A stretch of DNA of 64,000 bases from a virus. Lineage: Duplodnaviria; Caudoviricetes. How positions within the stretch are numbered: position 1 is the first letter of the stretch; each line of letters opens with the position of its first letter. The stretch is from positions 442-64,441 of IMG/VR virus record IMGVR_UViG_3300028591_000214. One strand, written 5' to 3'. Under the pieces are notes generated by a model. That model was not told the DNA's origin and did no database searches. It worked only from the letters and a program-made list of their open reading frames with translations. A program made the translations under genes and the position numbers. Below are positions 1 to 64,000 of this stretch, piece by piece.

Positions 1-92
1 GGGGGCCCATATCTACAGTTATGATACCATAAATGATTATCTTCAATAAATTTAGCTAAATCTTTACAAGCCTGTTCAAATGTTATTCCCAT
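1..92 (-). CDS. Partial hypothetical protein running off the left edge (MGITFEQACKDLAKFIEDNHLWYHNCRYGP...)
   Basis: ATG at 92-90 on the minus strand, 14 nt after the stop of the 1658-aa gene, and open to the window edge. Not in the ORF track. Confidence 0.5.
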   Translation of the reverse strand, partial: MGITFEQACKDLAKFIEDNHLWYHNCRYGP

Positions 93-106
93 AGTAAATT
101 AATTTT

Positions 107-3100
107 TTATTGTACAAAAAATTTAGAAGATGTTTTATTTTTCAAAATATTACCGTATATATCTGTAATACTTCCTGTTATATCATATTTTTCAAAAAAT
201 TCTGGTGTAATACAAACATATCGATTAATAAATTTATATAAAGTATTATTTTCTACTTTTATAAAATTATTTAAAATTGTCCAATAATAATATAAGTTAT
301 TTCTTGTAGATAAGACTTTATTTTTATCATCTGCCTCTAATATAATAGAATCTCCTATATTAATAATTGTACCTTGATCTTGAGGATATTTATATATACT
401 TATATCCTTAAATGCATCTTTATTCCATACATTCAATGCATTAACTGGATCAAAATCAATTCTATATCCGCTATAACCAGAATCTATATAATCATTTAAG
501 AATTTATTATTTTTATCAATTCTGAATCCGGCGGTAGTTAGGCTTTCTTCCCATCCATTATATTTTATTTTTTCTGTATATGAAACCGGGGAAATATTAG
601 CATAACATAAAGTAATATTAATTTTATCTATTAATTCTTTTTCTATTAAATTTCTATAATCGCTGTCTTTATAGAATATTGATTTGGTCAAATAATTATT
701 ATAATAATGATTTATTAATAAATTTGTATTAATTCTACCATATAATTCAATATTTACATAATATTCTGTTCCTCTGGATATTATATTTACATCTTTAATT
801 CTGTAAGATACTGAAGCGATATATTCATTTTCAATATTTCGACTCCAATCATATAATTTATCTGTTGTTTTTGTATACACTAATTTAATTACTTGATTTT
901 TGTTGAATATTGAATACCCCGAATACACACTTTCAAGTTTAAATGAAATTATGGAATTACCTGTAGACGGATCATTGAATATTCCTGTAGACGGATTTAT
1001 ATTATATTGCTGTATATTAATTAAAAATGCTTTTATCCAAGAATTTTCATTATACGCATTTATATATTTTTTAATTTCATTTATTTCATTTTCTTCTTCA
1101 TACAAATATTTAATTTTATATGAATGGAATTCTTCAGTGTTTGCATCATTAATCCACTTTCCAGATACTAATATCGGTTTATCATAAAATAGCTGCATTT
1201 TCTTTTCATTATACAGTACAATACCATAATATGTATCTGTAGTCATATTAACAGAATCTAAATTATAATTATGTTTCCATAATTTAATTGTACCATCATA
1301 TTCATTCGATGCTTCTACACTAGAAGTTTGATTAATATTAGGCAAAGATCCAAAAATACGATTTGTAAAATTATTAAATATTACATAATCCCCTGCTTTG
1401 ACTGTATCGTATATATATGACACATTATCATATCTTATCCTTTCATTTCCTATACAATTAATACCGTATAATCTATAATTTTTAGGAAATCTCGGTTCAT
1501 TGTCTAATACAGCAGAAGCATCTAACAGACTATAATCTGCTACATAACTGTTTAAATTATAATCATTATTTTGCTTTATTGAATTATATATAGTGTATGC
1601 ATTTAAATCCGGAGATTCTCCATTAATATAAATTTGATCATCAATATCATTTATAAAGATATTATTATATGCATCATATGCTTTAGCTATAAGATTCCAG
1701 TATCCCGTTCTATTAGATAATATTGGTGTTTCCTTATTAATTATTACATTTTCTTCATAATCATTATTATAATTTATATTATATTCATTTAATGATTTAG
1801 AATTAGTTATAGTATTATAAAGATCCCAGGCCTTTTTTATACGATCATTTAATATATTTTCATATTCATCTTTCCAATATAAAGGTTTATCTTCTTCTGG
1901 TATATTAGATAATATTATATTTTTATATTTTTCTTTATATTCTTCTATAAAAGCTATTTGTTTATTAATTTCTGTCTGTGATGGATGATTTAATGAGTTC
2001 AAAAATATTTTTTGCTGCGCCCAAATTTCTTGTATACCTGTAATTAATGCATCATATATCTCATAAAATTTTTGAGGGAATGTTTTATATGTATATTCAG
2101 GATATACCCATTGTTCATTTTGCACATAATTTCCTGTATCCAAATTCTCATATCTTCCGTCATCTGGATCACCCCATACAGATTCCCAGGAATTAAATAA
2201 CGGTTTATTCTGTGATGTAAAATGTAATACTTCTAATAATTTCTCATTATCTGTAATTGGCAATTCATTAGATTCAAATGTACCCTCTATCATTTCTAAT
2301 ACAAAATCATCTATAGGAAATAAATTTCCATCTGAATCTTTAAAATCATAAACGATACCCTCTTTATTATACATAAGCTTATAATTATGAAGTTTTATCA
2401 TCGGGGCCTCATAAAAATTATCTTCTGTATATGTTAATTTTCCGTATGATTCATTTTTAGCGTTATTTATATATGCTTCTCTTCTCTGTTGATTAGAGCG
2501 AAGATTTCGGGGCATATTGTTTATTAAATCTTTGTACTTTTTAGAATTCTTTAAATCTTTTTCTTTAACAGGCACAAATAAAATATATTCATTTGAAAGC
2601 ACAGGACCTCCTAATATATCATCATTATATGAAAAGAATCTATATAAATATCTGTTCTCTTTAACATTGAACACTTCATTTACTCCGTATTTTAATGATT
2701 GATTCCATCTGTTTTTTGTAATATCCCTTAAATTACATTTCTGAGCTTTAATAATAGGAGCGTTTTTCTGCCAATTAACCCCGATAGATGAATCTTGATT
2801 AGAAATATATATTTCATTTTCTGATATAAACAATGTATCACTGCTTATAACCTGATTATTATCTGTCCATATATCTAAATCTTCATCTATATTTGTGCCG
2901 CCGACCCATTCATCATTTAATTCTATCATAGAGCCGTTAGGCAGATTCGCGTTTAGCTCATAAAAATACTCATCTAATATAAATGGGGCGGCATATGGCG
3001 CACCAAATAATTGAATCTCTTCAATCATCTTATATGATTTTTCTGAAATCTGTTCCTTAAGTAAATTATCATATCTTCTTGATAAACTGCTATCCCATAA

Positions 3101-5083
3101 AACGGCCGTTACTTTATCCGGCAATTCTGGCCCAGCTGGATTCAATATAACATCTTTACTCATATCGATTTCATATTTTACAAAATCTGCAATTTTTAAA
3201 TGTTGTATATCTAAAATTTTTGTATAATCATACTCTTTTAATGATGCCTTTACAATAGCTTTACTGTTTCTCATTACGGGACCTTCATCATTTTCATCAT
3301 AAATGACATAGGGAGTTAATGAATATTCTTTCTGCATATTATTAACTACATAATCTACAGCATACGCATTATTTTTAAGATGTTCAAAATATACGCCTTC
3401 TCCCGTAATATCTATAATCCTACAGTTTACGCCTATAATATATTTTTCAAGCCATATTTTTAAATAAAACAATTTAGCCAAAACTTCTTCTTGACCGTAA
3501 TCAAAGTTCTTTATAACTTTAGGAAAATCTAATGTCCTGATAAATTTCTTATGATCTTCTCCATCATTTATTGTAAATGTACTTGAATCCGAATCTTCTA
3601 TATATTTTATCTTTTGATATGTAACTGTATCATCATTATCGTCTTCAATATTAAACCGATACATCATTGTAAGACGATTTAACTTTTTTAAATTAAGATA
3701 TTCTTCATATGTAAACCCGAATCGTTTAAGTTTAGATTGAAGAGTTTCACCAGTTCTCATATCAATAGAGATATAATTAACAGAATCTGTATTATGATTA
3801 TCTTCATCATTCATGAATTTATACCATTCTTTAAAGTATATATCATTATATCCCAAAAATTTAACAGCATTAATTAATGCCTTATATGTTCCAATATATG
3901 GAAATATTTTATCATATGTTAAAAATAATTCTTTTGATTTTCTGTTAACTAATTCATAATCATTTCCTTCTTCTAGTGGATCATATTCTTTAAATACATG
4001 TTGATAATCCACTGGATGAGGAATACCGAAATTCGCAAATAATGTTCTGTACCTGTCGTCTTCTCCTATTGCTGTTCCTTTAAAGAATATAGTACCTATA
4101 TAATGATATGATGTATAGTCTTTAGCTAAATTCTGCTTTTTTATATAAATTCTTAATTCATTTACATAAAGACCTTCTTCTTTTGCGCTAAATCCGACAG
4201 TTAATGTTACCGGGTCTATCCAATGTTCTTCTGGTTCTGTATCTATGGGCAAAGTCATATTATCATACCATGATATATCACTGTAATCCATTTCATTACT
4301 GAACATATCTAATTCTTCATTATCAGTAACAAAATATAATGATGTAACTATATCATTATCATCTTCGTCTTTTTCTATAGGAACATATGGACGCTTAAAT
4401 TTATTATTTTCATATTCATCCAATATGTAAAGAGTCAATGGGCTTACAAGTTCTACTGACACAGGATCAAGCATTACAGTAGACTCTAAATGCCAATAAG
4501 GATAATTGGAATTATTTACAGCATCTCCGTTATTATACCAATTGTTTATAAATTTCCAAAACTTTTCTAAATCTGCAGATTTTTTATTTATATTTTCAAA
4601 TTTATTTAAAACCTTATATTCAGGTTTTGAGTATAAAGTATCATCCAGATCATCTGATATCTCAGATGTACTGAAATTAAGTTTTAAAATATTCTTCTCA
4701 AAATCCTCCTGGGAATTATATAATGATTTAATGCTTACTATAAAAGGGTTTTCATTTAATGCATTTTGACGCTTTTCTTTATTTTTAGTAAGTTTAATAC
4801 TTGAGAAACGTTCAGTTATGCTTGCCTCCCAGTTATCATTATTAATCCTTGGATTAAATATCAAATAGCCATTGTCCCATAATTGATAACTATCATATAT
4901 AATACCCGGATTTGATATTATTACATTATTGTCCCCGTCAATATATCCAGTCGGATATATTTTACATGATTTATATGCATCATCTAATAAAGGTTCTTCT
5001 ATTCTCCAAGATATATCGAAAAATATATTTGTTTTAAGCTCTTCGCCTCTTGAATTGAAAAAAGATAAATTTGAAAATTTCAT
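107..5083 (-). CDS. Giant virion structural protein, baseplate wedge (gp7-like) candidate, 1658 aa
   Basis: Long intact ORF directly downstream of the gp6-like gene. Segment KIFPYIGTYKALINAVKFLGY resembles the GT motif of gp7/P2-I type wedge proteins. Late-promoter-like AGTAAATA upstream. Confidence 0.55.
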   Translation of the reverse strand: MKFSNLSFFNSRGEELKTNIFFDISWRIEEPLLDDAYKSCKIYPTGYIDGDNNVIISNPGIIYDSYQLWDNGYLIFNPRINNDNWEASITERFSSIKLTKNKEKRQNALNENPFIVSIKSLYNSQEDFEKNILKLNFSTSEISDDLDDTLYSKPEYKVLNKFENINKKSADLEKFWKFINNWYNNGDAVNNSNYPYWHLESTVMLDPVSVELVSPLTLYILDEYENNKFKRPYVPIEKDEDDNDIVTSLYFVTDNEELDMFSNEMDYSDISWYDNMTLPIDTEPEEHWIDPVTLTVGFSAKEEGLYVNELRIYIKKQNLAKDYTSYHYIGTIFFKGTAIGEDDRYRTLFANFGIPHPVDYQHVFKEYDPLEEGNDYELVNRKSKELFLTYDKIFPYIGTYKALINAVKFLGYNDIYFKEWYKFMNDEDNHNTDSVNYISIDMRTGETLQSKLKRFGFTYEEYLNLKKLNRLTMMYRFNIEDDNDDTVTYQKIKYIEDSDSSTFTINDGEDHKKFIRTLDFPKVIKNFDYGQEEVLAKLFYLKIWLEKYIIGVNCRIIDITGEGVYFEHLKNNAYAVDYVVNNMQKEYSLTPYVIYDENDEGPVMRNSKAIVKASLKEYDYTKILDIQHLKIADFVKYEIDMSKDVILNPAGPELPDKVTAVLWDSSLSRRYDNLLKEQISEKSYKMIEEIQLFGAPYAAPFILDEYFYELNANLPNGSMIELNDEWVGGTNIDEDLDIWTDNNQVISSDTLFISENEIYISNQDSSIGVNWQKNAPIIKAQKCNLRDITKNRWNQSLKYGVNEVFNVKENRYLYRFFSYNDDILGGPVLSNEYILFVPVKEKDLKNSKKYKDLINNMPRNLRSNQQRREAYINNAKNESYGKLTYTEDNFYEAPMIKLHNYKLMYNKEGIVYDFKDSDGNLFPIDDFVLEMIEGTFESNELPITDNEKLLEVLHFTSQNKPLFNSWESVWGDPDDGRYENLDTGNYVQNEQWVYPEYTYKTFPQKFYEIYDALITGIQEIWAQQKIFLNSLNHPSQTEINKQIAFIEEYKEKYKNIILSNIPEEDKPLYWKDEYENILNDRIKKAWDLYNTITNSKSLNEYNINYNNDYEENVIINKETPILSNRTGYWNLIAKAYDAYNNIFINDIDDQIYINGESPDLNAYTIYNSIKQNNDYNLNSYVADYSLLDASAVLDNEPRFPKNYRLYGINCIGNERIRYDNVSYIYDTVKAGDYVIFNNFTNRIFGSLPNINQTSSVEASNEYDGTIKLWKHNYNLDSVNMTTDTYYGIVLYNEKKMQLFYDKPILVSGKWINDANTEEFHSYKIKYLYEEENEINEIKKYINAYNENSWIKAFLINIQQYNINPSTGIFNDPSTGNSIISFKLESVYSGYSIFNKNQVIKLVYTKTTDKLYDWSRNIENEYIASVSYRIKDVNIISRGTEYYVNIELYGRINTNLLINHYYNNYLTKSIFYKDSDYRNLIEKELIDKINITLCYANISPVSYTEKIKYNGWEESLTTAGFRIDKNNKFLNDYIDSGYSGYRIDFDPVNALNVWNKDAFKDISIYKYPQDQGTIINIGDSIILEADDKNKVLSTRNNLYYYWTILNNFIKVENNTLYKFINRYVCITPEFFEKYDITGSITDIYGNILKNKTSSKFFVQ

Positions 5084-5158
5084 ATATAAAAAATATTCTA
5101 AAAGTTTTGAAATCCTTTTAGAATATTTACTATACTTAAAATATTATATCATATAGAA

Positions 5159-7078
5159 TTAATTCATCGGAGTAGAGCCTTCTAATGATAATTTTCTGCT
5201 CTTTGAAGAACCGACTACAGTTAAATTAAATCCAGAAAGTCCATAAGGATCTTGAATATCCGAATACTGAAGTCCTGATGGAGAAGTAAAACCACCTCTG
5301 AATAAAGGATACATATCTTTTACTTTAATTATATTACCTATATTATCATTTATATTTCTTGTCAATATAATATCTCCGTATTGGTCTACTCCATAATTAT
5401 CACCATAATATGCTTTATTTCTTTCATCTGCATCAAAAGACGCGCTTACAGAATCTACAGGATTTAAGTTTTCAAATAATGAAATAATATCAGAAATAGG
5501 TATCCTGTCTTTTCTTTTATTATTAATAAAATATGTAGAAAGAGCATTTAATCCCATAGTGTAAATATCCTCGAATGTATAATTATCCCAAATTCTTACT
5601 CTCACATTTACCGCAAATCTTGGTTGGATGGGATCAATTATAACATTATCGACTGTCAGAATTCTTTGACCGCTTGCTTCAATTAAATCGAGAATATTTG
5701 TTTTTTCATCGTCTCTTAATGTAAATAAACTCTCATTGCATGTAAAATAATTCGCATCTCCCAATCTTCTTCTAATGTCAGGAACAAGCATTAAATAGAC
5801 TGTATTATTAGATGATTCATAATTACGTACTTTTCTGTTCAATCGATCTAACTGTATACGTTTATCCTTCAATGCGTCAAAATATGGTTTTGTGACATCA
5901 CTATTTTCCCCATAATACTCTACATAAGACCTATATGTACGTAATGCGTTTTCATATTCAAATCTTGTTTGATTCCTGTTAGCATATATATCAGAAGTAA
6001 TGTTTCTTTCAAATCCCTGAATTACCTGAATATCTGAAAACATATTAAGTCTTTTAAGGAAATATTCATAATTAATAGCATTTCCTAAAACCATAGACCT
6101 TGATACGTATGGAGCGATTTTTTGTGTTAATGCAACATCTTCTTCATCAGTACCAAATATAATATCCGAATCTGGAATTATATTAAAATACTCATTTAAA
6201 TCAACTGTAGTACCATCCTTTAAAAAACCTTCTCCGTCAAATGCCCAGAAATCCATATTCATAGCTATTTCTTTTGCCCAGTTGCCAACTGATCCGGCAG
6301 TTACAAGATATTCAACAAGAATTGTCGCTCCCAACGGAGGAATTGCTCCATATGTTAAATTACCAAAAAATATATCTACACCTCCCAATTGTCCTGTTCG
6401 AACTACACATCCATGTTGACCATAGCTTAAATCGACTAATGATGGAACAATGTCCCATGGTTCGCCATTAACATATACATTAATAAAATACTGATCGATA
6501 TTCTGATAATTACTTTCTTTAAAGTTAAATGATTGTAATGATAATCCTGAAGATGTGATCTGCTGGTATTTAAGAGATCCTTGCGCAACTCCGCCCGTAA
6601 CCATATTTGAATTTTTTAAAGTCATTCGAGCATTATCTGCAGAAAATAATAATACATATTGTAAGCCTGTCGCTTTATTTAATATTTTTGTTTTATTAGG
6701 AATATATACTATTTCTCCCTGCATATCACTAGATGCCTGGTTATTATATTGTATTTTTACAGATCCACGAGCGGCAATACTTCTTGCTGGATCATGCCCT
6801 GTCAATGTAGCAAGACCTCTAATTTGATCCGGTCGGAATGCGGTTGTTATATTAAGACCTGTAATAGAATCTTCAATATAATATAATATCATACGGCCAA
6901 GATGAAGAATAACTGAAAGAAGCTGTGCAAATGGAGAAGATATAGTGAATTCCTCATCTGATGCATTATAGGTTTCTCTTATATACGCCTTAGCATCATT
7001 CCATAGCTCTTCAAATTTTATTCTGTGAAGTTTAAATATTTGAATATTATCTGTATTGTCTTTTCTATTATAAGCCAT
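5159..7078 (-). CDS. Baseplate wedge subunit (T4 gp6 / baseplate J-like), 639 aa
   Basis: N-terminal FEELWNDAKAYI...AFRPDQIRGLATLTGH.P.R, central FGN...G.IP...ATILVEYLVTAGS.GN, and SRSMV...NYEYFL follow gp6-like architecture. Confidence 0.75.
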   Translation of the reverse strand: MAYNRKDNTDNIQIFKLHRIKFEELWNDAKAYIRETYNASDEEFTISSPFAQLLSVILHLGRMILYYIEDSITGLNITTAFRPDQIRGLATLTGHDPARSIAARGSVKIQYNNQASSDMQGEIVYIPNKTKILNKATGLQYVLLFSADNARMTLKNSNMVTGGVAQGSLKYQQITSSGLSLQSFNFKESNYQNIDQYFINVYVNGEPWDIVPSLVDLSYGQHGCVVRTGQLGGVDIFFGNLTYGAIPPLGATILVEYLVTAGSVGNWAKEIAMNMDFWAFDGEGFLKDGTTVDLNEYFNIIPDSDIIFGTDEEDVALTQKIAPYVSRSMVLGNAINYEYFLKRLNMFSDIQVIQGFERNITSDIYANRNQTRFEYENALRTYRSYVEYYGENSDVTKPYFDALKDKRIQLDRLNRKVRNYESSNNTVYLMLVPDIRRRLGDANYFTCNESLFTLRDDEKTNILDLIEASGQRILTVDNVIIDPIQPRFAVNVRVRIWDNYTFEDIYTMGLNALSTYFINNKRKDRIPISDIISLFENLNPVDSVSASFDADERNKAYYGDNYGVDQYGDIILTRNINDNIGNIIKVKDMYPLFRGGFTSPSGLQYSDIQDPYGLSGFNLTVVGSSKSRKLSLEGSTPMN

Positions 7079-7097
7079 TTAATTTAAAAAAATATTT

Positions 7098-7928
7098 TTA
7101 ATGAAATCCATAGTCTATAAAATAAACCTTTTCATAATCATCATTTACAGAAACATAGAAACATAAAGTGAATTTTTTATGCTGCTTATCTGTAATTATA
7201 AAATAATCACAAGCTGTTCCTGAATACTCATTCCGTAATAAATCTATCTTTTTAATTATTTCTGGATTTTCTGAAAAAAGCTCATTTAAATTATCATAAA
7301 TTAAATATGGACTTTTAGTTTTTAAATAATTATATAATTCATAATAAATTAATTCTGCATTGGTTTTACCGATATCTTCTGCAGCCTGTATTGTATGATA
7401 ATCCCAATCATAAAATGCGTCTTCTGTATATTCACATATATTTCCCGTTAAACTTGTTAAAAATAAATGTGAACCATCTTCTCTTTGAAATCCTATTAAT
7501 TGCGCCACCAGATTAATAATATAACAGACTAAATAACTATCATATGCCCAATCATCAGAATCACCAAAATCTTCGTCTTCACTATAATTTTTAGCAGGTT
7601 CATATAAATGTCCTATACATCTATATCCATGAGACTGATTATCTTCTTTAAAATAAGTAGAACTATATATTTCTGGATCGGGATTATTTATAAATTCTTT
7701 ATATTCCGGATATTTTTTCGTAAAATAATCAAAGAATTTATGTTTTACAATATCATCAAATTCTAAAACTGTATTTTTCCAATCATCTAATGAACTATAA
7801 TTTCCAAATTGGTTGGTTATTTTATTTTTAACATCATTAATTTTTAATATACCATTATCTGAAGAAATATTTTCTTCAGTATTCCAATTTATAAGAACTT
7901 CATTCAATATATTAATAACCGAGTTCAT
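7098..7928 (-). CDS. Hypothetical protein with the shared LNE(I/V)LI(E/N)W leader, 276 aa
   Basis: Starts MNSVINILNEVLINWNTEENISSDNGILKINDV. Acidic, aromatic-rich body not recognised. Confidence 0.75.
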   Translation of the reverse strand: MNSVINILNEVLINWNTEENISSDNGILKINDVKNKITNQFGNYSSLDDWKNTVLEFDDIVKHKFFDYFTKKYPEYKEFINNPDPEIYSSTYFKEDNQSHGYRCIGHLYEPAKNYSEDEDFGDSDDWAYDSYLVCYIINLVAQLIGFQREDGSHLFLTSLTGNICEYTEDAFYDWDYHTIQAAEDIGKTNAELIYYELYNYLKTKSPYLIYDNLNELFSENPEIIKKIDLLRNEYSGTACDYFIITDKQHKKFTLCFYVSVNDDYEKVYFIDYGFH

Positions 7929-8259
7929 ATCCTAATGCTCCTAATACGAGTCTACTTGTCAATAAATTTCCGAGTGTACCTGATGGATTGATTCCCAATA
8001 CTTTACAAAGAGCTTTACCTAATGCTGGACCAAATGCAGCTCCTGCGGCACCGCCTAATAAACCTGATAAAATACCCTCATCAAGTGTATCATCTAATGA
8101 TTTACCTTCTATTTCAGCGACCTCTGCAGATTCGACTATATAATTATATAACTTTTTAGCTGCGTCTATTGATTCAAGACTTAAATTTGAATAATAGTCA
8201 CAGCCTTCGAACAATTCTTGTTCTGTTATATCAGATTTAGAAAAGTGTGTCTTCATCAT
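7912..8259 (-). CDS. Small glycine-zipper hydrophobic protein, putative virion component
   Basis: C-terminal LDEGILSGLLGGAAGAAFGPALGKALCKVLG...LVLGALG. Start more plausibly at ATG 8259 or 8256 than the track's 8274. Confidence 0.7.
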   Translation of the reverse strand: MMKTHFSKSDITEQELFEGCDYYSNLSLESIDAAKKLYNYIVESAEVAEIEGKSLDDTLDEGILSGLLGGAAGAAFGPALGKALCKVLGINPSGTLGNLLTSRLVLGALGYELGY

Positions 8260-8629
8260 CTTCATCCTCCACATATCCAGGATTAGGAGCTTCTAATGCT
8301 TTGTCTATACTTCTGTTCCAATAATCCCTTGTTCTTTTATATCCGTTTTTCAGCATATGGCCACCTTTTCTGATGACTCTACCAGCTCTATCTTTCATCC
8401 GATGGCATTTATCTATAAATTCTTGTGTCAATTCTTCCACATCCTCATCTGAAAGATATGAAGGGTTTTCAGCTGCATCTGCATCATCAAAAGCCTTATC
8501 GATACTTCTTCTTACATTTCTAGTTATATTAGAAAGTTTTCCTTCATAAAGCCTTTTAAATCTTCTGTATTGAGCAGGTGTCATAGCCTCTGCTAAAATA
8601 GGTAAACTTTCATTTTTTATCTTTTTCAT
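8237..8629 (-). CDS. Hypothetical charged protein, putative internal head protein, 130 aa
   Basis: Intact ORF in an operon. ILAE and LYE (I/L-x-E) motifs near the N-terminus. AATAAATA upstream. Confidence 0.65.
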   Translation of the reverse strand: MKKIKNESLPILAEAMTPAQYRRFKRLYEGKLSNITRNVRRSIDKAFDDADAAENPSYLSDEDVEELTQEFIDKCHRMKDRAGRVIRKGGHMLKNGYKRTRDYWNRSIDKALEAPNPGYVEDEDDEDTLF

Positions 8630-8656
8630 TTACTATAAAATAATTTATTTTATTTA

Positions 8657-9295
8657 TTAGCTTATAATGTTCAATTCTTTGCACTGATTTATAAAACCAC
8701 AAGACTTATTCATTAAGCTTATAGACGGAATAGATTTATATATTTGAATAGCCTCTCTATATTCTAATCCGTCTATAAAACAGATATCACATAAACTATG
8801 ACAATTATAAAATATATTAAACATATTCACAGGCGTCTCGGGCGGGTTTTGTTCCCTGATTAAATCCAAATCTAAAAATTTCTCAATCTTTACCAGATTT
8901 ACACAATTAAAAAATAATGCAGATAAATTTACTGGAATTCTTCGTTTGAAAATAATTTTTACGGTTTCATGCATCGGCTCATCTATATTATCTGTTATAA
9001 GCCCCATAAGAGATACTTGATCCTTTGATAATTTTGTATTTCCTATATAAATATCTACAATATCTAATATGTGTTTGCCGCAATTAACATATAATTTACT
9101 ATTTAAATTAAACAATGTTTTAGGATTAATCAGTTTAATCCCTTTCCAAATAAATCCTTGCTGATATTTGGCAATTATTGTACCATCAGATAATTGAGAT
9201 TTGACATCTATAGTATTAATAATTCCTTCTTCCTCCGGCATGGTATTATCACCCCATGCTATTAAAACCTTATTTAATATATTTGTATTAATCAT
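8657..9295 (-). CDS. Leader-family protein with degenerate BspA/DUF285-type repeats, 212 aa
   Basis: Leader MINTNILNKVLIAWGDN...EGIINTIDV. Repeats NLSALFFNCVNL and NMFNIFYNCHSL. Confidence 0.7.
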   Translation of the reverse strand: MINTNILNKVLIAWGDNTMPEEEGIINTIDVKSQLSDGTIIAKYQQGFIWKGIKLINPKTLFNLNSKLYVNCGKHILDIVDIYIGNTKLSKDQVSLMGLITDNIDEPMHETVKIIFKRRIPVNLSALFFNCVNLVKIEKFLDLDLIREQNPPETPVNMFNIFYNCHSLCDICFIDGLEYREAIQIYKSIPSISLMNKSCGFINQCKELNIIS

Positions 9296-10674
9296 ATTAC
9301 ATAAATATTTTCAATTGTAGATGTTACTGTATTGTCTAAAGAATCTTTTATAGTTATATTAATTACTTTAGGATTATAATCTTTTTCATATAAAAATGGT
9401 TTAAATTCAATTGGATTTTCCATATTAATCATATGATTATAAATGTTTAATGTAAATGGATGCTCTACTAATTTACCGTCATTATTGATATAACTGAATG
9501 CCCCTTCTATTTTTTCAGATGCATTAGATGTAATAAAATATCCTTTATTTGATATAACCACATTTTTTGGAGAAACTATATTCGTCTGGGCATCTGGTAT
9601 AGCCTTTATATCCGGCTGTTTATTAACTGAACAATTATCATTATTATATATAATGACATCTATACCTTCATAATCACTTGATACCGGTATTACCCAGTCA
9701 TAATATCCTGTATTATCTACTGTACCTATAAGATGTTCTTTTGATTCTTCTGGATTTTTAGAATCAATTTCAGTCCAATAAAATGTCACCTTTCCTATAT
9801 CACTTCCTGGAGAACTCCACTTCCATGTCAGCATTAAATCAATTCCTGCAGGAACGCTTTTACCGCCCAAAGAATCATCCAATGAAATATTTCCTTTTCC
9901 GTCATCTCCTTTATCTATACCTGAAATAGCCGCGGACATATTCTTAATATAATTAGATGCCTTTATTTCACTTGTTCTGTCGAATACAGGTTGATATGTC
10001 TCAACGGCTATATCCCAAGACTGTGTAATATATCTTTCATGATCTCCTCCCATTGTATATGTAGTTGATGCTTTATCTCCATTATAAGCATCTGGAAATC
10101 CTGCACGGCATCCTATTCGCAGACCTCTATAATATATATAGAATGTCTTATTTTTATAAAAGAATTCTCTTATTGCCTGTTCAATCTTAAATTCAGTCTC
10201 TAAAGTTTCAGATTTAATAGAAACTTTAAATGTATAAGTCAATGGTATAGAATATATAAATGATACAAAAGATTCTAATTCACCATCTACTTTTTTTTGA
10301 TAATTTGCCATCGCGAAACGATTAACTATATTACCTGAATCTATTGTAGATGAAACCATTTCTACTGAACCTCTTGGATAAATATCAAAATTACCGTCGA
10401 CTTTTTTTAATCCTATTTCTGTACATTGATCTGATCCGAAAAATGTATAGTTATCTTGGATAAATTTTTCAGAATTAGGATTTGAGCCTCCAAAATTATA
10501 AAAAAATGGAACCGTGACATCTTCAACCTTATCTTCCTCTTCATTCCAAATTTGGCTATATACTAAACGCCTGTTCAGAACTTTTAATATTCCGGCTATA
10601 ACAGCTCTGTTGAAGACATCATCATAATTCCTATTTTCATATAATTGCTTTTCTGACAAAACAGTTTGAGCCAT
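9292..10674 (-). CDS. Tail terminator/completion protein (T4 gp15-like) with C-terminal Ig-like extension, 460 aa
   Basis: VTVPFFY, PRGSVEM, IPLTYTFKVSI, IEQAIREFF and AVETYQPVF match the gp15-like pattern. Beta-rich tail contains LTWKW...NTGYYDWVIP. Confidence 0.65.
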   Translation of the reverse strand: MAQTVLSEKQLYENRNYDDVFNRAVIAGILKVLNRRLVYSQIWNEEEDKVEDVTVPFFYNFGGSNPNSEKFIQDNYTFFGSDQCTEIGLKKVDGNFDIYPRGSVEMVSSTIDSGNIVNRFAMANYQKKVDGELESFVSFIYSIPLTYTFKVSIKSETLETEFKIEQAIREFFYKNKTFYIYYRGLRIGCRAGFPDAYNGDKASTTYTMGGDHERYITQSWDIAVETYQPVFDRTSEIKASNYIKNMSAAISGIDKGDDGKGNISLDDSLGGKSVPAGIDLMLTWKWSSPGSDIGKVTFYWTEIDSKNPEESKEHLIGTVDNTGYYDWVIPVSSDYEGIDVIIYNNDNCSVNKQPDIKAIPDAQTNIVSPKNVVISNKGYFITSNASEKIEGAFSYINNDGKLVEHPFTLNIYNHMINMENPIEFKPFLYEKDYNPKVINITIKDSLDNTVTSTIENIYVI

Positions 10675-10716
10675 TAATTATTTAAATTAAAAAGTTTTAA
10701 TATTTATTTTTAACTT

Positions 10717-12129
10717 ATGTCTTTTATACGTAACAAAGAAAATGATTTTATTTTTAGTAATGAATATAATTTATTCTCTAATAAAAACTGGTATAATTTC
10801 TGTATAAGTCAATATAATATATATCCGGATATACTAAAAATTCTTCCCAATAGATCTATGAAAACTATATTTTTCAATTATGAAAAATGTAATGAATTAT
10901 TATGTTCAGTTGACTATTGGTGTAAACTGGGAGAAGATTTTAAAGAAGTGCCAAAAAATATAAAAATCACAGGAGACTTAACTAAATACTTTTCATTTGG
11001 TATAGATACACCTGATGATCTTGAATATGATGTAAGCGATATTGATGATAATGACGCATATGAATATGTATGGGGAGATATATCATTACCTCCTGACTGG
11101 GATTCATTAAAAGAATCCTTATCAGCAGAGCTGGATGTCAAGAATATCATTAAATGCATTGACATGGACGGTAATTCTGTTGATATAAAACATGATTCAT
11201 GCAATATATATCTTATTGACAAGAAAACTTTTTTCGAAATGCCTGAAAATATAGTAAAAGATATAAATGATGATTTTGTAATACTGCTTATGCATGATGC
11301 TGAATACTATCATCCATATCTGATTTATAATGTACAGACAGAAACTGAGAAAAAAATATTCAACCATATTTTAAGAATTTATAAACTATCTCTTGTCAAG
11401 AAAATAGTCGAATCTCCTGCAAGTATATCATTTATAGTTATGACTCCCGGCGGTGGATTTGATACTAAAGAAATAGAAATTACCGATGTAATCAAAAACG
11501 ATGAGAATCTTTTAATGCATGTAAATGATGATTTTGAAGAAGTCCACAAAAATACCATTGAATTCATTGAATCTAAAGAATCTGGTTTATTGATATATAG
11601 AGGATGTCCAGGCTCTGGAAAGACATCTTATATAAAATATCTCACGACATTATTCCAGTCTAAGAAATTTTTATTTGTATCACCAGATATAATGGGGAGA
11701 TTAAGCGATCCGAATTTCATCAGTTTCTTATCTGATAATAAAGAAGCTATAATTATTTTAGAAGATTGTGAACAATTATTAGTTTCAAGAGATAATACTT
11801 TAGATTCAATGTATATTAATTCTGGCTTGATGAATCTTCTTAATATGACTGACGGTATTCTTGGATCGGCTTTCAGGTTTAAATTTATATGCACATTCAA
11901 TTCAGACAATATAAGTAAAATAGATAATGCCCTCCTTCGAAAAGGAAGATGTAAGATTAATTATGAATTCAGAAAATTATCTATTGATAAAATAGATAAA
12001 CTTATAGAAGAAAATAAAATAAAAAATCCATGGAATGGAAAAATTAAAACTGAAATGACTGTCGCTGAATTATATAATTCTGAAGATAAAGATTATCAGA
12101 CTAAAAAACAAAAACGTATAGGTTTTTAA
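10717..12129 (+). CDS. AAA+ ATPase, 470 aa
   Basis: Walker A GCPGSGKT, Walker B IIILEDCE, LLNMTDG, CTFN, and SRH IDNALLRKGR. Confidence 0.9.
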   Translation: MSFIRNKENDFIFSNEYNLFSNKNWYNFCISQYNIYPDILKILPNRSMKTIFFNYEKCNELLCSVDYWCKLGEDFKEVPKNIKITGDLTKYFSFGIDTPDDLEYDVSDIDDNDAYEYVWGDISLPPDWDSLKESLSAELDVKNIIKCIDMDGNSVDIKHDSCNIYLIDKKTFFEMPENIVKDINDDFVILLMHDAEYYHPYLIYNVQTETEKKIFNHILRIYKLSLVKKIVESPASISFIVMTPGGGFDTKEIEITDVIKNDENLLMHVNDDFEEVHKNTIEFIESKESGLLIYRGCPGSGKTSYIKYLTTLFQSKKFLFVSPDIMGRLSDPNFISFLSDNKEAIIILEDCEQLLVSRDNTLDSMYINSGLMNLLNMTDGILGSAFRFKFICTFNSDNISKIDNALLRKGRCKINYEFRKLSIDKIDKLIEENKIKNPWNGKIKTEMTVAELYNSEDKDYQTKKQKRIGF

Positions 12130-12166
12130 AAAATAAATGACTGTAATATTACAGTCATTTATTTTT
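12129..12166. terminator. Bidirectional intrinsic terminator; perfect 38-bp palindrome
   Basis: aaaaataaatgactgtaat|attacagtcatttattttt lies between convergent genes. Confidence 0.8.
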
Positions 12167-12923
12167 AGCATTTTGGGATCACTAACCTATCAGGATCTAA
12201 ATTAGACGGGAGATTTTTAAAACATATAAAATCAAATATATTAAAATTTGTATTTTTAACTATATTAAATGTTCTTAACCTATAACCAATAATATTACCA
12301 TCTGAAGAAATACGCGGTTTTCCACCCTTTGGTTTCCATGTTTTATAATCGATTACGAGTTTTTTATTATTATCCAGTTTAGATAAAGATACACAATTAT
12401 CAAATATTTCATTTATGCTTCTTAATTTTGAAGTGTTCCATTTAGATAAATCCCCTATATCCTCTAAATCAGAACAAAAAACAAACATCCCAATCATAGA
12501 ATCAACTTTACTGGTATTCCATGTATTTAATCCTATAATTCTTTTTAGACCTTTACAATCATAAAAACAATAATTAAAATCTGTACAACCTGTTGTATCC
12601 CAATGAGATACATTAATAATTTCTGGATATTGCTTTACATCAAGATCTTCAAATAAAGAAGTTAATATATATTGTTTCCCTTCTATATTAGAAAGAGATA
12701 TAACTCTCAAATCAGCAACCTTAGATCCATTATTTATAGATTCATTTATCTTTTGTTCTATAATATCTGATAAACTTTTGAAATTTGTTGGATAATATAT
12801 ACACTTAATTTTAGATGTCGAAAGTTTATCCATCTCAGAAATTACCGAAGATGTCTGTATAATAGTATCATTTGAATCTAATATATTATCCCATTCAATC
12901 AGTATTTCATTTAAATATTTCAC
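12165..12923 (-). CDS. Leader-family protein with BspA-like/DUF285 repeats, 252 aa (GTG start)
   Basis: Leader [13 protein letters not shown]. Repeats SHWDTTGCTDFNYCFYDC, NTWNTSKVDSMIGMFVFC and SKWNTSKLRSINEIFDNC. Confidence 0.85.
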   Translation of the reverse strand: MKYLNEILIEWDNILDSNDTIIQTSSVISEMDKLSTSKIKCIYYPTNFKSLSDIIEQKINESINNGSKVADLRVISLSNIEGKQYILTSLFEDLDVKQYPEIINVSHWDTTGCTDFNYCFYDCKGLKRIIGLNTWNTSKVDSMIGMFVFCSDLEDIGDLSKWNTSKLRSINEIFDNCVSLSKLDNNKKLVIDYKTWKPKGGKPRISSDGNIIGYRLRTFNIVKNTNFNIFDFICFKNLPSNLDPDRLVIPKC

Positions 12924-13516
12924 TACTTTAGTTGAATTAATTTTGCACCGTAAAATGTAGGATTAGATAATGCACTCTCAAATTGTATTCTCTTAAATTT
13001 GTTTATATCTTCGACATATACCGTTTGAAGGTTTAAACACTTGTCAAAGGCAAATTCACCAATCTCAGTCACCGAGTTGGGGATGGTCACCGAGGTCAAG
13101 CCACTGCAATACCAGAAGGCACTTTTGCCAATCGAAGTCACCGAGTTGGGGATGGTCACCGAGGTTAAATTTTCACATTGATAAAATGTATACTTATCAA
13201 TTTCTTTAACCTTGTCAAAACCTTCTATATATACTCTATATTCACCTGGTTCATATTCATTTACTGTATATCCATCTTCATCTAATTGAACATGTTCACT
13301 GTTTATATAGACTTTATCTTTATATTCAGAATATATAATATTATCATGGTATATATCTACTGTACTATTAAATATTTTTATAAATCCAGATTCATCTATT
13401 TTATAGACAAGCTGATATTTCATTTGGTTTTCTACATCAGATGCTTTAATGATTCCTGAATCCTCTATATCAGGATTATTATCCCATTCGATTAATATTT
13501 CGTTTAGATATTTCAT
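12923..13516 (-). CDS. Leader-family BspA-type leucine-rich repeat (LRR_5) protein, 197 aa
   Basis: [13 protein letters not shown] leader and two [15 protein letters not shown] repeats. Confidence 0.9.
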
Positions 13517-14169
13517 TATAATAATTGAATAAATTTTATATATAACTCACATACCTCTAATATATCATTAAACCATTTTTTAATAATTGTTTCATTTCCT
13601 TTAGGATTATTTGTTTCCATTTTTACTATAAAAAAATAAAATTCATCATTTCCTATTTCAGCGGGATGATCTTCTATTTCTAAAGAATTACTATTAAAAT
13701 TTTTAATTAAAAATTTTTCAAACTTTTTATAATGTTTATAAAGATGAGATTCTGTATTTCTATCATCTATATAAATTGCAAATGAAAAATTTGGAGGAAA
13801 CTGCCATCCAGAATCTTTATCTAATAATCCTCCTTCTGTTGATGTTGCCCAATCATAAAATATATCTACAGGTGTATCAAAAAAATACTCCATTTCAAAA
13901 GGATTAATAGAATTATGATTATATTTTAAACCCTGCCACATATATCTGTGCAATACTTCGGGAGTTTTTAACCAAATTAAAAAATTATATTCCCTAGAAT
14001 CTACTCCTTTAACTTTAAGAATCTTATTTATAATATTATAATAATCTTCTAATTTAACTAAAAATTCAGTTAAATATAATCTTTTTTTAATATTAGAGCT
14101 CTTAATAATTCCAGTATCTTCAACAGTTGAATTATCCCATTCAATTAATATTTCATTCAAATACTTCAT
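13516..14169 (-). CDS. Leader-family hypothetical protein, 217 aa
   Basis: [27 protein letters not shown] leader. Payload not recognised. Translationally coupled to both neighbours. Confidence 0.8.
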
Positions 14170-15053
14170 TTATTTAATTCAATCAATTTTGCACCGTAAC
14201 ATGTCGGGTTTGAATATTCATTTCCAAATTTTATTTCATTAAATTTATTTATATCTTCTACATAGACTTTTTTAAGATTAGGGCAGCAATAGAAAGCACC
14301 GTCGTCAATAGACGTCACTGAGTTGGGGATAGTTACTGAGGTTAGGTAAGTACAACTACAGAAAGCATAGGGAGCAATCTTCCTCACTGAAGCAGGGATA
14401 ATAGTCTTCTTGCAACCGCAAATTAATGTCCTAGTAGTAGTCTCTATTATAGCGTTACAGTTCTTGCGAGAGTCATATTTAGGGTTTCCTTTCTCTACTA
14501 CAATAGAAGTCAATCTGGAGCAATTAGAGAAAACATACTTATCAATCGAAATCACCGAGTTAGGTATAACCATTGATATTAATCTGATACACCCGTTGAA
14601 AGCACAAAGACCAATCGAAGTTACTGAATCGGGGATAATAATACTAGTCAAATCTTTGCAACGACTAAAGGCATAATTGTCAATCTTCTTCACTGAATTG
14701 GGAATAATCACTGATGTCAAATCTTTGCAACGTGAGAATGCATACTCATATAGTTCTTTAAGCCTATCAAAATCTTCTATATATACACGGTATTCACCTG
14801 GTTCATATTCATTTACTGTAAATCCATCTTTATCTAATTGAACATGTTCTCCGTGTATATAGACTTTATCTTTAAATTCAGAATATATATAACTATAACC
14901 ATCAAATATTTTTATTTTTCCTGTTTTATCCAGTTTATAGATAAGATAATATTTCATTTCATTTGCTACAGCAGACGCTTTAATAAGTCCTGAATCTTCA
15001 ATATCAGAATTATCCCATTCGATTAAAATCTTATTTAATATATTAGCATTCAT
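14166..15053 (-). CDS. Leader-family BspA-type LRR protein, 295 aa
   Basis: Leader MNANILNKILIEWDN. About five IPNSV/IPDSV repeats plus the insert VEKGNPKYDSRKNCNAIIET. Confidence 0.9.
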   Translation of the reverse strand: MNANILNKILIEWDNSDIEDSGLIKASAVANEMKYYLIYKLDKTGKIKIFDGYSYIYSEFKDKVYIHGEHVQLDKDGFTVNEYEPGEYRVYIEDFDRLKELYEYAFSRCKDLTSVIIPNSVKKIDNYAFSRCKDLTSIIIPDSVTSIGLCAFNGCIRLISMVIPNSVISIDKYVFSNCSRLTSIVVEKGNPKYDSRKNCNAIIETTTRTLICGCKKTIIPASVRKIAPYAFCSCTYLTSVTIPNSVTSIDDGAFYCCPNLKKVYVEDINKFNEIKFGNEYSNPTCYGAKLIELNK

Positions 15054-15064
15054 ATTATATTTAT

Positions 15065-15098
15065 AAAAAAAATCTCATACTTAAATTAAGTATGAGAT
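15065..15098 (-). terminator. Intrinsic terminator after nrdJ
   Basis: atctcatacttaa-a-ttaagtatgagat inverted repeat with an A8 run on plus (U-tract on minus). Confidence 0.8.
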
Positions 15099-15122
15099 AA
15101 TTAATATTATATAAATTTAATC

Positions 15123-17765
15123 TTATCCACATTTAGACCAACCGCAATCCATACAATGAATACAACCGTTTTCTCTTACAAGTTTACCTCCACAATCTGG
15201 ACAAACTTCTCCTTCAATAATCTGTTCTTTAACATATTTAAGAAGAATTCTTCTCATCGCTGAGCTGAATGACGCTATATTATCATCTATCTTCTCAACA
15301 GTCTTACAGATAAATTTAATGTTCGCGCCATGTCTCATGAGCATCGATGACATTAAAGATAATGTATATTCTTCATTTGTAAGATCACTTGATATATTTT
15401 CAATAGTCAATTCATCTGATTTAAATGTATAATATCCTCTCCTTACTTTTGTGATTGTTCCCTTATGCTGGTTATAATTAGTCTTCTCATCATCTTTAGG
15501 CTTATAAAGGAATACCTCATAAGGCTTATCTTCAAATAATCCGACAATCACAAAGAATTTCTCTCCTTTAACACTTGTCACATAGAAATCAGCTTCCAAT
15601 GTCTTTGGACGTTTAGGAGCATCAATATTATTGAGAAACTTAGCTTCCTCTTTCTTTTCTTCTCTCTGTACAAGAATACCTTCTCTGCAACCGTCACGAT
15701 AGACTGTAATACCTTTAAGACCGTTTTTCCATGCTGTCATATAGATATTAGAAACCTCTTCTTCAGTTACTTCATTAGGAAGATTTACAGTTGATGAAAT
15801 TGAATGCTGTGTATAATATTTCTGAACAATACCTTGAAGCTCTACACGTTTTTCCCAGTCAATATCCTGTGCACATGCCCCATACCATGGAGAAGCCTTA
15901 TAAATCTTTTCCCATTGTTTTTCTGCCAATCCGTCAAACTGATCATAATATTCTTTCATATTTCCAGCCATTACCCACCTCTCAAGTTGTGGATGAACAA
16001 CTACATATTCAGAAAATTTAACTCCTAATTTATCAATATAATCAACTCTGTCAGATTCATCTACACATTTTTTACGACGGGTATAATAAGGCATGAATAA
16101 TGGTTCAATACCAGAAGTCGTTCTTGTCATTAATGATACACTGCCTGCCGGCGGAATTGTAGTGGCGCAAATATTTCTGCGGCCATAAGTCATCATTCTT
16201 TTCCATTGTTTAGGAAATTCATCTTTAATGAAATTATACCATTCATTCGCGTCTACAATTTCAAGACCAATAGATTCATCTGGAAATTTTCCGCGTTCAA
16301 TAGCCATATCAGCCTGACAATCTAAAATAGCAGATGTTAATATTTTACAAACATTCTTAACTATTTCATTTCCTTCTTCAGTAGCGAATTTTACATTTAA
16401 TGCTGCGATCATATCCGCCAATGCAGTAAATCCTAATCCTACTCTTCTGCCAGATATACCTTTGGCTAAAATTTCTTTCCAGACTTTTACACCGAATTCA
16501 TCATCTTTGACTTCTTCGATAATCTTGGATACTGCTTCATTCTCAAGCTCCACAAGATCATCTCCAAGACGCATCGCCTCATATGCAATATTGTATAATA
16601 ATTCATTATCTATACAAGAATTATGCGTAAATGGATCTCTAATAAATGAAAGTAAATTTAAGTTAATAAGTCTACATGATTCATTTCCAGACATATATAT
16701 CTCCCCACATGGGTTGCAACTTACTCCCATATATTTTGGATAAATTCCATCAGGTGAATAATTATGCATTTTATCACAGAAAATAATTCCAGGTTCTGCG
16801 GTATTCCAAGCACAGTGAATTAATTTATTCCATAATTCTTTTGCTTTAACTTTTTTACAATACCCAATTTTCAGTATAGATGAAAACGGTGTATCTGTAT
16901 ATAATACTCTGTATAATGTATTATATTTTAAATCATTCTTATCTACCTGCTTATTTGTTTCTAAATCATAGCATGAATCATAATTATCTTCTAAATTAAA
17001 TCTTACGTCAATGGGCCATTTTAACAGAAAATCTCTATCATCCTCTACTGCATGCATAAATTCATCTGTAACCTGTACAGATACATTAGCTCCTGTTACT
17101 TTAGTAAGATCCTGTTTCTTTTCTATAAATTCTTGAATATCAGGATGTAATATATTCATTGAAATCATTAATGCTCCACGTCTGCCTTGTTGAGCAACCT
17201 CATTAGTTACATCTGAACATACATCCATAAATGATGCAGCTCCTGTACTTGTGATAGCCGCGTTATTAACTTTGGCACCTCTGGGACGTAAATTAGAAAG
17301 ATCATACCCTACACCGCCCCGGCGTTTCATAAGTTCTGTCTGATAAAGCCTTGTAAGATTAATTGAACTATATGAATCTTCTGGTGAAGGTAGTACGAAA
17401 CAGTTTGACAATGATACAGGTTTCTCAGATCCTAATCCTGACATAACTGAACCTGCAGGGACAATATATTTAAAATCCTTAAATAACTGATAAATCTTTT
17501 CTTCATCGAGCTGTTGACGTTTATACCAATAATCAGAGAATTTAGGTTTATCATTTATAAAATTCCGCCATGTTTTCTTTTTATATAAAGGTTTATCCGT
17601 AAATTTTTTCTCTACTCTCGCAAATTCCTTTGCCATACGCCTATGCATGTCATCTGGAGTTTCTTCAATCAAGTCGCCGTTTATATCTCTTTTAGCGTAC
17701 TTGTCTTTCCAAACATTTGCGGCTAACTCATCATTGTTGAAATATTTTAAAAGATTTTCTGTCAT
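15123..17765 (-). CDS. nrdJ: Class II (adenosylcobalamin-dependent) ribonucleotide reductase, 880 aa
   Basis: SLSNCFV, GGVGYDLS.LRP.GA.V, SCNPCGEI, TTIPPAGSVS, TTSGIEP, GLKGITVYRDGCR and a C-terminal CPDCG...C..CMDCGWSKC zinc ribbon. Confidence 0.92.
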   Translation of the reverse strand: MTENLLKYFNNDELAANVWKDKYAKRDINGDLIEETPDDMHRRMAKEFARVEKKFTDKPLYKKKTWRNFINDKPKFSDYWYKRQQLDEEKIYQLFKDFKYIVPAGSVMSGLGSEKPVSLSNCFVLPSPEDSYSSINLTRLYQTELMKRRGGVGYDLSNLRPRGAKVNNAAITSTGAASFMDVCSDVTNEVAQQGRRGALMISMNILHPDIQEFIEKKQDLTKVTGANVSVQVTDEFMHAVEDDRDFLLKWPIDVRFNLEDNYDSCYDLETNKQVDKNDLKYNTLYRVLYTDTPFSSILKIGYCKKVKAKELWNKLIHCAWNTAEPGIIFCDKMHNYSPDGIYPKYMGVSCNPCGEIYMSGNESCRLINLNLLSFIRDPFTHNSCIDNELLYNIAYEAMRLGDDLVELENEAVSKIIEEVKDDEFGVKVWKEILAKGISGRRVGLGFTALADMIAALNVKFATEEGNEIVKNVCKILTSAILDCQADMAIERGKFPDESIGLEIVDANEWYNFIKDEFPKQWKRMMTYGRRNICATTIPPAGSVSLMTRTTSGIEPLFMPYYTRRKKCVDESDRVDYIDKLGVKFSEYVVVHPQLERWVMAGNMKEYYDQFDGLAEKQWEKIYKASPWYGACAQDIDWEKRVELQGIVQKYYTQHSISSTVNLPNEVTEEEVSNIYMTAWKNGLKGITVYRDGCREGILVQREEKKEEAKFLNNIDAPKRPKTLEADFYVTSVKGEKFFVIVGLFEDKPYEVFLYKPKDDEKTNYNQHKGTITKVRRGYYTFKSDELTIENISSDLTNEEYTLSLMSSMLMRHGANIKFICKTVEKIDDNIASFSSAMRRILLKYVKEQIIEGEVCPDCGGKLVRENGCIHCMDCGWSKCG

Positions 17766-17788
17766 ATATTTTAATTTAAAAAATTATT

Positions 17789-19567
17789 TTAATAAATTTG
17801 TGGGTTGGTTGGATTATTAAATAGTTTCATATTATTATAAATATCCGATTTCCTATATGAATCTAAATTATTCTTTATCCATTCATCCTTTTCTAATTCA
17901 ATATCTATACATTGCTGCTCGTTTTGAATCTTATCTTTTATATTTAAAATATCTAATATATTAAATTCCCTGTCATATGTAATTAAACTGTTCCAAATCT
18001 TATTCAAGTCTCCATGTAATGCCTTGACGAAAAACTCTCTATGTGGATGTACTATATCTTCATCCATATCTTCAAACCCATAACATATATCCAGTCCTAC
18101 CCATTTTTTATCCAAATCCTGTAAACCGACTTTTTTATACTCTGTATTTAATACAGCTCCTATCAATATATCTGCGCTATTCGGAAACTCTTTTTCAACT
18201 GTTTTATTATAGGTAGATGTTATTTTATATACACATATATCAGATAAAATTAATCCTTCATCAGATATATAAGGATTCCATTTAGTATGGAATGATTTAA
18301 TTTTATTTGCACCATATATACAACGCCTGTCAAATAATTTATGGGAAATCGCATAATTAATATAATTCATATTAATCCATGTATCTGGATCTATTTTAAT
18401 TATATAATCATAATTTTTTTTATTGGTCAAATTAATTAATGATTTGACTAATTTTGTATAGTCTCTAATAATATTTTTATTTGCATCCTTAGGTATATCT
18501 ATATATATTATATCATTATACTTTTTGGACAAATTTTTATATTTTGATGTATAAAATCTTATATCTCTATTACTATCTGTATTATATGTGTTTATATATC
18601 TTGACCTAGTATCTTCCGGGGTTTCTTTAATATCTGAATAATCTAAATTAACTAAAATACATATATTATAATCATTAGAACATACTACCTCTTCAGGAAT
18701 ATCTACTTTATGAATATCATATTTAGGATTTATATATTGTTTAGGCCATTCTGCTATAGTAACTTTATTCCCGGGAGTATTGAATAATAATGTCGCTTCT
18801 GATACATTCGCGGGATTTTCTAAAAAATTATTATATACTTCTATTGATTTATCAGAAAGAAATGGAAAATTATTAAATAATTTTTTAGAAGACCAATTAT
18901 CAAGCTTAGATGATATATTCCATCTAATCCATGAAAGATGATGCATATTTAATTCACTCCACTGAAATTCATACAGTTTATCAATACATTGATTATGTTC
19001 ATTCCGTTTTCGGACATATCTTCTTGTAGGATCACTGGGCTTTGTAAAATCTTTACATTCCCACGCATACCTATAATCAGATTTTGATACAAAAGGAACA
19101 TAACATCCGTCTTTAAAAGGATATACTAAATAATGCTTATAGTCACCAAAATAATTTACATACCTGCAATATGTAATATCAAAATCATTATTTATAATTT
19201 TATTGACTGCATTTTCAAATTGACGTCTTTGATAAAATTCGTCCGAATCTATTATAAACGCATAATCACATTGTCCGTTATTCTGTATATCATCTAAAAG
19301 GAGATTTCTTTTATCTACTTCCTGATGTCTTGCAAATTTAGTAAGATCTGTCTCTATATAGATTATTTTATCTACCAGTTTATCTTCAACAAGCTTCTCA
19401 CACATATACAAATCTTCCTTTGATATCGGTTTTCCATGGTAAGAAACTTTCTGAAGACCTATAACAACATAATCCGGCAGACCTTCTAATTCTGATATTA
19501 TATTAATCAAATGCTCACAGGCATCGAAAGCTACGATACCTAAACCTATTTTTTTATCCTTAATCAT
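17789..19567 (-). CDS. Two-domain glycosyltransferase (GT2-like N-terminus, GT31/galactosyltransferase-like C-terminus), 592 aa
   Basis: CDYAFIIDSDEFY (DxD) in the N-terminal domain. YDYIIKIDPDTWIN and ADILIG in the C-terminal domain. Confidence 0.7.
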   Translation of the reverse strand: MIKDKKIGLGIVAFDACEHLINIISELEGLPDYVVIGLQKVSYHGKPISKEDLYMCEKLVEDKLVDKIIYIETDLTKFARHQEVDKRNLLLDDIQNNGQCDYAFIIDSDEFYQRRQFENAVNKIINNDFDITYCRYVNYFGDYKHYLVYPFKDGCYVPFVSKSDYRYAWECKDFTKPSDPTRRYVRKRNEHNQCIDKLYEFQWSELNMHHLSWIRWNISSKLDNWSSKKLFNNFPFLSDKSIEVYNNFLENPANVSEATLLFNTPGNKVTIAEWPKQYINPKYDIHKVDIPEEVVCSNDYNICILVNLDYSDIKETPEDTRSRYINTYNTDSNRDIRFYTSKYKNLSKKYNDIIYIDIPKDANKNIIRDYTKLVKSLINLTNKKNYDYIIKIDPDTWINMNYINYAISHKLFDRRCIYGANKIKSFHTKWNPYISDEGLILSDICVYKITSTYNKTVEKEFPNSADILIGAVLNTEYKKVGLQDLDKKWVGLDICYGFEDMDEDIVHPHREFFVKALHGDLNKIWNSLITYDREFNILDILNIKDKIQNEQQCIDIELEKDEWIKNNLDSYRKSDIYNNMKLFNNPTNPQIY

Positions 19568-19588
19568 ATTATTATTTAAACACCGAAA

Positions 19589-20245
19589 TTAAATTTTTTC
19601 TAACTCCACCAGCATTTTTTTCAAGGCCCAATAACTGTCTACTATATCATCAACACAAGCCGCGAAATTTTTCTTTTTAATAAATGTCTTTACATTCTTA
19701 TGGAATTTATGTTCATTTATAAAATCTTCCTTTATAAATGCATATATCATCGCATTTTTATCTTTACGTTTTTCTTTGGTCGCGCACCCAGCTAATGCTT
19801 TTATAGAAACCGGTGAAAATGTATATAAATTCTTTATATTAAAATTCTCTATTAACTTAACTAAAAGAACACCTTTATAAGTCGCGAGATTCAATGTAGC
19901 GTCTCCTATAGATCCAAAACTTAATCCCTCAGATGCGATATGTACGCCTATGTCTCTTGGTATATGATTATCATCCATATACCTGAATATAGTCTCTACT
20001 ATTAAATCCGCCAAAAATTTTGATCTTTCAGTATGTATTTTTGTAAGTTCTGAAGATGTATACATTTTAGAATTGATAGAATTCAGATTCCTGTTAACAG
20101 AATATACATGGTTATCTTTATACATTTCAAAATCTTTTTTATTCTGCTTTAATGGCCATATAAAGAAATCTATTATACCCTGATAATAAATTGTCATCGC
20201 AGGTTTATTGATTGAAAAATCAAACCCTATATATAAATCATTCAT
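19589..20245 (-). CDS. Phage RuvC-like Holliday junction resolvase, 218 aa
   Basis: IGFDFSINKPA, IASEGLSFGS, SPVSIKALAG...KNAMI and DDIVDSYW carry the RuvC acidic catalytic residues. Confidence 0.8.
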   Translation of the reverse strand: MNDLYIGFDFSINKPAMTIYYQGIIDFFIWPLKQNKKDFEMYKDNHVYSVNRNLNSINSKMYTSSELTKIHTERSKFLADLIVETIFRYMDDNHIPRDIGVHIASEGLSFGSIGDATLNLATYKGVLLVKLIENFNIKNLYTFSPVSIKALAGCATKEKRKDKNAMIYAFIKEDFINEHKFHKNVKTFIKKKNFAACVDDIVDSYWALKKMLVELEKI

Positions 20246-20446
20246 TTATAAACTTACCTAATATTTTTAAAAAAATTAAACAAAATTTAAACTTTTTTTA
20301 CATTTGTCGTTTATATAATTGTAAGCAATTAAGAAATTGAAATATATATTTTAAAGAAATATATAAAGAAAGAAAATTTCTTAAAAAATTTTGTTAATAT
20401 TTTAAAATATTTATATAATTTTAATATTTTAATATAATATTTTGTT

Positions 20447-20507
20447 TAATAAAAAATAGATAAGATTTTATACCCTATATGATATAAATCTTATCTATTT
20501 TTTATTA
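20447..20507. terminator. 22-bp inverted repeat hairpin, probable bidirectional terminator
   Basis: taataaaaaatagataagattt (20447-20468) pairs with aaatcttatctattttttatta (20486-20507). Confidence 0.75.
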
Positions 20508-20530
20508 TCTATACCCTATAAGGTATAATT

Positions 20531-22843
20531 TTAATATCCGGAAAATACTCCTTGATAAACATTGCTATCTCCTGTATTAGAGCGGCAGATTATATTGAAT
20601 GATGTCCCTGCCCCATTCCTTGATAAAATTAATGGAGCATTTGTTTCTGAAATCCTGTATTCAAGTTGACCTAATGCGATATTCATATTCTCTGAATTGG
20701 TAGGATTAATATCTATTTTTGATCCGTCAGAAAGATTGAATCTTAACAGATATACACATCCCACAGGACTTAATGACATATGAACGACTTCATTTGTATT
20801 TTTACGGATTTCCATAAGATTAAATTTATAATTATGGGCAGTATTGTAAAGCCTTAAATTATATTTTCCTTGAGGATATGTAGAATTTTCATCTCTTACT
20901 ACTATAGAAGCAGATTCATAATAATTTGTAATACTTGGTCCTGAATTCTCATCTGAATTTATATCTGTATCCGGACTAATATAATTATATTCAGACACAT
21001 TATCTTCATTCCATACTCTGTTATATACTTTCCATGTATGGAGATTATCTAATTTTATCTTCCTCGGAAGTTCTGTATATATAGTTTCTGGATCAGTAAT
21101 ACTTAATGAAGCTGTTCTAATCACTTCCGCTCCATTCATTCTGTTTACCAAATGGCAGTTATACATAAATGATATAGATTTACATGTGTATCCGTCTATA
21201 GGTTTGATAATCGGGCGATAACTTGTAACTCCAAATAATTCGGCCTCATTTATAGAATTATAGAATGTATATTCATTAGATGCCTGGGAATAATCTATTG
21301 TATTAGTATATGTGGAACTTCTTCTTATTACTTCATAATTAACTATATTCTCATAATAATATATAACTATAAGCTCATTAAGCACAACCCATTTAGAAGC
21401 CTCGTCACCATAGGTATTCTCAAATTCATCTATATCTTCATAATCATTGTCATATAAACCGTAATTATACATATTGATTAATCCTGAATTAATCCTGTCC
21501 ATTATATTCTTATTAAGAATAGGAATGTCTCCTGTCTTTTTATTGGGCACACCGAATCTTGGAGAATAATATATTGTTCCCGTATTAGGATCCTGAATTA
21601 TCTTGCAATTGAAATAATCCGAATTAGATATAGGTTTAATATAACCTGTAGCCGTTTGCTCCAGCATAAAGGTACATTCTTTTTCAAATTTGGATATAGG
21701 AGAACCAAGATTTAAGTCCAGAGAATATAATCTATGTGATCTCCACCCGCCATTATTCTCGTCATAATTTTCTGGAAGTATAGGAGAATATTCAAATATT
21801 ATATCATTATTGATACTTACATTCATTAAAGCGCATAAAGTCTCTATAGAATTATACGGGAATACATAATTATTATTCAGGGCTAATGGATCAACTATAT
21901 CATATCCTTCTTCATCTTGCGTAAGGAACGCTGTGCTTCTGTTATTTTTGTTCCTGTCGAGTTTCATTATCTTCTCGATATTGTCTTTCTTGTCATTAGA
22001 CATCCGTTCAAGCTTAATAGCGAGATAAAAAGGATCAGGCATCCATACATCAATATATCTGTCATAATACCTTGAGCTCATATAAAATGGATTCGGCAGC
22101 CATTTCACTTTTTCTCTTATTTCGGCTTTATTAAATACAAAACTCATTAGTGTTGCCCACTGATCCAGATTATCAATATAATCTTCTCCGTATAAATTAT
22201 ATTCTTTCGGGCGCTGTTTAACTTTAGCCTTTAAGCAAAATCCTTCAGATTGTGAAAATACATATCCTGAAAGAATATAAATCCTTACTTTATTATAAAA
22301 CAGTTTATCCTGGTTTCCTGTATTATATCCGAAAAATATAGGCGTTTCATTATCACTGTCTTTAAAATATGTCTGGATCCTGTTTTCTTTATCATAAGAT
22401 CTACTACTTTGATCTTTTACTAAATTATCAAGTATGTCTTTATAATTTTTTGTAGTTATCAAAGCGGTATTATTAACATTACTGTATGAATCGAATATGC
22501 CAAGTCTATAATATTCCGTTCCACTAAGATTGCGGAATGCTATTGAACTTATACCCGTATTATACCTGTCATTTTTAGAAAGATATTTATTAAATGATAC
22601 ACCTGCCTTATCATCCTCTAAAAATGTATCTATGAGCATAGGATCCTTATAAAGACGATTATTATCTACATCTTTATAAGTCTGCCATACTAATACAGGG
22701 CAATGCTGCATCAGTGGATAGTCTAAATTAGCTGTTTCATTTTCAGAAGTATTAAAATATTCCTGAATAACATCCCATTTATTATATTCATACGAAACCA
22801 GAAGCTGGTTTGTCATTTGCATGTATTTAGTAATCTTTGACAT
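20531..22843 (-). CDS. Hypothetical virion structural protein, 770 aa
   Basis: Long intact N/Y/D-rich ORF in a minus-strand late operon. No catalytic motif recognised. Confidence 0.6.
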   Translation of the reverse strand: MSKITKYMQMTNQLLVSYEYNKWDVIQEYFNTSENETANLDYPLMQHCPVLVWQTYKDVDNNRLYKDPMLIDTFLEDDKAGVSFNKYLSKNDRYNTGISSIAFRNLSGTEYYRLGIFDSYSNVNNTALITTKNYKDILDNLVKDQSSRSYDKENRIQTYFKDSDNETPIFFGYNTGNQDKLFYNKVRIYILSGYVFSQSEGFCLKAKVKQRPKEYNLYGEDYIDNLDQWATLMSFVFNKAEIREKVKWLPNPFYMSSRYYDRYIDVWMPDPFYLAIKLERMSNDKKDNIEKIMKLDRNKNNRSTAFLTQDEEGYDIVDPLALNNNYVFPYNSIETLCALMNVSINNDIIFEYSPILPENYDENNGGWRSHRLYSLDLNLGSPISKFEKECTFMLEQTATGYIKPISNSDYFNCKIIQDPNTGTIYYSPRFGVPNKKTGDIPILNKNIMDRINSGLINMYNYGLYDNDYEDIDEFENTYGDEASKWVVLNELIVIYYYENIVNYEVIRRSSTYTNTIDYSQASNEYTFYNSINEAELFGVTSYRPIIKPIDGYTCKSISFMYNCHLVNRMNGAEVIRTASLSITDPETIYTELPRKIKLDNLHTWKVYNRVWNEDNVSEYNYISPDTDINSDENSGPSITNYYESASIVVRDENSTYPQGKYNLRLYNTAHNYKFNLMEIRKNTNEVVHMSLSPVGCVYLLRFNLSDGSKIDINPTNSENMNIALGQLEYRISETNAPLILSRNGAGTSFNIICRSNTGDSNVYQGVFSGY

Positions 22844-22847
22844 ATGT

Positions 22848-23651
22848 TTAAAAATTAAATATTGAATATTGAATACCTATACCTATATAAGGTCTAAATT
22901 TTAAATCTCCTGTTAATCCTATACCGACTTGAGGACCAATTCCCCATCTTTTTTGTGGAAAATATTTTTTAAGTGTAGGCGATTTTCTTGGATCTATTAC
23001 AACAGATTGAATATCAGATATATTAATATATGGATTATTTGTTTTAGCAATAACTCTTAAATTCTCTTTTTCATCGATTAAATCTAATGTCAAATTTGAA
23101 TTCATTTTAAATTCAGGAATTCTCGAATTAAAATTTCGAATATTTCTGCCCGTAAACGTAGTTTCACCCTTTAATTCATACCATGTCGAATCTTTGGCCG
23201 ACCATTCAAATTTGTAATCCTTTAAATCTGGTATTGCTGCATCAGATGAATTTCCCGGTTCAGGTGTATGGGGAGTTATCCAAACAGTATCATTTTTTCC
23301 TTGTATCTCACGGATTTCTGTTGTCAGATTAGTCTTAGTCAATACTAAAGGATTCGCGTTTTTTAAATTCTTATATTCATTCCATAAATCCTCATTGTAT
23401 TTTTTAAGATCGTTCGCGCTCATAATCAAAGAATTCTTCGCGGCATATTCTTCTCCGAGCTTATTTTTATAGGTAGTTAAAGAGTCCGTTAATATTCCTC
23501 TCTGATTATAATATTCTAATGATTTACCTTTCCAGTAATGGCTATATATAATCAGACCGAGTATTAAAACTCCGCACAAAATAAGAAGCCAATCCTTGAA
23601 AGTAAACTTAGAAACTTTATCTTTTAACCAAGTCTTTATCTTTTTAAACAT
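22848..23651 (-). CDS. Membrane-anchored protein with a C-terminal beta-hairpin/beta-signal, spanin-like lysis candidate, 267 aa
   Basis: N-terminal TM (WLLILCGVLILGLIIY), coiled coil, and C-terminal RWGIGPQVGIGL...PYIGIGIQYSIFNF. Confidence 0.5.
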   Translation of the reverse strand: MFKKIKTWLKDKVSKFTFKDWLLILCGVLILGLIIYSHYWKGKSLEYYNQRGILTDSLTTYKNKLGEEYAAKNSLIMSANDLKKYNEDLWNEYKNLKNANPLVLTKTNLTTEIREIQGKNDTVWITPHTPEPGNSSDAAIPDLKDYKFEWSAKDSTWYELKGETTFTGRNIRNFNSRIPEFKMNSNLTLDLIDEKENLRVIAKTNNPYINISDIQSVVIDPRKSPTLKKYFPQKRWGIGPQVGIGLTGDLKFRPYIGIGIQYSIFNF

Positions 23652-23744
23652 TTTAAAATCATGTTTTTAGTATTTACTTATAAAATAAAGATTATCTATA
23701 AAAACAATTTAAACTTTTGGCTATTAATATATTTTAATATATAC

Positions 23745-25319
23745 ATGGTTTTTGATATAACAGATGATAATAAGTTTATTATAGTTAAGGACGCGAATAA
23801 ATTAGAACTTAACCAATTAAGGCTGTCTCTTACAAGAGATTTGCCTTCAGCTTATATATTATCTAAAATAAGACCTGATCTAGAAACTAAAAAATGTTTC
23901 ATGAATAATTTCGGCATGATTCCTATTGGTTTATGGCTTATGGTTATTAATATATGTAAACAATATGGATATGCATGTGTATTTACAGATAAATTTAAAA
24001 CATATATTTCCATAAATCAAGATTTTAAATATGAAGATTTCAAGAAATATATAGAAAATTTATTTAAAGATTCTGACTCATTTTTTCCGAAAGATTATCA
24101 GATAGAATCCGCGTATAAGGCATTGAAATATAAAAAATGCTGTATTGAGATTTCTACATCTGGAGGTAAAACGCTTATATCATATATTATAGTAAAATAT
24201 ATGATGTCTTTAGGAATTAAGAATATTTTATATATTGTCCCTTCTATTGATTTAGCTTCACAATCTGCGGAGAAATATTATCAGTATGACGGTTTAATTA
24301 AATCCGATACAGATTATATAATAGCGGAGCTTCATTCTAATTTAAAAAAGAAAGAAAAGGAACTGGTGGATAAATGTAATATACTATTTGCGACATTCCA
24401 GTCATTATCCAGAAAAAAACAGGATTTCTTTAAAAGATTTGAAGTTCTACTTATTGATGAGACCCATCATGCCGGTAATACATCATTAAGCAAAATAATT
24501 AATTTTTGTAAGAATTCTAAATATGTAATAGGAATGACTGGAACATTCCCTCATGAATCTAAATATGAAAATTTAATCATTCAATCATATATAGGGCCAG
24601 TAGTATATAGGCTGACAGCAAATGACCTTATAAATAAAGAAAAGTTCGCGACTCCGATTTATGTTATATATGATATTTTAAATTGGGCGACTGATAACGA
24701 AAAAATAACTTTATATAATTCCAGATTATCAGGATCAAAGACAGATGATTTTTCTATCGGGAGTAAACTTTTAAAAGAAGAACAGATATTTGTAAATAAT
24801 TCAAATAAGAGAATGAAATATATTTGTGATCTTGTTATTTCCAGTAAGAAAAATTCTATGGTTCTTTTCGGAGATATTAAATTTAATACGGGTCAAAAAT
24901 TTTATGAGTATATAAAAAAGAATTCTGATAAGAATGTTTATTACTGCGACGGAAACACTCCTTCTAAAAACAGGGAATATTATAAGCAGCAAATGGAAGA
25001 AGATGATACAGGAAATACTATAATAGTAGCATCTATCGGAACAATGGGAGAAGGTATTGATGTTAAAAACCTGTGGAATATATTCTTAATAAATACAGCA
25101 AAATCTGAAAGATTAGTTCGTCAGATTTGCGGCAGAGGCTTAAGAACATATCCAGGAAAAGATAAAGTTCTTTTATTTGATTTTGTAGATGATTTAAAAT
25201 ATGCGCCGAAGGGTATCAGATATAAAAGGGAAAATTATCTTTGGAAACATGGATGTGAACGAAAAAAGATTTATAAAGAACAGAACTTTCCAATTTTTGA
25301 AAGAAAAATAACTTTATAA
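23745..25319 (+). CDS. uvsW: UvsW-like SF2 DNA helicase
   Basis: KDYQ, STSGGKT, LLIDETHH, GMTGT, TMGEGID and QICGRGLR. True start is likely MVFDITDD at 23745 rather than 23661. Confidence 0.88.
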   Translation: MVFDITDDNKFIIVKDANKLELNQLRLSLTRDLPSAYILSKIRPDLETKKCFMNNFGMIPIGLWLMVINICKQYGYACVFTDKFKTYISINQDFKYEDFKKYIENLFKDSDSFFPKDYQIESAYKALKYKKCCIEISTSGGKTLISYIIVKYMMSLGIKNILYIVPSIDLASQSAEKYYQYDGLIKSDTDYIIAELHSNLKKKEKELVDKCNILFATFQSLSRKKQDFFKRFEVLLIDETHHAGNTSLSKIINFCKNSKYVIGMTGTFPHESKYENLIIQSYIGPVVYRLTANDLINKEKFATPIYVIYDILNWATDNEKITLYNSRLSGSKTDDFSIGSKLLKEEQIFVNNSNKRMKYICDLVISSKKNSMVLFGDIKFNTGQKFYEYIKKNSDKNVYYCDGNTPSKNREYYKQQMEEDDTGNTIIVASIGTMGEGIDVKNLWNIFLINTAKSERLVRQICGRGLRTYPGKDKVLLFDFVDDLKYAPKGIRYKRENYLWKHGCERKKIYKEQNFPIFERKITL

Positions 25320-25374
25320 AAATAAAAAAGAAAGTGTGCAAAGAAAAAAGAATTTTCAATATAAATTATATAAA

Positions 25375-25422
25375 AATTTACAAAAGTAAACTATTTCTAT
25401 TTTAAATTTACTTTTGTAAATT
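25375..25422. terminator. 16-bp inverted repeat hairpin downstream of uvsW
   Basis: aatttacaaaagtaaa (25375-25390) pairs with tttacttttgtaaatt (25407-25422). Confidence 0.6.
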
Positions 25423-25523
25423 ATGCGTATATTCTTTTTTCTTAATTTACATTAATTTAAACGACAGTTTTAAAAAAAGTTTAAAAATATCGAAAAAATT
25501 TTAAAATATATATTTTATAAATT

Positions 25524-26552
25524 ATGTCGAAAGATAAAAATATTGAAGAACAGACATTAGAACAATATGTAGCTGCACATGAAAATAATAATCAGCAACA
25601 AGAAGTTATAAAGTCTGATAACATGATTGGCAATGGAATTGTATCTGACGAGATTAGCAATCCCAAAGCATTTGACAGATATAAATCTGCGGCGTCAAAT
25701 CAAGAAGCTCGTGAATTACACAAAGCTGATATGGTGGCAACACAAGAAGAATTAGGAATGGGCTTTATTAATGTTCCTGTAGATACGCTTCCAAGTGAAG
25801 GAATGTTTTATCCACAAGGAACTAAATTTATGATTAGAGCCGCTAACGCAGGAGAAATTAAACACTGGTCAACTATTGAAGAAGATAATACTAATGATGT
25901 GGATGATCATCTTAATTATATTCTTGAACATTGTTTAAGAGTAAAAATGCCAGGTATTCCTAATGCGTCTTGGAAGGATCTTAAAGAGATCGACAGATTC
26001 TATCTTATTTTAAGTATTCGTGATTTTACATTTACAGATGGAAGTAATGAGCTTCAGCTGAAGATTAATGAGAATACTTATATGCCATTAAAAAAAGATA
26101 ATATTGATTTTCTTGAATGGAATCCAAAGCTTTTAAAATATTATAATGATGTAGACAGATGCTTTACATTCCCAACAAAGAATAAAAAAATTGAGAAAAT
26201 CAATGTTTATGTTCCGTGTCTTGGGGTTGGTAATTGGTTAAAAACCTATGGTCAACGTAAGCAACAACAAAAACAAGGTTTTGATATGGATTTCATGTCT
26301 ATTGCTCCTTTACTTCTTCGCGATTATAGGGGATTAAATGATATGGCATATCAATCATTTGTAGAAAGCTGTCAAGATTTCGGTCCATATGAATGGTCAC
26401 TTATCACGCATGTACGTGATTTAATGCAAGATTCAATTGACGCTAAATTTAAATATATTGATGACGGAGGAGTAGAGCAAGAAGCTCCGATTACCTTTCT
26501 CAAGGGCGGGCTCAAAGGATTATTCTTATACGACTTCGACAACCTTCTTTAA
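25524..26552 (+). CDS. Baseplate hub assembly protein (T4 gp26-like), 342 aa
   Basis: TLPSEGMFYP...FMIRAANAGEI and DLKEIDRFYLILSIRDFT resemble gp26-like/tail chaperone proteins. Confidence 0.7.
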   Translation: MSKDKNIEEQTLEQYVAAHENNNQQQEVIKSDNMIGNGIVSDEISNPKAFDRYKSAASNQEARELHKADMVATQEELGMGFINVPVDTLPSEGMFYPQGTKFMIRAANAGEIKHWSTIEEDNTNDVDDHLNYILEHCLRVKMPGIPNASWKDLKEIDRFYLILSIRDFTFTDGSNELQLKINENTYMPLKKDNIDFLEWNPKLLKYYNDVDRCFTFPTKNKKIEKINVYVPCLGVGNWLKTYGQRKQQQKQGFDMDFMSIAPLLLRDYRGLNDMAYQSFVESCQDFGPYEWSLITHVRDLMQDSIDAKFKYIDDGGVEQEAPITFLKGGLKGLFLYDFDNLL

Positions 26553-26595
26553 TGATTTATACCGGAGGTCTGTTGGTAAGAAATGGCTTGAAAAA

Positions 26596-27021
26596 ATGTC
26601 TTCTTACCAATGGACCGGCGGTAGATTTAAATGGGACGTAGATGTTGAGAAAGCTATTGATTGGTGCAGAATAGGAACTGATGATTTATGGCATCATTTA
26701 AATAATTGCTTTAAAGTTCCATATCAAAAACTAATGGAACTTATATTCATTTTTGGTAAAGAATTGCGTCAGCCATATAAAGATACATTAGCTATGCCAT
26801 GGTATGAAGTAGAAATGATGTGGCAAATTTATCAAGATTATATGGAAGAACGTAAGAAACATGATGAAGAGCAACAGAAGAAGTATGAAGAAGATTATGC
26901 CGCAACTAAGAGTTCAATGCCTACCACTAGCTCTATGAACCAAATGATGAGTAATCAGATGGGAGGTTTTAAAACTCCATCAATTCCTTCCCCGTCATTA
27001 CCAAACAATTTTAATTTTTAA
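26596..27021 (+). CDS. gp51-like baseplate hub assembly protein; frame open from 26476, possibly translated as a frameshift fusion
   Basis: FKVPYQKLMELIFIFGKELRQPYKDTLAMPWYEVEMM...QDYMEERKK resembles gp51-like small ORFs that follow gp26-like genes. Confidence 0.6.
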   Translation: MSSYQWTGGRFKWDVDVEKAIDWCRIGTDDLWHHLNNCFKVPYQKLMELIFIFGKELRQPYKDTLAMPWYEVEMMWQIYQDYMEERKKHDEEQQKKYEEDYAATKSSMPTTSSMNQMMSNQMGGFKTPSIPSPSLPNNFNF

Positions 27022-27055
27022 AAATTAAATTAATAAAATAATTTGTATATACAAA

Positions 27056-27466
27056 ATGGCAGAAGATTTAAAAAAGAATGAAATGGAAGAGGTTCAAAAA
27101 ACAGAGGCTGTTGATATGCCAGAACCCCAGGTTACTAACAGTGAAGAGGCTCCTGATACTATGCCAGAACCTCAGACAAAGGAATATGTTAAATATATTC
27201 GCGTAAAACCAAAGTTTAAGGAGATGCTAGAGAATACTATCGGTACTCTCGGCTATAATCAGAATATCGGCACTCCAGATACCCAGATTCAAGTTAATAA
27301 GCTATTCAAGATTATCGAAGATTTTGGTGATAAAATGCCTATCAATGATATGAATCAGTTTATTGTTCTTATGAGTCTCGCTCCATGGAAGATTATCCAT
27401 GAGTTTATGGCAATGATTGAGAAGCCAGAGCTTCAAGCAGAACTTTGGGAGATTTATGAAGCGTAA
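27056..27466 (+). CDS. Hypothetical protein, 136 aa
   Basis: Intact ORF with a duplicated MPEPQ motif, followed by a terminator. Confidence 0.7.
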   Translation: MAEDLKKNEMEEVQKTEAVDMPEPQVTNSEEAPDTMPEPQTKEYVKYIRVKPKFKEMLENTIGTLGYNQNIGTPDTQIQVNKLFKIIEDFGDKMPINDMNQFIVLMSLAPWKIIHEFMAMIEKPELQAELWEIYEA

Positions 27467-27484
27467 TTAAATATGCTAACAATC

Positions 27485-27527
27485 AGAAAGACATTTAGTT
27501 AAATTAAATTAAATGTCTTTCTTTTTT
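27485..27527 (+). terminator. Intrinsic terminator
   Basis: agaaagacattta pairs with taaatgtctttct, followed by a T run. Confidence 0.75.
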
Positions 27528-27562
27528 ATAAACTTTCATATATAATATTAATTTAATAATTA

Positions 27563-28015
27563 ATGGAAGAAGAAAATAAGGAAATAATGACAACAGAAGA
27601 TAAGTTGAAAAATATTCAGGATAAATGGGTTAACATTATTTCTGAATTAAATGTTAAAATGAAAGATCTTCCAGGGATAGATTCATTATTAAATGAAATA
27701 TATTCTAAACGTCAGGATTTATGTGATTATATGTTTTCTGTTTTAAATATATTAAGTAAATTAACAAGACAATATAAAACAAAATATGCTGAGAGATATA
27801 ATTATTATAAATTAGGAAAGAATGGATTAAGGTATAATAATGACAGTGCTATATCTACACAGATAGAAGCTGATTTAGAGGCGGAAAAAACAACAATAAT
27901 GCTTATATCAAATAATGTTGATTTCTGTAAAGAGACATTAAAGACAATCGATAATATGATATATGGCATTAACCAGAAAATAAAAGTGTATGAATTAATT
28001 AACGGAATAAAATAA
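27563..28015 (+). CDS. UvsY-like recombination mediator, 150 aa
   Basis: Helical protein with RYNYYK...LRYNNDSAISTQIEADL...FCKETLKTIDNMIYGI, directly upstream of uvsX. Confidence 0.6.
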   Translation: MEEENKEIMTTEDKLKNIQDKWVNIISELNVKMKDLPGIDSLLNEIYSKRQDLCDYMFSVLNILSKLTRQYKTKYAERYNYYKLGKNGLRYNNDSAISTQIEADLEAEKTTIMLISNNVDFCKETLKTIDNMIYGINQKIKVYELINGIK

Positions 28016-28016
28016 T

Positions 28017-29273
28017 ATGGCAAGACCAAAGAAAAATACGGAAAATATAGAAAGCGGATCAATTTTTGATCTGGTTAAATCAATAGATAATGAGGCAGAG
28101 ATTATAGCTGATAGTGCATATAGTAATATTAAGGATTATATAAGTACGGGAAATTATATTCTGAACGCTGCAATAACAGGGGATATGTTTAAAGGCCTGC
28201 CTACTGGAAGAATCTGTTCATTTTTTGGGCCTAATCAGACAGGCAAGAGTTTCCTTCAATGTTCAGTATGCCGTGAAGCTCAGAAGAAAGGTTATACTCC
28301 AATTATTCTTGACAGCGAAGGATCATTAGATGCAACATTTGTTTCAAGAATAGGAGTAGATCCTACAAAATGCATTATTAAACAGGTTAATACTATTTCA
28401 GAGACTTCTAAATTTATCGCTAATTTATGTAAGGCTTTGGAGGAACAGGAAAAGAAGACAGGTACACATGATAAAGTTATTATCGTATTGGATTCTCTCG
28501 GAAACTTGACATCAGATAAAGAAAAAGAAGATATTATTGCGGGTAACCAGAAAAGAGATCTTACAAAGGCACAAGAAGTCAAAGCAATGTTCAGGGTAAA
28601 TGCCACTCCTCTTGCGAGATTAGGAATTCTTTGGATTGTTATTAATCATTCTTATGCGTCAATTGGAAGTTATGTCCCCACTCAAGTTCAGGCATCAGGT
28701 TCTGGTATTCAGTATAATTCATCTGTGACATTAGAATTATCTACAAAGAAACTTGAGGATAAGGAGAATGATATTCTCGGATCTAAAAAGCAAGGTAATG
28801 AGACGGCCATTAAAAATGGTGTACTGATTACAGCAAAACCTGTAAAATCAAGGTTTACAATTCCAAGGAAAGTTTCGTTCCAGATACCATTCCATAAAAA
28901 GATGAATCCTTATGTGGGATTAGAAGAGTATTTAAATTGGGATAATGCAGGAATAATGTTTGGTAAATTATATACAGAAGCTGAATATTTGAAATTAAAA
29001 CCAGCTGAACAGAATCAATGTAAAGAATTCGAATATGAAGGAGAAAAGCTTTACGCGATGGAAAAGAAAACGGCTATGGGTAAAGTCGGCATGATTGTAA
29101 GACATTTAGGGCAGCAACTTTCCCTGCAGGATTTCTATTCAGAGAAAGTGTTTACTCCTGAATTTATGGAACAGATAAATGAGACTATTATAAAACCGAT
29201 GTTCCAGCTACCTGATCATGATTCATTCGATGATATTAAAGAGTTGGAAGAAATTATGCAGATTGAGAATTAA
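28017..29273 (+). CDS. uvsX: UvsX/RecA-like recombinase, 418 aa
   Basis: ISTGNYILNAAITG, P-loop GPNQTGKS, LDSEG, IVLDSLGNL, VINH and SGSGIQYNSS. Confidence 0.9.
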   Translation: MARPKKNTENIESGSIFDLVKSIDNEAEIIADSAYSNIKDYISTGNYILNAAITGDMFKGLPTGRICSFFGPNQTGKSFLQCSVCREAQKKGYTPIILDSEGSLDATFVSRIGVDPTKCIIKQVNTISETSKFIANLCKALEEQEKKTGTHDKVIIVLDSLGNLTSDKEKEDIIAGNQKRDLTKAQEVKAMFRVNATPLARLGILWIVINHSYASIGSYVPTQVQASGSGIQYNSSVTLELSTKKLEDKENDILGSKKQGNETAIKNGVLITAKPVKSRFTIPRKVSFQIPFHKKMNPYVGLEEYLNWDNAGIMFGKLYTEAEYLKLKPAEQNQCKEFEYEGEKLYAMEKKTAMGKVGMIVRHLGQQLSLQDFYSEKVFTPEFMEQINETIIKPMFQLPDHDSFDDIKELEEIMQIEN

Positions 29274-29317
29274 AAAAATTAAAACCTGAATTTTAATAAT
29301 TCAGGTTTTAATTTTTT
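29273..29317. terminator. Bidirectional terminator (20-bp inverted repeat)
   Basis: aaaaaattaaaacctgaatt pairs with aattcaggttttaatttttt between convergent genes. Confidence 0.8.
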
Positions 29318-30176
29318 AATCTCCTGTATAATTTGAGTTTCTCATGCTTATATTAGATTCAAATCGGGAATCTCCATATGAACGTAGCCAGTCTTTTTCG
29401 GCATAATATCTTCCAGGGCCAGATTCTCCTCCATGTTTTCTGATATATTCTTCTTTTCTTCTTTGATAATCTTTTTCTTCTTGCTCAAGTTTATTTTTTC
29501 TGTCTATATATTCTTGTTCTGCTTCAATTCTATGATGCCTTCTTTGATTTCTGTTATTAATGATTTCGTCTCCATTATCTTTAAACTCAAAAGTTAATAC
29601 AAATCGATATTTAATTTTTTGAGGATTTGGATTATCTAAATAACTGCTTTTAAATACATAGAATAAAAGATTCTGTATTTTTTCTTTACCGAAAATATTA
29701 ATATTTTTTACTATAGCTTGGGCAATATCATTATTTCTTTTTAATGCTCCCACTTTTGATACAATAGTTTTTATTCTTGAATAATATCTGGTTTGAGATT
29801 CACATACAGGTCTACCCGGAATAAGAATCCAGTAATTTTCAGAAAATTGTGGACGGTTTTCATTTCCCATCATCATAGGGCTTAAGACTTTTAAATTTAC
29901 ACGATATTGTCCATATATATCCTGTAGGCTTTGTACATCAATTTCCTCTAATTCCTTTGGATTATCTATATGTTTAATTCCTCCTGTATTTTTTCTTACG
30001 CTTAATGATAATTTCCTTAAATCTTCTGTAAGTTCATTTATTAAATCTTGATCATTATTAAACTTCTCTAATGAAAATTCAAAACAGTATTCAGCATCTG
30101 AAAAATCATATCTATCTATAATAGAAGAGTAATCGTTTATTTTTTTATTAACTAATGCTTCTGAAAGATATATCAT
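29316..30176 (-). CDS. Hypothetical protein, putative internal head protein, 286 aa
   Basis: Starts MIYLSEALVN (L-x-E). AATAAATA upstream. Confidence 0.65.
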   Translation of the reverse strand: MIYLSEALVNKKINDYSSIIDRYDFSDAEYCFEFSLEKFNNDQDLINELTEDLRKLSLSVRKNTGGIKHIDNPKELEEIDVQSLQDIYGQYRVNLKVLSPMMMGNENRPQFSENYWILIPGRPVCESQTRYYSRIKTIVSKVGALKRNNDIAQAIVKNINIFGKEKIQNLLFYVFKSSYLDNPNPQKIKYRFVLTFEFKDNGDEIINNRNQRRHHRIEAEQEYIDRKNKLEQEEKDYQRRKEEYIRKHGGESGPGRYYAEKDWLRSYGDSRFESNISMRNSNYTGD

Positions 30177-30279
30177 AATTAAAAGAGTATTATAAAAATT
30201 ACTAAATATTTTTTATATTTATTATATATAAAGTTATCTAAATAAATATAAAAATACTATAATGTATACTTATAAATAA

Positions 30280-32109
30280 ATGGCTATTACTAATTTATTT
30301 CAATCATTATATAATTCAGGTTCTAAAAATTATGTTAATAGCGGTTATGTCTGTGATGGAGATTTATCTAACAATTCAGATATGACTGCTGAATATGCTG
30401 TTGACGAAGACGGAAATCCTGCATTGGTTATTAATGATGCTAATGGAAATCCTGTTGCTTCACAACCATTGGGCAATATTACTGTTGAGCCTGTATTTGA
30501 ATATGAATCTAAAGTTAAGGTATTACAACCTAACAGCTGTTATTATATACAGGGCCCAGAATTCGGGCAATCTTATACAACCGAATATTTTAAAATCTGT
30601 AAAGAATTGACAGAAGTTCCAGGTTGGGAAAATTATGTAGATGTAGAATTTGATATAACTTATTCAAATGAATTTCAAAATGTTACTGAACATTTTAAAT
30701 CAAATAGACAACCAGGAGATACGGAATCAATATTGACATTTATTCAGAATTGGTTTGATTGTATGAATATTCCTGTTAATGTAGATGAGGAAGATAAAGA
30801 AGATCCTAAGAATTTATCAAGATTTCCCGGAACCCATAATAATTGTGACGGTTGTATGACTAATACAGGAAATTTGAATATATCTAAAATATATTCATAT
30901 ATCCGTTTTATGGCTACTTCATTAGGATATAATTTTACAATCAGGAATCTTCGAGTATATCCTATTTTCGCATCAGAAGATTTTCCTGAATCTCCGTTCA
31001 GTCCTGAACAGATAACTATTCAAGATGTTATACAGGCTATAAAAAATGTAAAACCTTATAGAATAGATGCTAAAGAAAAAATGGATCCATATTTGGTTGA
31101 CTGTTCGTTATATCTGTATGTACTTACTAATCTTGATGAAGGTCTTAAATATGTGGATGATTTTGAATATAAAACACCAGAAGAATATGCATATTCTGTC
31201 TATGCTGGATATGGACGAAATAATCCTTGGTGGAATATAGATGAAGATGAAACATTAGATGAATTATATTATCCTTATGATAATGATACAGAAGATGTTA
31301 ATGGAATAGTCCATAGAGGTGTATGGCCTATTTTTAAAGAGATATTTAATTTAACTGGATTAAGAACATCAAATCCTGATGAAACTGAGGTTGTTCATAA
31401 ATTATTTGAAAACCTTGATTTACGAGTGGATTCATTAAAATATCCTAATGGGGCATTTAGGGGAATTTCTATAATTCCTCAATATCCTTCTCAAGTAGAC
31501 GCCAATCTCATTTCTTTGAAACTTAATATCATTAAAGACAAGATGAGCATATATACTCCTGTATTAGTAACACAGGCACACCATATTAATGAAATGGGCG
31601 ATTTATATGATGATCCTACTACAGATATGGATGACTGGACTGAAATTAATGTCGAGTCTGAAAGAATATATTGGAAACGAGAAGATGTAACAGTTTTGGC
31701 AGGATCTAATATATCAAATGAAAAACTTAAGGGTGATATGCAAGGATGTCAATGTTCTACTATAGATATTGATTATAATATATCTACTAATGATGATTGG
31801 AACCCGGCTATTAATCCAGCTAAAGATTATGCGGTATTTAATGAAGGCTTAAATGATGATTGGGCAGCTGTTCAGGATCCTCATTGGAGAGATAACAGAC
31901 TTACAGCATCATCTGGGAAAGTTATAGGCATGTATAAATATCTTACAGAGGTTTCTAAAAATAATGATTGGATTAATTTCGGACAAGTATTTACATTGAT
32001 AACTAATGCGGATTCTGATACAGATAATACCAGGAATTTATGCAACAGTATTTTCTTGTATAATCCCAATCCATTCCCTGTAAAAACAAATATTTTAATA
32101 TTTGATTAA
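30280..32109 (+). CDS. Hypothetical acidic structural protein, 609 aa
   Basis: Long intact ORF at the head of the 30.3-38.7 kb operon. Late-promoter-like motifs upstream. Confidence 0.65.
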   Translation: MAITNLFQSLYNSGSKNYVNSGYVCDGDLSNNSDMTAEYAVDEDGNPALVINDANGNPVASQPLGNITVEPVFEYESKVKVLQPNSCYYIQGPEFGQSYTTEYFKICKELTEVPGWENYVDVEFDITYSNEFQNVTEHFKSNRQPGDTESILTFIQNWFDCMNIPVNVDEEDKEDPKNLSRFPGTHNNCDGCMTNTGNLNISKIYSYIRFMATSLGYNFTIRNLRVYPIFASEDFPESPFSPEQITIQDVIQAIKNVKPYRIDAKEKMDPYLVDCSLYLYVLTNLDEGLKYVDDFEYKTPEEYAYSVYAGYGRNNPWWNIDEDETLDELYYPYDNDTEDVNGIVHRGVWPIFKEIFNLTGLRTSNPDETEVVHKLFENLDLRVDSLKYPNGAFRGISIIPQYPSQVDANLISLKLNIIKDKMSIYTPVLVTQAHHINEMGDLYDDPTTDMDDWTEINVESERIYWKREDVTVLAGSNISNEKLKGDMQGCQCSTIDIDYNISTNDDWNPAINPAKDYAVFNEGLNDDWAAVQDPHWRDNRLTASSGKVIGMYKYLTEVSKNNDWINFGQVFTLITNADSDTDNTRNLCNSIFLYNPNPFPVKTNILIFD

Positions 32110-32128
32110 AAAAATATATTATAATAAT

Positions 32129-32467
32129 ATGAAAAAAGATTTAAGGCATTTAGATGAATTTGCAAGACATCTTACAAGAAAGCAAGCCAGAAAATTATAT
32201 GAATCAAAATTTTCTAAAAAGTATAATCCTAAATATATAAATGAAGAATATTATGGAGAAGATTTTGATATAGAATATAATGATTTTGAAGAAAGAGAAA
32301 ATGATCCAGATAGAATTGTCCGAGATGCAGAAAAGGATGATCCAGCAATTGAAAAAATTAAAAAATATAATAAAGAGCAGGATATTGAAGCTTTAAATCA
32401 AGATATAGATATAAGTGATTATATATCAGATGATTTAGAAGAAGAGGATTATAGTGATTATATTTAA
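32129..32467 (+). CDS. Hypothetical protein with basic N-terminus and acidic C-terminus
   Basis: ATG at 32129 (MKKDLRHLDEF) preferred over TTG 32102. LDE, LYE and INEE motifs. Confidence 0.65.
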   Translation: MKKDLRHLDEFARHLTRKQARKLYESKFSKKYNPKYINEEYYGEDFDIEYNDFEERENDPDRIVRDAEKDDPAIEKIKKYNKEQDIEALNQDIDISDYISDDLEEEDYSDYI

Positions 32468-32487
32468 AAATAAAATTATAAAAAGAT

Positions 32488-33075
32488 ATGAGTATAAAAA
32501 TTCGCAGGTATAAAAGATTGAATGAAGATGATCAGGCGCAGCCTCAAGCTCCCGCTCCAGATCAAAATCAACAAAATAATGGTCAGCAGCAACAACAGCA
32601 ACAGCAGCCACAAGGAGATGGTCCAAATTATACTGAAATTAAAAATCAGATTATAAAGGCTAATGAAACTATCCTTCAAGTTATGTTAGAGGCCATTGAT
32701 AAAAATGCTAAACCTATTCAAGGTGTAGGACAGGCAGATCAGAAAATTGAGGGTTCTGATGCTGTATCAAAAGCTTATCAGAATCTTACACAAAATAAGA
32801 ATTATAATGCAGTGGGACAATTTTTAACAGCATTAAATAATTATGGAGCTTCTATTGTAAAACTTGAACAACAGGCACAAGGTCAGCCTAATCAAGAAGG
32901 AAATGATCAGAATCAACAGCAACAGCAGCAAAATCAGCAGCAAAATCAGCAGCAACCTCAGCAGCAAAATGGTGTAAGTGCATTTGGTCAAAATCAGTTT
33001 GGAGGATTAAGTAAAGCTCAACAATTTGATCAAAGTGCAGCAAATATTAGCAATAAATGGATGCCTCAACAATAA
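32488..33075 (+). CDS. Gln/Asn-rich low-complexity protein, putative internal head protein, 195 aa
   Basis: RLNEDD followed by poly-Q tracts at both ends of a helical core. Confidence 0.75.
   Translation: MSIKIRRYKRLNEDDQAQPQAPAPDQNQQNNGQQQQQQQQPQGDGPNYTEIKNQIIKANETILQVMLEAIDKNAKPIQGVGQADQKIEGSDAVSKAYQNLTQNKNYNAVGQFLTALNNYGASIVKLEQQAQGQPNQEGNDQNQQQQQQNQQQNQQQPQQQNGVSAFGQNQFGGLSKAQQFDQSAANISNKWMPQQ
32923..32970 (+). repeat. 12-bp tandem repeat (cagcagcaaaat) x4 encoding QQQN
   Basis: Three exact copies plus one variant (cagcagcaacct). Confidence 0.85.
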
Positions 33076-33089
33076 TAATATAAAAGATA

Positions 33090-33896
33090 ATGAGTAAATC
33101 AATATTTAAATATGATATAGAATCAGGACATTATATATTACTTAATGAAGATGATAATTCAATGAGTAGTAATGCTCAAGAACAGCCCCAAGCAGCTGAT
33201 CAGCAATCTAATCAGCAAGTACAAAAATCTGCAGGAGATGATGAGAATGCTCAGGCTACATCTGCAAAGTCTATTGATTCTGATACTATTTTAATAAATT
33301 TAAATAAAATGCTGAATGATAAAAAGGTTATGTATGACAGGGAAATGCTTCAGTTAAATAACCAATTAACATTAGCAAAACAAGATATATCAAATAAGAT
33401 GCATGCAGGAGATCAGACGGTTGCATCATATGAATTTGATCCTTTGCAGGTTCATGATTCTATATTAAGTCTACAGAATAAGATTTTTACCAAAGAACAA
33501 GAATTTAATAATTTTAATACAACTATTCAAAAACAAATATTAGCGAGAAAAAAAGCATTAGCCGCCAAGAAAAAATCTGCGAGCGAAGCAAAAAGAATAG
33601 GTGTTCCTAATAAAGTTATTAATTTAATAACTGAATCAAGTGTTTCTAAATGTAAGATTTATATCGATGCTCTTTGCGGCGAGGATATGCCTATATTCAA
33701 TAAGCATTCTTTAAACAGATGTTTCAGAAATACTAATCTTGTTTACGGTAAAGACAAAAGAAAATATTTTGTTGTTATTGTAGATGAGGATGATGTAAAT
33801 GAAATGTATCAGGCATTATTGGATTTTGGTTATGATTTTGAAGATATTCAATCTGTAATATTATCAGGTTTAATGAACAGAAGTCATATGATATAA
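33090..33896 (+). CDS. Hypothetical coiled-coil protein, putative head component, 268 aa
   Basis: LLNEDD and LITES motifs, Q-rich linker. Confidence 0.7.
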   Translation: MSKSIFKYDIESGHYILLNEDDNSMSSNAQEQPQAADQQSNQQVQKSAGDDENAQATSAKSIDSDTILINLNKMLNDKKVMYDREMLQLNNQLTLAKQDISNKMHAGDQTVASYEFDPLQVHDSILSLQNKIFTKEQEFNNFNTTIQKQILARKKALAAKKKSASEAKRIGVPNKVINLITESSVSKCKIYIDALCGEDMPIFNKHSLNRCFRNTNLVYGKDKRKYFVVIVDEDDVNEMYQALLDFGYDFEDIQSVILSGLMNRSHMI

Positions 33897-34005
33897 AAAT
33901 ATTGTATTTCTAATTAATTAATAATCAATTAGTTAATCAAATTTTTAAGATTTTTGTTATTTATATAGTAATAAATAATAAAAATCTTAAATTTTATATT
34001 ATTAT

Positions 34006-37000
34006 ATGAGTATCAATCGTGCTAAAATTTTGAAAGGTGTTGATAATATAATTAATGAAAGTATGGGATTTTCTAATGGAAAAACTAATACAACTGATAT
34101 TTTTAATCTCAATAAAAATATATCATACCTTTTAGAATCATGTAAAAATAATAAGGACTTAGTTCAAGTGCTTGTTGAGTATAAAGGCAAATTAGCAGAA
34201 AAGAATCAAATTCTTTTGCTTGAAAGCTTTATACAGTCATTGAATGAATTTAAATCAAACTCAAAAGTAGAAAAGATAAGAAATAATCTTATTGATGCAA
34301 TGAATGAGAACAGACAAACTCTACAAATTGCATATCTTTACGAGTCTCTTGAAGATAAAGGTGTTAAGAATCTTTTGAAAGAATCATATTCAAATTATCT
34401 TTTAGACCAGGATCTTTATAAACCACAGCTTAATATGGTTTTGGAATCTGTTTCTAATATCGGTAATCAGAATATTGATAAAATGTATTCTATTTTAAAT
34501 AATGGTGCATCATTATCAGATAAAAATTATAAGTTATTCGAATCTTCTTATACTGAATTTGATAATGGTAAGACTATTGATGTTGAATCGCTGCGTAAAA
34601 ATATCCATGCATTTGTAAATGAAGCTCTTGATAAAGCTGAAGAAGAAAAAGATGAAAAATCTGAAAATGAATGCGGTGGAAATAATAATGAATGCGGAGA
34701 CAATAAAGAAGATTCAGATGATAAATCTGACAATAATGTTGATAAAGAAGACTGGAATGCTGTAAATGATTCGGATAAGTATACATTAAATGATATCGCA
34801 AATAAGAATGGTATTAATTTAATGGAATCTATTATTCGTCTTAAGAAGAAAACATCTAATCAGAAACTTCATAATATTCTTGATGAATATTATAATGCAT
34901 TGACAAATAATGCATATGAAGAAAGATTATATGAGACATTCTACAGTAACCTTTCTAATTATTCATATCTTCTTCCTGTAGAAACAGAAATGTCTGCATT
35001 GAATAAGAGAATAAATGCAGTTAAACAGGATATAGATCTTACTAAGTTATTAGAGATGATGCAAGCTACTTCATCCTATTATATTGTTCCTCTTATTGAA
35101 CATCAGGTAGTTGATTATATTAAGAATAAAACACCAAATAAGAAACAAGCGCTTATTTTTGGATTGCGCCCATATGCGCATGATCCATATGTTCGTCAGA
35201 TTTTGGAATGTGTAATTTTGGATGACAGTAAAGAAGCTAATGTAATGGGAGAATCTGTATTATCAAAAGCAGATAGAAGAAAACTTATTCTTGAGAATGC
35301 GAGTGTTGTTACGATGTATTCGCCAATTCAATATATTAAGGAAAATGAATCTGTATTCAATCTCGGAGGTATATTCTATGAGAAGAAAGGTAACTTTATT
35401 TCAAGACTTGATAATACACAGATTTCTAAACTTGATGAAAGTTTCGTAGAATTATGTCAGCTTGTGAATGATCCAAGAGTACATATTCATGATAATAATA
35501 CAATTACTATTGATAATGCATCTAAGATTTGTGTTATTTCTGAGGGATCTGTAAGTATTAATGGTAATATCGAGACTTCTAAGACTTTACGTAATCTTAA
35601 TGAAATGTATAATAAGTATAATGACTATGATACAGAATTTTATGTTATGGCGACATGCTTATTTGAACATTTTAATGATATAGCTAAAGTTGATTTTGTG
35701 AAGAGAGTTGTTTTGAATGAGGACAATTCATATTCATTAGATTTATTTAATGTTAATTCTAACTTATTCATATCTACTCATAATGATGTTTCACACAGCC
35801 ATATATTCTATCGCAATGTAAATCCAATTCAGTGCAAGAATATTATTAATGAGCATATGGGGCTTAATGTTTCAAGTCTGTTTGAAGATATGCTTCCTAA
35901 TCAGAAGGCAATTCTTGAAGCTCTTGAGGAAACTAAAGAGACATATGAGCAGAAGATTGAGGAATTGCGTAATCTTAAAGATGATCTTCAGGCTAAGGCT
36001 GATGAATGCGATGATGAAAAAGACAAGAAAAAACTTGAAGACGCTATTAAAGATTGCGAGAAAGATATTGAAGACGCTGAAAAAGAATTTAAAGATTGGC
36101 AAGAAGAATCTGATAAGGCTGTTAACGGTGATAAGAAAGATGTTGATACTGGAGAAGATAAGTCTGATGAAGAGTCTGATGTTGAAGTAGAAAAAGGAGA
36201 TGAGCCAAAAGAAGATGTATCAGATGAGGATATAAATGATTACAGCCAGTCATTGGCAGGTGATACTACTCCAGCTGATGATACACTGGAAGATATTTTC
36301 CCTGAAGAAGAATTAGGTTCTGAAGAGGGATCTGAAGAATTAAGTGATGAAGATATTGCAGATGTTCCTGATTATAATAAAGAAGATATGGGACCTCGTG
36401 ATTTCGATACTGAAGATGGTCTACCAAATCTTGACGCGACAGATGAAGAATATCCAGAAGAAGATATGGATGATGAATTTGCTCCTACAGATGAAGAAGA
36501 TGTTAACAATGATTTTTCAGATGAAGATTTTGTAAATCCTGATGAACTTCCTAATGAAGAAATTGAAGGCGCCGAAGATTTTGATGATTCAGATGAAGAT
36601 TTTGAAAATAGATTTAACAGTCATGCAGATAAAATCTTAGATGATTTTGATGAAGGAGATGATGTTGAAACAGAAATTCCTGAAGCAGAAGTAAATGTAG
36701 ATACAGATGAATCTAAGGTTACAGGAATTTATTTTGATGAAAATGTTAAAACTGGTACTATTCTTAAATCGGGCACAATTTCAATCACTGAGCCTATGGT
36801 AGGTCCTGATGGTAATAAGTATATAGAAACTAAGAATATTAAATTCTATATTGATGATAATAACAGGGCAATACTGAATAATGAGGATATTTCAGCGGAA
36901 TTATATAATAAAGCTTTGGCGGCTATTGAAAATAACCCAAAATTTGAAGAAGTTATTGAAAAGGGTGAACCGTCAGAGAACCATGGAGAAATTGATTATT

Positions 37001-37317
37001 CCACAGAAAAAGAATATCCAGAGGATGATACAGATTTTGACATGTCAGATGAAATAGATATTCCTGAAGAGGATTTACCAGAAAATGATTATGTAGATAT
37101 ACCTACATATAAAGATGGCGATACTGATATAGAATTACCTGCTGATAATATTGAATTTGAAGAGATTGAGAATGCTAATGCGGAAGGTGATTTAATTCAG
37201 GAAAATAAAAAATCTGTATTAAGTATCACTTCAAGAATTAAAAACGGTAATAAAGTTTATTCCCTGACAGAAGGTAAAGTAAGAAAATCTTCTTCAAAGA
37301 AAACATTAAAATTTTAA
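34006..37317 (+). CDS. Large prohead core/scaffold-like protein with very acidic C-terminal third, 1103 aa
   Basis: Many (I/L)xES motifs (INES, LLES x2, LYES, LKES, VLES, LFES, LMES), a central coiled coil and a D/E-rich tail. Confidence 0.6.
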   Translation: MSINRAKILKGVDNIINESMGFSNGKTNTTDIFNLNKNISYLLESCKNNKDLVQVLVEYKGKLAEKNQILLLESFIQSLNEFKSNSKVEKIRNNLIDAMNENRQTLQIAYLYESLEDKGVKNLLKESYSNYLLDQDLYKPQLNMVLESVSNIGNQNIDKMYSILNNGASLSDKNYKLFESSYTEFDNGKTIDVESLRKNIHAFVNEALDKAEEEKDEKSENECGGNNNECGDNKEDSDDKSDNNVDKEDWNAVNDSDKYTLNDIANKNGINLMESIIRLKKKTSNQKLHNILDEYYNALTNNAYEERLYETFYSNLSNYSYLLPVETEMSALNKRINAVKQDIDLTKLLEMMQATSSYYIVPLIEHQVVDYIKNKTPNKKQALIFGLRPYAHDPYVRQILECVILDDSKEANVMGESVLSKADRRKLILENASVVTMYSPIQYIKENESVFNLGGIFYEKKGNFISRLDNTQISKLDESFVELCQLVNDPRVHIHDNNTITIDNASKICVISEGSVSINGNIETSKTLRNLNEMYNKYNDYDTEFYVMATCLFEHFNDIAKVDFVKRVVLNEDNSYSLDLFNVNSNLFISTHNDVSHSHIFYRNVNPIQCKNIINEHMGLNVSSLFEDMLPNQKAILEALEETKETYEQKIEELRNLKDDLQAKADECDDEKDKKKLEDAIKDCEKDIEDAEKEFKDWQEESDKAVNGDKKDVDTGEDKSDEESDVEVEKGDEPKEDVSDEDINDYSQSLAGDTTPADDTLEDIFPEEELGSEEGSEELSDEDIADVPDYNKEDMGPRDFDTEDGLPNLDATDEEYPEEDMDDEFAPTDEEDVNNDFSDEDFVNPDELPNEEIEGAEDFDDSDEDFENRFNSHADKILDDFDEGDDVETEIPEAEVNVDTDESKVTGIYFDENVKTGTILKSGTISITEPMVGPDGNKYIETKNIKFYIDDNNRAILNNEDISAELYNKALAAIENNPKFEEVIEKGEPSENHGEIDYSTEKEYPEDDTDFDMSDEIDIPEEDLPENDYVDIPTYKDGDTDIELPADNIEFEEIENANAEGDLIQENKKSVLSITSRIKNGNKVYSLTEGKVRKSSSKKTLKF

Positions 37318-37331
37318 GAATATATAAATCG

Positions 37332-38699
37332 ATGAAAAGATTAGATATTTTAAATGATGTAGATTACATGTTTGAGACAGAACTTTCATCTAATGAAGTA
37401 TTACAATCTATTTTTAATCTTATAAATGAATTTATAGATGAATATGGAATTCAAGATGAATGTGATGCAATGTGGATTGATTGTAATGAATCTACTTTCT
37501 GGACAAATGCCCCAAGTGATTATATATTGATTTCTTGGGCAGATGAATTATCTCCCGAAGAAAATTTTCCGAAATATTTAATTTTTGAAGACGGTAATAA
37601 TATTTGTATATTAAATTTAGAAGAGACTTTCGGCACAGGAATAAAAGGATTAGAACAATGGAATGAATTACAAGATAATGAGGATATATTAAGTCCATTA
37701 GAACCATATATTCAAAAAATTAGTGTAAGAAATCCTGATGAATGTGCTAATGCTGTAGCTGAGTTATTTGGTAATGAATACGGTGAAAATATTCAATTGC
37801 AAGATATAGAAGATGAATATTCAGAAGAAGTAGACGAAAGCGTCAAGATTGATACTGTTGAATCTAAATTTGAAACAAATGATTTATCAAAATCAAAATT
37901 AGTAGGTGAACTTATGGATGATCCTGATGAAGATGAAGATGAAAAACAATTCAAAAGACGTCTTAAAAAATTAGGATATACAGGCCAACAGCAGGGAAAT
38001 GAACAAGGTGGAGGTCCTGGAGGAATGTTTGGAGAAAGTCAGATATTCAAAGGTAAAGCTTTAAGAATATTTGAATATGAATATGCTAAAAAAGAACCAC
38101 AACCTATGGATATAGTTGAATTCCAAGGAGATGAGGCACAAGTACAAGCTATTAATCCTGATGGAACAATGACATTATTATTACATGGAATGACAGTTGA
38201 TGGTGTTACAAAACGTCAAGTAAAAGTTCTTTCATATGCAGATTTGTCTACTCCATTACAATTCGGTAAATTTGATAGATTTGGTAATCCTGATTTTACC
38301 ACTAATCCATGGGATGATAAAGTTTCTAAATTCCATGATTTAAATAAAGTAAAAGTTGGATTAAAAGTAAAAGATAAATTATATAATGAGTCATATGCGG
38401 TATTCAATGACATTGTGTCGAAAAACAAATATGTCAGAATATTGAATGAAGATATGGAATCTGTGGAATTAATGCCATTAGAGGATGTAGAGATTGTTCA
38501 TTCAGATATAGATGAATGGCCATATGCAGTTATAGTGATTGATCAGACAGATGAAGAACCTCAGAGAAAAATTAAAGTAAATCCTGTATCATATTGTAAT
38601 GCGAAAACAGATGATGAGGATGTAGAGATTTTAATGAATCCAAGTTCTAATTCTAAACCCACAGCACTTAAGAAGAAATTTATCCGAATTTTAACATAA
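37332..38699 (+). CDS. Hypothetical acidic protein, 455 aa
   Basis: Intact ORF ending the operon. Contains VDES, FGES and LNED motifs. Confidence 0.7.
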   Translation: MKRLDILNDVDYMFETELSSNEVLQSIFNLINEFIDEYGIQDECDAMWIDCNESTFWTNAPSDYILISWADELSPEENFPKYLIFEDGNNICILNLEETFGTGIKGLEQWNELQDNEDILSPLEPYIQKISVRNPDECANAVAELFGNEYGENIQLQDIEDEYSEEVDESVKIDTVESKFETNDLSKSKLVGELMDDPDEDEDEKQFKRRLKKLGYTGQQQGNEQGGGPGGMFGESQIFKGKALRIFEYEYAKKEPQPMDIVEFQGDEAQVQAINPDGTMTLLLHGMTVDGVTKRQVKVLSYADLSTPLQFGKFDRFGNPDFTTNPWDDKVSKFHDLNKVKVGLKVKDKLYNESYAVFNDIVSKNKYVRILNEDMESVELMPLEDVEIVHSDIDEWPYAVIVIDQTDEEPQRKIKVNPVSYCNAKTDDEDVEILMNPSSNSKPTALKKKFIRILT

Positions 38700-38725
38700 C
38701 TTTTGTTTAATTGAACAGTTAACTA

Positions 38726-38763
38726 TAATCGGTGGTGATATTTTTGATCCACCGATTATTTTT
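38726..38763 (+). terminator. Intrinsic terminator
   Basis: taatcggtgg pairs with ccaccgatta, followed by a T run. Confidence 0.75.
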
Positions 38764-38828
38764 GGTATAAAACTTTTAAAGATAAAAATAATTTAATTAT
38801 TAGATTTGATTTATAAATTTATAAGATA

Positions 38829-39881
38829 ATGAAAGATTTATATGAAATTTTAGGAATCGAAAGAACTGCAGATGAGAAAGAAATAAAAAAAGCTTTTAAA
38901 AAGGCAGCATTTCGTACACATCCAGATAGACAGCAAGGAAAAAGCGAAGAGGAAAAAAAGAAAGCAGAAGAAGAATTTAAAGAAATTTCAAGAGCTTATA
39001 ATATATTAAGTGATCCTGATAAAAAACTTAAATATGATCAATTAGGAATAATTGATGATGGTACTACTACTTCTGGTGGTCCTGCTGGTTTTGATCCATT
39101 TGAACAATTTGCAGAATTTTTCCGGAACAATGGATTTGAAAGAGGTAATCCATTCAGTGGAAGACAAAGAAATCCTGAATATGAATCAGGTACACATATA
39201 CAAATGAGAGTAAATTTATCATTTGAGGATATTTATAATGGATGTACAAAAAAAGTAAAGTATTCAAGGAATATAAGATGTCATACTTGCCATGGTACTG
39301 GAGGTGAAGGAAAAGAGCAATGTAAGTATTGCCATGGTACAGGCATGTTTACACAAACCCAATATACAGCATTTGGATATAGTTCAACTTCAAGCCCATG
39401 TCCATATTGTAATGCTACTGGTTATATGGTAAAACATCCGTGTAAGAATTGTAATGGCACAGGATTTGAAAAAGAAGAAAAAATTATTACAGTTAAATTC
39501 CCTCCGGGTGTTATGAATAATAATGGAATATTATTTAACGGAGAAGGTAATGAAGCTCCGAATGAAAAGGGTAAAAACGGTAATTTTATTGCTGTTGCCC
39601 AATGGGATTTTAATGAAGAAAATTTTTATATTCAGGGATATGATGTTTATGAAAAAATAAAAGTTCCTTGGAATATATGTATTGCAGGAGGACAATATGA
39701 ATTTACATTCCCAGATGGCGAGATTAAGTACATAACAATACATGAATGTACACAACCAGAATCCCATTTACGAATTAAAGGAAGAGGAATAGCTAATAAA
39801 GGTGATTATTATTTAATTATAGAATACTTGATTCCTAATAAGTTAAGTAAAAAAGAAAAAGATATTTTAAATAAATTATGA
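38829..39881 (+). CDS. dnaJ: Full-length DnaJ (Hsp40) co-chaperone, 350 aa
   Basis: J-domain with HPD, G/F region, four CxxCxGxG repeats and a C-terminal domain. Confidence 0.93.
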   Translation: MKDLYEILGIERTADEKEIKKAFKKAAFRTHPDRQQGKSEEEKKKAEEEFKEISRAYNILSDPDKKLKYDQLGIIDDGTTTSGGPAGFDPFEQFAEFFRNNGFERGNPFSGRQRNPEYESGTHIQMRVNLSFEDIYNGCTKKVKYSRNIRCHTCHGTGGEGKEQCKYCHGTGMFTQTQYTAFGYSSTSSPCPYCNATGYMVKHPCKNCNGTGFEKEEKIITVKFPPGVMNNNGILFNGEGNEAPNEKGKNGNFIAVAQWDFNEENFYIQGYDVYEKIKVPWNICIAGGQYEFTFPDGEIKYITIHECTQPESHLRIKGRGIANKGDYYLIIEYLIPNKLSKKEKDILNKL

Positions 39882-40183
39882 TACAAGAATTAATAGATAA
39901 GTCTATTCAAGAAGGATATTTAATTCCAGAAGCATATGAATATATTAAAGCATTTGCAAAAGATATAGCAGATAAAGGAAAAGAATATTCAGATAATGAA
40001 AAAGAATATTGTTCATATGCAATAATTACTGATTTAGTTCGTTTTTGGACAAAATATAAGAATAAAACGGATAATGAAATTAATAATTTAATGCAGACTC
40101 TTGCAGTTAATTCTACATTAAGAGGATGGCAATGGTTTAATCAAGCAACACTTAATGGAGATAAAGAAATGAGTGAAAAATAA
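39878..40183 (+). CDS. Hypothetical protein, 101 aa
   Basis: ATGA overlap with dnaJ. Confidence 0.65.
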   Translation: MIQELIDKSIQEGYLIPEAYEYIKAFAKDIADKGKEYSDNEKEYCSYAIITDLVRFWTKYKNKTDNEINNLMQTLAVNSTLRGWQWFNQATLNGDKEMSEK

Positions 40184-40199
40184 TTGTTTAATTTTTTAA

Positions 40200-40616
40200 A
40201 TGACTAAAGATGAATTAAAAAAATTAGCGAAAACTAATGACGGCATAAAAATAAAGAAAGATGGAAAGATTTATGTATCCAATCCTATACTATTAAGGGA
40301 AATCATAAAATCTAAAGAACAAGATGAATTAACACCTGCTGCGGTAGAGATGTTTATGGTTCTTATAGAAAATCTTTCTATGGCATTGATATATGAAAGA
40401 CCAGAAGACAGAGAAGATTGTTTGGCTCATGCAATGTTAGATTGTTTGAGTTATTGGAGAAATTTTAATCCGGAATTATCTTCAAATCCATTTGCATATT
40501 TTACTTCAGTCGCATCAAATGGAATTAGAAAAGGATGGAGATCATTAGGATACAAAGGAGAAGAATTTCCAAAATCACTATTTACAAGTTTAGATAATAG
40601 TATACATACATTTTAA
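40200..40616 (+). CDS. T4 gp55-like late-transcription sigma factor, 138 aa
   Basis: EDREDCLAHAMLDCLSYWRNFNPELSSNPFAYFTSVA matches the gp55 NF.PE...NPFAYFT signature. Confidence 0.8.
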   Translation: MTKDELKKLAKTNDGIKIKKDGKIYVSNPILLREIIKSKEQDELTPAAVEMFMVLIENLSMALIYERPEDREDCLAHAMLDCLSYWRNFNPELSSNPFAYFTSVASNGIRKGWRSLGYKGEEFPKSLFTSLDNSIHTF

Positions 40617-40631
40617 AATTTTAAATTTATT

Positions 40632-41021
40632 ATGCAAGAAGATAATATTTTTGATTTATTGGATAGTACATCATCCATAGATAATAATGAAAAGACTGTG
40701 CTTGAAAAATTAGAAGAAAAAGAAAAAGAAAATCCAAGTACAGATTCAACAGATACTCAAGAAGAAAATCCTTGGGCAGGAGTTCCGACAGTTTTTGATA
40801 AAACTACTGTAGAAACTGCAGTTGAAGAAAAGAAACAAAATGATGCTAAACGAATTAAGCAATGGCTTAATATGCTTTTAGAGAATGAGATGGCAGCATT
40901 TAAAGAACAACATGGATATGCTATGAGTGGATCTATTAAACGTAATACTAAACGTAAGATAGAAAAGTTATATAAGAAAGGAAAAATTAAACCGCAATTT
41001 GATTTTACCGCATTTAATTAA
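40632..41021 (+). CDS. Hypothetical protein, 129 aa
   Basis: Intact ORF within the operon. Confidence 0.65.
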   Translation: MQEDNIFDLLDSTSSIDNNEKTVLEKLEEKEKENPSTDSTDTQEENPWAGVPTVFDKTTVETAVEEKKQNDAKRIKQWLNMLLENEMAAFKEQHGYAMSGSIKRNTKRKIEKLYKKGKIKPQFDFTAFN

Positions 41022-41770
41022 TGGAAAGTCTATATAATTATTTTGAAGAAGTAAAAATATTAAGCCTTTTAAAAGATAAAGAAAAAAGGAATAATATCGA
41101 GAAACAATGTAACCGAGTTTTCGGTGAAATATATCCATACCATAATGCTGTTATATTCCCGCACAACCAAACAATTATGCAGGGTTTTAATGCTTTTAAT
41201 ACAGGTTCATTTAAAAAACCTAATGAAATAGGTTGTGCTATGGAGCATTATCGAATCATTAAAGAAGCTTTTGAAAAAGGTATAGAGACTATCTTTATAA
41301 TGGAAGATGATATAGCTTTTATAAAAGATGATGATTATTTTAAGAACTGTATGGATAATATTCCTGATAATTGGGATATATTAATGATGTCTTCTTATAT
41401 AGGTATTAGAACAAATGATTATATTGATTTGCTTGCGAGATCTGAAAGTGTAAATACATACTGGTTTATTCCGTTTTGGCCGGGATGGTGTACCGCATGT
41501 TATGCATTATCCCATAAAGGCATGCAATATTATTTAGCATGTCAAGACAAATATTTTCAAGTAGCCGATATGCCATTATATAATGCGTTAAAATATGATA
41601 CTAATAAAAAGATAGTTAATACATATTTTACAAAGAAGCCGTTAGCAATTCAGAAAGATTTATTATATTCATCTGACATCAGAAATAAAGAAGAGATTCT
41701 TGAGAAGAAAAAATGGAATCTCTATGAACAAAATATAAAAGAATCTGATTATTATCTTGATGATAAATAA
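41021..41770 (+). CDS. Glycosyltransferase family 25-like, 249 aa
   Basis: NEIGCAMEHYRII, IFIMEDDIAF, PDNWDILM and CTACYALSHKG. Confidence 0.8.
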   Translation: MESLYNYFEEVKILSLLKDKEKRNNIEKQCNRVFGEIYPYHNAVIFPHNQTIMQGFNAFNTGSFKKPNEIGCAMEHYRIIKEAFEKGIETIFIMEDDIAFIKDDDYFKNCMDNIPDNWDILMMSSYIGIRTNDYIDLLARSESVNTYWFIPFWPGWCTACYALSHKGMQYYLACQDKYFQVADMPLYNALKYDTNKKIVNTYFTKKPLAIQKDLLYSSDIRNKEEILEKKKWNLYEQNIKESDYYLDDK

Positions 41771-41798
41771 CTAATAAATTTTATCAGTTATTTTAATT

Positions 41799-42137
41799 AT
41801 GTGTTTATATGATGAAGAAAATGATAATTTCTTAAATGAGGCCATAGAATTTTCTGAAAATATTAGAGGACTTGAAGATGAAACAGAAGAATCTATGGAA
41901 GAAGACAATGAGAGTATTGAAAATTCAGATTTATTAACAATTCTATCAACAGAATTGGAAAAATTAGAATGTGACCGAAAAAAGCTTAAATTTAAATATA
42001 AAGGTTCCGAGAACAAATATGAAGCTATTCCGTTAAAATTAATAAGTTGGGGAAAGAAATGTATATTTAATGTCATTAAGCCAGCAGCTGAACAAGGACT
42101 TCAAGCTTTTTATGTAGGTAATATTTTATATGAATAA
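41799..42137 (+). CDS. Hypothetical protein, 112 aa
   Basis: Plus-strand ORF co-oriented with its neighbours. Confidence 0.6.
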   Translation: MCLYDEENDNFLNEAIEFSENIRGLEDETEESMEEDNESIENSDLLTILSTELEKLECDRKKLKFKYKGSENKYEAIPLKLISWGKKCIFNVIKPAAEQGLQAFYVGNILYE

Positions 42138-42294
42138 TAAATTAAATCCAAAAAATGTACAATTAGGAAAATTTAAATTAGATGATAATATAGATTTTCC
42201 TAATTTTTCCATAAAATTAAAGAAGCCTGTAAACAAAGTCAAGGTAGTAGATTTAAAAAATAAAAAAGACACATCAATAATAGAATTGTTTTAA
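42130..42294 (+). CDS. Small basic hypothetical protein, 54 aa (MNNKLNPKNVQLGKFKLDDNIDFPNFSIKLKKPVNKVKVVDLKNKKDTSIIELF)
   Basis: Not in the ORF track. Fills the gap exactly, overlapping the upstream stop and ending 1 nt before the next ATG. Confidence 0.6.
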   Translation: MNNKLNPKNVQLGKFKLDDNIDFPNFSIKLKKPVNKVKVVDLKNKKDTSIIELF

Positions 42295-42295
42295 T

Positions 42296-43114
42296 ATGGA
42301 TTTAAAAACAATAGTAACAGATTATAATAATACACAGTTTTCAAAAGAACAGCGAAGTGAATATAAGAAAATGAATATTCACGATATTTTAAATTTAATA
42401 AAGAAAGAATTTGATTCAAATGTACAGGCTAAAAGATGTCATGAGAAATATTATGATATAGAAGGTCATAAGTATTATCATATGACAGAATCTGAAATTA
42501 TAAAATCCTGGAATGAAAAAGCTGCAAAAACAAGACAGCTTGGAAATAAGATAGATGAATATATACAGTTAATTTTAAACGGCGCTACGGAAAAAGAAAT
42601 TAAGTTATACAGATTAGATAATGATATTAATAATGAACCTATATTAAAAGGAAAATGTGACGCGGTTGAGCAGTTATTGAATAATCTTAAAAAATTAAAA
42701 TTAGAAAAAGAATTACAGGAAGAACCGTTATATTTTAAATATAAGGATTATATTTTTTCTGGAAGAGAAGATTGTATTTTTAAAGGAAAAGACAGATATG
42801 TATTAGTTGATTGGAAATCATCAAAAGTCAATACACAAAATAATTACGGAAATAAAATGTTTGGTCCATTAAAAGATTTTGATGATTGCAATTATATAGA
42901 ATATACTTTACAAATTTATTTTTATAAATATTTTCTTATTCATACATATAATATAACAGATCCTATAGATACATATATTATTGAATTCAGGATACGTGAT
43001 GATCTTACAAATACAGGAGAATATTATGTATATAAACCTGCATTTGAATATAATGAAGAATTAATAGAGAAAGTAATAGAATATGCGGTAAACAAAAAAG
43101 AGATTTTGAATTAA
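42296..43114 (+). CDS. PD-(D/E)XK (Cas4/RecB-like) exonuclease, 272 aa
   Basis: GNKIDEYI, QEEPL, SGREDCI, LVDWKSS and YTLQIYFY. Confidence 0.8.
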   Translation: MDLKTIVTDYNNTQFSKEQRSEYKKMNIHDILNLIKKEFDSNVQAKRCHEKYYDIEGHKYYHMTESEIIKSWNEKAAKTRQLGNKIDEYIQLILNGATEKEIKLYRLDNDINNEPILKGKCDAVEQLLNNLKKLKLEKELQEEPLYFKYKDYIFSGREDCIFKGKDRYVLVDWKSSKVNTQNNYGNKMFGPLKDFDDCNYIEYTLQIYFYKYFLIHTYNITDPIDTYIIEFRIRDDLTNTGEYYVYKPAFEYNEELIEKVIEYAVNKKEILN

Positions 43115-43135
43115 ATTAATATAAATTATTAAGAT

Positions 43136-44089
43136 ATGAATCCTATTCAAGAGTTATTTACAGAAAAATTAAGGCCTAAGACATTAGATCAAGCTCTTAT
43201 TGTTCCAAGAATTAGAGAAGAATTGAACAAAGGTTTGGTAGATAATGTATTATTTTATGGACCTGCCGGATCAGGAAAAACTGTTTTATCAAGGATTCTT
43301 GCATATTCAAGACCACATCTTGAAATAAATGCATCTCTTGAAAGAGGTATAGATACAATTAGGGAAAAGGTATTAACTTTTGCGGCATCTGCATCTTTAC
43401 TTACAGATAATAAAGATAATTTAAAAGTTATTTTATTAGAAGAGTGCGATGCAATGACACAGGATGCTTGGAATTCATTAAGGGCATTAATAGAAAAATA
43501 CCATAATAATGTTCGGTTTGTGGCGAATTGTAATTATATTGAAAAGATACCAGAACCGATTCAATCAAGGTTTAATTGTATTTCTATTGCTCCTGTGAAT
43601 AAAGAAGAAGAGGATTATCTTTTTAAAGCATATACAGACAGGGTTTCATTAATTCTTAAAAGTCTCAAGATTTCGGCGAATTTAGAAATAGTCAAGAAAT
43701 TTGTGGCTAAAGATTTTCCGGACATGCGGAGTATCATTAAAAAAATTCAGCAGTTTGTCACAAGGGGAATTAAGGAATTAAATGAATCTGTCATTAAAAC
43801 GACATTTAATGGATCGGAATTATTTGAATTGATTTTAAATGAGAGCGATCCCTGGAAAAATTATCAGTGTGTTATAGGAGAATGGGGAAATAAGGCAGAT
43901 GAGGGAGTTATTGAAATCTGTAAAGATTTTCCAGAATACTTCAGAGAACATAATGGTAATTTATCTAAACTTCCATTGATTGTTATAGCATGTGCAGAAG
44001 CACAAGAACAATTATATAAAGTTGTTGACAAAACAATTGTATTATTAGCCTTAATTTATAAAATTCAATTAATTTTAAAAAACAATTAA
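43136..44089 (+). CDS. Sliding-clamp loader ATPase subunit (T4 gp44/RFC-like), 317 aa
   Basis: LFTEKLRPKTL, YGPAGSGKT, INASLERGID, VILLEECD, ANCNY, IQSRF and FPDMR. Confidence 0.9.
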   Translation: MNPIQELFTEKLRPKTLDQALIVPRIREELNKGLVDNVLFYGPAGSGKTVLSRILAYSRPHLEINASLERGIDTIREKVLTFAASASLLTDNKDNLKVILLEECDAMTQDAWNSLRALIEKYHNNVRFVANCNYIEKIPEPIQSRFNCISIAPVNKEEEDYLFKAYTDRVSLILKSLKISANLEIVKKFVAKDFPDMRSIIKKIQQFVTRGIKELNESVIKTTFNGSELFELILNESDPWKNYQCVIGEWGNKADEGVIEICKDFPEYFREHNGNLSKLPLIVIACAEAQEQLYKVVDKTIVLLALIYKIQLILKNN

Positions 44090-44230
44090 AAACTTTTTAT
44101 AATTTTTTCTATTAATATTTATGTAGTGAGTAAAGTAGGAAAAATGTGAGTGGAGAGGTGAGTTTGTGAAAATGTAGCCTCTCTTTTTATTTTATATGTT
44201 AATTAATATTAAAAAATTCCTTAAAATTTT

Positions 44231-44260
44231 TTTATTTCAAATATTTAATTTAATTTTGTA
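44231..44260 (+). promoter_or_regulatory. Bacteroidota-type (-7 TAnnTTTG) early promoter
   Basis: ttcaaatatttaatt-TAATTTTG-ta (box 44251-44258), near-identical to the elements at 56373 and 60249. Confidence 0.6.
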
Positions 44261-44305
44261 GAGTAAAAATAAAATTAATGTTTAATTCATAAAACAAACA
44301 AGATT

Positions 44306-44446
44306 ATGGAAATTATTTTTGGATTTATTATCGGCTTTGTTATTACTTTTATAGTAGGCGGACTTATCTGTGTTGCAATTTTGGGTGTGTTTTGGCTAAT
44401 TGTCAAGTTCTTAGAATGGCTTTTATTTGATCATTTCAATATTTAA
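44306..44446 (+). CDS. Small hydrophobic membrane protein, 46 aa (MEIIFGFIIGFVITFIVGGLICVAILGVFWLIVKFLEWLLFDHFNI)
   Basis: Not in the ORF track. Lies between its own promoter and a terminator. Confidence 0.65.
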   Translation: MEIIFGFIIGFVITFIVGGLICVAILGVFWLIVKFLEWLLFDHFNI

Positions 44447-44470
44447 AATAATTTGATACCCTTTTATGTA

Positions 44471-44513
44471 AATTAAATAACCAGATGTTTTAACAGCATC
44501 TGGTTATTTAATT
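44471..44513. terminator. Bidirectional terminator (17-bp inverted repeat)
   Basis: aattaaataaccagatg pairs with catctggttatttaatt between convergent genes. Confidence 0.8.
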
Positions 44514-47500
44514 TATTCTTCCAATATATAAGTTTTTGGTATTGAATAATCTTCATTAATAGTTTCTATAGGAAATTCTCGTTTTATTATAGAACTATCT
44601 TCAGTTCCTATAGTCGGTTTTCTGAGCATCAATATATTATATGTTGTATATATAGGAGTATTAAGATTAATAATTACCCTTGGATATATCTGATAACATA
44701 AGTTATAAGGTATATACTGATATACATTTTCTGAATTCTGTTTAAGAATATTATTTAAAGTAGTGGAAGTATCTAAGGTTATTCCGAATTTATTTTCTAT
44801 ATAATCTTCAAATGGAGATAACAATGCTTTTATCTTATTAGAAGTAGAAATATTTAATCCTAATGATACATCTGTAAGTCCACTAATAGCTTTTACGAAT
44901 TCATATCCCTTTGAAGATATTGAAGGCTGTGCAAAATTATAGTTTAATATATAATTTTTTGTATATTTAGGATATTGCCAATATGCGGACCATAAAATAC
45001 TTCTATAATATTCACCATCTTCAGGATGTGTATCAGTATACCATAAATCTTCATAAGAAATAGTATCATATGAATCTGTGGCTATATAAGATTTTTGTGT
45101 TGTCTGTAAATCTTCTAAAGCCATAATTTCATCTGTGACATATTTTTCTTTAAGATTGGGATCATTAATATCTACCATCATATATCCATTACCAGATTTT
45201 GTCAATACACCGCCGAATACATTATTCTCATTATACTTATAAGAAATTTCATATTCATAATTCCATGATTCAATAGCACTCAATTCATCATCACTCCTTT
45301 GTTGTATATATGAATTGGCTTCTACGAATAAACCTGTATTTGTGGCTATTTGATTATATGGTGTTATATCATATTCCCAATTATTATAATTAAAGAATGT
45401 TTGTCCTTGTTTACGTTTTGTTTTAAGTGCTAAAGCATTATATCTTAAAGCAAGGTATGATAATTCATCCTGTTCAATATTATCAGTAATATCGACATAT
45501 ATATTATTATATTTCAGATTAGAATTATATAATTTATAAAAATCTGAAGCTGTTGTATTCTTTAATTCTATAGGATTAATAGGATCTATAGAAATAGCTT
45601 TAACATTATCTTGAAGACCATTTTTTCGAGGAAGTAAAATACTTCCGACAATATTAGAATGTACTAAAGAATTCAGATAATTTTCAGAATTACCAAAATA
45701 TTCATATATTCGTTTATCTGAAATTTTAGGATTGTATAATGTCGTTCTTGTAGTTACTTCTTCTTCAGGTCCTATATAATTAAATCCTTGCATAGCAACA
45801 AGAGGCTTATCGGTATTTGTTGATCCGATTAATGATATAGGATTAATTACAAATGGTTTATTACCTGTACTATTTGTATAATACAGATAATTTATAGAAT
45901 TTTCTGATTTTGAAGGAATATTATCAATATAGAAATTATCTTTATCAAATGTATATGTCCATGTCGTGGCCGGAATTTCAACTAATATCTCTGCTCCTGT
46001 TTCAGGATCAATTTCTGTATACGTAGAACTGTCATTAAGTATAATTGTGACTTTAGAACTTTGAAGAGCTATATCATAATTAAGGTAAGTCAATAATGGA
46101 TTATCTTCTTCAAAATAAATTCTGAGACAGTAAGTATTATTTTCTATATCTTGTAATGAAATGTTTTTAAATGTCACAGTATTATCAGAATAAATTCCTA
46201 TATGCTGCTGTGAATATTTAAGAGCCGGGTTATTAGATATAAATCCGTCCAATGGTATATTATACCATTCACCGCAATCTCTGCTTTCAGGATCAATGAA
46301 TATACCTCCATTCAAAGAATCTGGAAAACTGTTAGAAACTCCGGCAAATACCATATTAGCTGCTATACTTCGAGGAACAAGATTTGTTGAAATATCTTGG
46401 TATTTTAGAAGTGTATCAGATATAATATTATCATTAGAATATTCATTTAATGCCTGTGCAGTTATAGTTTCAGGATCAATATTTATATATCCGTCAAATT
46501 TAAATTTAAATTTATTATTTTTTAAATCATCAATATTATTATCTAAGAAGTGGATTGTAGAATAATTAGATACTATTCCACTGATTTGTGAAGATTGAAT
46601 TACGTCAGCTTGATTAGAAAAACTATTAATTGTAAATGTTAAATCTAATAAGACAGATGTATCCTGTGGTAATAAATTATTTTTAATAAGATATCCCCAT
46701 GTAGAATAATTAAAATTAGATATTTTAAAGTCTACAAAATATTGAAATTGATTACATAAAATTCCATTGTCAATATTATTGGTTTTTTCTAATTCATTAT
46801 TTTTAATTCGAGGATAGAAAGATACTTCTGGTTTTACTCTAAAATCTTGTATACCATTTTGATATATAGTATAATAACATGTTTGTATTTCCCCAGTTGA
46901 AATATCTTCTATATCAATACCGATATAACAATAAAGACTTCCTACTTTACTTAATTTTTTAGGATTGGTAAACGCTTGTTTTTGCTCAAGAGATTTAAGC
47001 GGATCATCTGAATCCTGACCATAATTTAATAAATCTGTTATACTGTTAATAGTCGCATCTGAATAATCAGATATTAATGATCTATTTGTTGTTATGTCTA
47101 AATTAAGAGTAGTCTCATTTACATATATAGCGGTCGATGAACATATAAATTCCTTTTCTTCTGAATCATCAGTTGCTACATTATCAGAATAATGGACAGA
47201 AATAATATGCTGATCATCTACTTCAGTTGATACAAATTTATGTTTATCTGAATTTAATGTAACAATAATAGTCGATCGTTTACCAGCCTCCCAAGAAAGA
47301 TTTTCGCTTAAATTAAATAAAACCAATGGACTATCATCTTCATTTATGATTGTTTCCTTTTCTTCAAATGCCGTAATACTTCCTGTAGTTGTGGAAAATG
47401 TTTCAGTTTTTGAATCATATCCAGTAAACTTAATATAGAAAGGTTTAGTGTAATAATAACTTTTTTCTGAACTGAATACTCGTATAAGTATATTCAGCAT

Positions 47501-49297
47501 TAAAGGATATTCAGAATATATAAGATTATTTTTGGCGGTAGTTATTATTTCATTAGTAAAATCTATACTTATTTCATTATCTGGAGAATTCATGAAATAA
47601 TGGTGGTATACATTAGAATTAAATACAAGAGAACTATTAGAATCTGTAATAGTATACCATGAAATAATATCGAAATTATATATATCGATATTATTTTTTA
47701 TCATTTCAGATTTTAGAAATTTAAAAATATATGGCTTGGTATTAGGTATATAATTATCATTAAAATTAAATTGAACATATAAATCATTATCAAATATAAT
47801 ATCTTTCAGCAGAATATATTTTCCCAATTCCGGATATTTATATACACTGGAATCACCTGGTAGATATAATGTGGTTTCTTCATTTAGATATACATCAGTA
47901 TCAATATACAATTTAGGAGTTTTAGATACTGGATCACCGGAAAATTTATATATTAAGTTATTATTTTGTAAAATTCCAGATAAACCTATATTTGTATAAT
48001 TAGTAGATGATTCATAACAATGAACAAAATTCAATAAATACGGATCATTAAAATTACTTATGTTAAATATAGATTCACTATCTGTGCATTTAGCAAAATT
48101 ATATGTATATGTATTAATTAAATTATTATTTCCGGTTACATAATTAGGTAATTCATATTTAGTGATATTTATATTATTAAATAATACAAATCTGTCATCT
48201 ATAATATCAGCCTGAAATAAATTAAATGGTTTTATTTTTTGTACATTTGCAATAATAGTATTATAATCAGCTCCTTCTAATTCCTTTGTCAGGATAATCA
48301 TATATTCTATTTCTTTACTGACATATCCTGTTCCTTCTTTCCATATATATAATATATCTCCTTCTTTAAATTCCTCTTTTAATGTTACAGGAATAGAAAC
48401 AGAAACACCTTGTTGATTCCAATTTAAGGATGTATTAATAGTATCATTTACAAATAGTGGAATTTTAGGGGATTCAGTTATTTCACTTTTTTCACCATAT
48501 ATAGATTCAACTATTTGATTTTCAATATCTTTTACTGACCAAGGATCAAAAGGAGTATGATAATATACATAACCTATATTATCATTTAATTTTTTTTGTC
48601 CTATAGATGGATCATTTTGGAAATCTGCTGATCGCTCATCAAACCAATTAGATACATCTTCTGTCAATTCATTTCTATCAGGATATGGAGAACTATAAAA
48701 AGGAAATCTTTCGATAGATGTCTCTCCAGTGCTTATATCTTGAAGATGAAATATAGAACTGTCTATTTTATCTGGTGCCTGTTTAAATCGTAAATTCTGT
48801 ATTAAATTAAATCCGCTGGAAGTATCCATATTGATATATTGCATATCTACAAGAATCATGCAATTATTAGAAGGAATAACTTTATTGGTATCATTTTCAA
48901 TTACTGATGAATCATATTTATAAATTGTACTAAATGGGACTCCAGCAGATGTTTTTATTTTATGTATTTCCCTAAAAACTACATTATTTTCAGAATCTAT
49001 AAATTTATTTAAATCATATTCCCACTCATTTGGATTGCTGGGAGTAGCTGGAGTAAATCCGGTATAATATGCGGTGTCGGACTCATTCATTCGACGATTA
49101 TAATCATTTGCATGCTCAATATCTGTATTATATTGTTCAGCATACAGATAAGGAGTAACAGTATAATCTATAGATTCAAAGAAATCATTGATATATCCAA
49201 AATATATACCTTTACCTTTTTTTCCTTGATTACCACATGAACCATCTACTCCTATTGCAGGTAATCCATGTAATTGTAATATTTGATAATTATTCAT
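44513..49297 (-). CDS. Giant virion structural protein (tail fibre/baseplate-associated candidate), 1594 aa
   Basis: N-terminal GLPAIGVDGSCGNQGKKGKG short collagen-like motif and an N/S/T/Y-rich beta-type body. Confidence 0.6.
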   Translation of the reverse strand: MNNYQILQLHGLPAIGVDGSCGNQGKKGKGIYFGYINDFFESIDYTVTPYLYAEQYNTDIEHANDYNRRMNESDTAYYTGFTPATPSNPNEWEYDLNKFIDSENNVVFREIHKIKTSAGVPFSTIYKYDSSVIENDTNKVIPSNNCMILVDMQYINMDTSSGFNLIQNLRFKQAPDKIDSSIFHLQDISTGETSIERFPFYSSPYPDRNELTEDVSNWFDERSADFQNDPSIGQKKLNDNIGYVYYHTPFDPWSVKDIENQIVESIYGEKSEITESPKIPLFVNDTINTSLNWNQQGVSVSIPVTLKEEFKEGDILYIWKEGTGYVSKEIEYMIILTKELEGADYNTIIANVQKIKPFNLFQADIIDDRFVLFNNINITKYELPNYVTGNNNLINTYTYNFAKCTDSESIFNISNFNDPYLLNFVHCYESSTNYTNIGLSGILQNNNLIYKFSGDPVSKTPKLYIDTDVYLNEETTLYLPGDSSVYKYPELGKYILLKDIIFDNDLYVQFNFNDNYIPNTKPYIFKFLKSEMIKNNIDIYNFDIISWYTITDSNSSLVFNSNVYHHYFMNSPDNEISIDFTNEIITTAKNNLIYSEYPLMLNILIRVFSSEKSYYYTKPFYIKFTGYDSKTETFSTTTGSITAFEEKETIINEDDSPLVLFNLSENLSWEAGKRSTIIVTLNSDKHKFVSTEVDDQHIISVHYSDNVATDDSEEKEFICSSTAIYVNETTLNLDITTNRSLISDYSDATINSITDLLNYGQDSDDPLKSLEQKQAFTNPKKLSKVGSLYCYIGIDIEDISTGEIQTCYYTIYQNGIQDFRVKPEVSFYPRIKNNELEKTNNIDNGILCNQFQYFVDFKISNFNYSTWGYLIKNNLLPQDTSVLLDLTFTINSFSNQADVIQSSQISGIVSNYSTIHFLDNNIDDLKNNKFKFKFDGYINIDPETITAQALNEYSNDNIISDTLLKYQDISTNLVPRSIAANMVFAGVSNSFPDSLNGGIFIDPESRDCGEWYNIPLDGFISNNPALKYSQQHIGIYSDNTVTFKNISLQDIENNTYCLRIYFEEDNPLLTYLNYDIALQSSKVTIILNDSSTYTEIDPETGAEILVEIPATTWTYTFDKDNFYIDNIPSKSENSINYLYYTNSTGNKPFVINPISLIGSTNTDKPLVAMQGFNYIGPEEEVTTRTTLYNPKISDKRIYEYFGNSENYLNSLVHSNIVGSILLPRKNGLQDNVKAISIDPINPIELKNTTASDFYKLYNSNLKYNNIYVDITDNIEQDELSYLALRYNALALKTKRKQGQTFFNYNNWEYDITPYNQIATNTGLFVEANSYIQQRSDDELSAIESWNYEYEISYKYNENNVFGGVLTKSGNGYMMVDINDPNLKEKYVTDEIMALEDLQTTQKSYIATDSYDTISYEDLWYTDTHPEDGEYYRSILWSAYWQYPKYTKNYILNYNFAQPSISSKGYEFVKAISGLTDVSLGLNISTSNKIKALLSPFEDYIENKFGITLDTSTTLNNILKQNSENVYQYIPYNLCYQIYPRVIINLNTPIYTTYNILMLRKPTIGTEDSSIIKREFPIETINEDYSIPKTYILEE

Positions 49298-49316
49298 TCT
49301 GAATTATAATTTATAA

Positions 49317-50684
49317 TTAATTGATTGATAATTGATTACCAGAACGTTCTACCGTCCCAAATTCAGTAATTACTGATGCTTGTTGTGCGACATCGACATC
49401 TACTGTCGGTACAATTCCCGAACGATCATATTTTTGTCCAGATGTTGTAGGAATATTATATACGGGATTATGTTTAGAATTAGTGTTATATTTACAAAGG
49501 ATAAAAACTTCAATGCTGGTAATTATTGAAACAGCTAAAATGTCTTCCCTTGTATAATATGTTTTAGGAAGAACAGATATTACACATGGCCCATTAAATA
49601 CACCGCCTCTCATATTTTCAGGAACATTTATAATTTTTTCAATAATAGTATTATTATCATTTACTATTAATTTTATTACAAATGTCTCATTATATAAATT
49701 TAAACTTGGAGAATTCTCCGTAAATTCAATAATCAGTTTATTAAGAGAAGGATCAAGCGTTTCATCAGATTCTGATGGATCTGCTGTAGAAATATCCCAT
49801 CTTACAGAATTTGAAAAATATTTATATACTTCTGTTATAGAATTTGTATATACATTCAATTGTGAATATTGATCATATGATTGTTCTTCAGCTTCTCGAA
49901 GTTTTACTCTTAAATCTTTTACATCTAAAAATATTGGAGCAGAGCTTGAAATATGGAATCCAGAATCTAAAGAATTATAAGTAATATTTAAATTATTAAT
50001 ATTAAATGTATTCTGATCGACTGATGTAATATTTAAAAGAGGATCAATATAGTTATTGTTTATATTGCTTATTATATTAACTGTATATTTCTGTAATATC
50101 GAATCTTGCGCCAGTTTAAAATTGCTGTCTGAATAAGATCCAGATCCTGTATATAATTCTATGAGATTATTAGAAACAAAATCTATACCATTATATTTTT
50201 TGGTATATACTTTAATTCCGGAATTTGAATTTGCAGATTCCGTATCTCCGGTTGATCCAGTTGAATAAATTCCGAACGGCGCATTTTCTAATGATGTAAG
50301 TTTATTGAAATCCTGGAGATTGATTTTACCTACATTGGAAAAAACTAAATTGATATTATTATTATATTCTAATATATCGACTAACTCAATTCTAGATCTA
50401 TTTAGTCTCCAAAATTCTCCTGAAGGAGTAATAAAAATGTCATTTTTTTGATATCCTCTGGAATTAATTTCTGTAGAATTATATATAAGCATTTCATTTT
50501 TAATAATCTTAGAGACTATTAAAGAGAAATTCTGATTTGTGAACGCGATATTAGAATAATATACTGAAGATCCATCTTTACCCGCGGGACCAGTTTTTCC
50601 GTCTATGCCATATGTGGCAATGCCGGGAGCGTAAAGATAATTTTCTTTTAATTCTGAATAAAAGGTTGATACTGTATTGCTCAT
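49317..50684 (-). CDS. Virion structural protein with collagen-like N-terminal motif, 455 aa
   Basis: APGIATYGIDGKTGPAGKDGSSVY. Confidence 0.6.
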   Translation of the reverse strand: MSNTVSTFYSELKENYLYAPGIATYGIDGKTGPAGKDGSSVYYSNIAFTNQNFSLIVSKIIKNEMLIYNSTEINSRGYQKNDIFITPSGEFWRLNRSRIELVDILEYNNNINLVFSNVGKINLQDFNKLTSLENAPFGIYSTGSTGDTESANSNSGIKVYTKKYNGIDFVSNNLIELYTGSGSYSDSNFKLAQDSILQKYTVNIISNINNNYIDPLLNITSVDQNTFNINNLNITYNSLDSGFHISSSAPIFLDVKDLRVKLREAEEQSYDQYSQLNVYTNSITEVYKYFSNSVRWDISTADPSESDETLDPSLNKLIIEFTENSPSLNLYNETFVIKLIVNDNNTIIEKIINVPENMRGGVFNGPCVISVLPKTYYTREDILAVSIITSIEVFILCKYNTNSKHNPVYNIPTTSGQKYDRSGIVPTVDVDVAQQASVITEFGTVERSGNQLSIN

Positions 50685-53600
50685 ATGCTCTTTATATTAA
50701 CAGTTATATAATATTTTTTATTTTGTGTATATGGAACAGATACTGTTCCGAAAATAGTATTATCAATATTCTTATATGTAATATCAATATTTTTTTCTAC
50801 TGTATATTTACTGAAATTTTGAGGTCTCTCATAAGAGATAACATCATTAATATCAACGGGATTAGGAGAAATATATGAATAAATTTTAATATTATTCTTA
50901 TCATCTATATTAAAATATTTTATAAGTGTATTTTTAATATAGTTATTATATGAATTCTCTTTATCGACACCTGTAAAGTCTGTCCAGTTTGTATATAATG
51001 AAACTCCCGAATTTTTCAGGTATAGATATAATCCTTCAGATATATTAAGAGTGATATTTAAACTCTTTGTAGTTTTAGGCTTATCAAATTTCACATTATT
51101 ATCTTCTGCCAAAACTGGATTAGGAAGAGATTTATTGCTTTCACTGAATTTTGAAACGGTTAAATCTGTAGATATTGAATTTGAAGGCCAGGTTTCTATT
51201 CCTATTATAGGGTCATTTAATACTATTCCGCTGGATCCAAAGAAATTCTTTGTTTCAATACCAGGGATAAATCCATTTATAAATTTTAAAGAATTCTGGT
51301 TTATTATATTATAATAATTTCTATCCCACGATGAAGAAAGAATACTATGTCCAGCCGCCGATTGATAATTTATAGGCAATATAGATTTATTATATGTAGA
51401 AGAATATACTTTATGAATATATATATCATTAAGACGGTTCACTTTTTTGATATTAGTATTTCCGTGCAAGTAAGACCTTTTAGTGTTTTCTATAATTTCT
51501 ATATTCTCATTATCATAAAATTCAAATATATCTATAAATTTCGGAATAAAATAATTATTATTATATTTTAATGGAATATCTTGGTCAATATATGAAATGT
51601 CAATATTCAAGATTTTATTTATAATAGATTGTGTATATTTTATATATGTCTTATTTTTTATAATATATAATATCATCGATTCCTGTGTAATCGCGTTAAT
51701 AAACTCTTGATCCAATGAAGTCGTAGTCTCATGTTTATGTAAATCATAATTTATGAATAAGGATTTATTATAAGTATTTTCTCCGTATTTTAAATCAATA
51801 AGCCCATAAGTATATTCATCATCTATATAATTACTGAAGAAACTATTTTTCATTTTAAACCTTTTTTCTTCTTCATTATAATCATCTGCATCAAAAACTC
51901 TATAAAGCGCCGTAGTATTTTGTAAAGAATTATCTCCCATTATATTAAAAGATATTTGTGCAAAATCTTGAATGGCGACTTTATTAGATTCTGGAATATA
52001 TCCAGTATAAGATCCTGTTATCTTATCAAATCCACCGAACACTGATCCTTTATCGATTATATATGTTCCCGTTTTCCAATTCCAAGAAACCCAATTTTCA
52101 AAATTATCATCTGAATATAGATTAGGTGTTTTAGGATGGTATTTATGTTGTTCCATTGTATAAAGCATGGGATTATAATTATGGATAATAAGTAAGAATA
52201 TATTTTCATCCTCTGATATATAGATTTCTGATGGAGTATCATCATCCACATAATCTAAAATAATATATAAATTATAATTATCATACTTATACAATTTAAT
52301 ATTCTTATTATATATAGTATTGCTTAAACTTATTTTAAAGACAAATTGATTATATATAAATGTAAGAATATTAATATAATCATTATATATAATTTTACCG
52401 GCATAAATTAACCTTTCACTTGAATTATTTAAGAATGTATATAAAGGATTATCTATTAAATGTTTAAGTATAATATTTTGCCAAGAGCTATAATTATTTG
52501 TATTCTTTAATTTTGTTATAGTATTTAAAGAATTAAATAATCTATTATATATAATATTTGGTCGAGAATAATTAGTTATATTTTTAATATTAAGAAATTG
52601 ATTGTTGATAGACTCCCATTTAAATATAACAGGAGATACAATTGGCCAATTTAAGTCATTGGCGGGATTCTTATCTTTATAATAATTATATATATTAAGA
52701 CCTGGTATAATTTCTTTTAAGGATAAAGATTTATTTTCATCTATATTTCCTACCAATATTTTGGTATCATGTTCTACAGTTATATAATTAAATGCTATAT
52801 ATTCTTTCTTTCCTTTATAAACTATATTATATCCTATTTGATCTTCTGCGTCATATATTATAAAATATGAATGCTCTGGAATTTTAAAATCAGTAAAGCT
52901 TCCTTTTTCTAAAAAGTATAATTGATTGGTTTTTAAACTATTAGATAAGTAAAAATTATTTATATATAATTTTTGCTGTTGTGTAACATATATTGTATGA
53001 CTGGTTATATCAATTTTATCTGAATCGGTATAACTATAATCAAAATCTTTTATAGGCAATATGCCCATAATAGATAATGATGATTTACGGGGTATATATA
53101 AATTAATATGTCCATTAATAGTTCTTAAAGGCACCGTGCTCTGAATAAGCCATTTATCAAGATTCCAAGGGGATTGAATATAAAGCAGTTCATCATTTGG
53201 GCTGTAGAGATATGAGCTATTCATTGTATTAAGGTTATCCTGAACATATACAACAGCATTTTTAACAATATTAAACTTATAGATATTTGTAAATCTGTCA
53301 GATAATGTTTTTGCTGTAATCATATGATCAAAATAATCATATGTTGTATCAGGAATAGATATTTCATATACATACTTGCTTATAGGCATAAAATTAATAA
53401 TCGCTGATTTTCTCCATCCTAATAATTCAAAATCAAGAGGAGCATAACGGCAAGTATCCTGTGAATAACCTTCTGTGTCAAAAGATAATGGGTATGTATA
53501 TGATACATATTTTAATTTATTAAAATAATCAAATGTCGTATCAATCTCTTTTTTATTATCATAAATGGTATTCAGGTTTTCTATATCGGTTTCAGATATT

Positions 53601-56260
53601 TCCATATTTTTAATATTTAAAACCAATTCAGAATCATGCTTATAATCAAGGATATCTTTTGTAATATGCTGAAAAACAGTATTCTTTTGATTTACTATAA
53701 TAGAGAATGATTTAGCTGTACTCGCGCCCATATAAAACTTATAATTAAACTTTTCAATACATGCATTGATACGTTTAATCTGGTCATATATCTGTGCTGG
53801 CGCATTAGAATTTGCTAAATCCTGTGAATAGAAACATAATCTAAATATTTTAGGATAATGTTCTATTCTCGTAAATTTATAATTTAATGCCTGTTTTCCG
53901 GAATTTTGGTTTATAGGAAGATCTGAGAGAGGATCCTGAAGGTTTACAGGATCATATGAAGTATAGTTAAAATGAGCTTCATCTGGATCAAAATATAAAG
54001 ATGTATCATTTGGATAGTCATTTATATCTTCATTCCATATAATATTTCCTGTTATAGGATCTACTGTAAATGGATCATCTCCAAAATATTGATGCTCATG
54101 ATCTTCTTCTGAATTTTGTATGTCCCCCTTATATCTTACATAAACACTTTTATCGAATAATTTACTGTCTTTTTGATTATAAAGGATATATGGAGAAATA
54201 TTATCTTTTGTATATAAAAGTCTTGAATCATTTGATGCAATTATTTCAAATATATATGTATTCTTATTTTTGGCATCTGTTGTGATAATACGAATATGTT
54301 CTCCATATTCCATAGGTTTTTTCATATTCAATGTAATAAATTCTCTGGCGTCATCTGTTCCGCGGAATGTCACACTGCTTGAAAGTATATTATTTCCCGG
54401 TTTATTTGCTGTATTTTTAAGCTGGAAGAGTTTTTTATCTTTTTCTGTTTTAATACGTTCAACTATATTTCCGGCCTCTGCGAAGAAAAGTTTTTCTGGA
54501 TATTTCGTTATAATATTATCATATAGCTCATCTGAAATAACATTATAATTATTATCATATTTTGTCAATTCAATTTTACCCTTATTTTCAGTTTTTGTAA
54601 TACATGCAAATTCAATAAGCTGATTAGCTTTAAGATATAAACCGAAATATCTATGCATAATAAAATCTTCTGAATTATAATCATTGAATAAAAATTCTAA
54701 ATTCAATAAATTTGGAATGAGCATATTATTACGTTCATATCCTCCAATTATATATGCATTGAATTCTTCTTGTGTACCAGAATTTATAATCTTATTTCCA
54801 TTATAACAAATCTCATTTTTATATGTAATTACACCTGTATCAAGAGATATGCCATACCAAGAGTTTTTACCCAAAGGTTTCTCATATTCATTTTCATTAG
54901 GTAATTTATTATATTTTGGGAATTGGAGAAACACATTTTTTGGAACAAAATAATTATTTTTATAATTATTTAAATATATGCCTATCGGAGTATGTTCTCG
55001 TAAATCAAAGACTTTTACAAGTGAGCATTCTCTAAGAATGCTTTTAAATTTTTCGGTATCAGTATAAAAATTATCTGTAATATTATATGAATCTTTGTTA
55101 TAGAAGGAATCTATTTTAAATATACAGAAAAAATCTGGAAGTATATTATCTATCCATAATGGAGCGAGTATTCTAAAATTTTCAGGATAAAGAAAATCGG
55201 AATTAGTTTCTGCTCCGTATTCATATGTTGTTATATATTGATCTTTTAAATCTGTATATAATTTATGAGGATTTAAAAGATTTTCTGGAATTTTATATAA
55301 ATCTCCTTTCGGCAGACTTTTGAATGCCTGTCTTACATCTCTTGGATAATTGCCGTCAGTAGAGATATGCACTTTTCTGTATTTGTTATCTGAAAGGTTT
55401 TTAGATACTTTGAATGTATCAAGATACAGATTATAATTATTATCTACTACAAGTTTTATATTTCCTGTAAGTTTAGGATTTGTACGGATTAATGCGTAAG
55501 AACTGTTATTATTATATAATGGTTTTATACTGTCTTTCCAGATTTCATAATGGTAATTATTTGGAGATATGTTTATATTAATAATAACTTTTATATTTTG
55601 AAGGATTTGTGTATAATCAGAATTTAAATAATAAGAATCACATAAAGATACCTGAAAGATTATTTTAAAATCTCTTGATGATTCTTTTTGTGTATTCATC
55701 CAAGTAAAATCAGGACAATATACAGTTATATATTGATTAATAGCTTCTAAATTTTTCCCTTTTCCTAAATCGCCTTCGAATATAGTAGGCAATATTATAG
55801 TTTCATCATGAAGATTAGTAGTAAGGGGTTTTTTAAGTATCTTACCATTAATAATAATTCCTCCATAAACAAGTATATCTAAATCGTCCTTTGCTACAAA
55901 TACACTTGATGATATATTAAGTTTAGCTGGTAAATCTGAACTAGCAGTTCCATGTGAATTAACTATATCTGTAAAAGAAAATGGAATTATAGGTCCAGAT
56001 AATCCTAATTTATATGCGCGCTCCTGCGCGTCAGCAGATATATCTTCATATATCTTGTTTATATTAATAACAAGAGTATCATTGTCTTTGCTTAAAAATC
56101 CTGTATAATTATATTCAGATAGAAAACAATCATTAATACTTGGCGTATTATTTGCTCCTAAAAGAATATCCGGGGTATTGTCTACAGAATTTTTTTTAGT
56201 TCTTCCTCTTTTCTTTGTTGTCTTTTTTTCAGATGGAGTATTTGAATCTGATACCTTCAT
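50681..56260 (-). CDS. Giant virion structural protein, 1859 aa
   Basis: Intact 5.6-kb ORF with AGTAAATA upstream, heading a three-gene late operon. No catalytic motif recognised. Confidence 0.6.
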   Translation of the reverse strand: MKVSDSNTPSEKKTTKKRGRTKKNSVDNTPDILLGANNTPSINDCFLSEYNYTGFLSKDNDTLVININKIYEDISADAQERAYKLGLSGPIIPFSFTDIVNSHGTASSDLPAKLNISSSVFVAKDDLDILVYGGIIINGKILKKPLTTNLHDETIILPTIFEGDLGKGKNLEAINQYITVYCPDFTWMNTQKESSRDFKIIFQVSLCDSYYLNSDYTQILQNIKVIININISPNNYHYEIWKDSIKPLYNNNSSYALIRTNPKLTGNIKLVVDNNYNLYLDTFKVSKNLSDNKYRKVHISTDGNYPRDVRQAFKSLPKGDLYKIPENLLNPHKLYTDLKDQYITTYEYGAETNSDFLYPENFRILAPLWIDNILPDFFCIFKIDSFYNKDSYNITDNFYTDTEKFKSILRECSLVKVFDLREHTPIGIYLNNYKNNYFVPKNVFLQFPKYNKLPNENEYEKPLGKNSWYGISLDTGVITYKNEICYNGNKIINSGTQEEFNAYIIGGYERNNMLIPNLLNLEFLFNDYNSEDFIMHRYFGLYLKANQLIEFACITKTENKGKIELTKYDNNYNVISDELYDNIITKYPEKLFFAEAGNIVERIKTEKDKKLFQLKNTANKPGNNILSSSVTFRGTDDAREFITLNMKKPMEYGEHIRIITTDAKNKNTYIFEIIASNDSRLLYTKDNISPYILYNQKDSKLFDKSVYVRYKGDIQNSEEDHEHQYFGDDPFTVDPITGNIIWNEDINDYPNDTSLYFDPDEAHFNYTSYDPVNLQDPLSDLPINQNSGKQALNYKFTRIEHYPKIFRLCFYSQDLANSNAPAQIYDQIKRINACIEKFNYKFYMGASTAKSFSIIVNQKNTVFQHITKDILDYKHDSELVLNIKNMEISETDIENLNTIYDNKKEIDTTFDYFNKLKYVSYTYPLSFDTEGYSQDTCRYAPLDFELLGWRKSAIINFMPISKYVYEISIPDTTYDYFDHMITAKTLSDRFTNIYKFNIVKNAVVYVQDNLNTMNSSYLYSPNDELLYIQSPWNLDKWLIQSTVPLRTINGHINLYIPRKSSLSIMGILPIKDFDYSYTDSDKIDITSHTIYVTQQQKLYINNFYLSNSLKTNQLYFLEKGSFTDFKIPEHSYFIIYDAEDQIGYNIVYKGKKEYIAFNYITVEHDTKILVGNIDENKSLSLKEIIPGLNIYNYYKDKNPANDLNWPIVSPVIFKWESINNQFLNIKNITNYSRPNIIYNRLFNSLNTITKLKNTNNYSSWQNIILKHLIDNPLYTFLNNSSERLIYAGKIIYNDYINILTFIYNQFVFKISLSNTIYNKNIKLYKYDNYNLYIILDYVDDDTPSEIYISEDENIFLLIIHNYNPMLYTMEQHKYHPKTPNLYSDDNFENWVSWNWKTGTYIIDKGSVFGGFDKITGSYTGYIPESNKVAIQDFAQISFNIMGDNSLQNTTALYRVFDADDYNEEEKRFKMKNSFFSNYIDDEYTYGLIDLKYGENTYNKSLFINYDLHKHETTTSLDQEFINAITQESMILYIIKNKTYIKYTQSIINKILNIDISYIDQDIPLKYNNNYFIPKFIDIFEFYDNENIEIIENTKRSYLHGNTNIKKVNRLNDIYIHKVYSSTYNKSILPINYQSAAGHSILSSSWDRNYYNIINQNSLKFINGFIPGIETKNFFGSSGIVLNDPIIGIETWPSNSISTDLTVSKFSESNKSLPNPVLAEDNNVKFDKPKTTKSLNITLNISEGLYLYLKNSGVSLYTNWTDFTGVDKENSYNNYIKNTLIKYFNIDDKNNIKIYSYISPNPVDINDVISYERPQNFSKYTVEKNIDITYKNIDNTIFGTVSVPYTQNKKYYITVNIKSI

Positions 56261-56354
56261 TTATTTTATAAATATAAAATTTTAATATTTACTTTATAGT
56301 TATTACATAACTAATTGATAACAAAAAATGTTAAAAAACTTTAGATAATTTCCG

Positions 56355-56385
56355 ATATTCAAATATTTGATGTAATTTTGTAAAG
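56355..56385 (+). promoter_or_regulatory. Bacteroidota-type promoter upstream of the ligase operon
   Basis: ttcaaatatttgatg-TAATTTTG-ta (box 56373-56380), 23 nt before the ATG. Confidence 0.6.
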
Positions 56386-56403
56386 TAATAAAAATATAAA
56401 ATT

Positions 56404-58368
56404 ATGAACATGGATTTATACAATCAAGCAAAAGAGGCATACTATAACGGTAATCCGATTATGTCTGATCAAGAATTTGATGAACTTGAGAAATCATTAG
56501 GTCTTGAAAATAAAGGTTATATAGGAACAGTTAATAATGTTTCTTATACAGTTTCTCATCCTGTACTTATGGGAAGTCTTTCGAAAATTCAGATTAAGGA
56601 AGACAAGGATACTAAAACTATACAGTTTGATAAGTATTTAAGTGACCTTAAAAAATATATGGATAAGACAAAAGATTGTCCTGTATATGAGGTTACTCCT
56701 AAATTTGATGGAGCGTCGATTGAACTTATATTTGATCGTTTTGGTATGCTATTATCGGCTTCTACCAGAGGAGATGGTAAGTATGGTAAAGATATAAGTG
56801 TATGGTATCAAACTGATTATATTAAAAATAAATCAGTTATTAAAGAATTATGTAAAAAGCTTTTATCTGAGAATGAAAAATTAGTTGTCAGAGGTGAATG
56901 TCTTATTAAGATAAAAACATTTTTAGAAAAATATCAGTATGATTTCGCGAATCCCAGAGCATGGGTAGCTGGATGTATTGGCCAGAAATGGGAAAATACT
57001 CCTGAACAACAATCTTATAGGGAGGATTTAAATTTTGTTTTTTATACATTTATTAAAATAAATGGAAGAAATACTGCATACGAATTATCTTTTCAAAATG
57101 TTACTGATGGGCCTTATACAGATTCAGTAGGTATAGGAGAGTATCCGAAAGACATCTATTATATTAATAAGTCGCAGTTTGATCCAGATAGTTTTAAACA
57201 CTTATATCAAATGTTTGTAAACATTCGAGAAAATTCTGAATATGCCCTTGATGGATTTGTTATTAAACCTACTGTAAGTTATAGACTGAATGATTTTTCA
57301 AGAGAACGTCCGGAAGAATCAGTGGCCATTAAATTTGTTCCGGAAATTTTACAGTCTGTTATTACAGATATAATCTGGAAGCTCGGAAAGAATAAGGAAT
57401 GGTATCCAACCGCAGTATTGGAGCCTGTATATATGGATGGAAAAAAGATTATGAAGGCATCATTGCATAATTATAATTATATAATGTCACATAATGCTCA
57501 TATCGGCTCTGTGGTAAGAATTTCTTTGGCCGGTGATATAATTCCATTCGTATATGAAATAATCGGCACAGATGAGAAATATGAAACAACTGATAAGTAT
57601 AGACTTCCTGAGAACAGTAAGGTTGTTACAGAAGAATCTGGAATTGAACATTTAATGATAAATCAAATGGATAAGACGGAAGAAATTAAAATGCAGTTTA
57701 TACAATCTGCAGAAACACTGAACCTCAATAATATAGGTCCAAAAACTGCCGCAAAAATTTGGGATGCGTTATATAATGTGCATTATTGTTTATGGAATAT
57801 ATGTGAGTTATTTGATGATACTATTAAACAGCAATTAATTAAGGTTCTTGGAGAAAGTAAATCTACCGATAATATTATGGATACTTTAAATAAGGCTCCA
57901 TATGTATTGACATTAGAGCAAGTTATTAATTCTTGCAATTTCCCTTCTTGCGGTAATAAGGCGTCAAAGAGAATTGCCGAGATGATTTATCTTCAAATGA
58001 CTACAGACCATATTATTACAGCAGATGACTTTAAGGGATTAAACAGTGAGGCATGGTTATGGGTATTAAATGGACAGTCTGTTGAATGGGATGCATTAGA
58101 ATATCTTTATGAATGTTTTGAAGGTAAAGGTAAAAACATTTTTACACGAGTTGATTTAAATAATCAGGATGATAGTCAGATTAAAATTATTATGACTGGC
58201 GGGCCAGAAGGCATGACTAAAAAAGAGTGGCTTGCCAAGCATCCTGAATATACAGAAACTACAAAATGGAATGAATGTAAAATTCTGTTTTGTAATGATT
58301 TAAATAGTACTTCATCAAAAATGAAAAAAGCTCAAAAATTAGGTATTGAAATTAAATTATATAATTAA
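56404..58368 (+). CDS. ligA: NAD+-dependent DNA ligase, 654 aa
   Basis: Subdomain Ia AYYNGNPIMSDQEFD, HP...MGSLSK, adenylation motif KFDG, STRGDG, VRGE, NPRAWVAG, DGFVIK, ASLHN, AGDIIP, HhH motifs and a C-terminal BRCT-like region. Confidence 0.92.
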   Translation: MNMDLYNQAKEAYYNGNPIMSDQEFDELEKSLGLENKGYIGTVNNVSYTVSHPVLMGSLSKIQIKEDKDTKTIQFDKYLSDLKKYMDKTKDCPVYEVTPKFDGASIELIFDRFGMLLSASTRGDGKYGKDISVWYQTDYIKNKSVIKELCKKLLSENEKLVVRGECLIKIKTFLEKYQYDFANPRAWVAGCIGQKWENTPEQQSYREDLNFVFYTFIKINGRNTAYELSFQNVTDGPYTDSVGIGEYPKDIYYINKSQFDPDSFKHLYQMFVNIRENSEYALDGFVIKPTVSYRLNDFSRERPEESVAIKFVPEILQSVITDIIWKLGKNKEWYPTAVLEPVYMDGKKIMKASLHNYNYIMSHNAHIGSVVRISLAGDIIPFVYEIIGTDEKYETTDKYRLPENSKVVTEESGIEHLMINQMDKTEEIKMQFIQSAETLNLNNIGPKTAAKIWDALYNVHYCLWNICELFDDTIKQQLIKVLGESKSTDNIMDTLNKAPYVLTLEQVINSCNFPSCGNKASKRIAEMIYLQMTTDHIITADDFKGLNSEAWLWVLNGQSVEWDALEYLYECFEGKGKNIFTRVDLNNQDDSQIKIIMTGGPEGMTKKEWLAKHPEYTETTKWNECKILFCNDLNSTSSKMKKAQKLGIEIKLYN

Positions 58369-58371
58369 ACT

Positions 58372-58563
58372 ATGAGTGAACGAACAAGAGATTTAGAAAA
58401 GCAGCGAAAGAAAGTTATGAATGCGACAGATTTACAAATTAAAAATATGATTATTGCATTGGCGGAGACAATACCTGGTAGGTGCCATACAAAAGAGGAT
58501 TATAAAAACAATATCTGCGAGTTAATTGACAGATTATTTCCTCCGACAATAAACAATAAATAA
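58372..58563 (+). CDS. Hypothetical protein, 63 aa
   Basis: Starts 3 nt after the ligA stop. Confidence 0.55.
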   Translation: MSERTRDLEKQRKKVMNATDLQIKNMIIALAETIPGRCHTKEDYKNNICELIDRLFPPTINNK

Positions 58564-58588
58564 TTTAACTAAAATTTATAAATTAAGT

Positions 58589-58864
58589 ATGAGTAATAAT
58601 AAAATTCTTGATTTTTGGGCACCTTGGTGCGGTCCATGTAAACAGATGAAACCATCTATTGAAAAACTTGCAGAAGAATATGCAGATGTTGTTACTATAG
58701 AGACTGTTAACATAGAAGAAGATACAGAAGATGTATCTATTAAATATAATGTAAGAAATATACCTACAGTTATTTTTATTAAAGACGGAAAAGAAGTAGA
58801 GAGAATTATAGGTACTAAAAGTTATGATAGTATTAAGGCATTAATCGAAAAAACTTTTAAGTAA
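58589..58864 (+). CDS. trxA: Thioredoxin, 91 aa
   Basis: DFWAPWCGPCK and VRNIPT. Confidence 0.95.
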   Translation: MSNNKILDFWAPWCGPCKQMKPSIEKLAEEYADVVTIETVNIEEDTEDVSIKYNVRNIPTVIFIKDGKEVERIIGTKSYDSIKALIEKTFK

Positions 58865-59070
58865 TGAAGAAGTTTAAAAATATTATAGTGTCAAGTTTTG
58901 GATATATTATTTTATTTTTCTGGAAACTTTTGCTTTGTATATTCTTTATTATATTAAGTGCTTTTTTATTTTTCTTCTGGATAATATCTTGGATGATTGG
59001 AAATCATCCGGGCCCATTAAGAAAAATATATAGGTTAGATGATTTAAAAAAGAAAAAAGAATTAATTTAA
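58864..59070 (+). CDS. Small membrane protein, 68 aa
   Basis: About 38-residue hydrophobic stretch. TAATG coupling to trxA. Confidence 0.65.
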   Translation: MKKFKNIIVSSFGYIILFFWKLLLCIFFIILSAFLFFFWIISWMIGNHPGPLRKIYRLDDLKKKKELI

Positions 59071-59086
59071 TATTAAATTTTTATAT

Positions 59087-59845
59087 ATGTCAAAAGATTA
59101 TAATCAAGTTAAGAGTGAACTTTTTGAAAGTTTAGAAAAAGTTTTTGCACCTGTATTTGAAGAAATTTTTGGTTTTTTCAATGCGGATGAAAACTGTGAA
59201 TGTAAAAATGAATGCTGTGAAAAATGTGAATGTAAAGCTGAAAATAAGGCTGCATATACATGCACAGAAGAATGTGATAAGTCATGCTGCAGGGATCTTA
59301 ATCAAGAACATAAAGAACCTGCTTGTGAATGTAAGCAGGATTCTACATGTGAATGTAAATGTGAAGCACAAAAGAGCTCTATTGCAGAGCAGCTTTATAC
59401 AAAGCATTATAATACATGGAATATTCTGAACAAGGATAATACTACACCTGTTCCTGATAAAGACAGAACAGATACTCTTACTCCTGTAGTAGATAAGATT
59501 ATTATTCTTTTTAAGAATATTTTGAATGGAACAGCTCAACCAGATCCGGGTAATGCAGGATTTGACAATCTTTATTATGAGCTTTCAGCAGAACATCATT
59601 TTGATTATTACATTACATTCGGCGGTTCATTCGATGGTAAAGATACTCCTTATGTAAAAGTCGGTATTGATTTACTTGATCTTCATGATGATGATTTTAT
59701 TTTCTTCGGAAGAGATTGTGCCAATATCGATAATTATTTAGAGGATTTCGCGAATGAGCTTTCAGATCGTCTGGGATTTGCCAGTTATGATGTAGTAATG
59801 GATAATAATCAGATTATTCTGAAGATGTTTTATTGGGATGTATAA
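59087..59845 (+). CDS. Hypothetical protein with a Cys-rich metallothionein-like segment, 252 aa
   Basis: 15 Cys between NCECK and CECKCEAQ. Confidence 0.75.
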   Translation: MSKDYNQVKSELFESLEKVFAPVFEEIFGFFNADENCECKNECCEKCECKAENKAAYTCTEECDKSCCRDLNQEHKEPACECKQDSTCECKCEAQKSSIAEQLYTKHYNTWNILNKDNTTPVPDKDRTDTLTPVVDKIIILFKNILNGTAQPDPGNAGFDNLYYELSAEHHFDYYITFGGSFDGKDTPYVKVGIDLLDLHDDDFIFFGRDCANIDNYLEDFANELSDRLGFASYDVVMDNNQIILKMFYWDV

Positions 59846-59870
59846 TAAATTCACATTCATGGTATAAACA

Positions 59871-59912
59871 AAAAGGAATATAAGTTTTAAAATATAAATT
59901 TATATTCCTTTT
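59871..59912 (+). terminator. Intrinsic terminator
   Basis: aaaaggaatataa pairs with ttatattcctttt. Confidence 0.65.
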
Positions 59913-59923
59913 ATTTTAAAGAT

Positions 59924-60220
59924 ATGAGAGAGATTAAATTAAGCAACAGATATAAAGCCAGTAACAGATTAATTGAATTTAGGGAAAATGAGTTTTATTT
60001 GGAGTTCAGTAATTCTGAAGATGCTAATTTCTGTAGGGTCGGATGGGATAATGAACATTCTTATAAAGACAAGGAATATATATTCATAGATCCGTCTGGA
60101 GGTCCATTTATCACAATAGGAAGTAAATTTGAAGAGGTTCCAGATATGAAAGTCATAAGGATTTACGAAGAATCGTTAAAAGAAGGGGAATTACCTAAGT
60201 TTATTATTAAATTTGGTTAA
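59924..60220 (+). CDS. Hypothetical protein, 98 aa
   Basis: Intact ORF. Contains FIDPSGGPFITIG. Confidence 0.65.
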   Translation: MREIKLSNRYKASNRLIEFRENEFYLEFSNSEDANFCRVGWDNEHSYKDKEYIFIDPSGGPFITIGSKFEEVPDMKVIRIYEESLKEGELPKFIIKFG

Positions 60221-60231
60221 AATATTTTTTT

Positions 60232-60262
60232 ATTTTAAATATTTGATATATCTTTGTAATGT
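60232..60262 (+). promoter_or_regulatory. Bacteroidota-type promoter
   Basis: tttaaatatttgata-TATCTTTG-ta (box 60249-60256). Confidence 0.65.
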
Positions 60263-60314
60263 CAATTGAAACTGACAGATAATTTATTTTATTAACTTTT
60301 TTAAAATTTTAAAA

Positions 60315-60650
60315 ATGAAGAATGAAATTTGGAAAGACCTCAATGTAGATTTGTATTACAGAGGCATTAAGAATTGTTATCAAGTATCTAACATGGGACG
60401 TGTACGCAACAAAATCACTGGTCATATGATGACTACTCGTCGCGGACAATCTCCTAAGGCATCTGCTCGTGTAACTCTTGAAGGTGCAGTAGATCGTACA
60501 CTTACATTTAATGTATCAACTCTCGTGTGGAAAACTTTCGCTACTAACTGTCGTGATATTGAGAATGTTAACATCTCTTTTAAGGACGGTAATCCTATGA
60601 ACTGTAAGTTGAGTAATCTTTACATTGCTCCTACCCGTTTTAATCGCTAA
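60315..60650 (+). CDS. NUMOD4 + degenerate HNH domain protein (probably nuclease-dead), 111 aa
   Basis: IWKD...YQVSNMGRVRN (NUMOD4). VSTLVWKTF...ISFKDGNPMNCKLSNL where active HNH proteins have VHRLVA.AF...NH.DGN..NN...NL. Confidence 0.75.
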   Translation: MKNEIWKDLNVDLYYRGIKNCYQVSNMGRVRNKITGHMMTTRRGQSPKASARVTLEGAVDRTLTFNVSTLVWKTFATNCRDIENVNISFKDGNPMNCKLSNLYIAPTRFNR

Positions 60651-60667
60651 CAATATAAGATTTTTTG

Positions 60668-60699
60668 GATGGGTTTATTTTTAATAAACCCATCTTTTT
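60668..60699 (+). terminator. Intrinsic terminator
   Basis: gatgggtttatt pairs with aataaacccatc, followed by T5. Confidence 0.8.
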
Positions 60700-60726
60700 A
60701 CTTATATAAATATTGAAATAACAAAA

Positions 60727-61110
60727 ATGGCTAGACGAAAAAAATTAATAATACCAGACGAGTATTGTGAATGGAATGAAAAAATAATTAAACAATGTTC
60801 TAATATTGATATTAAATATGTAGAAACTGTAATTACAGAACTAGAATCGAAATATAGGAATAATGAGTATGATTTTGTAATAGATTCTGTGAAGAACCTT
60901 TATAAGTATTTGACTAATGAAGAAAGTAAGAAAATAGTTAAGAGAGTTTTAATTAAGAATAGTTTATGGTTTTTACAAAGGATGAAGTATTGTAAAAGTT
61001 TATGTGATGATTATTATAGTTTAGACGAAGAAGAACAAAAGACCAGAGAAATAATATTTAAAAAATTATTATGTGATCATATTAAAATTTTAGTTGATAA
61101 TGAAATCTAA
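60727..61110 (+). CDS. Hypothetical protein, 127 aa
   Basis: TATAAATA at 60705-60712 upstream and a terminator downstream. Confidence 0.65.
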   Translation: MARRKKLIIPDEYCEWNEKIIKQCSNIDIKYVETVITELESKYRNNEYDFVIDSVKNLYKYLTNEESKKIVKRVLIKNSLWFLQRMKYCKSLCDDYYSLDEEEQKTREIIFKKLLCDHIKILVDNEI

Positions 61111-61135
61111 TTAGGAATTAAAATGAATCTGGTAG

Positions 61136-61178
61136 CAGAATGGTTTTATTTGAGAAAATAAAACCATTCTGTTTTTTT
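61136..61178 (+). terminator. Intrinsic terminator
   Basis: cagaatggttttatt pairs with aataaaaccattctg, followed by T7. Confidence 0.85.
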
Positions 61179-61213
61179 ACCGTTTATTATATAAAATATA
61201 ACGAGCAGTTAAA

Positions 61214-62407
61214 ATGATAACTCAGAAGAAATTATTATTAGGAATAGACTGGACAAATATAATGTTCAGATCTTTATTTATGTCATCTACATTCGGAAAT
61301 AATTCATATAAAGATGTAGATGAATTACAATCATTTATATGTAAATTTGGCCAAGATTTGGCATATCTATTTAAGATTTTCTGTCCGGATAAGGTTTTAA
61401 TAATGACAGATGGCAGAAATGCATGGAGAAAAGACTTATTACCAAAAGATGATGCCGGTGCCGGATATAAGGCAAACAGAGAAAAAGATGATAGATGGGA
61501 TTGGGATAAGATTTATGAATATGCAGATAAATTAAAAGATATAATGAAATCAAAAGGGTTTGATTTCTGTGAAGTTTCTAGAGGGGAGGCAGATGATTTA
61601 TTATGCATGTCTAAGGAATTAGTATTTGAAAAACATAATGACTGGAATCTTATTTTAGTATCATCTGATGCAGATATTCGTCAACTTGCTGATTTTAATA
61701 AGAATAATAAGCAATACTGTATTGTGTATAATCCTGTTTCATTAAAAGGCGGAATCAGGAGATTATTTGTAACCAAAGATTTTTTTGAATGGTGGAGCTC
61801 AGAAGAAAATGAAGTAAATGATATATTTTTTAGTAATATCAATAATGATAAAAATAGATTAAAAACTATCATAGCCAACGCATCCAATAAAGTCAAGCTT
61901 GAAATTATTAATCCTAATGATATTGTATTAAGTAAAATGTTCTGTGGAGATAATAGTGATAATATTCCAAGTTTTTATACATGGTATAATAATAAAGGTA
62001 AACTCTCCAGAGTAACAGAATCTAAATTCAAGAAACTTCAGGAGGCATTATCTATAAATTCTGTAGAGGACTTATTAATAAAAGAGAATCTTATCAAGGA
62101 TTCATTAGAGCCGATTATTAAAAAAGATATGAATGATATAGATATTCACAAAAAATTGGAAACTCAAAAACTTCTTGTAGAATTAAAATCGGACAATTTT
62201 CCTGATAATATAAAAGGATATAAGGCAGATATTGAATTGATGATATCAGATGATATTAAGATTATACCTAAGCATTTTAATATTCATGAACTGTTTAAAG
62301 ATACGGAATTTGAAGAATTCTTACAAAGGAAAGATAATTCAGAACAGAAAGTATTTAAAGATTTAGATAAGTATATAACTAAAAATAATTTAACACAGTT
62401 ATGGTAA
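61214..62407 (+). CDS. 5'-3' exonuclease / T4 RNase H (FEN1-like), 397 aa
   Basis: LGIDWTN, TDGRNAWRK, YKANR, EADDLL, SSDADIRQL and GDNSDNIP. Confidence 0.88.
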   Translation: MITQKKLLLGIDWTNIMFRSLFMSSTFGNNSYKDVDELQSFICKFGQDLAYLFKIFCPDKVLIMTDGRNAWRKDLLPKDDAGAGYKANREKDDRWDWDKIYEYADKLKDIMKSKGFDFCEVSRGEADDLLCMSKELVFEKHNDWNLILVSSDADIRQLADFNKNNKQYCIVYNPVSLKGGIRRLFVTKDFFEWWSSEENEVNDIFFSNINNDKNRLKTIIANASNKVKLEIINPNDIVLSKMFCGDNSDNIPSFYTWYNNKGKLSRVTESKFKKLQEALSINSVEDLLIKENLIKDSLEPIIKKDMNDIDIHKKLETQKLLVELKSDNFPDNIKGYKADIELMISDDIKIIPKHFNIHELFKDTEFEEFLQRKDNSEQKVFKDLDKYITKNNLTQLW

Positions 62408-62697
62408 TTACAGGAAAGAATTTTCTTAAAGTAGGAACAACATATTTTGATTTAACTACATTATGTTCTTTTAAGTTTTATCCTGATTATAAAGGATATA
62501 TTAAGATGCATATGTATTTTTTATCTCGTGAAACTCCTATTAAGGTAAATATAAAAAATAAAAATGAATTATGTGAATTTATTTATAGACTAGATGCTTA
62601 TTTAGATGAAGAAATGAGAGGCTCTTTACAGTCACTTATTGAGCAAATAGACAAGATGAAACAAGATGATAATAAATTACATAGAAATAAAAAATAA
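62401..62697 (+). CDS. Hypothetical protein, 98 aa
   Basis: Overlaps the exonuclease stop by 7 nt. Confidence 0.6.
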   Translation: MVITGKNFLKVGTTYFDLTTLCSFKFYPDYKGYIKMHMYFLSRETPIKVNIKNKNELCEFIYRLDAYLDEEMRGSLQSLIEQIDKMKQDDNKLHRNKK

Positions 62698-62761
62698 AAT
62701 AATATAATCACATTTTTATTTTTCAGATAAATAAATTAAATTAGTTAAAAAATAATATAAT

Positions 62762-63382
62762 ATGGCATCAAGAGAAAATAATGGTTGGAGTAAAGGTACT
62801 TTAGGTCTGCCACATTACAGATCTTCACGTATTTCAACTTCTATGGCAGAGCCAATATATCTTAATCTTTTTACTGTTCAGTTGACAGCGCCTGCAGCGC
62901 TTGCTGATCAATGGGATCAAGAATCTATGAATTTAATGCTCGAAGGAGTACAAGATATTCAAGGTTTGAATTCAGATACATTCCCAGGTGGAGCATTTAC
63001 TCAAAAATATAAACATGCAGATCGTTCATTTATTAATGCTGTTCCTTCTCAAACTTATATGGATATTACAATCAATTTTGCATTGAATATGCGACCAGAT
63101 TCTGATACTCCTGATAATTTTACATACAAGTTCTTAAGACAGTGGAATGATCTTGTTTATGACCCAATGACAGGTCGCACAGGTTTGAAAAAGAATTATG
63201 TAGCTCCTAATATGACTATTACAATGCAGGATCGTGAAGGTGTTCCTTTCTGGCAATGGATATTATATAATGTATTTCCTACCAAAGCTCTTGAAGGTCC
63301 AGCATTAAATTATACATCAAACGAACCAATGAAAGCGTCATTAGGTTTAAGATGTGATTATTGGGATGAGTGTATGCTTTAA
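62762..63382 (+). CDS. Tail tube protein (T4 gp19-like), 206 aa
   Basis: [33 protein letters not shown] and LYNVFPT...LNYTS...LRCDYW. Confidence 0.8.
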
Positions 63383-63408
63383 TAAAGATTAAGATTATAA
63401 AAAATAAG

Positions 63409-63445
63409 ATAAGTTGCTTCTATTATAGGAGTAACTTATTTTTTT
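63409..63445 (+). terminator. Intrinsic terminator after the tail tube gene
   Basis: ataagttgcttcta pairs with taggagtaacttat (two G-U pairs), followed by a T run. Confidence 0.75.
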
Positions 63446-63456
63446 ATAAATATAAT

Positions 63457-64000
63457 ATGAATAACAATATATTAAATAGAATACTGATTGAGTGGAAAGA
63501 TTCTGATATAGAGGATTCTGGATTAATTAGAGTGTCTGATGTAGAACACTGGATAAAATATCACTTTGTCTATAAAATAGATGAGCCGGGGCAAATAAAA
63601 ATATTTAATAATAATAGTGTATATGATGATTATATACAAGAATTTAAAGATAAAGTCTATATACACGGAGAACATGTTCAATTAGATAAAGATGGATATA
63701 CAGTAAATGAATATGAACCAGGTGAATATAGAGTATATATAGAAGGTTTTGATAAGGTTAAAGAAATTATTAGTTGTGCTTTTGAATTTTGCAGGAGCCT
63801 TTCTTTAGTGACCATCCCCAACTCAGTGACTTTGATTGACAAATGGGCCTTCAATAGTTGCACTGGCTTGACCTCGGTGACCATCCCCAACTCGGTGACG
63901 ACGATTGGCTACGCAGCCTTCTCTTATTGCGAAGGCCTGACTTCAGTGACCATCCCCAGCTCGGTGGTTGAGATTGACGTAGGTGTCTTTGGTGGTTGCA
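63457..64000 (+). CDS. Leader-family BspA-type LRR protein, truncated by the window edge
   Basis: Not in the ORF track. [29 protein letters not shown]...[28 protein letters not shown] followed by three or more VTIPNSVT.I...AF repeats. Confidence 0.9.

Follow-up and report, generated by a model that had tools for sequence, protein, structure and literature searches.

A giant phage of the sheep gut, related to the Lak megaphages, carries seven genes of a phage-only multigene family that is defined by a portable N-terminal leader, a peptide that was previously undescribed. We read this leader as a docking plug for a shared candidate socket, probably on the virion surface, and give this reading a probability of roughly 45%. 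The genes lie in a stretch of 64,000 nucleotides (the window) taken from a contig of 64.4 kb.

A portable leader on unrelated payloads

In the leader module, which spans ~35–40 residues, the motif LNx(I/V)L(I/L)xW forms a short hydrophobic helix; an acidic loop follows, and a strand, G(I/L)(I/L)K.SD(I/V), then connects to the payload. The residues L, N, L, I and W do not vary among the seven window leaders. The helix is termed hydrophobic, not amphipathic, because its hydrophobic moment is no greater than that of shuffled sequences. An HMM built from the seven leaders and run, in repeated searches, against the six-frame translation recovers exactly seven ORFs in the contig, with E values from 1e-24 to 8e-15 and a next match that scores 0.03. 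All seven genes listed in a first-pass annotation of the window are thus real ORFs that carry the leader (Table 1).

Table 1. Leader genes, leader segments and neighbouring features of the window (nucleotide positions).
Feature	Position	Strand	Details
Baseplate wedge gene (T4 gp6-like)	5159..7078	-	phrog_219, 6e-18
Member 7098	7098..7928	-	276 aa; payload without known family; leader HMM E 8e-15; no Pfam/PHROG match
Leader of 7098	7794-7928	-	about residues 5-45
Member 8657	8657..9295	-	212 aa; leader HMM E 5e-20; no Pfam family; ortholog P0018
Leader of 8657	9161-9295	-	ILNKVLIAWG; most divergent of the leaders
460-aa protein gene	9292..10674	-	conserved in Lak-A1 (42% identity), near the Lak-A1 capsid gene
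Member 12165	12165..12923	-	252 aa; GTG start; DUF285 payload (5.6e-15)
Leader of 12165	12804-12923	-	
Member 12923	12923..13516	-	197 aa; leader, small beta domain, BspA LRR, C-terminal cap; LRR_5 8e-22
Leader of 12923	13397-13516	-	
Member 13516	13516..14169	-	217 aa; payload without known family
Leader of 13516	14050-14169	-	
Member 14166	14166..15053	-	295 aa; leader and BspA LRR; LRR_5 6e-40
Leader of 14166	14925-15053	-	
Upstream cassette of operon	15054..15100	-	hairpin, T-run, then TATAAATATAAT immediately 5' of ATG
Tail tube gene	62762..63382	+	phrog_45 and phrog_4542
Second copy of upstream cassette	63410-63456	+	precedes member 63457
Member 63457	63457..64000	+	BspA LRR type (LRR_5 1e-21); cut by window end
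Leader of 63457	63457-63585	+	

Three leaders that are identical over 13 residues had been reported to differ at synonymous codons, and this is correct as quoted. The conclusion drawn from it, that selection acts on the peptide and not on a DNA repeat, is borne out more widely: leader DNA identity among the window paralogs is only 35–74%, so the leader is kept at the peptide level. The first-pass annotation had also named an outcome contrary to its own reading, in which the leader would prove to be the start of a larger fold shared by all seven proteins. This outcome does not apply to the non-LRR members, in which similarity ends at about residues 31–37, whereas the three LRR members have ~100 residues in common (the leader and a pre-LRR beta domain) and are therefore closer paralogs.

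The payload types first proposed hold for the three BspA LRR proteins (LRR_5 at 77.9, 136.5 and 77.5 bits in ORFs 12923, 14166 and 63457, against a Pfam gathering cut-off of 27.7) and for the DUF285 domain of ORF 12165 (55.6 bits, cut-off 25). Assignment of 8657 to the DUF285 type does not stand, as ORFs 7098, 8657 and 13516 match no Pfam family. PDB sequence searches and the ESM Atlas gave nothing usable for the payloads of 7098 and 13516 or for the 460-aa protein, and megablast of 20 kb and tblastn of the 13516 protein were without match among cultured phages. The leader itself is covered by no Pfam or PHROG family, its profile finds at best an unrelated protein among all PDB chains (E 0.67), and a word-based homolog search with the leader region returned only the query itself.

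Counting members and payloads with an HMM, as had been suggested with the first-pass annotation, gives seven in the contig and, in an exhaustive profile search of 1.84 billion representatives, 54 protein clusters overall. The leader is carried by Lak-related megaphages from ruminant guts and was found in none of 185,579 bacterial or archaeal species genomes, nor in Lak-A1. BLAST resolves 72 modules into 27 unrelated payload groups. About half of the payloads are binders of the BspA LRR, DUF285 or FGE-sulfatase (lectin-like) type, and Pfam detects LRR_5 in 16, DUF285 in 12 and FGE-sulfatase in 4 of 50 representative proteins. About half of the payload groups are small domains without known family that are not necessarily adhesins, and one group has a metallo-beta-lactamase fold. 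The leader proteins are acidic, with a median pI of 5.3 (range 4.2–8.7, n = 50).

In the AF2 model of member 12923 (mean pLDDT 84), residues 1–18 have a pLDDT below 50. The same is true of the internal leaders (366–389 and 651–695) in a two-module piece (pTM 0.43). The leader helix is thus predicted to be unpacked against its own payload and against the neighbouring module, in models whose confidence at the leader rests on shallow alignments of 12 and 4 rows. From about residue 20 of the LRR model, a strand and a helix merge with the first domain of the payload, with pLDDT rising from 45–67 to 82. Foldseek of this model against viral structures returned generic LRR proteins only.

Operon, polyproteins and cassette variants

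Four of the six minus-strand members form a translationally coupled operon that begins with 14166 and ends with 12165, and the stop of 14166 overlaps the start of the following gene (ATGA). This operon sits between genes for ribonucleotide reductase and an AAA ATPase, not among structural genes. The remaining two minus-strand members, 7098 (ortholog P0022) and 8657, are in the same gene string as the baseplate wedge gene, of which 7098 is the direct upstream neighbour. The start of 8657 overlaps the stop of the upstream 460-aa gene by 4 nt, and the two are translationally coupled. The single plus-strand member, 63457, immediately follows the tail tube gene.

In relatives, the leader genes are found next to those for the capsid protein, a gp5-like hub, a head-closure protein and gp13, and further neighbours include the portal, the large terminase, a prohead protease and endolysins. 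Two candidates for a constant neighbour were rejected. A pair of a 460-aa gene followed by a 215-aa leader gene does not recur, in that the pair in L005 is unrelated and the 460-aa homolog of Lak-A1 has no leader gene after it; the AAA ATPase has no homolog near the leader arrays of L001–L003.

The cassette of hairpin, T-run and TATAAATATAAT that lies upstream of the operon stands before 14 of 61 distinct leader genes in relatives. Over the whole window, the sequence TATAAATA shows no enrichment (30 observed, 33 expected). Contigs from an RNA library (run X4) are identical to parts of the operon, which is no proof of transcription.

Relatives of the phage join two to five leader-plus-payload units into polyproteins, a form that is absent from the window. 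Polyproteins P0002 and P0003 are open under table 11 and collinear with the four-gene operon of the window, and the points of fusion or fission coincide exactly with the leader. The same unit therefore occurs as a separate gene, as a translationally coupled gene or as a polyprotein bead. Internal leaders are as conserved as N-terminal ones, over ~35 residues, so a free N-terminus is not needed. Two of the polyproteins, P0003 and P0005, start with an HExxH (HELTH) domain that has weak M76/M91 matches (E about 0.07) and an LPD23 lead only at 0.89; the other beads are binders, not enzymes. Rearrangements are also seen close to the phage itself. A variant from sheep-gut runs carries a 5-nt deletion that joins 14166 in frame to the 13516 gene, and the whole 13516 cassette is absent from variant contigs of two sheep-gut runs (joint 13517->14173). 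These fused and cassette-deleted variants were found together in the same samples.

Candidate roles of the leader

The first-pass annotation had described an address tag for capsid loading or virion docking that lets the phage ship interchangeable cargo. Its core, a portable N-terminal address or docking module on interchangeable payloads, is upheld by the 54 clusters, the 27 payload groups and the unpacked helix of the AF2 models, and its alternative wording, a virion-docking tag, remains the best reading; the T4-like loading and cleavage are not supported. Two features of known docking peptides are found here: a conserved short N-terminus with variable C-terminal domains in paralogs of one phage, and genes embedded among structural genes, with the exception of the operon from 14166 to 12165.

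In the proposed mechanism, the free leader helix would be the plug for one common socket. For this socket the virion exterior (capsid, neck, tail or baseplate) is the most likely site, because the genes lie in late morphogenesis operons and about half of the payloads are surface-type binders. In this way the set of binding modules on the phage could change. One symmetric socket may hold several leaders, and such joint occupancy would explain why fusing or splitting units is tolerated. A search for PF07880 or a T4 gp9/gp10-like branching domain gave no match, which says little in a fragment with a coverage of only 11%. We regard as possible, if doubtful, a more extensive form of this docking, in which one type of virion socket would accept dozens of leader-tagged modules, separate or in polyproteins, and so carry a mosaic, rapidly evolvable coat of binders. 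If such a display system exists, a new specificity would need only the ~40-residue leader, often with a putative promoter cassette, placed before any captured domain.

It is rather unlikely that the leader is instead a capsid-loading tag, which would direct proteins into the prohead core, be trimmed after LNE or LIE by a gp21-type protease (with polyproteins cut in the same way) and have its cargo injected with the DNA as effectors. The precedent is T4, in which diverse internal proteins are loaded via a common 10-residue tag, MKTYQEFIAE (PMC8442874; PMC3012670). A T4-type prohead protease is present in the lineage, as Lak-A1 matches PF03420 with 57.6 bits and a leader gene of L010 directly follows a protease-scaffold homolog; no gp21-type protease was found in the 64-kb fragment. 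In Lak-like phages, LNE occurs near the N-termini of the capsid protein and of the protease, which fits the LxE cutting rule. Furthermore, nearly all internal polyprotein leaders keep Glu, and the polyprotein of L002 lies just upstream of the capsid gene. The HExxH start of P0003 and P0005 recalls the injected polyvalent proteins, which combine domains of disparate activity in one polypeptide, often with a zincin peptidase for processing (PMC5512222).

The would-be cleavage sites argue against such loading. Across the 71 distinct leaders, LN is followed by E in 42, by K in 15, by R in 9 and by N in 2, and W is preceded by E in 29; member 8657, as had been pointed out from its core sequence, has Glu at neither site. 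The bulk of the conserved part lies downstream of the supposed cut, whereas the T4 tag has the opposite layout. For a polyprotein a single tag would do, yet all internal copies are fully conserved over ~35 residues. The cargo is acidic and about half of it consists of surface-type binders, whereas the internal proteins of T4 are basic. The Glu of the internal leaders was set aside as a sign of cleavage, as it comes from one subclade and one internal leader has Lys; it is a weak hint at most. Together, the variable Glu, the conservation past the cut, the internal copies and the acidic cargo speak against the T4-like loading with gp21 cleavage after (I/L)xE on which the first-pass annotation had drawn.

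Two sequence resemblances were also rejected. The capsid protein N-terminus resembles the leader by eye (LLEAWGP...TGIKDV vs ILIEWDN...SGIIKASDV), but it scores -0.8 bits with the leader HMM and is equalled or bettered by 37–75% of 2,000 shuffles. Only M, K and two E of the T4 tag align with the leader, leaving the invariant L, N, L and W unmatched, and this likeness is taken as chance.

A role away from the particle appears distinctly unlikely. The leader would then mediate homo- or hetero-oligomerisation, or tether the proteins to a non-virion hub (a host factor or a phage ATPase), and would build multi-headed intracellular complexes of paralogs. Rosetta-stone logic speaks for it, in that units encoded by separate coupled genes in the window occur as fusions in relatives and variant contigs, as do the short and very hydrophobic helix with its invariant Asn and Trp, the many small payload domains without known family and the AAA ATPase gene inside the cluster. 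That gene, however, is not beside the leader arrays of the relatives checked, and leaders are kept between covalently linked modules, where mere linking would be redundant. In the AF2 model of a chain with three leaders, these are not packed against one another, and the gene context is late and structural.

It is very improbable that the leader is the first element of the payload fold, as the strand and helix joining the first domain of the LRR model might suggest, or that it is conserved through nucleic-acid constraints (translation initiation, recombination joints), as might the cassette deletion from leader to leader and the conserved cassette upstream of some members, given that the same 35 residues precede 27 unrelated payload groups, that leader residues 1–18 are unpacked in the AF2 models, that identical peptides use different codons in DNA of such low identity and that internal copies have no start codon to serve.

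Relation to known systems

Lak-type megaphages are the largest gut phages. To our knowledge none has been cultured, and the build of their particles and their mode of binding are therefore almost unstudied. A single portable tag on dozens of proteins per genome offers a handle on these particles. Finding the leader socket would place a large share of the Lak-type 'dark' genes in one structure and would show whether cassette exchange is how giant phages vary their surface or injected cargo; in engineering, the leader may also find use as a natural peptide for display or loading.

The docking plug that we favour resembles the head fibres of crAss001, in which gp21 (residues 1–38, a trimer) and gp29 (residues 1–58, a dimer) bind hexon pockets of the capsid (PMC10172136). 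As in the docking proposed for the leader, a short N-terminal plug, there seated in a capsid hexon pocket, bears a small binding domain at its distal end; the different fibres fit related sockets, and the phage has a Bacteroidota gut host (PMC10172136). The two systems have no sequence relationship, the leader profile having found nothing in the PDB. In contrast to the two fibre genes of crAss001, the leader family comprises dozens of paralogs with more than 25 payload types, as well as polyprotein forms, behind one tag.

Short conserved peptides at the N-terminus dock the secondary receptor-binding proteins of Klebsiella, K1-5/SP6 and G7C-type phages (PMC6872550; validated in PMC13352976). 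As proposed for the leader, a group-specific conserved peptide (7 to about 40 residues) attaches exchangeable binders to a socket on a primary structural protein, and the genes are scattered among structural genes. Those phages carry trimeric depolymerase tail spikes as payloads, on a T4 gp10-like socket, whereas LRR, DUF285, lectin-like and other domains are carried here; no gp10-like domain was seen in the fragment, and the leader also occurs internally.

The internal proteins of T4 (IPI-III and Alt) share with the leader family a T4-related phage background, one N-terminal peptide on unrelated, fast-evolving proteins and a gp21-type protease in the lineage (PMC3012670, PMC8442874). With a length of 10 residues, the T4 tag invariably ends in a cleaved Glu and is borne by basic proteins (PMC3012670, PMC8442874). 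The leader differs in its 35–40 residues, variable Glu, conservation beyond the would-be cut, internal copies and acidic cargo.

A functional analogy, with no claim of homology, may be drawn to the cohesin-dockerin pairs of cellulosomes, where many functional modules are mounted on one scaffold through a single small docking module. The dockerin, of 70 residues, is a duplicated module that binds calcium and is usually C-terminal, and cohesin-dockerin pairs are common in rumen microbes. T4, crAss001 and Klebsiella phages already exemplify the principle of such a tag, and the gain is therefore not a new kind of biology but a new, unusually expanded case in which tagged units occur both fused and split.

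The leader family and its payloads

All seven open reading frames listed in the first-pass annotation are present (named here by start coordinate); six are on the minus strand, and the seventh, 63457, is plus-stranded and truncated where the window ends. The check proposed there was run with an HMM built from the seven N-termini; against a six-frame translation of the 64,441-bp contig, nearly all of which lies in the window, it retrieved the same seven only (E 1e-24 to 8e-15; best non-member score 0.03), and a repeat of the search gave the same result. The report that three identical 13-residue peptides use different synonymous codons was also correct, and the leaders of paralogs share only 35–74% DNA identity; together these observations indicate that selection acts on the peptide. 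Pfam assigns LRR_5 to 12923, 14166 and 63457, in agreement with the three LRR proteins proposed there, but DUF285 to 12165 only, rather than to two proteins, and leaves 7098, 8657 and 13516 without a family. Outside the LRR trio, which additionally has a pre-LRR beta domain and a C-terminal cap in common, pairwise similarity stops at about residue 31–37.

A profile of the seven leaders matched 54 clusters among 1.84 billion representative proteins (E ≤1e-3). The pattern occurs in one other IMG/VR contig and at 12 JGI metagenome loci with 50 further HMM matches; it was not found in 185,579 bacterial and archaeal species genomes, and the leader has no match in Pfam, PHROGs or PDB. Across 71 distinct leader copies no substitution is seen at the core L, N, L and W in any copy that has the residue, and D occurs in 64 and G in 52; LN is followed by E (42), K (15) or R (9), and W is preceded by E (29), N (13), Q (10), S (8) or D (8). 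Payloads are diverse, with 27 BLAST groups among 72 modules, and Pfam searches of 50 representative proteins returned LRR_5 (16), DUF285 (12), FGE-sulfatase (4) and Lactamase_B (1), about 20 having no match. The leader is carried by 62 of the 136 ORFs of at least 180 aa at 16 loci, a sample biased by the choice of loci around leader genes. A subgroup of leaders at five loci of relatives (L007, L010, L013, L016, L018) has IINI(T/S)G or LINVDP in place of the usual GIIKxSDV strand, which suggests that the tag has a second flavour.

Fusion, loss and predicted structure of leader-payload units

The four genes of the 14166–12165 operon are translationally coupled, neighbours overlapping at their stop and start codons (ATGA, TAATG, TAGTG). 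In several relatives, two to five leader-plus-payload units lie in a single uninterrupted table-11 ORF, with junctions of the form ...AELIELKK/DLNEALLQW..., and the internal leaders are as conserved as the N-terminal ones. When contigs from four runs were aligned to the operon, two variants appeared. One contig has a 5-nt deletion that joins 14166 in frame to 13516, and contigs from two studies lack exactly the 13516 cassette through a 655-nt leader-to-leader deletion; both variants come from the sheep-gut runs X1 and X2. These variants, together with the collinearity of polyprotein P0003 with the operon, indicate that the evolutionary unit is leader plus payload and that joining or splitting units is tolerated. 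P0003 and another polyprotein of the relatives, P0005, begin with a domain that contains a HELTH (HExxH) motif and weakly matches peptidases M76/M91 (E ~0.07); this domain may be a chain-processing zincin or else an enzyme of the surface.

For the 12923 protein, AF2 gave a model from a shallow alignment that has a mean pLDDT of 84, with residues 1–18 below 50, residues 20–30 at 45–67 and the rest above 80; a helix is predicted at residues 2–12, its position not fixed. In a two-module piece of P0002, also from a shallow alignment (pTM 0.43), the leaders at 1–37, 366–389 and 651–695 are all below 50, and the model describes what would be beads on a string. The leader helix is unpacked on its own payload and on the preceding cap in these shallow-alignment models, which fits an element that would need a partner in trans.

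Features of the window and of related loci
Feature	Position	Strand	Description
8657 and 7098		-	one gene string with Lak-conserved 460-aa gene and gp6-like baseplate wedge
63457		+	next after tail tube gene
Operon 14166 > 13516 > 12923 > 12165		-	between ribonucleotide reductase and AAA ATPase
Upstream cassette	15054-15100	-	before 14166
Upstream cassette	63410-63456	+	before 63457
5-nt deletion	14163-14169		fusion variant
655-nt deletion	13518-14172		cassette-loss variant
AAA-family ATPase	10717-12129	+	PF00004, 2e-8
120-aa protein	7912-8274	-	overlaps 7098 start by 17 nt
P0002			polyprotein, 1429 aa; five leaders
P0003			polyprotein, 1520 aa; collinear with operon
HExxH domain	L002:10001-11020		residues 1-337 of P0003 and P0005; absent from window
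tRNA array	L001:14290-20180		5.9-kb gene-free stretch beside polyprotein
Prohead protease	L010:8121-9917		Lak-type
LNE	L010:8121-9917; L002:14788-16704; L003		near protease N-terminus (RLNES, TLNEA); ~46 residues into capsid protein (NLNEA, KLNED)

Carriers and gene neighbourhood

With a CheckV completeness of 11%, the contig (GC 26–31%) is a fragment of a Lak-related megaphage of ruminant guts; the runs in which the operon occurs are gut metagenomes from sheep, cattle and goats, and one carrier contig reaches 320,940 bp. The L002 capsid protein is 60% identical to that of Prevotella Lak megaphages, and a Lak-A1 protein shares 42% identity with the 460-aa protein of the window. No leader was found in Lak-A1 by the same search that recovers seven in the window's contig. 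All 50 genes checked (whole window; L002:14788-16704; L003) are open under table 11 and end in TAA (45), TGA (4) or TAG (1), the lone TAG having TGA directly after it; Lak-A1 genes, in contrast, have many in-frame TAG codons, and the window's clade seems not to be recoded. The array of 16 tRNA genes at L001 includes no suppressors.

Annotated neighbours of leader genes in relatives include the capsid protein, a gp5-like hub, a head-closure protein and gp13, as well as portal, large terminase, a prohead protease-scaffold fusion and endolysins; helicase and phosphoesterase genes are also found. Stand-alone members frequently have the same portable upstream cassette (14 of 61 distinct leader genes in L001–L018, including 14166 and 63457), in which a terminator-like hairpin and a T-run are followed by TATAAATATAAT, which abuts the ATG. 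The cassette includes TATAAATA, the T4 late-promoter consensus, and would yield an almost leaderless mRNA because just 4 nt separate it from the start codon. On the opposite strand, amid the leader-gene cluster, the AAA-family ATPase carries a 250-residue N-terminal domain of no named family; no conserved neighbourhood was found for it in relatives. The 120-aa protein has a glycine-zipper-like hydrophobic C-terminal half.

Proposed docking role and possible destination

We interpret the leader in general terms as an address or docking tag (probability about 0.8), because a shared, unpacked, partner-seeking module sits on many payloads. The first-pass annotation had proposed either a virion-docking role or capsid loading, in which a T4-type targeting sequence, possibly cut by a gp21-type protease after LNE or LIE, brings cargo into the head. 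The T4 tag provides the precedent (PMC3012670, PMC8442874), a gp21-type protease is present in the lineage, a leader gene directly follows the protease-scaffold gene at L010, LNE lies close to the N-termini of both capsid protein and protease, and the HExxH domain heading P0003 and P0005 recalls polyvalent injected proteins (PMC5512222). However, the P1 Glu of the would-be site is not conserved, the conserved portion of the leader comes after the putative cleavage point, the cargo proteins are acidic, and similarity between the leader and the N-terminus of the capsid protein is not significant; we consider loading into the head unlikely. The Lak-type protease itself carries, as a fusion, a long scaffold-like region rich in charge, and LNE in the protease and in the capsid protein is an L-x-E-type candidate for a maturation site.

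As to where a docking tag would place its payloads, we lean tentatively toward the outside of the particle, because domain types that are surface binders in cells make up about half of the payloads and because the internal leaders stay fully conserved, as they should if each unit has to dock but not if a single tag just carries the chain into the head. Several leaders might fit together in a symmetric socket, which would explain the neutrality of fusing or splitting units. The architecture also mirrors known systems, and this likewise favours the outside. Head fibres of crAss001 plug residues 1–38 (trimer) and 1–58 (dimer) into hexon pockets and similarly combine a short N-terminal dock, a small beta domain and a distal binder (PMC10172136), and secondary receptor-binding proteins of Klebsiella phages have N-terminal docking peptides (PMC6872550). 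The docking or address principle is already known; the leader sequence family itself is undescribed, and it is unusually expanded, with a fused-versus-split polymorphism.

Follow-up and report, generated by a model that had tools for sequence, protein, structure and literature searches.

The DNA analysed here (the window, 64,000 nucleotides of a tailed-phage genome) carries three genes, g13, g14 and g63, in which an AT-rich N-terminal scaffold is followed by leucine-rich repeat (LRR) units, all of the LRR_5 type (Table 1). An earlier note, made from the letters alone, had described these genes, the cap common to the two complete ones and the differing numbers of units; the open reading frames and motifs are as it described them, with 2 units in g13, about 6 in g14 and at least 3 in g63. 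Each module comprises a flexible leader of ~30 aa, a phage-specific N-terminal scaffold of ~70 aa, a variable number of 23-aa units and a phage-specific C-terminal cap, and modules either form genes of their own, alone or directly abutting, or are joined in polyproteins. The leader also opens four genes in the window that do not match LRR_5, namely g12, g13.5 and those at 7098-7928 and 8657-9295. A resemblance of the leader to a T4-style capsid-targeting or protease-cleavage signal was considered and set aside; a prohead protease was not recognised in the loci examined. The string TATAAATA upstream of g14 and g63 was likewise considered as a T4-type late promoter and rejected, since only four genes carry it within 60 nt of their start.

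Table 1 Genes and parts of the LRR module family in the window, with the neighbouring leader-bearing genes.
Feature	Position	Strand	Description
g12	12165..12923	-	Leader-bearing neighbour; DUF285 repeats (55.6 bits), native codon usage
g13	12923..13516	-	197 aa: leader, scaffold, 2 LRR units, cap; LRR_5 77.9 bits
g13 C-terminal cap	12923..13033	-	Motif VYVEDINKF ... NPT.YGAKLI.L; GC3 0.21-0.26
g13 bacterial-type patch	13059..13168	-	Framework block, one variable loop, framework block; GC3 ~0.75
g13 pre-LRR scaffold	13172..13420	-	aa 33-115, AT-rich, phage-specific; GC3 0.04-0.17
g13.5	13516..14169	-	Leader-bearing neighbour; 217-aa payload without recognised domain
g14	14166..15053	-	295 aa, ~6 LRR units and insert; LRR_5 136.5 bits
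g14 LRR region	14283..14753	-	Intermediate GC3 (0.26-0.43)
g14 insert	14388-14501	-	Within LRR region; motif NPKYDSRKNCNAIIET
g63	63457..64000	+	LRR module gene continuing past contig end; LRR_5 77.5 bits
g63 leader	63457-63555	+	
g63 scaffold	63556-63768	+	
g63 units	from 63769	+	At least 3 GC-rich units

The 64 kb analysed here belong to a Lak-like megaphage of ruminant-gut origin, found in sheep and cattle gut samples, whose genome has 28% GC and measures 321 kb or more (the completeness of the window is 11% by CheckV). An independent contig of 320,940 bp is 99.3% identical to it across 20.9 kb; g13.5 differs from that strain by a divergent patch, and a shorter open reading frame was called there. 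Kinship to the Lak megaphages is distant: the portal protein of L032, a syntenic relative, has 48% amino acid identity to Lak portals, and "Lak-like" refers to structural hallmark genes and genome size, not to a formal taxon. Further points in common are the gut habitat, the size of the genome, its very low GC content and a nearly unused TAG stop codon; the stop of g13 is the sole TAG stop in the window, with a TGA immediately after it. Lak records were absent among the best 25 matches listed for tblastn with g14, and no matches were obtained when 24 kb of the window were compared with GenBank phages by megablast, or in IMG/VR scans with a 35-mer and with the scaffold protein. Our literature searches turned up no account of LRR families in Lak-like phages, and the term "leucine-rich" is absent from the Lak papers searched. 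T4-like genes are present in this phage lineage, and the window codes for a UvsX-like recombinase at 28017-29273.

At the protein level, all three genes match LRR_5 (PF13306; Pfam cut-off 27.7 bits). An AF2 model of g13 (pLDDT 85) folds the scaffold confidently together with the solenoid, and the best fold matches found with Foldseek are the BspA-type LRR structures 4gt6, 4fs7 and 6mlx, with an rmsd of 1.0–1.4 Å over 67–82 columns for 4gt6 and 6mlx. The unit framework L..V.IP.SV..IG..AF..C.. recurs in 125 different units from phages and 253 from bacteria, and the same positions (12, 15, 16, 19, 20 and 22) vary in both. Scaffold, cap and leader belong to a family that makes up just 59 clusters out of 1.84 billion representatives, and the member contigs that we fetched all carry phage genes. 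Scaffold hits confined to phages had been named as support in the earlier note, and the scaffold, cap and leader indeed lack any bacterial DNA match. By inspection, the phage proteins have no export or sorting signal; the model gives their hydrophilic N-termini as helix plus disorder. Our leading guess as to their role, which we offer tentatively, is that they are putative late-expressed ligand-binding modules tethered by the leader.

The base composition of these genes is markedly uneven. GC content is 27.8% at 13231-13320, 51.8% at 13061-13170 and 52.4% at 63791-64000, compared with 28.4% in the whole window, and the hand counts reported earlier are accurate on recomputation. GC at third codon positions (GC3) is 0.65–0.87 in the units of g13 and g63 against 0.19 in the other genes of the window. 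The cassette segments themselves reach 0.73–0.87; the same peptides written in the genome's own codon usage would have an expected GC3 of only 0.13–0.21, so amino-acid composition is insufficient to account for the cassette codons that had been singled out as atypical (ACC TCG GTG ACC ATC CCC AAC), each of which makes up just 3–10% of its synonymous set. Across 3757 segments of 30 codons (mean GC3 0.19, s.d. 0.09), values of 0.6 or above occurred only in the g13 and g63 cassettes, and the LRR region of g14 is intermediate (0.2–0.53). The 35-nt string noted earlier as common to the 13-kb and 63-kb genes is indeed exact at 13068-13102 (minus strand) and 63865-63899 (plus strand), with matches in 0 of 100 shuffles. 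GC3 tracks nucleotide identity to bacterial loci (Spearman 0.72; 113 tiled 69-nt segments from seven family genes), and in this tiled comparison leader, scaffold and cap lie at background identity.

Among bacterial loci retrieved with a phage-derived 29-mer, a comparison therefore biased towards similarity, the closest counterpart of the g13 patch lies in a Muribaculaceae MAG (G001:C8:53071-53180), to which g13 nt 349-458, exactly the GC-rich patch, is identical at 104 of 110 nt (94.5%). The match contains a 57-nt exact run that includes high-entropy variable residues, and it exceeds the identity of the G001 segment to any other bacterial genome compared (92.7%). The bacterial gene encodes a surface protein with a signal peptide and LRRs, more than 882 aa long. 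Among 185,579 species genomes, the 29-mer framework block has exact matches in 26 stretches. All of these lie in Bacteroidales MAGs, and every one of these MAGs with a stated source comes from a herbivore gut. Part of the phage–bacterial identity reflects the shared framework, because bacterial units are consensus-like themselves, and no donor at ≥99% identity to the patch was found among the bacterial genomes compared. Cassette hits to chromosomes of Prevotella or other Bacteroidales had been named as support in the earlier note. Lak megaphages infect Prevotella (PMC6784885, PMC8346664), whereas cassette similarity here leads to Muribaculaceae. When 401 genomes of that family were searched with 20 kb of the window for signs of a host or of spacers, only ribonucleotide-reductase and short repetitive matches came back.

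One may postulate that the GC-rich units arose within the phage, through GC-biased gene conversion or concerted evolution among its own units and without bacterial input, and a multi-copy family with identical 29–35-nt blocks within and between paralogues would fit such a process. It would not, however, recreate the synonymous choices and variable residues of a bacterial gene, as the near-identity of the g13 patch would demand, and the paralogues are just ~80% identical to one another; we regard this explanation as very improbable.

The LRR region of g14 is 68–75% identical to bacterial loci across 200–440 nt, and its insert unit is 88% identical to L005 over 69 nt; the G001 protein also has an insert of this kind. 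For the g63 cassette, identity to bacterial loci is 84%, although its junction with the scaffold rests on the end of one contig, without a second assembly, and this cassette could be a chimeric tail. More generally, bacterial reads might have been threaded into phage contigs at common k-mers. Assemblies often break at LRR genes, the g63 cassette stands at a contig end, and JGI metagenome scans for its junction and cassette strings gave no matches. The g13 patch, by contrast, is internal and in frame with phage DNA on both sides, and it is identical in the independent 321-kb assembly, which comes from another sample. Contigs of other samples and studies (Logan) bridge both of its junctions from unique phage sequence, and the patch is therefore not a chimera; a 20–100-fold jump in depth at the patch arises because other organisms share the sequence. 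GC-rich units also occur mid-contig in P0006 and in a polyprotein. Assembly error as a general explanation thus has only a very slight chance of being correct.

Comparison of strains and relatives provides a further line of evidence. Orthologues of g63 with ~98% identical flanks hold different, AT-rich units: identity is 97.6–98.1% in the flanks, 81–83% in the scaffold and ~60% in the cassette, and blastn homology to the syntenic orthologue ends at 63768. One unit exists in three versions in three strains, with adjoining units nearly identical, and P0006 and P0007, versions of one paralogue from different strains at the same locus, differ by exactly one 23-aa unit. In g14, six of the eight strain differences in the gene fall within one unit (14484-14562); an identical g14 protein is encoded on the 321-kb contig. 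The mosaicism at orthologous loci and the variation in repeat number that the earlier note had anticipated are thus both present, and the identical cassettes in related phages that would have spoken against it are not what we found. In L060, a distant syntenic relative, the units are AT-native (GC3 0.13–0.17) and have no bacterial nucleotide match. Against the earlier suggestion of recent capture, the LRR array itself is old, as its AT-adapted form in this relative indicates, and it is the overwriting of its units that is recent.

These comparisons also bear on a scenario in which a whole BspA-type gene was captured once, in the distant past, and ameliorated unevenly with no ongoing exchange, its units remaining GC-rich through constraint. 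The plan of N-cap, units and C-cap resembles bacterial BspA-type proteins, and g14 appears evenly part-ameliorated. The compositional signal sits at synonymous sites, however, as in the g13 patch, and neither wholly AT-native units in L060 nor wholly unlike units at orthologous loci with near-identical flanks would be expected under such a scenario. The edges of the g13 patch moreover coincide with framework blocks. A single ancient capture therefore appears improbable.

We favour the explanation that an old, multi-copy phage LRR family has recombined repeatedly, in short tracts, with LRR genes of bacteria and has also undergone unequal crossing-over, and we assign it a probability of roughly 70%. 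It builds on the foreign codon usage, the bacterial near-identity confined to units, the cassette differences at orthologous loci and the one-unit polymorphism observed here. Under this explanation, the module would be old in the phage lineage and its units would have been repeatedly overwritten in tracts of ~50–150 nt. The donor DNA would have been LRR surface-protein genes of gut Bacteroidales, for which the closest matches are in Muribaculaceae. We infer that exchange would take place while the phage infects a cell, as homologous recombination at the ~30-nt framework block, which phage and bacteria have in identical form; tracts so acquired would then drift back towards AT, and unit number would change through unequal crossing-over among 69-nt units. 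It is plausible that the donor is the phage's host, and also plausible that a UvsX-type recombinase is the agent. The overwriting of units is possibly selected, with the phage proteins binding what host adhesins bind or mimicking these adhesins; alternatively, it could be a by-product of homology.

The earlier note had gone further and proposed a mechanism like that of the lamprey variable lymphocyte receptors (VLRs), in which LRR units likewise vary in number and sequence between constant N- and C-terminal parts. Programmed diversification of this or a DGR-like kind, which would give each phage population a combinatorial repertoire of binders, could draw on the variable units between constant flanks, on the unit that is hypervariable across three strains and on the numerous joints and loose ends that metagenome contigs show at the cassette. 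Most of these, however, trace to paralogues and to bacterial LRR genes, and we do not read them as phage variants. Unlike lamprey VLRs, g13 and g14 are uninterrupted open reading frames, without an incomplete germline gene or coding gap. Silent partial cassettes were not seen, as tblastn finds LRR coding only in the three genes of the window (~11% of the genome), and other LRR copies of the genome lie in open reading frames; an RVT_1 match to a DGR reverse transcriptase is likewise absent from the 64-kb contig. Independent samples of the 99.3%-identical strain carry the 13-kb cassette unchanged, as judged from contigs, which hide rare variants. The variable positions, moreover, are those that vary in the bacterial family too. 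Change in the phage appears to be evolutionary and not somatic, with within-population hypervariation not seen in contigs, and programmed diversification is highly unlikely. We conclude that the phage LRR family is probably a case of evolutionary borrowing and not a new immune-like diversification system.

It is known that phage binding proteins evolve through segment swaps at conserved motifs, and that phages also acquire whole host genes. The favoured explanation would combine both routes, with tracts one or two units long, taken from bacterial surface-protein genes, repeatedly inserted into a phage-specific frame of old standing; many paralogues of this uncultured megaphage would be affected. 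If correct, it would provide a nucleotide-level signal of host or donor for Lak-like phages, which are as yet uncultured, as well as a natural way of re-specifying LRR binders, and it would mark a large family of leader–scaffold–LRR proteins for virion proteomics.

Among known systems, the BspA-type or TpLRR (LRR_5) proteins of Bacteroidales and other mucosal microbes share the 23-aa unit, the framework, the variable positions and the solenoid fold with the phage proteins, which differ from them in having no signal peptide or sorting domain by inspection, in their phage-specific leader, N-scaffold and C-cap, and in forming short modules or polyproteins of modules. That BspA-type genes move laterally between mucosal microbes is an earlier proposal (PMC2843621). 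The gp38 adhesins of T-even phages carry hypervariable segments between conserved glycine-rich motifs, and these segments are shuffled by recombination within or close to the motifs (PMC3157838). As is proposed for the phage family described here, the variable binding loops are separated by conserved blocks at which recombination also takes place, and a modular N-terminal attachment part is joined to a variable binding part. For gp38, however, the donors are other phages, whereas here they would be bacterial chromosomal genes, and the present family consists of LRR solenoids in many copies.

In Neisseria pilE/pilS and Borrelia vlsE, antigenic variation results from short conversion tracts copied through conserved flanking blocks. 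The copying of variant segments into an expressed gene in short tracts is similar to what we propose; high-frequency switching is not evidenced in the phage, and its donor copies would sit in the genome of another organism. A more speculative reading, which we consider rather unlikely, is that the host chromosome serves as an external cassette library, with repeated conversion from host LRR adhesin genes selected for shared binding or mimicry. If true, it would permit sequence-based host assignment for uncultured megaphages, and the phage family might then be viewed as an inter-genomic counterpart of cassette conversion of the pilE/pilS type.

The products of the three LRR module genes (g13, g14 and g63) are identified by sequence as BspA-type LRR proteins, in which 23-aa (69-nt) units follow a phage-specific scaffold and, in the two complete genes, precede a C-terminal cap; the scaffold and cap motifs claimed in an earlier note were both found as quoted. 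A four-gene abutting run includes g13 and g14. Three parts make up the AlphaFold model of g13 (pLDDT 85): residues 1-24 are a poorly defined leader, the scaffold is packed against the repeats as a confident domain, and the third part is a short solenoid. The repeats are structurally closest to 4gt6, 4fs7 and 6mlx, all of them solved BspA-type LRR proteins. Just 59 clusters, out of 1.84 billion representatives, belong to the scaffold family, and its more distant members carry DUF285 repeats, not LRR_5 units, after the scaffold. The leader (~30 aa; motif ILN.ILIEW, then DIEDSGII) opens seven window genes, including the neighbours g12 and g13.5. Upstream of g14 and g63 (15054-15076 and 63433-63456) we observed an identical string, a T run then TATAAATATAAT, 3' of a hairpin, and the duplication that formed these paralogues therefore took in the 5' region.

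Window genes that open with the leader motif, with LRR_5 matches where reported (Pfam, cut-off 27.7 bits).
Gene	Position	Strand	State	LRR_5 (bits)
	7098-7928			
	8657-9295			
g12	12165-12923			
g13	12923-13516	minus	complete	77.9
g13.5	13516-14169			
g14	14166-15053	minus	complete	136.5
g63	63457->64000	plus	continues past contig end	77.5

The source is a Lak-like megaphage of ruminants. The 64,441-bp contig (CheckV completeness 11%) is 99.34% identical across 20.9 kb to a 320,940-bp contig from a separate ENA assembly (L002). In GenBank, the portal protein of a syntenic relative finds its best match in the Lak megaphages (48% identity), and the public runs in which the locus occurs are gut metagenomes of sheep, cattle and goats. 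Among the window's gene products are a UvsX-like recombinase, clamp loader, helicase, NAD ligase, ribonucleotide reductase and baseplate wedge protein. Its genes end in TAA (48), TGA (5) or TAG (1), the sole TAG being the g13 stop (12923-12925), with TGA immediately after; as Lak phages, the nearest relatives, recode TAG, avoidance or recoding of this codon may apply here too.

The composition anomaly of the cassettes is real and specific. Earlier hand counts of GC for the scaffold and two cassettes were reproduced (27.8%, 51.8% and 52.4%, with 28.4% for the window), the 35-mer said to be common to g13 and g63 is exact in both, and each codon quoted as atypical makes up just 3-10% of its synonymous set. 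Amino-acid content, the competing cause that the note had itself raised, does not account for the pattern: GC3 is 0.65-0.87 in g13 and g63 units, against an expected 0.13-0.21 when the unit peptides are recoded with genome codon usage. Across 3757 sliding 30-codon windows from all genes (mean 0.19, sd 0.09), GC3 of at least 0.6 occurred only in these two cassettes; g14 units are intermediate (0.26-0.43), and the remaining window genes have a GC3 of 0.19. Separately, L002:10534-16424 comprises 6 kb without ORFs at about 40% GC, with 16 tRNA genes that mostly serve A/U-ending codons, so GC-rich cassette codons would depend on host tRNAs.

The GC-rich DNA resembles that of gut Bacteroidales. A 29-nt framework block common to g13 and g63 has 26 exact occurrences in the species-genome collection, every one of them in a Bacteroidales MAG (Muribaculaceae, 'Prevotellaceae' and Ca. 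Sodaliphilus); where the title gives a source, it is the rumen or the gut of a horse, deer, yak or buffalo. In blastn of g13 against bacterial loci, nt 349-458 alone align (identity up to 94.5%), which is precisely the GC-rich patch at 13059..13168 (-). The closest match, in a Muribaculaceae MAG (G001:C8:53071-53180), is identical at 104/110 positions; 57 consecutive nt agree exactly, and the match extends to residues at the positions that vary most in the family. Because no other bacterial genome compared exceeds 92.7% identity to this G001 segment, the phage patch nests within bacterial diversity. The G001 gene product (>882 aa) has a signal peptide, LRRs, an NPYYDS..CDAIIET insert and dockerin-like repeats; of 401 evenly sampled Bacteroidales genomes, G001 alone reached E <= 1e-30, and 12/301 genomes of its GTDB family reached E <= 1e-25. 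The separate comparison proposed earlier bore out the expectation that cassettes match Bacteroidales and the scaffold does not: across 113 tiles of 69 nt cut from seven family genes, GC3 correlated with identity to the bacterial loci (Spearman 0.72, p of about 3e-19), and all leader, scaffold and cap tiles stayed at background (11-20 matching bases). Over 69 nt, the insert unit of g14 shares 88% identity with a bacterial locus. Throughout, the bacterial loci had been retrieved with a phage-derived word, which biases these comparisons towards similarity. Elsewhere, two 25-110-nt stretches (about 32560-32615 and 32870-32970) match many genomes of the G001 family at 72-100% and resemble simple repeats.

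The patch is no assembly artefact, at any rate in g13. The copy in the independent 321-kb assembly differs at two positions only, both beyond the patch; Logan contigs from a sheep run and a 2013 gut run connect the patch to unique phage sequence on either side, and in a bovine strain (~5% divergent) one contig extends from g12 across the cap as far as 13154. Summed depth over 13018-13221 rises from about 12-40 to 784 and 2711 because similar sequence (at least 85% alike) is present in many other organisms of those samples. The g63 cassette could be a chimeric tail: its position is the very end of the contig, neither the 321-kb contig nor several Logan contigs extend to it, and its strings had no match in two metagenome scans. 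Paralogues located mid-contig elsewhere show the same pattern of GC-rich units.

An LRR module lies between a tail-tube-like gene and an FGE-sulfatase-like gene in all relatives retrieved. At the g63 locus, identity to three syntenic loci (L033-L035) is 97.6-98.1% in the flanks, 81-83% in the scaffold and about 60% in the units, and blastn homology stops at 63768, the first LRR codon. The orthologues' units are AT-rich (GC3 0.09-0.22) except for one (0.52), which has three versions in three strains, with 15 differences per 69 nt versus 1-2 in adjacent units. A distant syntenic relative (L060) has about eight units of GC3 0.13-0.17, with no bacterial match at the nucleotide level, so the array is ancestral in the phage and overwriting is secondary; the recent capture proposed earlier thus holds for overwriting with bacterial-type DNA and fails for the array itself. 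Two versions of one paralogue (P0006 and P0007), from one locus beside a gp13-like gene in different samples, are exactly one 23-aa unit apart. Overwriting would proceed by homologous recombination during infection via the common ~30-nt framework block, imported bacterial tracts would then decay AT-ward, and unequal crossing-over may act between units.

Strains also differ at other places. Relative to a 99.3%-identical strain, 22/138 differences fall in the 5' part of g13.5, including the leader (13868-14137), and the ORF called in that strain has 141 aa versus 217, indicating either a divergent patch or a decaying gene. Contigs from two runs join the g14 end to the g13 start with g13.5 exactly absent (13517 to 14173; shorter side 40 nt), representing either a deletion variant via leader recombination or a paralogous junction at another genomic site. 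In the ribonucleotide reductase gene, 45/138 strain differences lie inside 1 kb (16500-17500), and patchy inter-strain recombination is therefore not limited to LRR genes.

In relatives, the leader motif links modules within polyproteins that can reach 1369 aa or more. A single ORF of the 321-kb genome (L002:16424-20533(-), at least 1369 aa) holds at least four complete modules in series plus a non-LRR end domain, and in several relatives the LRR module is fused to a leader-bearing domain without assignment; the leader thus doubles as a linker between modules. The AlphaFold2 model of a fused junction leaves the leader as the sole low-confidence stretch (pLDDT 32-46), which gives it the look of a conserved linear motif and not of a folded domain; its conservation and flexibility suggest a role in docking or processing. 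By inspection, the g13, g14 and g63 proteins lack export signals, and some family copies adjoin structural genes (neck, tail tube, portal and baseplate). We assign a probability of about 40% to the LRR proteins being ligand-binding modules that are expressed late and tethered by the leader; possibly they are instead internal proteins that the phage injects, or bind host proteins in the cytoplasm.

The variable positions of the phage units are those of the bacterial family. The diversification akin to lamprey variable lymphocyte receptors (VLRs) envisaged earlier is not borne out: unlike in a VLR-like system, the g13 and g14 genes are complete, and the g13 cassette is identical in assembled contigs across samples of one strain; the window has no LRR coding outside the three genes, and the contig no reverse transcriptase. 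The closest working analogy is the T-even gp38 adhesin, in which recombination takes place at conserved motifs flanking hypervariable segments (PMC3157838), with the difference that the donors to the phage LRR genes would be bacterial genes.

Follow-up and report, generated by a model that had tools for sequence, protein, structure and literature searches.

A probable programmed +1 frameshift at a conserved UUU_C site in a gp26/gp51-family chaperone gene of huge phages

The 64,000-nt stretch of giant gut phage DNA analysed here (the window) carries two adjacent ORFs on its plus strand. ORF A (25524-26552) encodes a 342-aa protein of the gp26/gp51 family of hub/tail assembly chaperones and ends in AAC CTT CTT TAA (stop codon 26550-26552). 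ORF B, counted from ATG 26596 to 27021, lies in the +1 frame relative to ORF A. This frame is open from 26476, directly after a TAG at 26473-26475, and contains no ATG, GTG or TTG between 26476 and 26595. A hairpin (26560-26623) surrounds the ATG. The sequence features described in the first-pass annotation (ORF ends, open +1 frame, hairpin and their coordinates) were all found again here. That annotation had proposed a +1 frameshift fusing a gp26-like chaperone to the downstream ORF; there is now strong comparative evidence for the fusion, while the proposed site and the role given to the hairpin did not hold. The standard genetic code appears to apply, since none of 14 long ORFs in the window contains an in-frame TAG, and TAG recoding was therefore rejected as the cause of the open +1 frame. 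The window ORFs of at least 120 aa stop at TAA (38), TGA (4) or TAG (1). Lak-B phages, whose code is not standard, differ from the window in this respect.

ORF A matches phrog_36717 (2e-16). In Foldseek searches against BFVD, its AF2 model (pLDDT 75) was matched by PAU gp93-like proteins (9e-20) and by proteins named baseplate hub subunit, hub assembly protein T4-like, gp51-like or Gp26 (E 1e-7 to 3e-3, probability 0.99-1.0). Direct membership of Pfam PF12322 (T4_baseplate, curated cut-off 24.5 bits) was rejected, as the profile gave no match to the window ORF A at E<=0.1, matched 0 of 35 members of the A1 alignment of its relatives and found nothing in the whole 64-kb record. Comparisons of the A1 alignment by hhalign with single T4 gp26, single gp51 and a 25-sequence gp51 alignment were not significant either. 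The link to PF12322 is transitive, since two clear homologues pass the cut-off, namely PAU gp93 (33.9 bits, E 3.4e-8) and ORF A of LR756500 (29.2 bits, E 9.4e-7). Both share phrog_36717 with the window ORF A and match it by tblastn (1e-9 and 4e-35, respectively). Judged from the model, the fold of ORF A is that of the T4 gp26/gp51 hub-assembly chaperones, and the label "gp26-like" given earlier is borne out by these structural matches together with the two family members that pass PF12322. In the cultured relatives PAU (a Sphingomonas phage), MA9V-2 (a Chryseobacterium phage) and PTm1 (a Tenacibaculum phage), sheath and tube genes are followed by the A-B pair and then by the tape-measure gene. 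The neighbours of the pair in the window encode a UvsW-like helicase, UvsY and UvsX, which can be compared with the T4 order uvsW-uvsY-25-26-51, and no tape measure was identified near the pair in the window.

Domain B consists of a helical core followed by a Pro/Lys-rich tail. The conserved core (26701-26860; NNCFKVPY...MPWYEVE...YMEE, alignments A2 and A4) is modelled by AF2 with a pLDDT of 77-96, and a Foldseek search of BFVD for the fold of B returned nothing below E 0.78. A library of 1.84 billion proteins holds 537 relatives of the domain, nearly all of 63-196 aa. In-frame fusions of A and B were looked for and found neither among 120 ORF A homologues (all <=376 aa) nor among the best 150 B relatives. 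The earlier description of ORF B as "gp51-like" had to be given up, as ORF B has no PF12322 domain and T4 gp51 is a PF12322 paralogue of gp26. B corresponds at most to the extra C-terminal part of gp51. Against this gp51-specific part (PF28602), the best hhalign pairing, of "LHIxPxEL..MpFYeI" in B with "LLnPDEiFxFYqIN" in gp51, has a non-significant E of 0.13, and the B HMM scored gp51 homologues below decoys, so that B as a gp51 C-terminal extension remains an unproven lead.

The junction was compared across 125 distinct homologous loci, which group into 64 clusters at 80% identity and 16 clusters at 60%. Of the 125 junctions, 119 have their longest downstream ORF in +1, uninterrupted across the ORF A stop, and at the other six the conserved B peptide is likewise in +1. 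The first downstream ATG typically lies 15-37 codons beyond the junction. The open +1 stretch lacks an upstream ATG in 75 of 119 loci, and in 26 it lacks ATG, GTG and TTG altogether. Across 143 short cluster representatives, the starts that gene callers gave to B fall at 24 different profile positions. A conserved start codon for ORF B is absent across the family. The second ORF overlaps the first in one fixed frame and has no conserved start of its own, which is the arrangement of G/GT-type gene pairs.

At all 125 loci an in-frame UUU precedes C or U, and the +1 frame is open from there onward. In the window this putative shift site is ACC_TTT_CTC (26493-26501), with TTT at 26496-26498 as codon 325 of ORF A. 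The site column holds TTT in 122 of the 125 loci and TTC in none, compared with a background TTT:TTC ratio of 973:555. The codon 3' of TTT always begins with C (CAA, CTC, CGA, CAG, CGT) whatever amino acid it encodes, and is never TTA or AGA. The codon on the 5' side ends in C, and where it encodes Asn it is AAC 80 times and AAT 5 times. The canonical ...TTT_Cnn_GGn_GGn context is present in 114 loci, while those lacking the canonical site have TTT_C or TTT_T elsewhere in the tail with the +1 frame open from that point, such as TTG_TTT_CGA just past a +1 stop in L135, ATT_TTT_CTA in MA9V-2 and AAC_TTT_TCA in L092. The conserved motif does not contain a -1 slippery heptamer X_XXY_YYZ; the frame is +1 and the motif is C_TTT_C. 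Only T4-related cousins have such a heptamer.

In the window, the dual-coding overlap (26497-26552) encodes the 17-aa tail of the short form in frame 0 and the predicted linker of the long form in +1. Across loci the stop-free +1 frame spans the last 17-21 codons of ORF A. Stops in the +1 frame occur as near as 2 codons upstream of the site in 58 of 114 loci, and between the site and the ORF A stop they occur in 0 of 125, where synonymous resampling predicts them in 62.7 of 114. On average the overlap had a chance of 0.45 of remaining open, and 36% of control windows are open. Ile-Lys in the overlap is never written ATA_AAA (0 of 99, against 21% in the background). In the largest clade, the +1 peptide encoded by the overlap (NLFSLFQIHLENWFKIEFIF) aligns with the window B core (NNCFKVPYQKLMELIFIF), which argues that ribosomes read the +1 frame before they reach the ORF A stop. 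One large clade has its conserved B domain starting within the overlap. On the other side of the balance, changes in the overlap of the window clade fall mostly at ORF A wobble positions, and the +1 peptide there is constrained only to remain open.

We infer the slip, as well as its efficiency and the roles of the two products, from these sequence patterns, and consider it very probable that a programmed +1 frameshift at UUU_C gives a short 342-aa and a long 498-aa form of the chaperone. Most ribosomes would terminate at the TAA of ORF A, yielding the short form. A fraction would slip at codon 325 (UUU 26496-26498 in ACC_UUU_CUC), where tRNA-Phe would re-pair to UUC at 26497-26499, and would then translate the 17-codon overlap in +1 and go on beyond the end of ORF A as far as 27021. 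The long product would join ORF A residues 1-325 to domain B. Its +1 part (26500-27021, with the stop TAA at 27019-27021) is 173 aa, and the predicted total of 498 aa (325 + 173) equals the fusion length calculated in the first-pass annotation. The predicted tryptic junction peptide of the window fusion is YIDDGGVEQEAPITFSR. If the pair works as lambda gpG/gpGT does, the frequency of slipping would set the short:long ratio that assembly around the tape measure needs. With such a slip, the lambda G/GT logic is present here in a new form, a +1 slip.

In the window, the 0-frame CTC is a rare Leu codon (2.1/1000) and would favour slipping, while the +1 A-site codon TCA is common (22.9/1000). However, about half of the loci have the frequent codon CAA in the 0-frame A site, the commonest context in the family, and a "hungry codon" can therefore not be the general stimulator. 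A conserved RNA structure 3' of UUU_C was not found, as RNAalifold gave no pairs for 34 sequences and the mean z was +0.11 over 102 sequences. A second in-frame TTT_C occurs inside ORF A at 26109, which means that the tetranucleotide alone is insufficient or that some slips are wasted.

The shift had originally been placed at the shifty stop CUU_UAA (26547-26552; CTT CTT TAA at 26544-26552), with the hairpin 8 nt downstream as stimulator. Both this prfB-type motif and a very stable hairpin are present in the window, LR756500 likewise has CTT CTT TAA, and the product would have the same 498 aa. Nevertheless, we find a shift at this position very unlikely. The suggestion to look for CTT-TAA in related phages led to a variable last codon with 23 different forms across the family (GTT, TTT, TGT, ATC, ATA, GAA and others), most of them unable to re-pair in +1; ORF A stops at TAA in 104 loci and at TGA in 15, and CTT-TAA occurs in only a few. 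Even relatives of 75% identity (L015 and L176) lack CTT-TAA, having TTA TAA instead, and have no hairpin, whereas the conserved C_UUU_C lies 18 codons upstream. The window has no SD-like element 5' of CUU, and a shift at the stop leaves unexplained the invariant TTT_C, the lack of +1 stops across the last 17-21 codons and the B domain that begins inside the overlap. The hairpin itself is real. Its two arms (26560-26582 and 26601-26623) are held together by 21 pairs, interrupted by a 2x2 internal loop, with ATG 26596 in the apical loop, and its MFE of -33.3 kcal/mol over 78 nt corresponds to a z of -6.36 against 200 dinucleotide shuffles, none of which folded as well. The hairpin is not supported as a frameshift stimulator, however, because it is confined to the window and its closest relative, L013 (z -3.96)/L014 (z -3.29), all three with an in-frame ATG in the loop, and begins 62 nt past the conserved UUU_C site. 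Both hairpin and ATG are absent from L015, L176 and L177 (z -0.89 to +0.79). By this comparison, the element at 26560-26623 is lineage-specific and outside the conserved signal.

The hairpin could also belong to a model without frameshifting, in which B (141 aa) is made only from ATG 26596 (26596-26598) and the hairpin couples or throttles this start, its base being melted by ribosomes that end at 26552. The ATG sits in the loop behind an A-rich leader (GAAAAAATG) typical of Bacteroidota-type starts, hairpin and ATG are present or missing together in the six loci above, and PAU and the Flavobacterium phage MaF61 have plausible starts of their own for B, which in PAU is a canonical AAGGAG-ATG right after the ORF A stop. 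Yet relatives of 72-76% identity have not kept the ATG and still encode the upstream peptide (R[ST]L.K.GW[LI]..), and the 15 codons from the ORF A stop to ATG 26596 evolve as +1 coding sequence, with coding-like substitutions (65/45/104 at positions 1/2/3) and a sole indel that is in-frame. The window also keeps ACC_TTT_CTC and an unbroken +1 frame from the site, and B lacks a start family-wide, which together make ATG 26596 very unlikely as the only source of B. Initiation there in addition to the frameshift, giving a free B of 141 aa, could well occur, though we think it less likely than not, and the hairpin may govern such initiation as a further feature of this lineage. In some lineages B could be produced by itself. 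That B is an overlapping gene with an upstream +1 start codon inside ORF A seems extremely unlikely. An ATG does lie in the open +1 stretch in 44 of 119 loci (e.g., Lak-C1 L002 3456), and gene callers often picked such starts, but the ATG in Lak is a by-product of the ORF A codons GAT GAA, and the remaining 75 loci have no such ATG, 26 having no GTG or TTG either. Moreover, in 58 of 114 loci the +1 frame is not open until 2 codons before TTC, and in the window the TAG at 26473 is followed by no start codon from 26476 to 26595. A translational bypass from CTT 26547 to CTT 26587 was rejected since residues just past the junction are conserved ([YF]N.WN, KIEFIF), as was termination-reinitiation at TAATG since that ATG is in the wrong frame.

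Beyond the frameshift at UUU_C, a wider reading, which we regard as evenly balanced, is that the gp26/gp51 family is the long-missing G/GT equivalent of T4-type and giant myoviruses. The short/long pair would then be made by three interchangeable routes: T4 would use two genes, many T4-related phages a -1 slip at U_UUU_UUC, and Lak-like megaphages, together with hundreds of further huge phages infecting Bacteroidota and environmental hosts, a +1 slip at C_UUU_C. If this is true, recoding has changed direction inside a single protein family without loss of the product pair, and the hairpin-caged ATG may add a third product, free B, in the window's lineage. For tail assembly, the poorly understood T4 gp26 and gp51 would gain a testable role as a gpG/gpGT-like short/long pair at the hub and tape measure. 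For annotation, it matters that gene calls in hundreds of giant-phage genomes truncate the second ORF or give it an arbitrary start; the GenBank starts of PAU gp94, PTm1 ORF-023 and MA9V2_060 fall inside the conserved peptide. For recoding, the loci would form a large, naturally replicated set of UUU_C +1 sites in bacterial translation without RNA structure, useful for finding what sets +1 efficiency. The hosts include Bacteroidota, which barely use Shine-Dalgarno pairing.

Among known systems, prfB (RF2) has an autoregulatory CUU_UGA +1 frameshift, and the window resembles it in having CUU directly 5' of a stop and the downstream ORF in +1. Unlike prfB, the window has no upstream SD element, its CUU-stop is not conserved, and the evidence puts the shift 18 codons upstream. 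T4 gp26 and gp51 are baseplate hub assembly chaperones (PMC3004832; Pfam PF12322). ORF A shares with T4 gp26 the C-terminal motif G-L-K-x-x-F...E-L-L-stop and with T4 the synteny with uvsW and uvsY, but gp26 and gp51 of T4 come from two separate genes that are transcribed divergently, and no frameshift is involved. In gp26-like genes of the T4-related Cronobacter phage LPCS28 and Rhizobium phage LG08, a -1 slip site T_TTT_TTC was seen. These cases involve the same gene family as the window, the slip again falls on a Phe run right where the PF12322 domain ends, the extension measures about 60 aa, and the B profile scored 12.3 bits against the LG08 extension, above all 1120 shuffled decoys. The differences are the opposite direction of the shift (-1 against +1), a heptamer in place of C_UUU_C, and a site about 9 codons further downstream in the alignment.

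The shift site itself has closer counterparts elsewhere. Bacterial UUU_Ynn is prone to +1 shifts, including in Yersinia YopN-TyeA (PMC5009743), and the +1 sites of influenza A PA-X and of amalgaviruses are UCC_UUU_CGU (PMC3498833) and UUU_CGN (PMC5052127), respectively. As in these systems, tRNA-Phe would move from UUU to UUC with no 3' structure required, and as in PA-X the preceding codon ends in C, TCC_TTT_CGA and TCC_TTT_CAA both being found among the loci. Unlike PA-X and amalgaviruses, the gene is a bacteriophage structural-assembly gene, and its A-site codon is variable (CAA, CTC, CGA and others) and not a fixed rare CGN. The frameshift of tail assembly chaperone genes is conserved, with lambda gpG/gpGT as the model (Xu, Hendrix and Duda 2004, summarised in PMC5009743). 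The locus differs from lambda in a predicted +1 slip at UUU_C as opposed to -1 at an X_XXY_YYZ heptamer, in a gp26/gp51 (PF12322) fold with no detectable relation to gpG/gpT, and in the position of the window pair beside uvsW/uvsY/uvsX-like genes and not a tape measure. What it shares with lambda G/GT is a pair of overlapping ORFs, upstream of the tape-measure gene in cultured relatives, of which the second has no start of its own, a slip site between a few and about twenty codons ahead of the first stop, and a predicted long form that carries the N-terminus of the short form and a new C-terminal domain.

The gp26-like gene of the window (ORF A, 25524-26552, 342 aa) ends in AAC CTT CTT TAA, and the next ORF (ORF B, 141 aa, from ATG 26596 to 27021) lies in the +1 frame, which is open from 26476 and holds no ATG, GTG or TTG from there up to 26596. 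The first-pass annotation had read this layout, together with a hairpin beyond the stop, as a candidate +1 frameshift at CUU-UAA fusing gp26-like and gp51-like hub proteins. The CTT-TAA end, the +1 ORF B, the open frame and the hairpin are all present. There is strong comparative evidence from the homologous sequences that a +1 frameshift fuses the gp26-like chaperone to the next ORF, but the CTT-TAA site, the role of the hairpin and the gp51 label were not supported. The window (28% G+C) belongs to a 64.4-kb viral contig whose closest relatives with a name are Lak megaphages of Prevotella, with ORF A identities of 42-50%.

Homologous loci were gathered from GenBank phages, IMG/VR, metagenomes and Logan/ENA contigs; the 178 collected give 125 distinct junctions (64 clusters at 80% identity, 16 at 60%). 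The longest downstream ORF runs in the +1 frame straight through the ORF A stop in 119/125 junctions, and the remaining six carry the same conserved B peptide, also in +1. This peptide often begins at the junction itself, where ...DPFGELV-stop is read in +1 as F followed by KIEFIF..., and in Lak phages as F followed by NSWNYKFLK, while the first ATG typically lies 15-37 codons beyond. The open +1 stretch has no upstream ATG in 75 of the 119 loci, and no ATG, GTG or TTG in 26. A library of 1.84 billion cluster representatives holds 537 B relatives, nearly all called at 63-196 aa, with called starts at 24 different profile positions or inside ORF A. No in-frame A-B fusion was found among 120 ORF A homologues or the best 150 B relatives. 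From the conserved frame, the scattered starts and the lack of a conserved start codon, we infer that B must be reached from ORF A.

The GenBank starts of PAU gp94 (L009 3968-4105), PTm1 ORF-023 (L010 3899-4021) and MA9V2_060 of phage MA9V-2 (L011 3881-4057) fall within or beyond the conserved B peptide, whose motif is ..[QP]PSE[IV]..[LM]P[FWY]YE... These proteins are annotated too short, because the conserved frame reaches upstream into the overlap between the shift site and the ORF A stop. PAU has a canonical AAGGAG-cgt-ATGATG directly past the stop of ORF A, and might also produce B on its own. In Lak-B phages (Lak-B5, L001 about 3351; L005-L007), ORF B has TAG, in frame, at a position occupied by GAA in Lak-C (GLYWqCSDF vs GLYWECTDF), consistent with TAG being decoded as an amino acid there; unlike in Lak-B, no in-frame TAG was seen in the long ORFs of the window's 64 kb.

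CTT-TAA is not conserved: ORF A has 23 different last codons, most of them unable to re-pair in +1. Both TAA and TGA serve as its stop, and relatives at 75% identity already end in TTA TAA. The overlap of the largest clade encodes a +1 peptide, NLFSLFQIHLENWFKIEFIF, that aligns with the window B core, NNCFKVPYQKLMELIFIF; in this clade the conserved B domain already starts 5' of the ORF A stop, and slippage at the stop cannot account for that. What stands out in a codon alignment of ORF A tails is instead an in-frame Phe codon 17-21 codons 5' of the stop. It reads TTT in 122/125 loci and TTC in none (background TTT:TTC 973:555), and the codon after it always begins with C, whatever its residue (CAA 60, CTC 17, CGA 13, CAG 7, CGT 5), and is never TTA or AGA, though these are the common Leu and Arg codons. 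A preceding Asn is AAC in 80 loci and AAT in 5, against a background of 73% AAT. In 58/114 loci, +1-frame stops come as close as two codons 5' of the TTC that results, and no locus has one between the site and the ORF A stop. Under synonymous resampling the mean chance of an open overlap is 0.45, with a stop expected in 62.7/114 loci, and control windows upstream are open in +1 in 36%. The conserved Ile-Lys of the overlap is never encoded as ATA_AAA, which would give a +1 TAA (0/99; background 21%). In the few loci missing the canonical site, TTT_C or TTT_T stands at another place in the tail and +1 is open from that point (MA9V-2 ATT_TTT_CTA, L092 AAC_TTT_TCA, PTm1 CGG_TTT_CAA, MaF61 CAC_TTT_CGA); in locus L135, a +1 stop past the usual position is followed by TTG_TTT_CGA.

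The site in the window is ACC_TTT_CTC (TTT 26496-98), where the Leu codon CTC is rare (2.1/1000) and the +1 codon TCA common (22.9/1000). On UUU_C, tRNA-Phe would re-pair perfectly one base forward, and the predicted products have lengths of 342 and 498 aa (325 + 173). Comparable sites are UCC_UUU_CGU in influenza A PA-X (PMC3498833) and UUU_CGN in amalgaviruses (PMC5052127). The likeness to PA-X extends to the 3' side, as no conserved structure was found there in the gp26 family: RNAalifold gives no pairs and folding z-scores equal those of controls. ORF A has a second in-frame TTT_C, GAT_TTT_CTT (stretch 26109-26134), from which a +1 slip would run for 8 codons before ending. In-frame TTT_C (41 vs 59.5 expected) and TTT_T (89 vs 126.5) are somewhat under-represented in the ORFs of the window, which is only a hint.

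The hairpin is real, with arms at 26560-26582 and 26601-26623 (-33.3 kcal/mol, z -6.36; 0/200 dinucleotide shuffles fold as well) and ATG 26596 in its apical loop. It is weaker in the relatives L013/L014 (82% identical; z -4.0 and -3.3), where the paired bases are in a different register, and is absent from the folded sister loci L015, L176 and L177. Found only in these three genomes and starting 62 nt 3' of the conserved shift site, it is not the family's stimulator. The hairpin and an in-frame loop ATG co-occur, both being present in the three genomes (window 26583-26600; L013/L014 about 3560-3575) and neither in the three sisters. This pattern raises the possibility that the hairpin cages or couples an additional internal start for free B, but it is no more than a lead, as each side comprises two lineages. 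In the window clade, the 15 codons from the ORF A stop to ATG 26596 show 65/45/104 changes at +1 positions 1/2/3, mostly thus at third positions, and no indel other than an in-frame one; the peptide R[ST]L.K.GW[LI] persists where the ATG is missing.

The gp26-like label of ORF A is right. Its sole PHROG/Pfam match is phrog_36717, a family of unknown function, two members of which (Sphingomonas phage PAU gp93 and the LR756500 homologue) pass the Pfam cut-off of PF12322 'T4_baseplate'. The AF2 model of ORF A (pLDDT 75) matches gp93-like proteins at 1e-19, and further matches are annotated as baseplate hub subunit, hub assembly protein, gp51-like and Gp26. The ORF A homologues of PAU, Chryseobacterium phage MA9V-2 and Tenacibaculum phage PTm1 come after the sheath and tube genes and are followed 3' by a small ORF and then a tape-measure-like protein. 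The BFVD structural hits of ORF A include considerably longer proteins (for example one of 438 aa from Achromobacter phage Motura and several of 430-670 aa from Myoviridae sp.), which may represent natural fusions, in frame, to an extension domain. T4 gp26 and gp51, listed as hub assembly chaperones (PMC3004832), are paralogues, both inside PF12322. ORF B consists of a small helical domain and, after it, a tail rich in Pro and Lys; it has no match in Pfam, PHROG or the fold search, and is not gp51-like in the PF12322 sense. Homologues of T4 gp51 combine PF12322 with a C-terminal PF28602, and comparisons of this part with B gave no significant match.

The window from 23661 to 29273 encodes a UvsW-like helicase (23661-25319), the A-B pair, a small ORF, a UvsY-like protein (27563-28015) and UvsX/RecA (28017-29273), an arrangement reminiscent of uvsW-uvsY-25-26-51 in T4, from which a very large evolutionary distance separates it. 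The ORF directly 3' of B (130-136 aa) is conserved between the window (27056-27466) and Lak phages (Lak-B5, L001 3708-4100; Lak-C1, L002 3965-4369) and seems to travel together with the A-B pair. It has an acidic N-terminus with DMPEP(E/Q)TK, then ...Y.K.IKC..., and had no match in Pfam or PHROG.

A related -1 arrangement is found in Cronobacter phage LPCS28 and Rhizobium phage LG08 (L179 and L180, both 1866-1872), whose gp26-like genes carry the heptamer T_TTT_TTC in -1 slippery phase at their ...GL.DFF end (GAT TTT TTC), followed by a -1 ORF of about 60-65 codons. No frameshift is annotated in either record. The B profile scores 12.3 bits against the LG08 -1 extension, compared with 8.2 for the best of 1120 shuffled decoys. 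No report of a frameshift in the gp26/gp51 gene family was found in the literature searched. These comparisons suggest that the gp26/gp51 family uses the principle of the lambda tail-assembly chaperone pair G/GT, with a short and a long product made by frameshifting, in a new form, a predicted +1 shift on C_UUU_C that is widespread in Lak-like and other huge phages.
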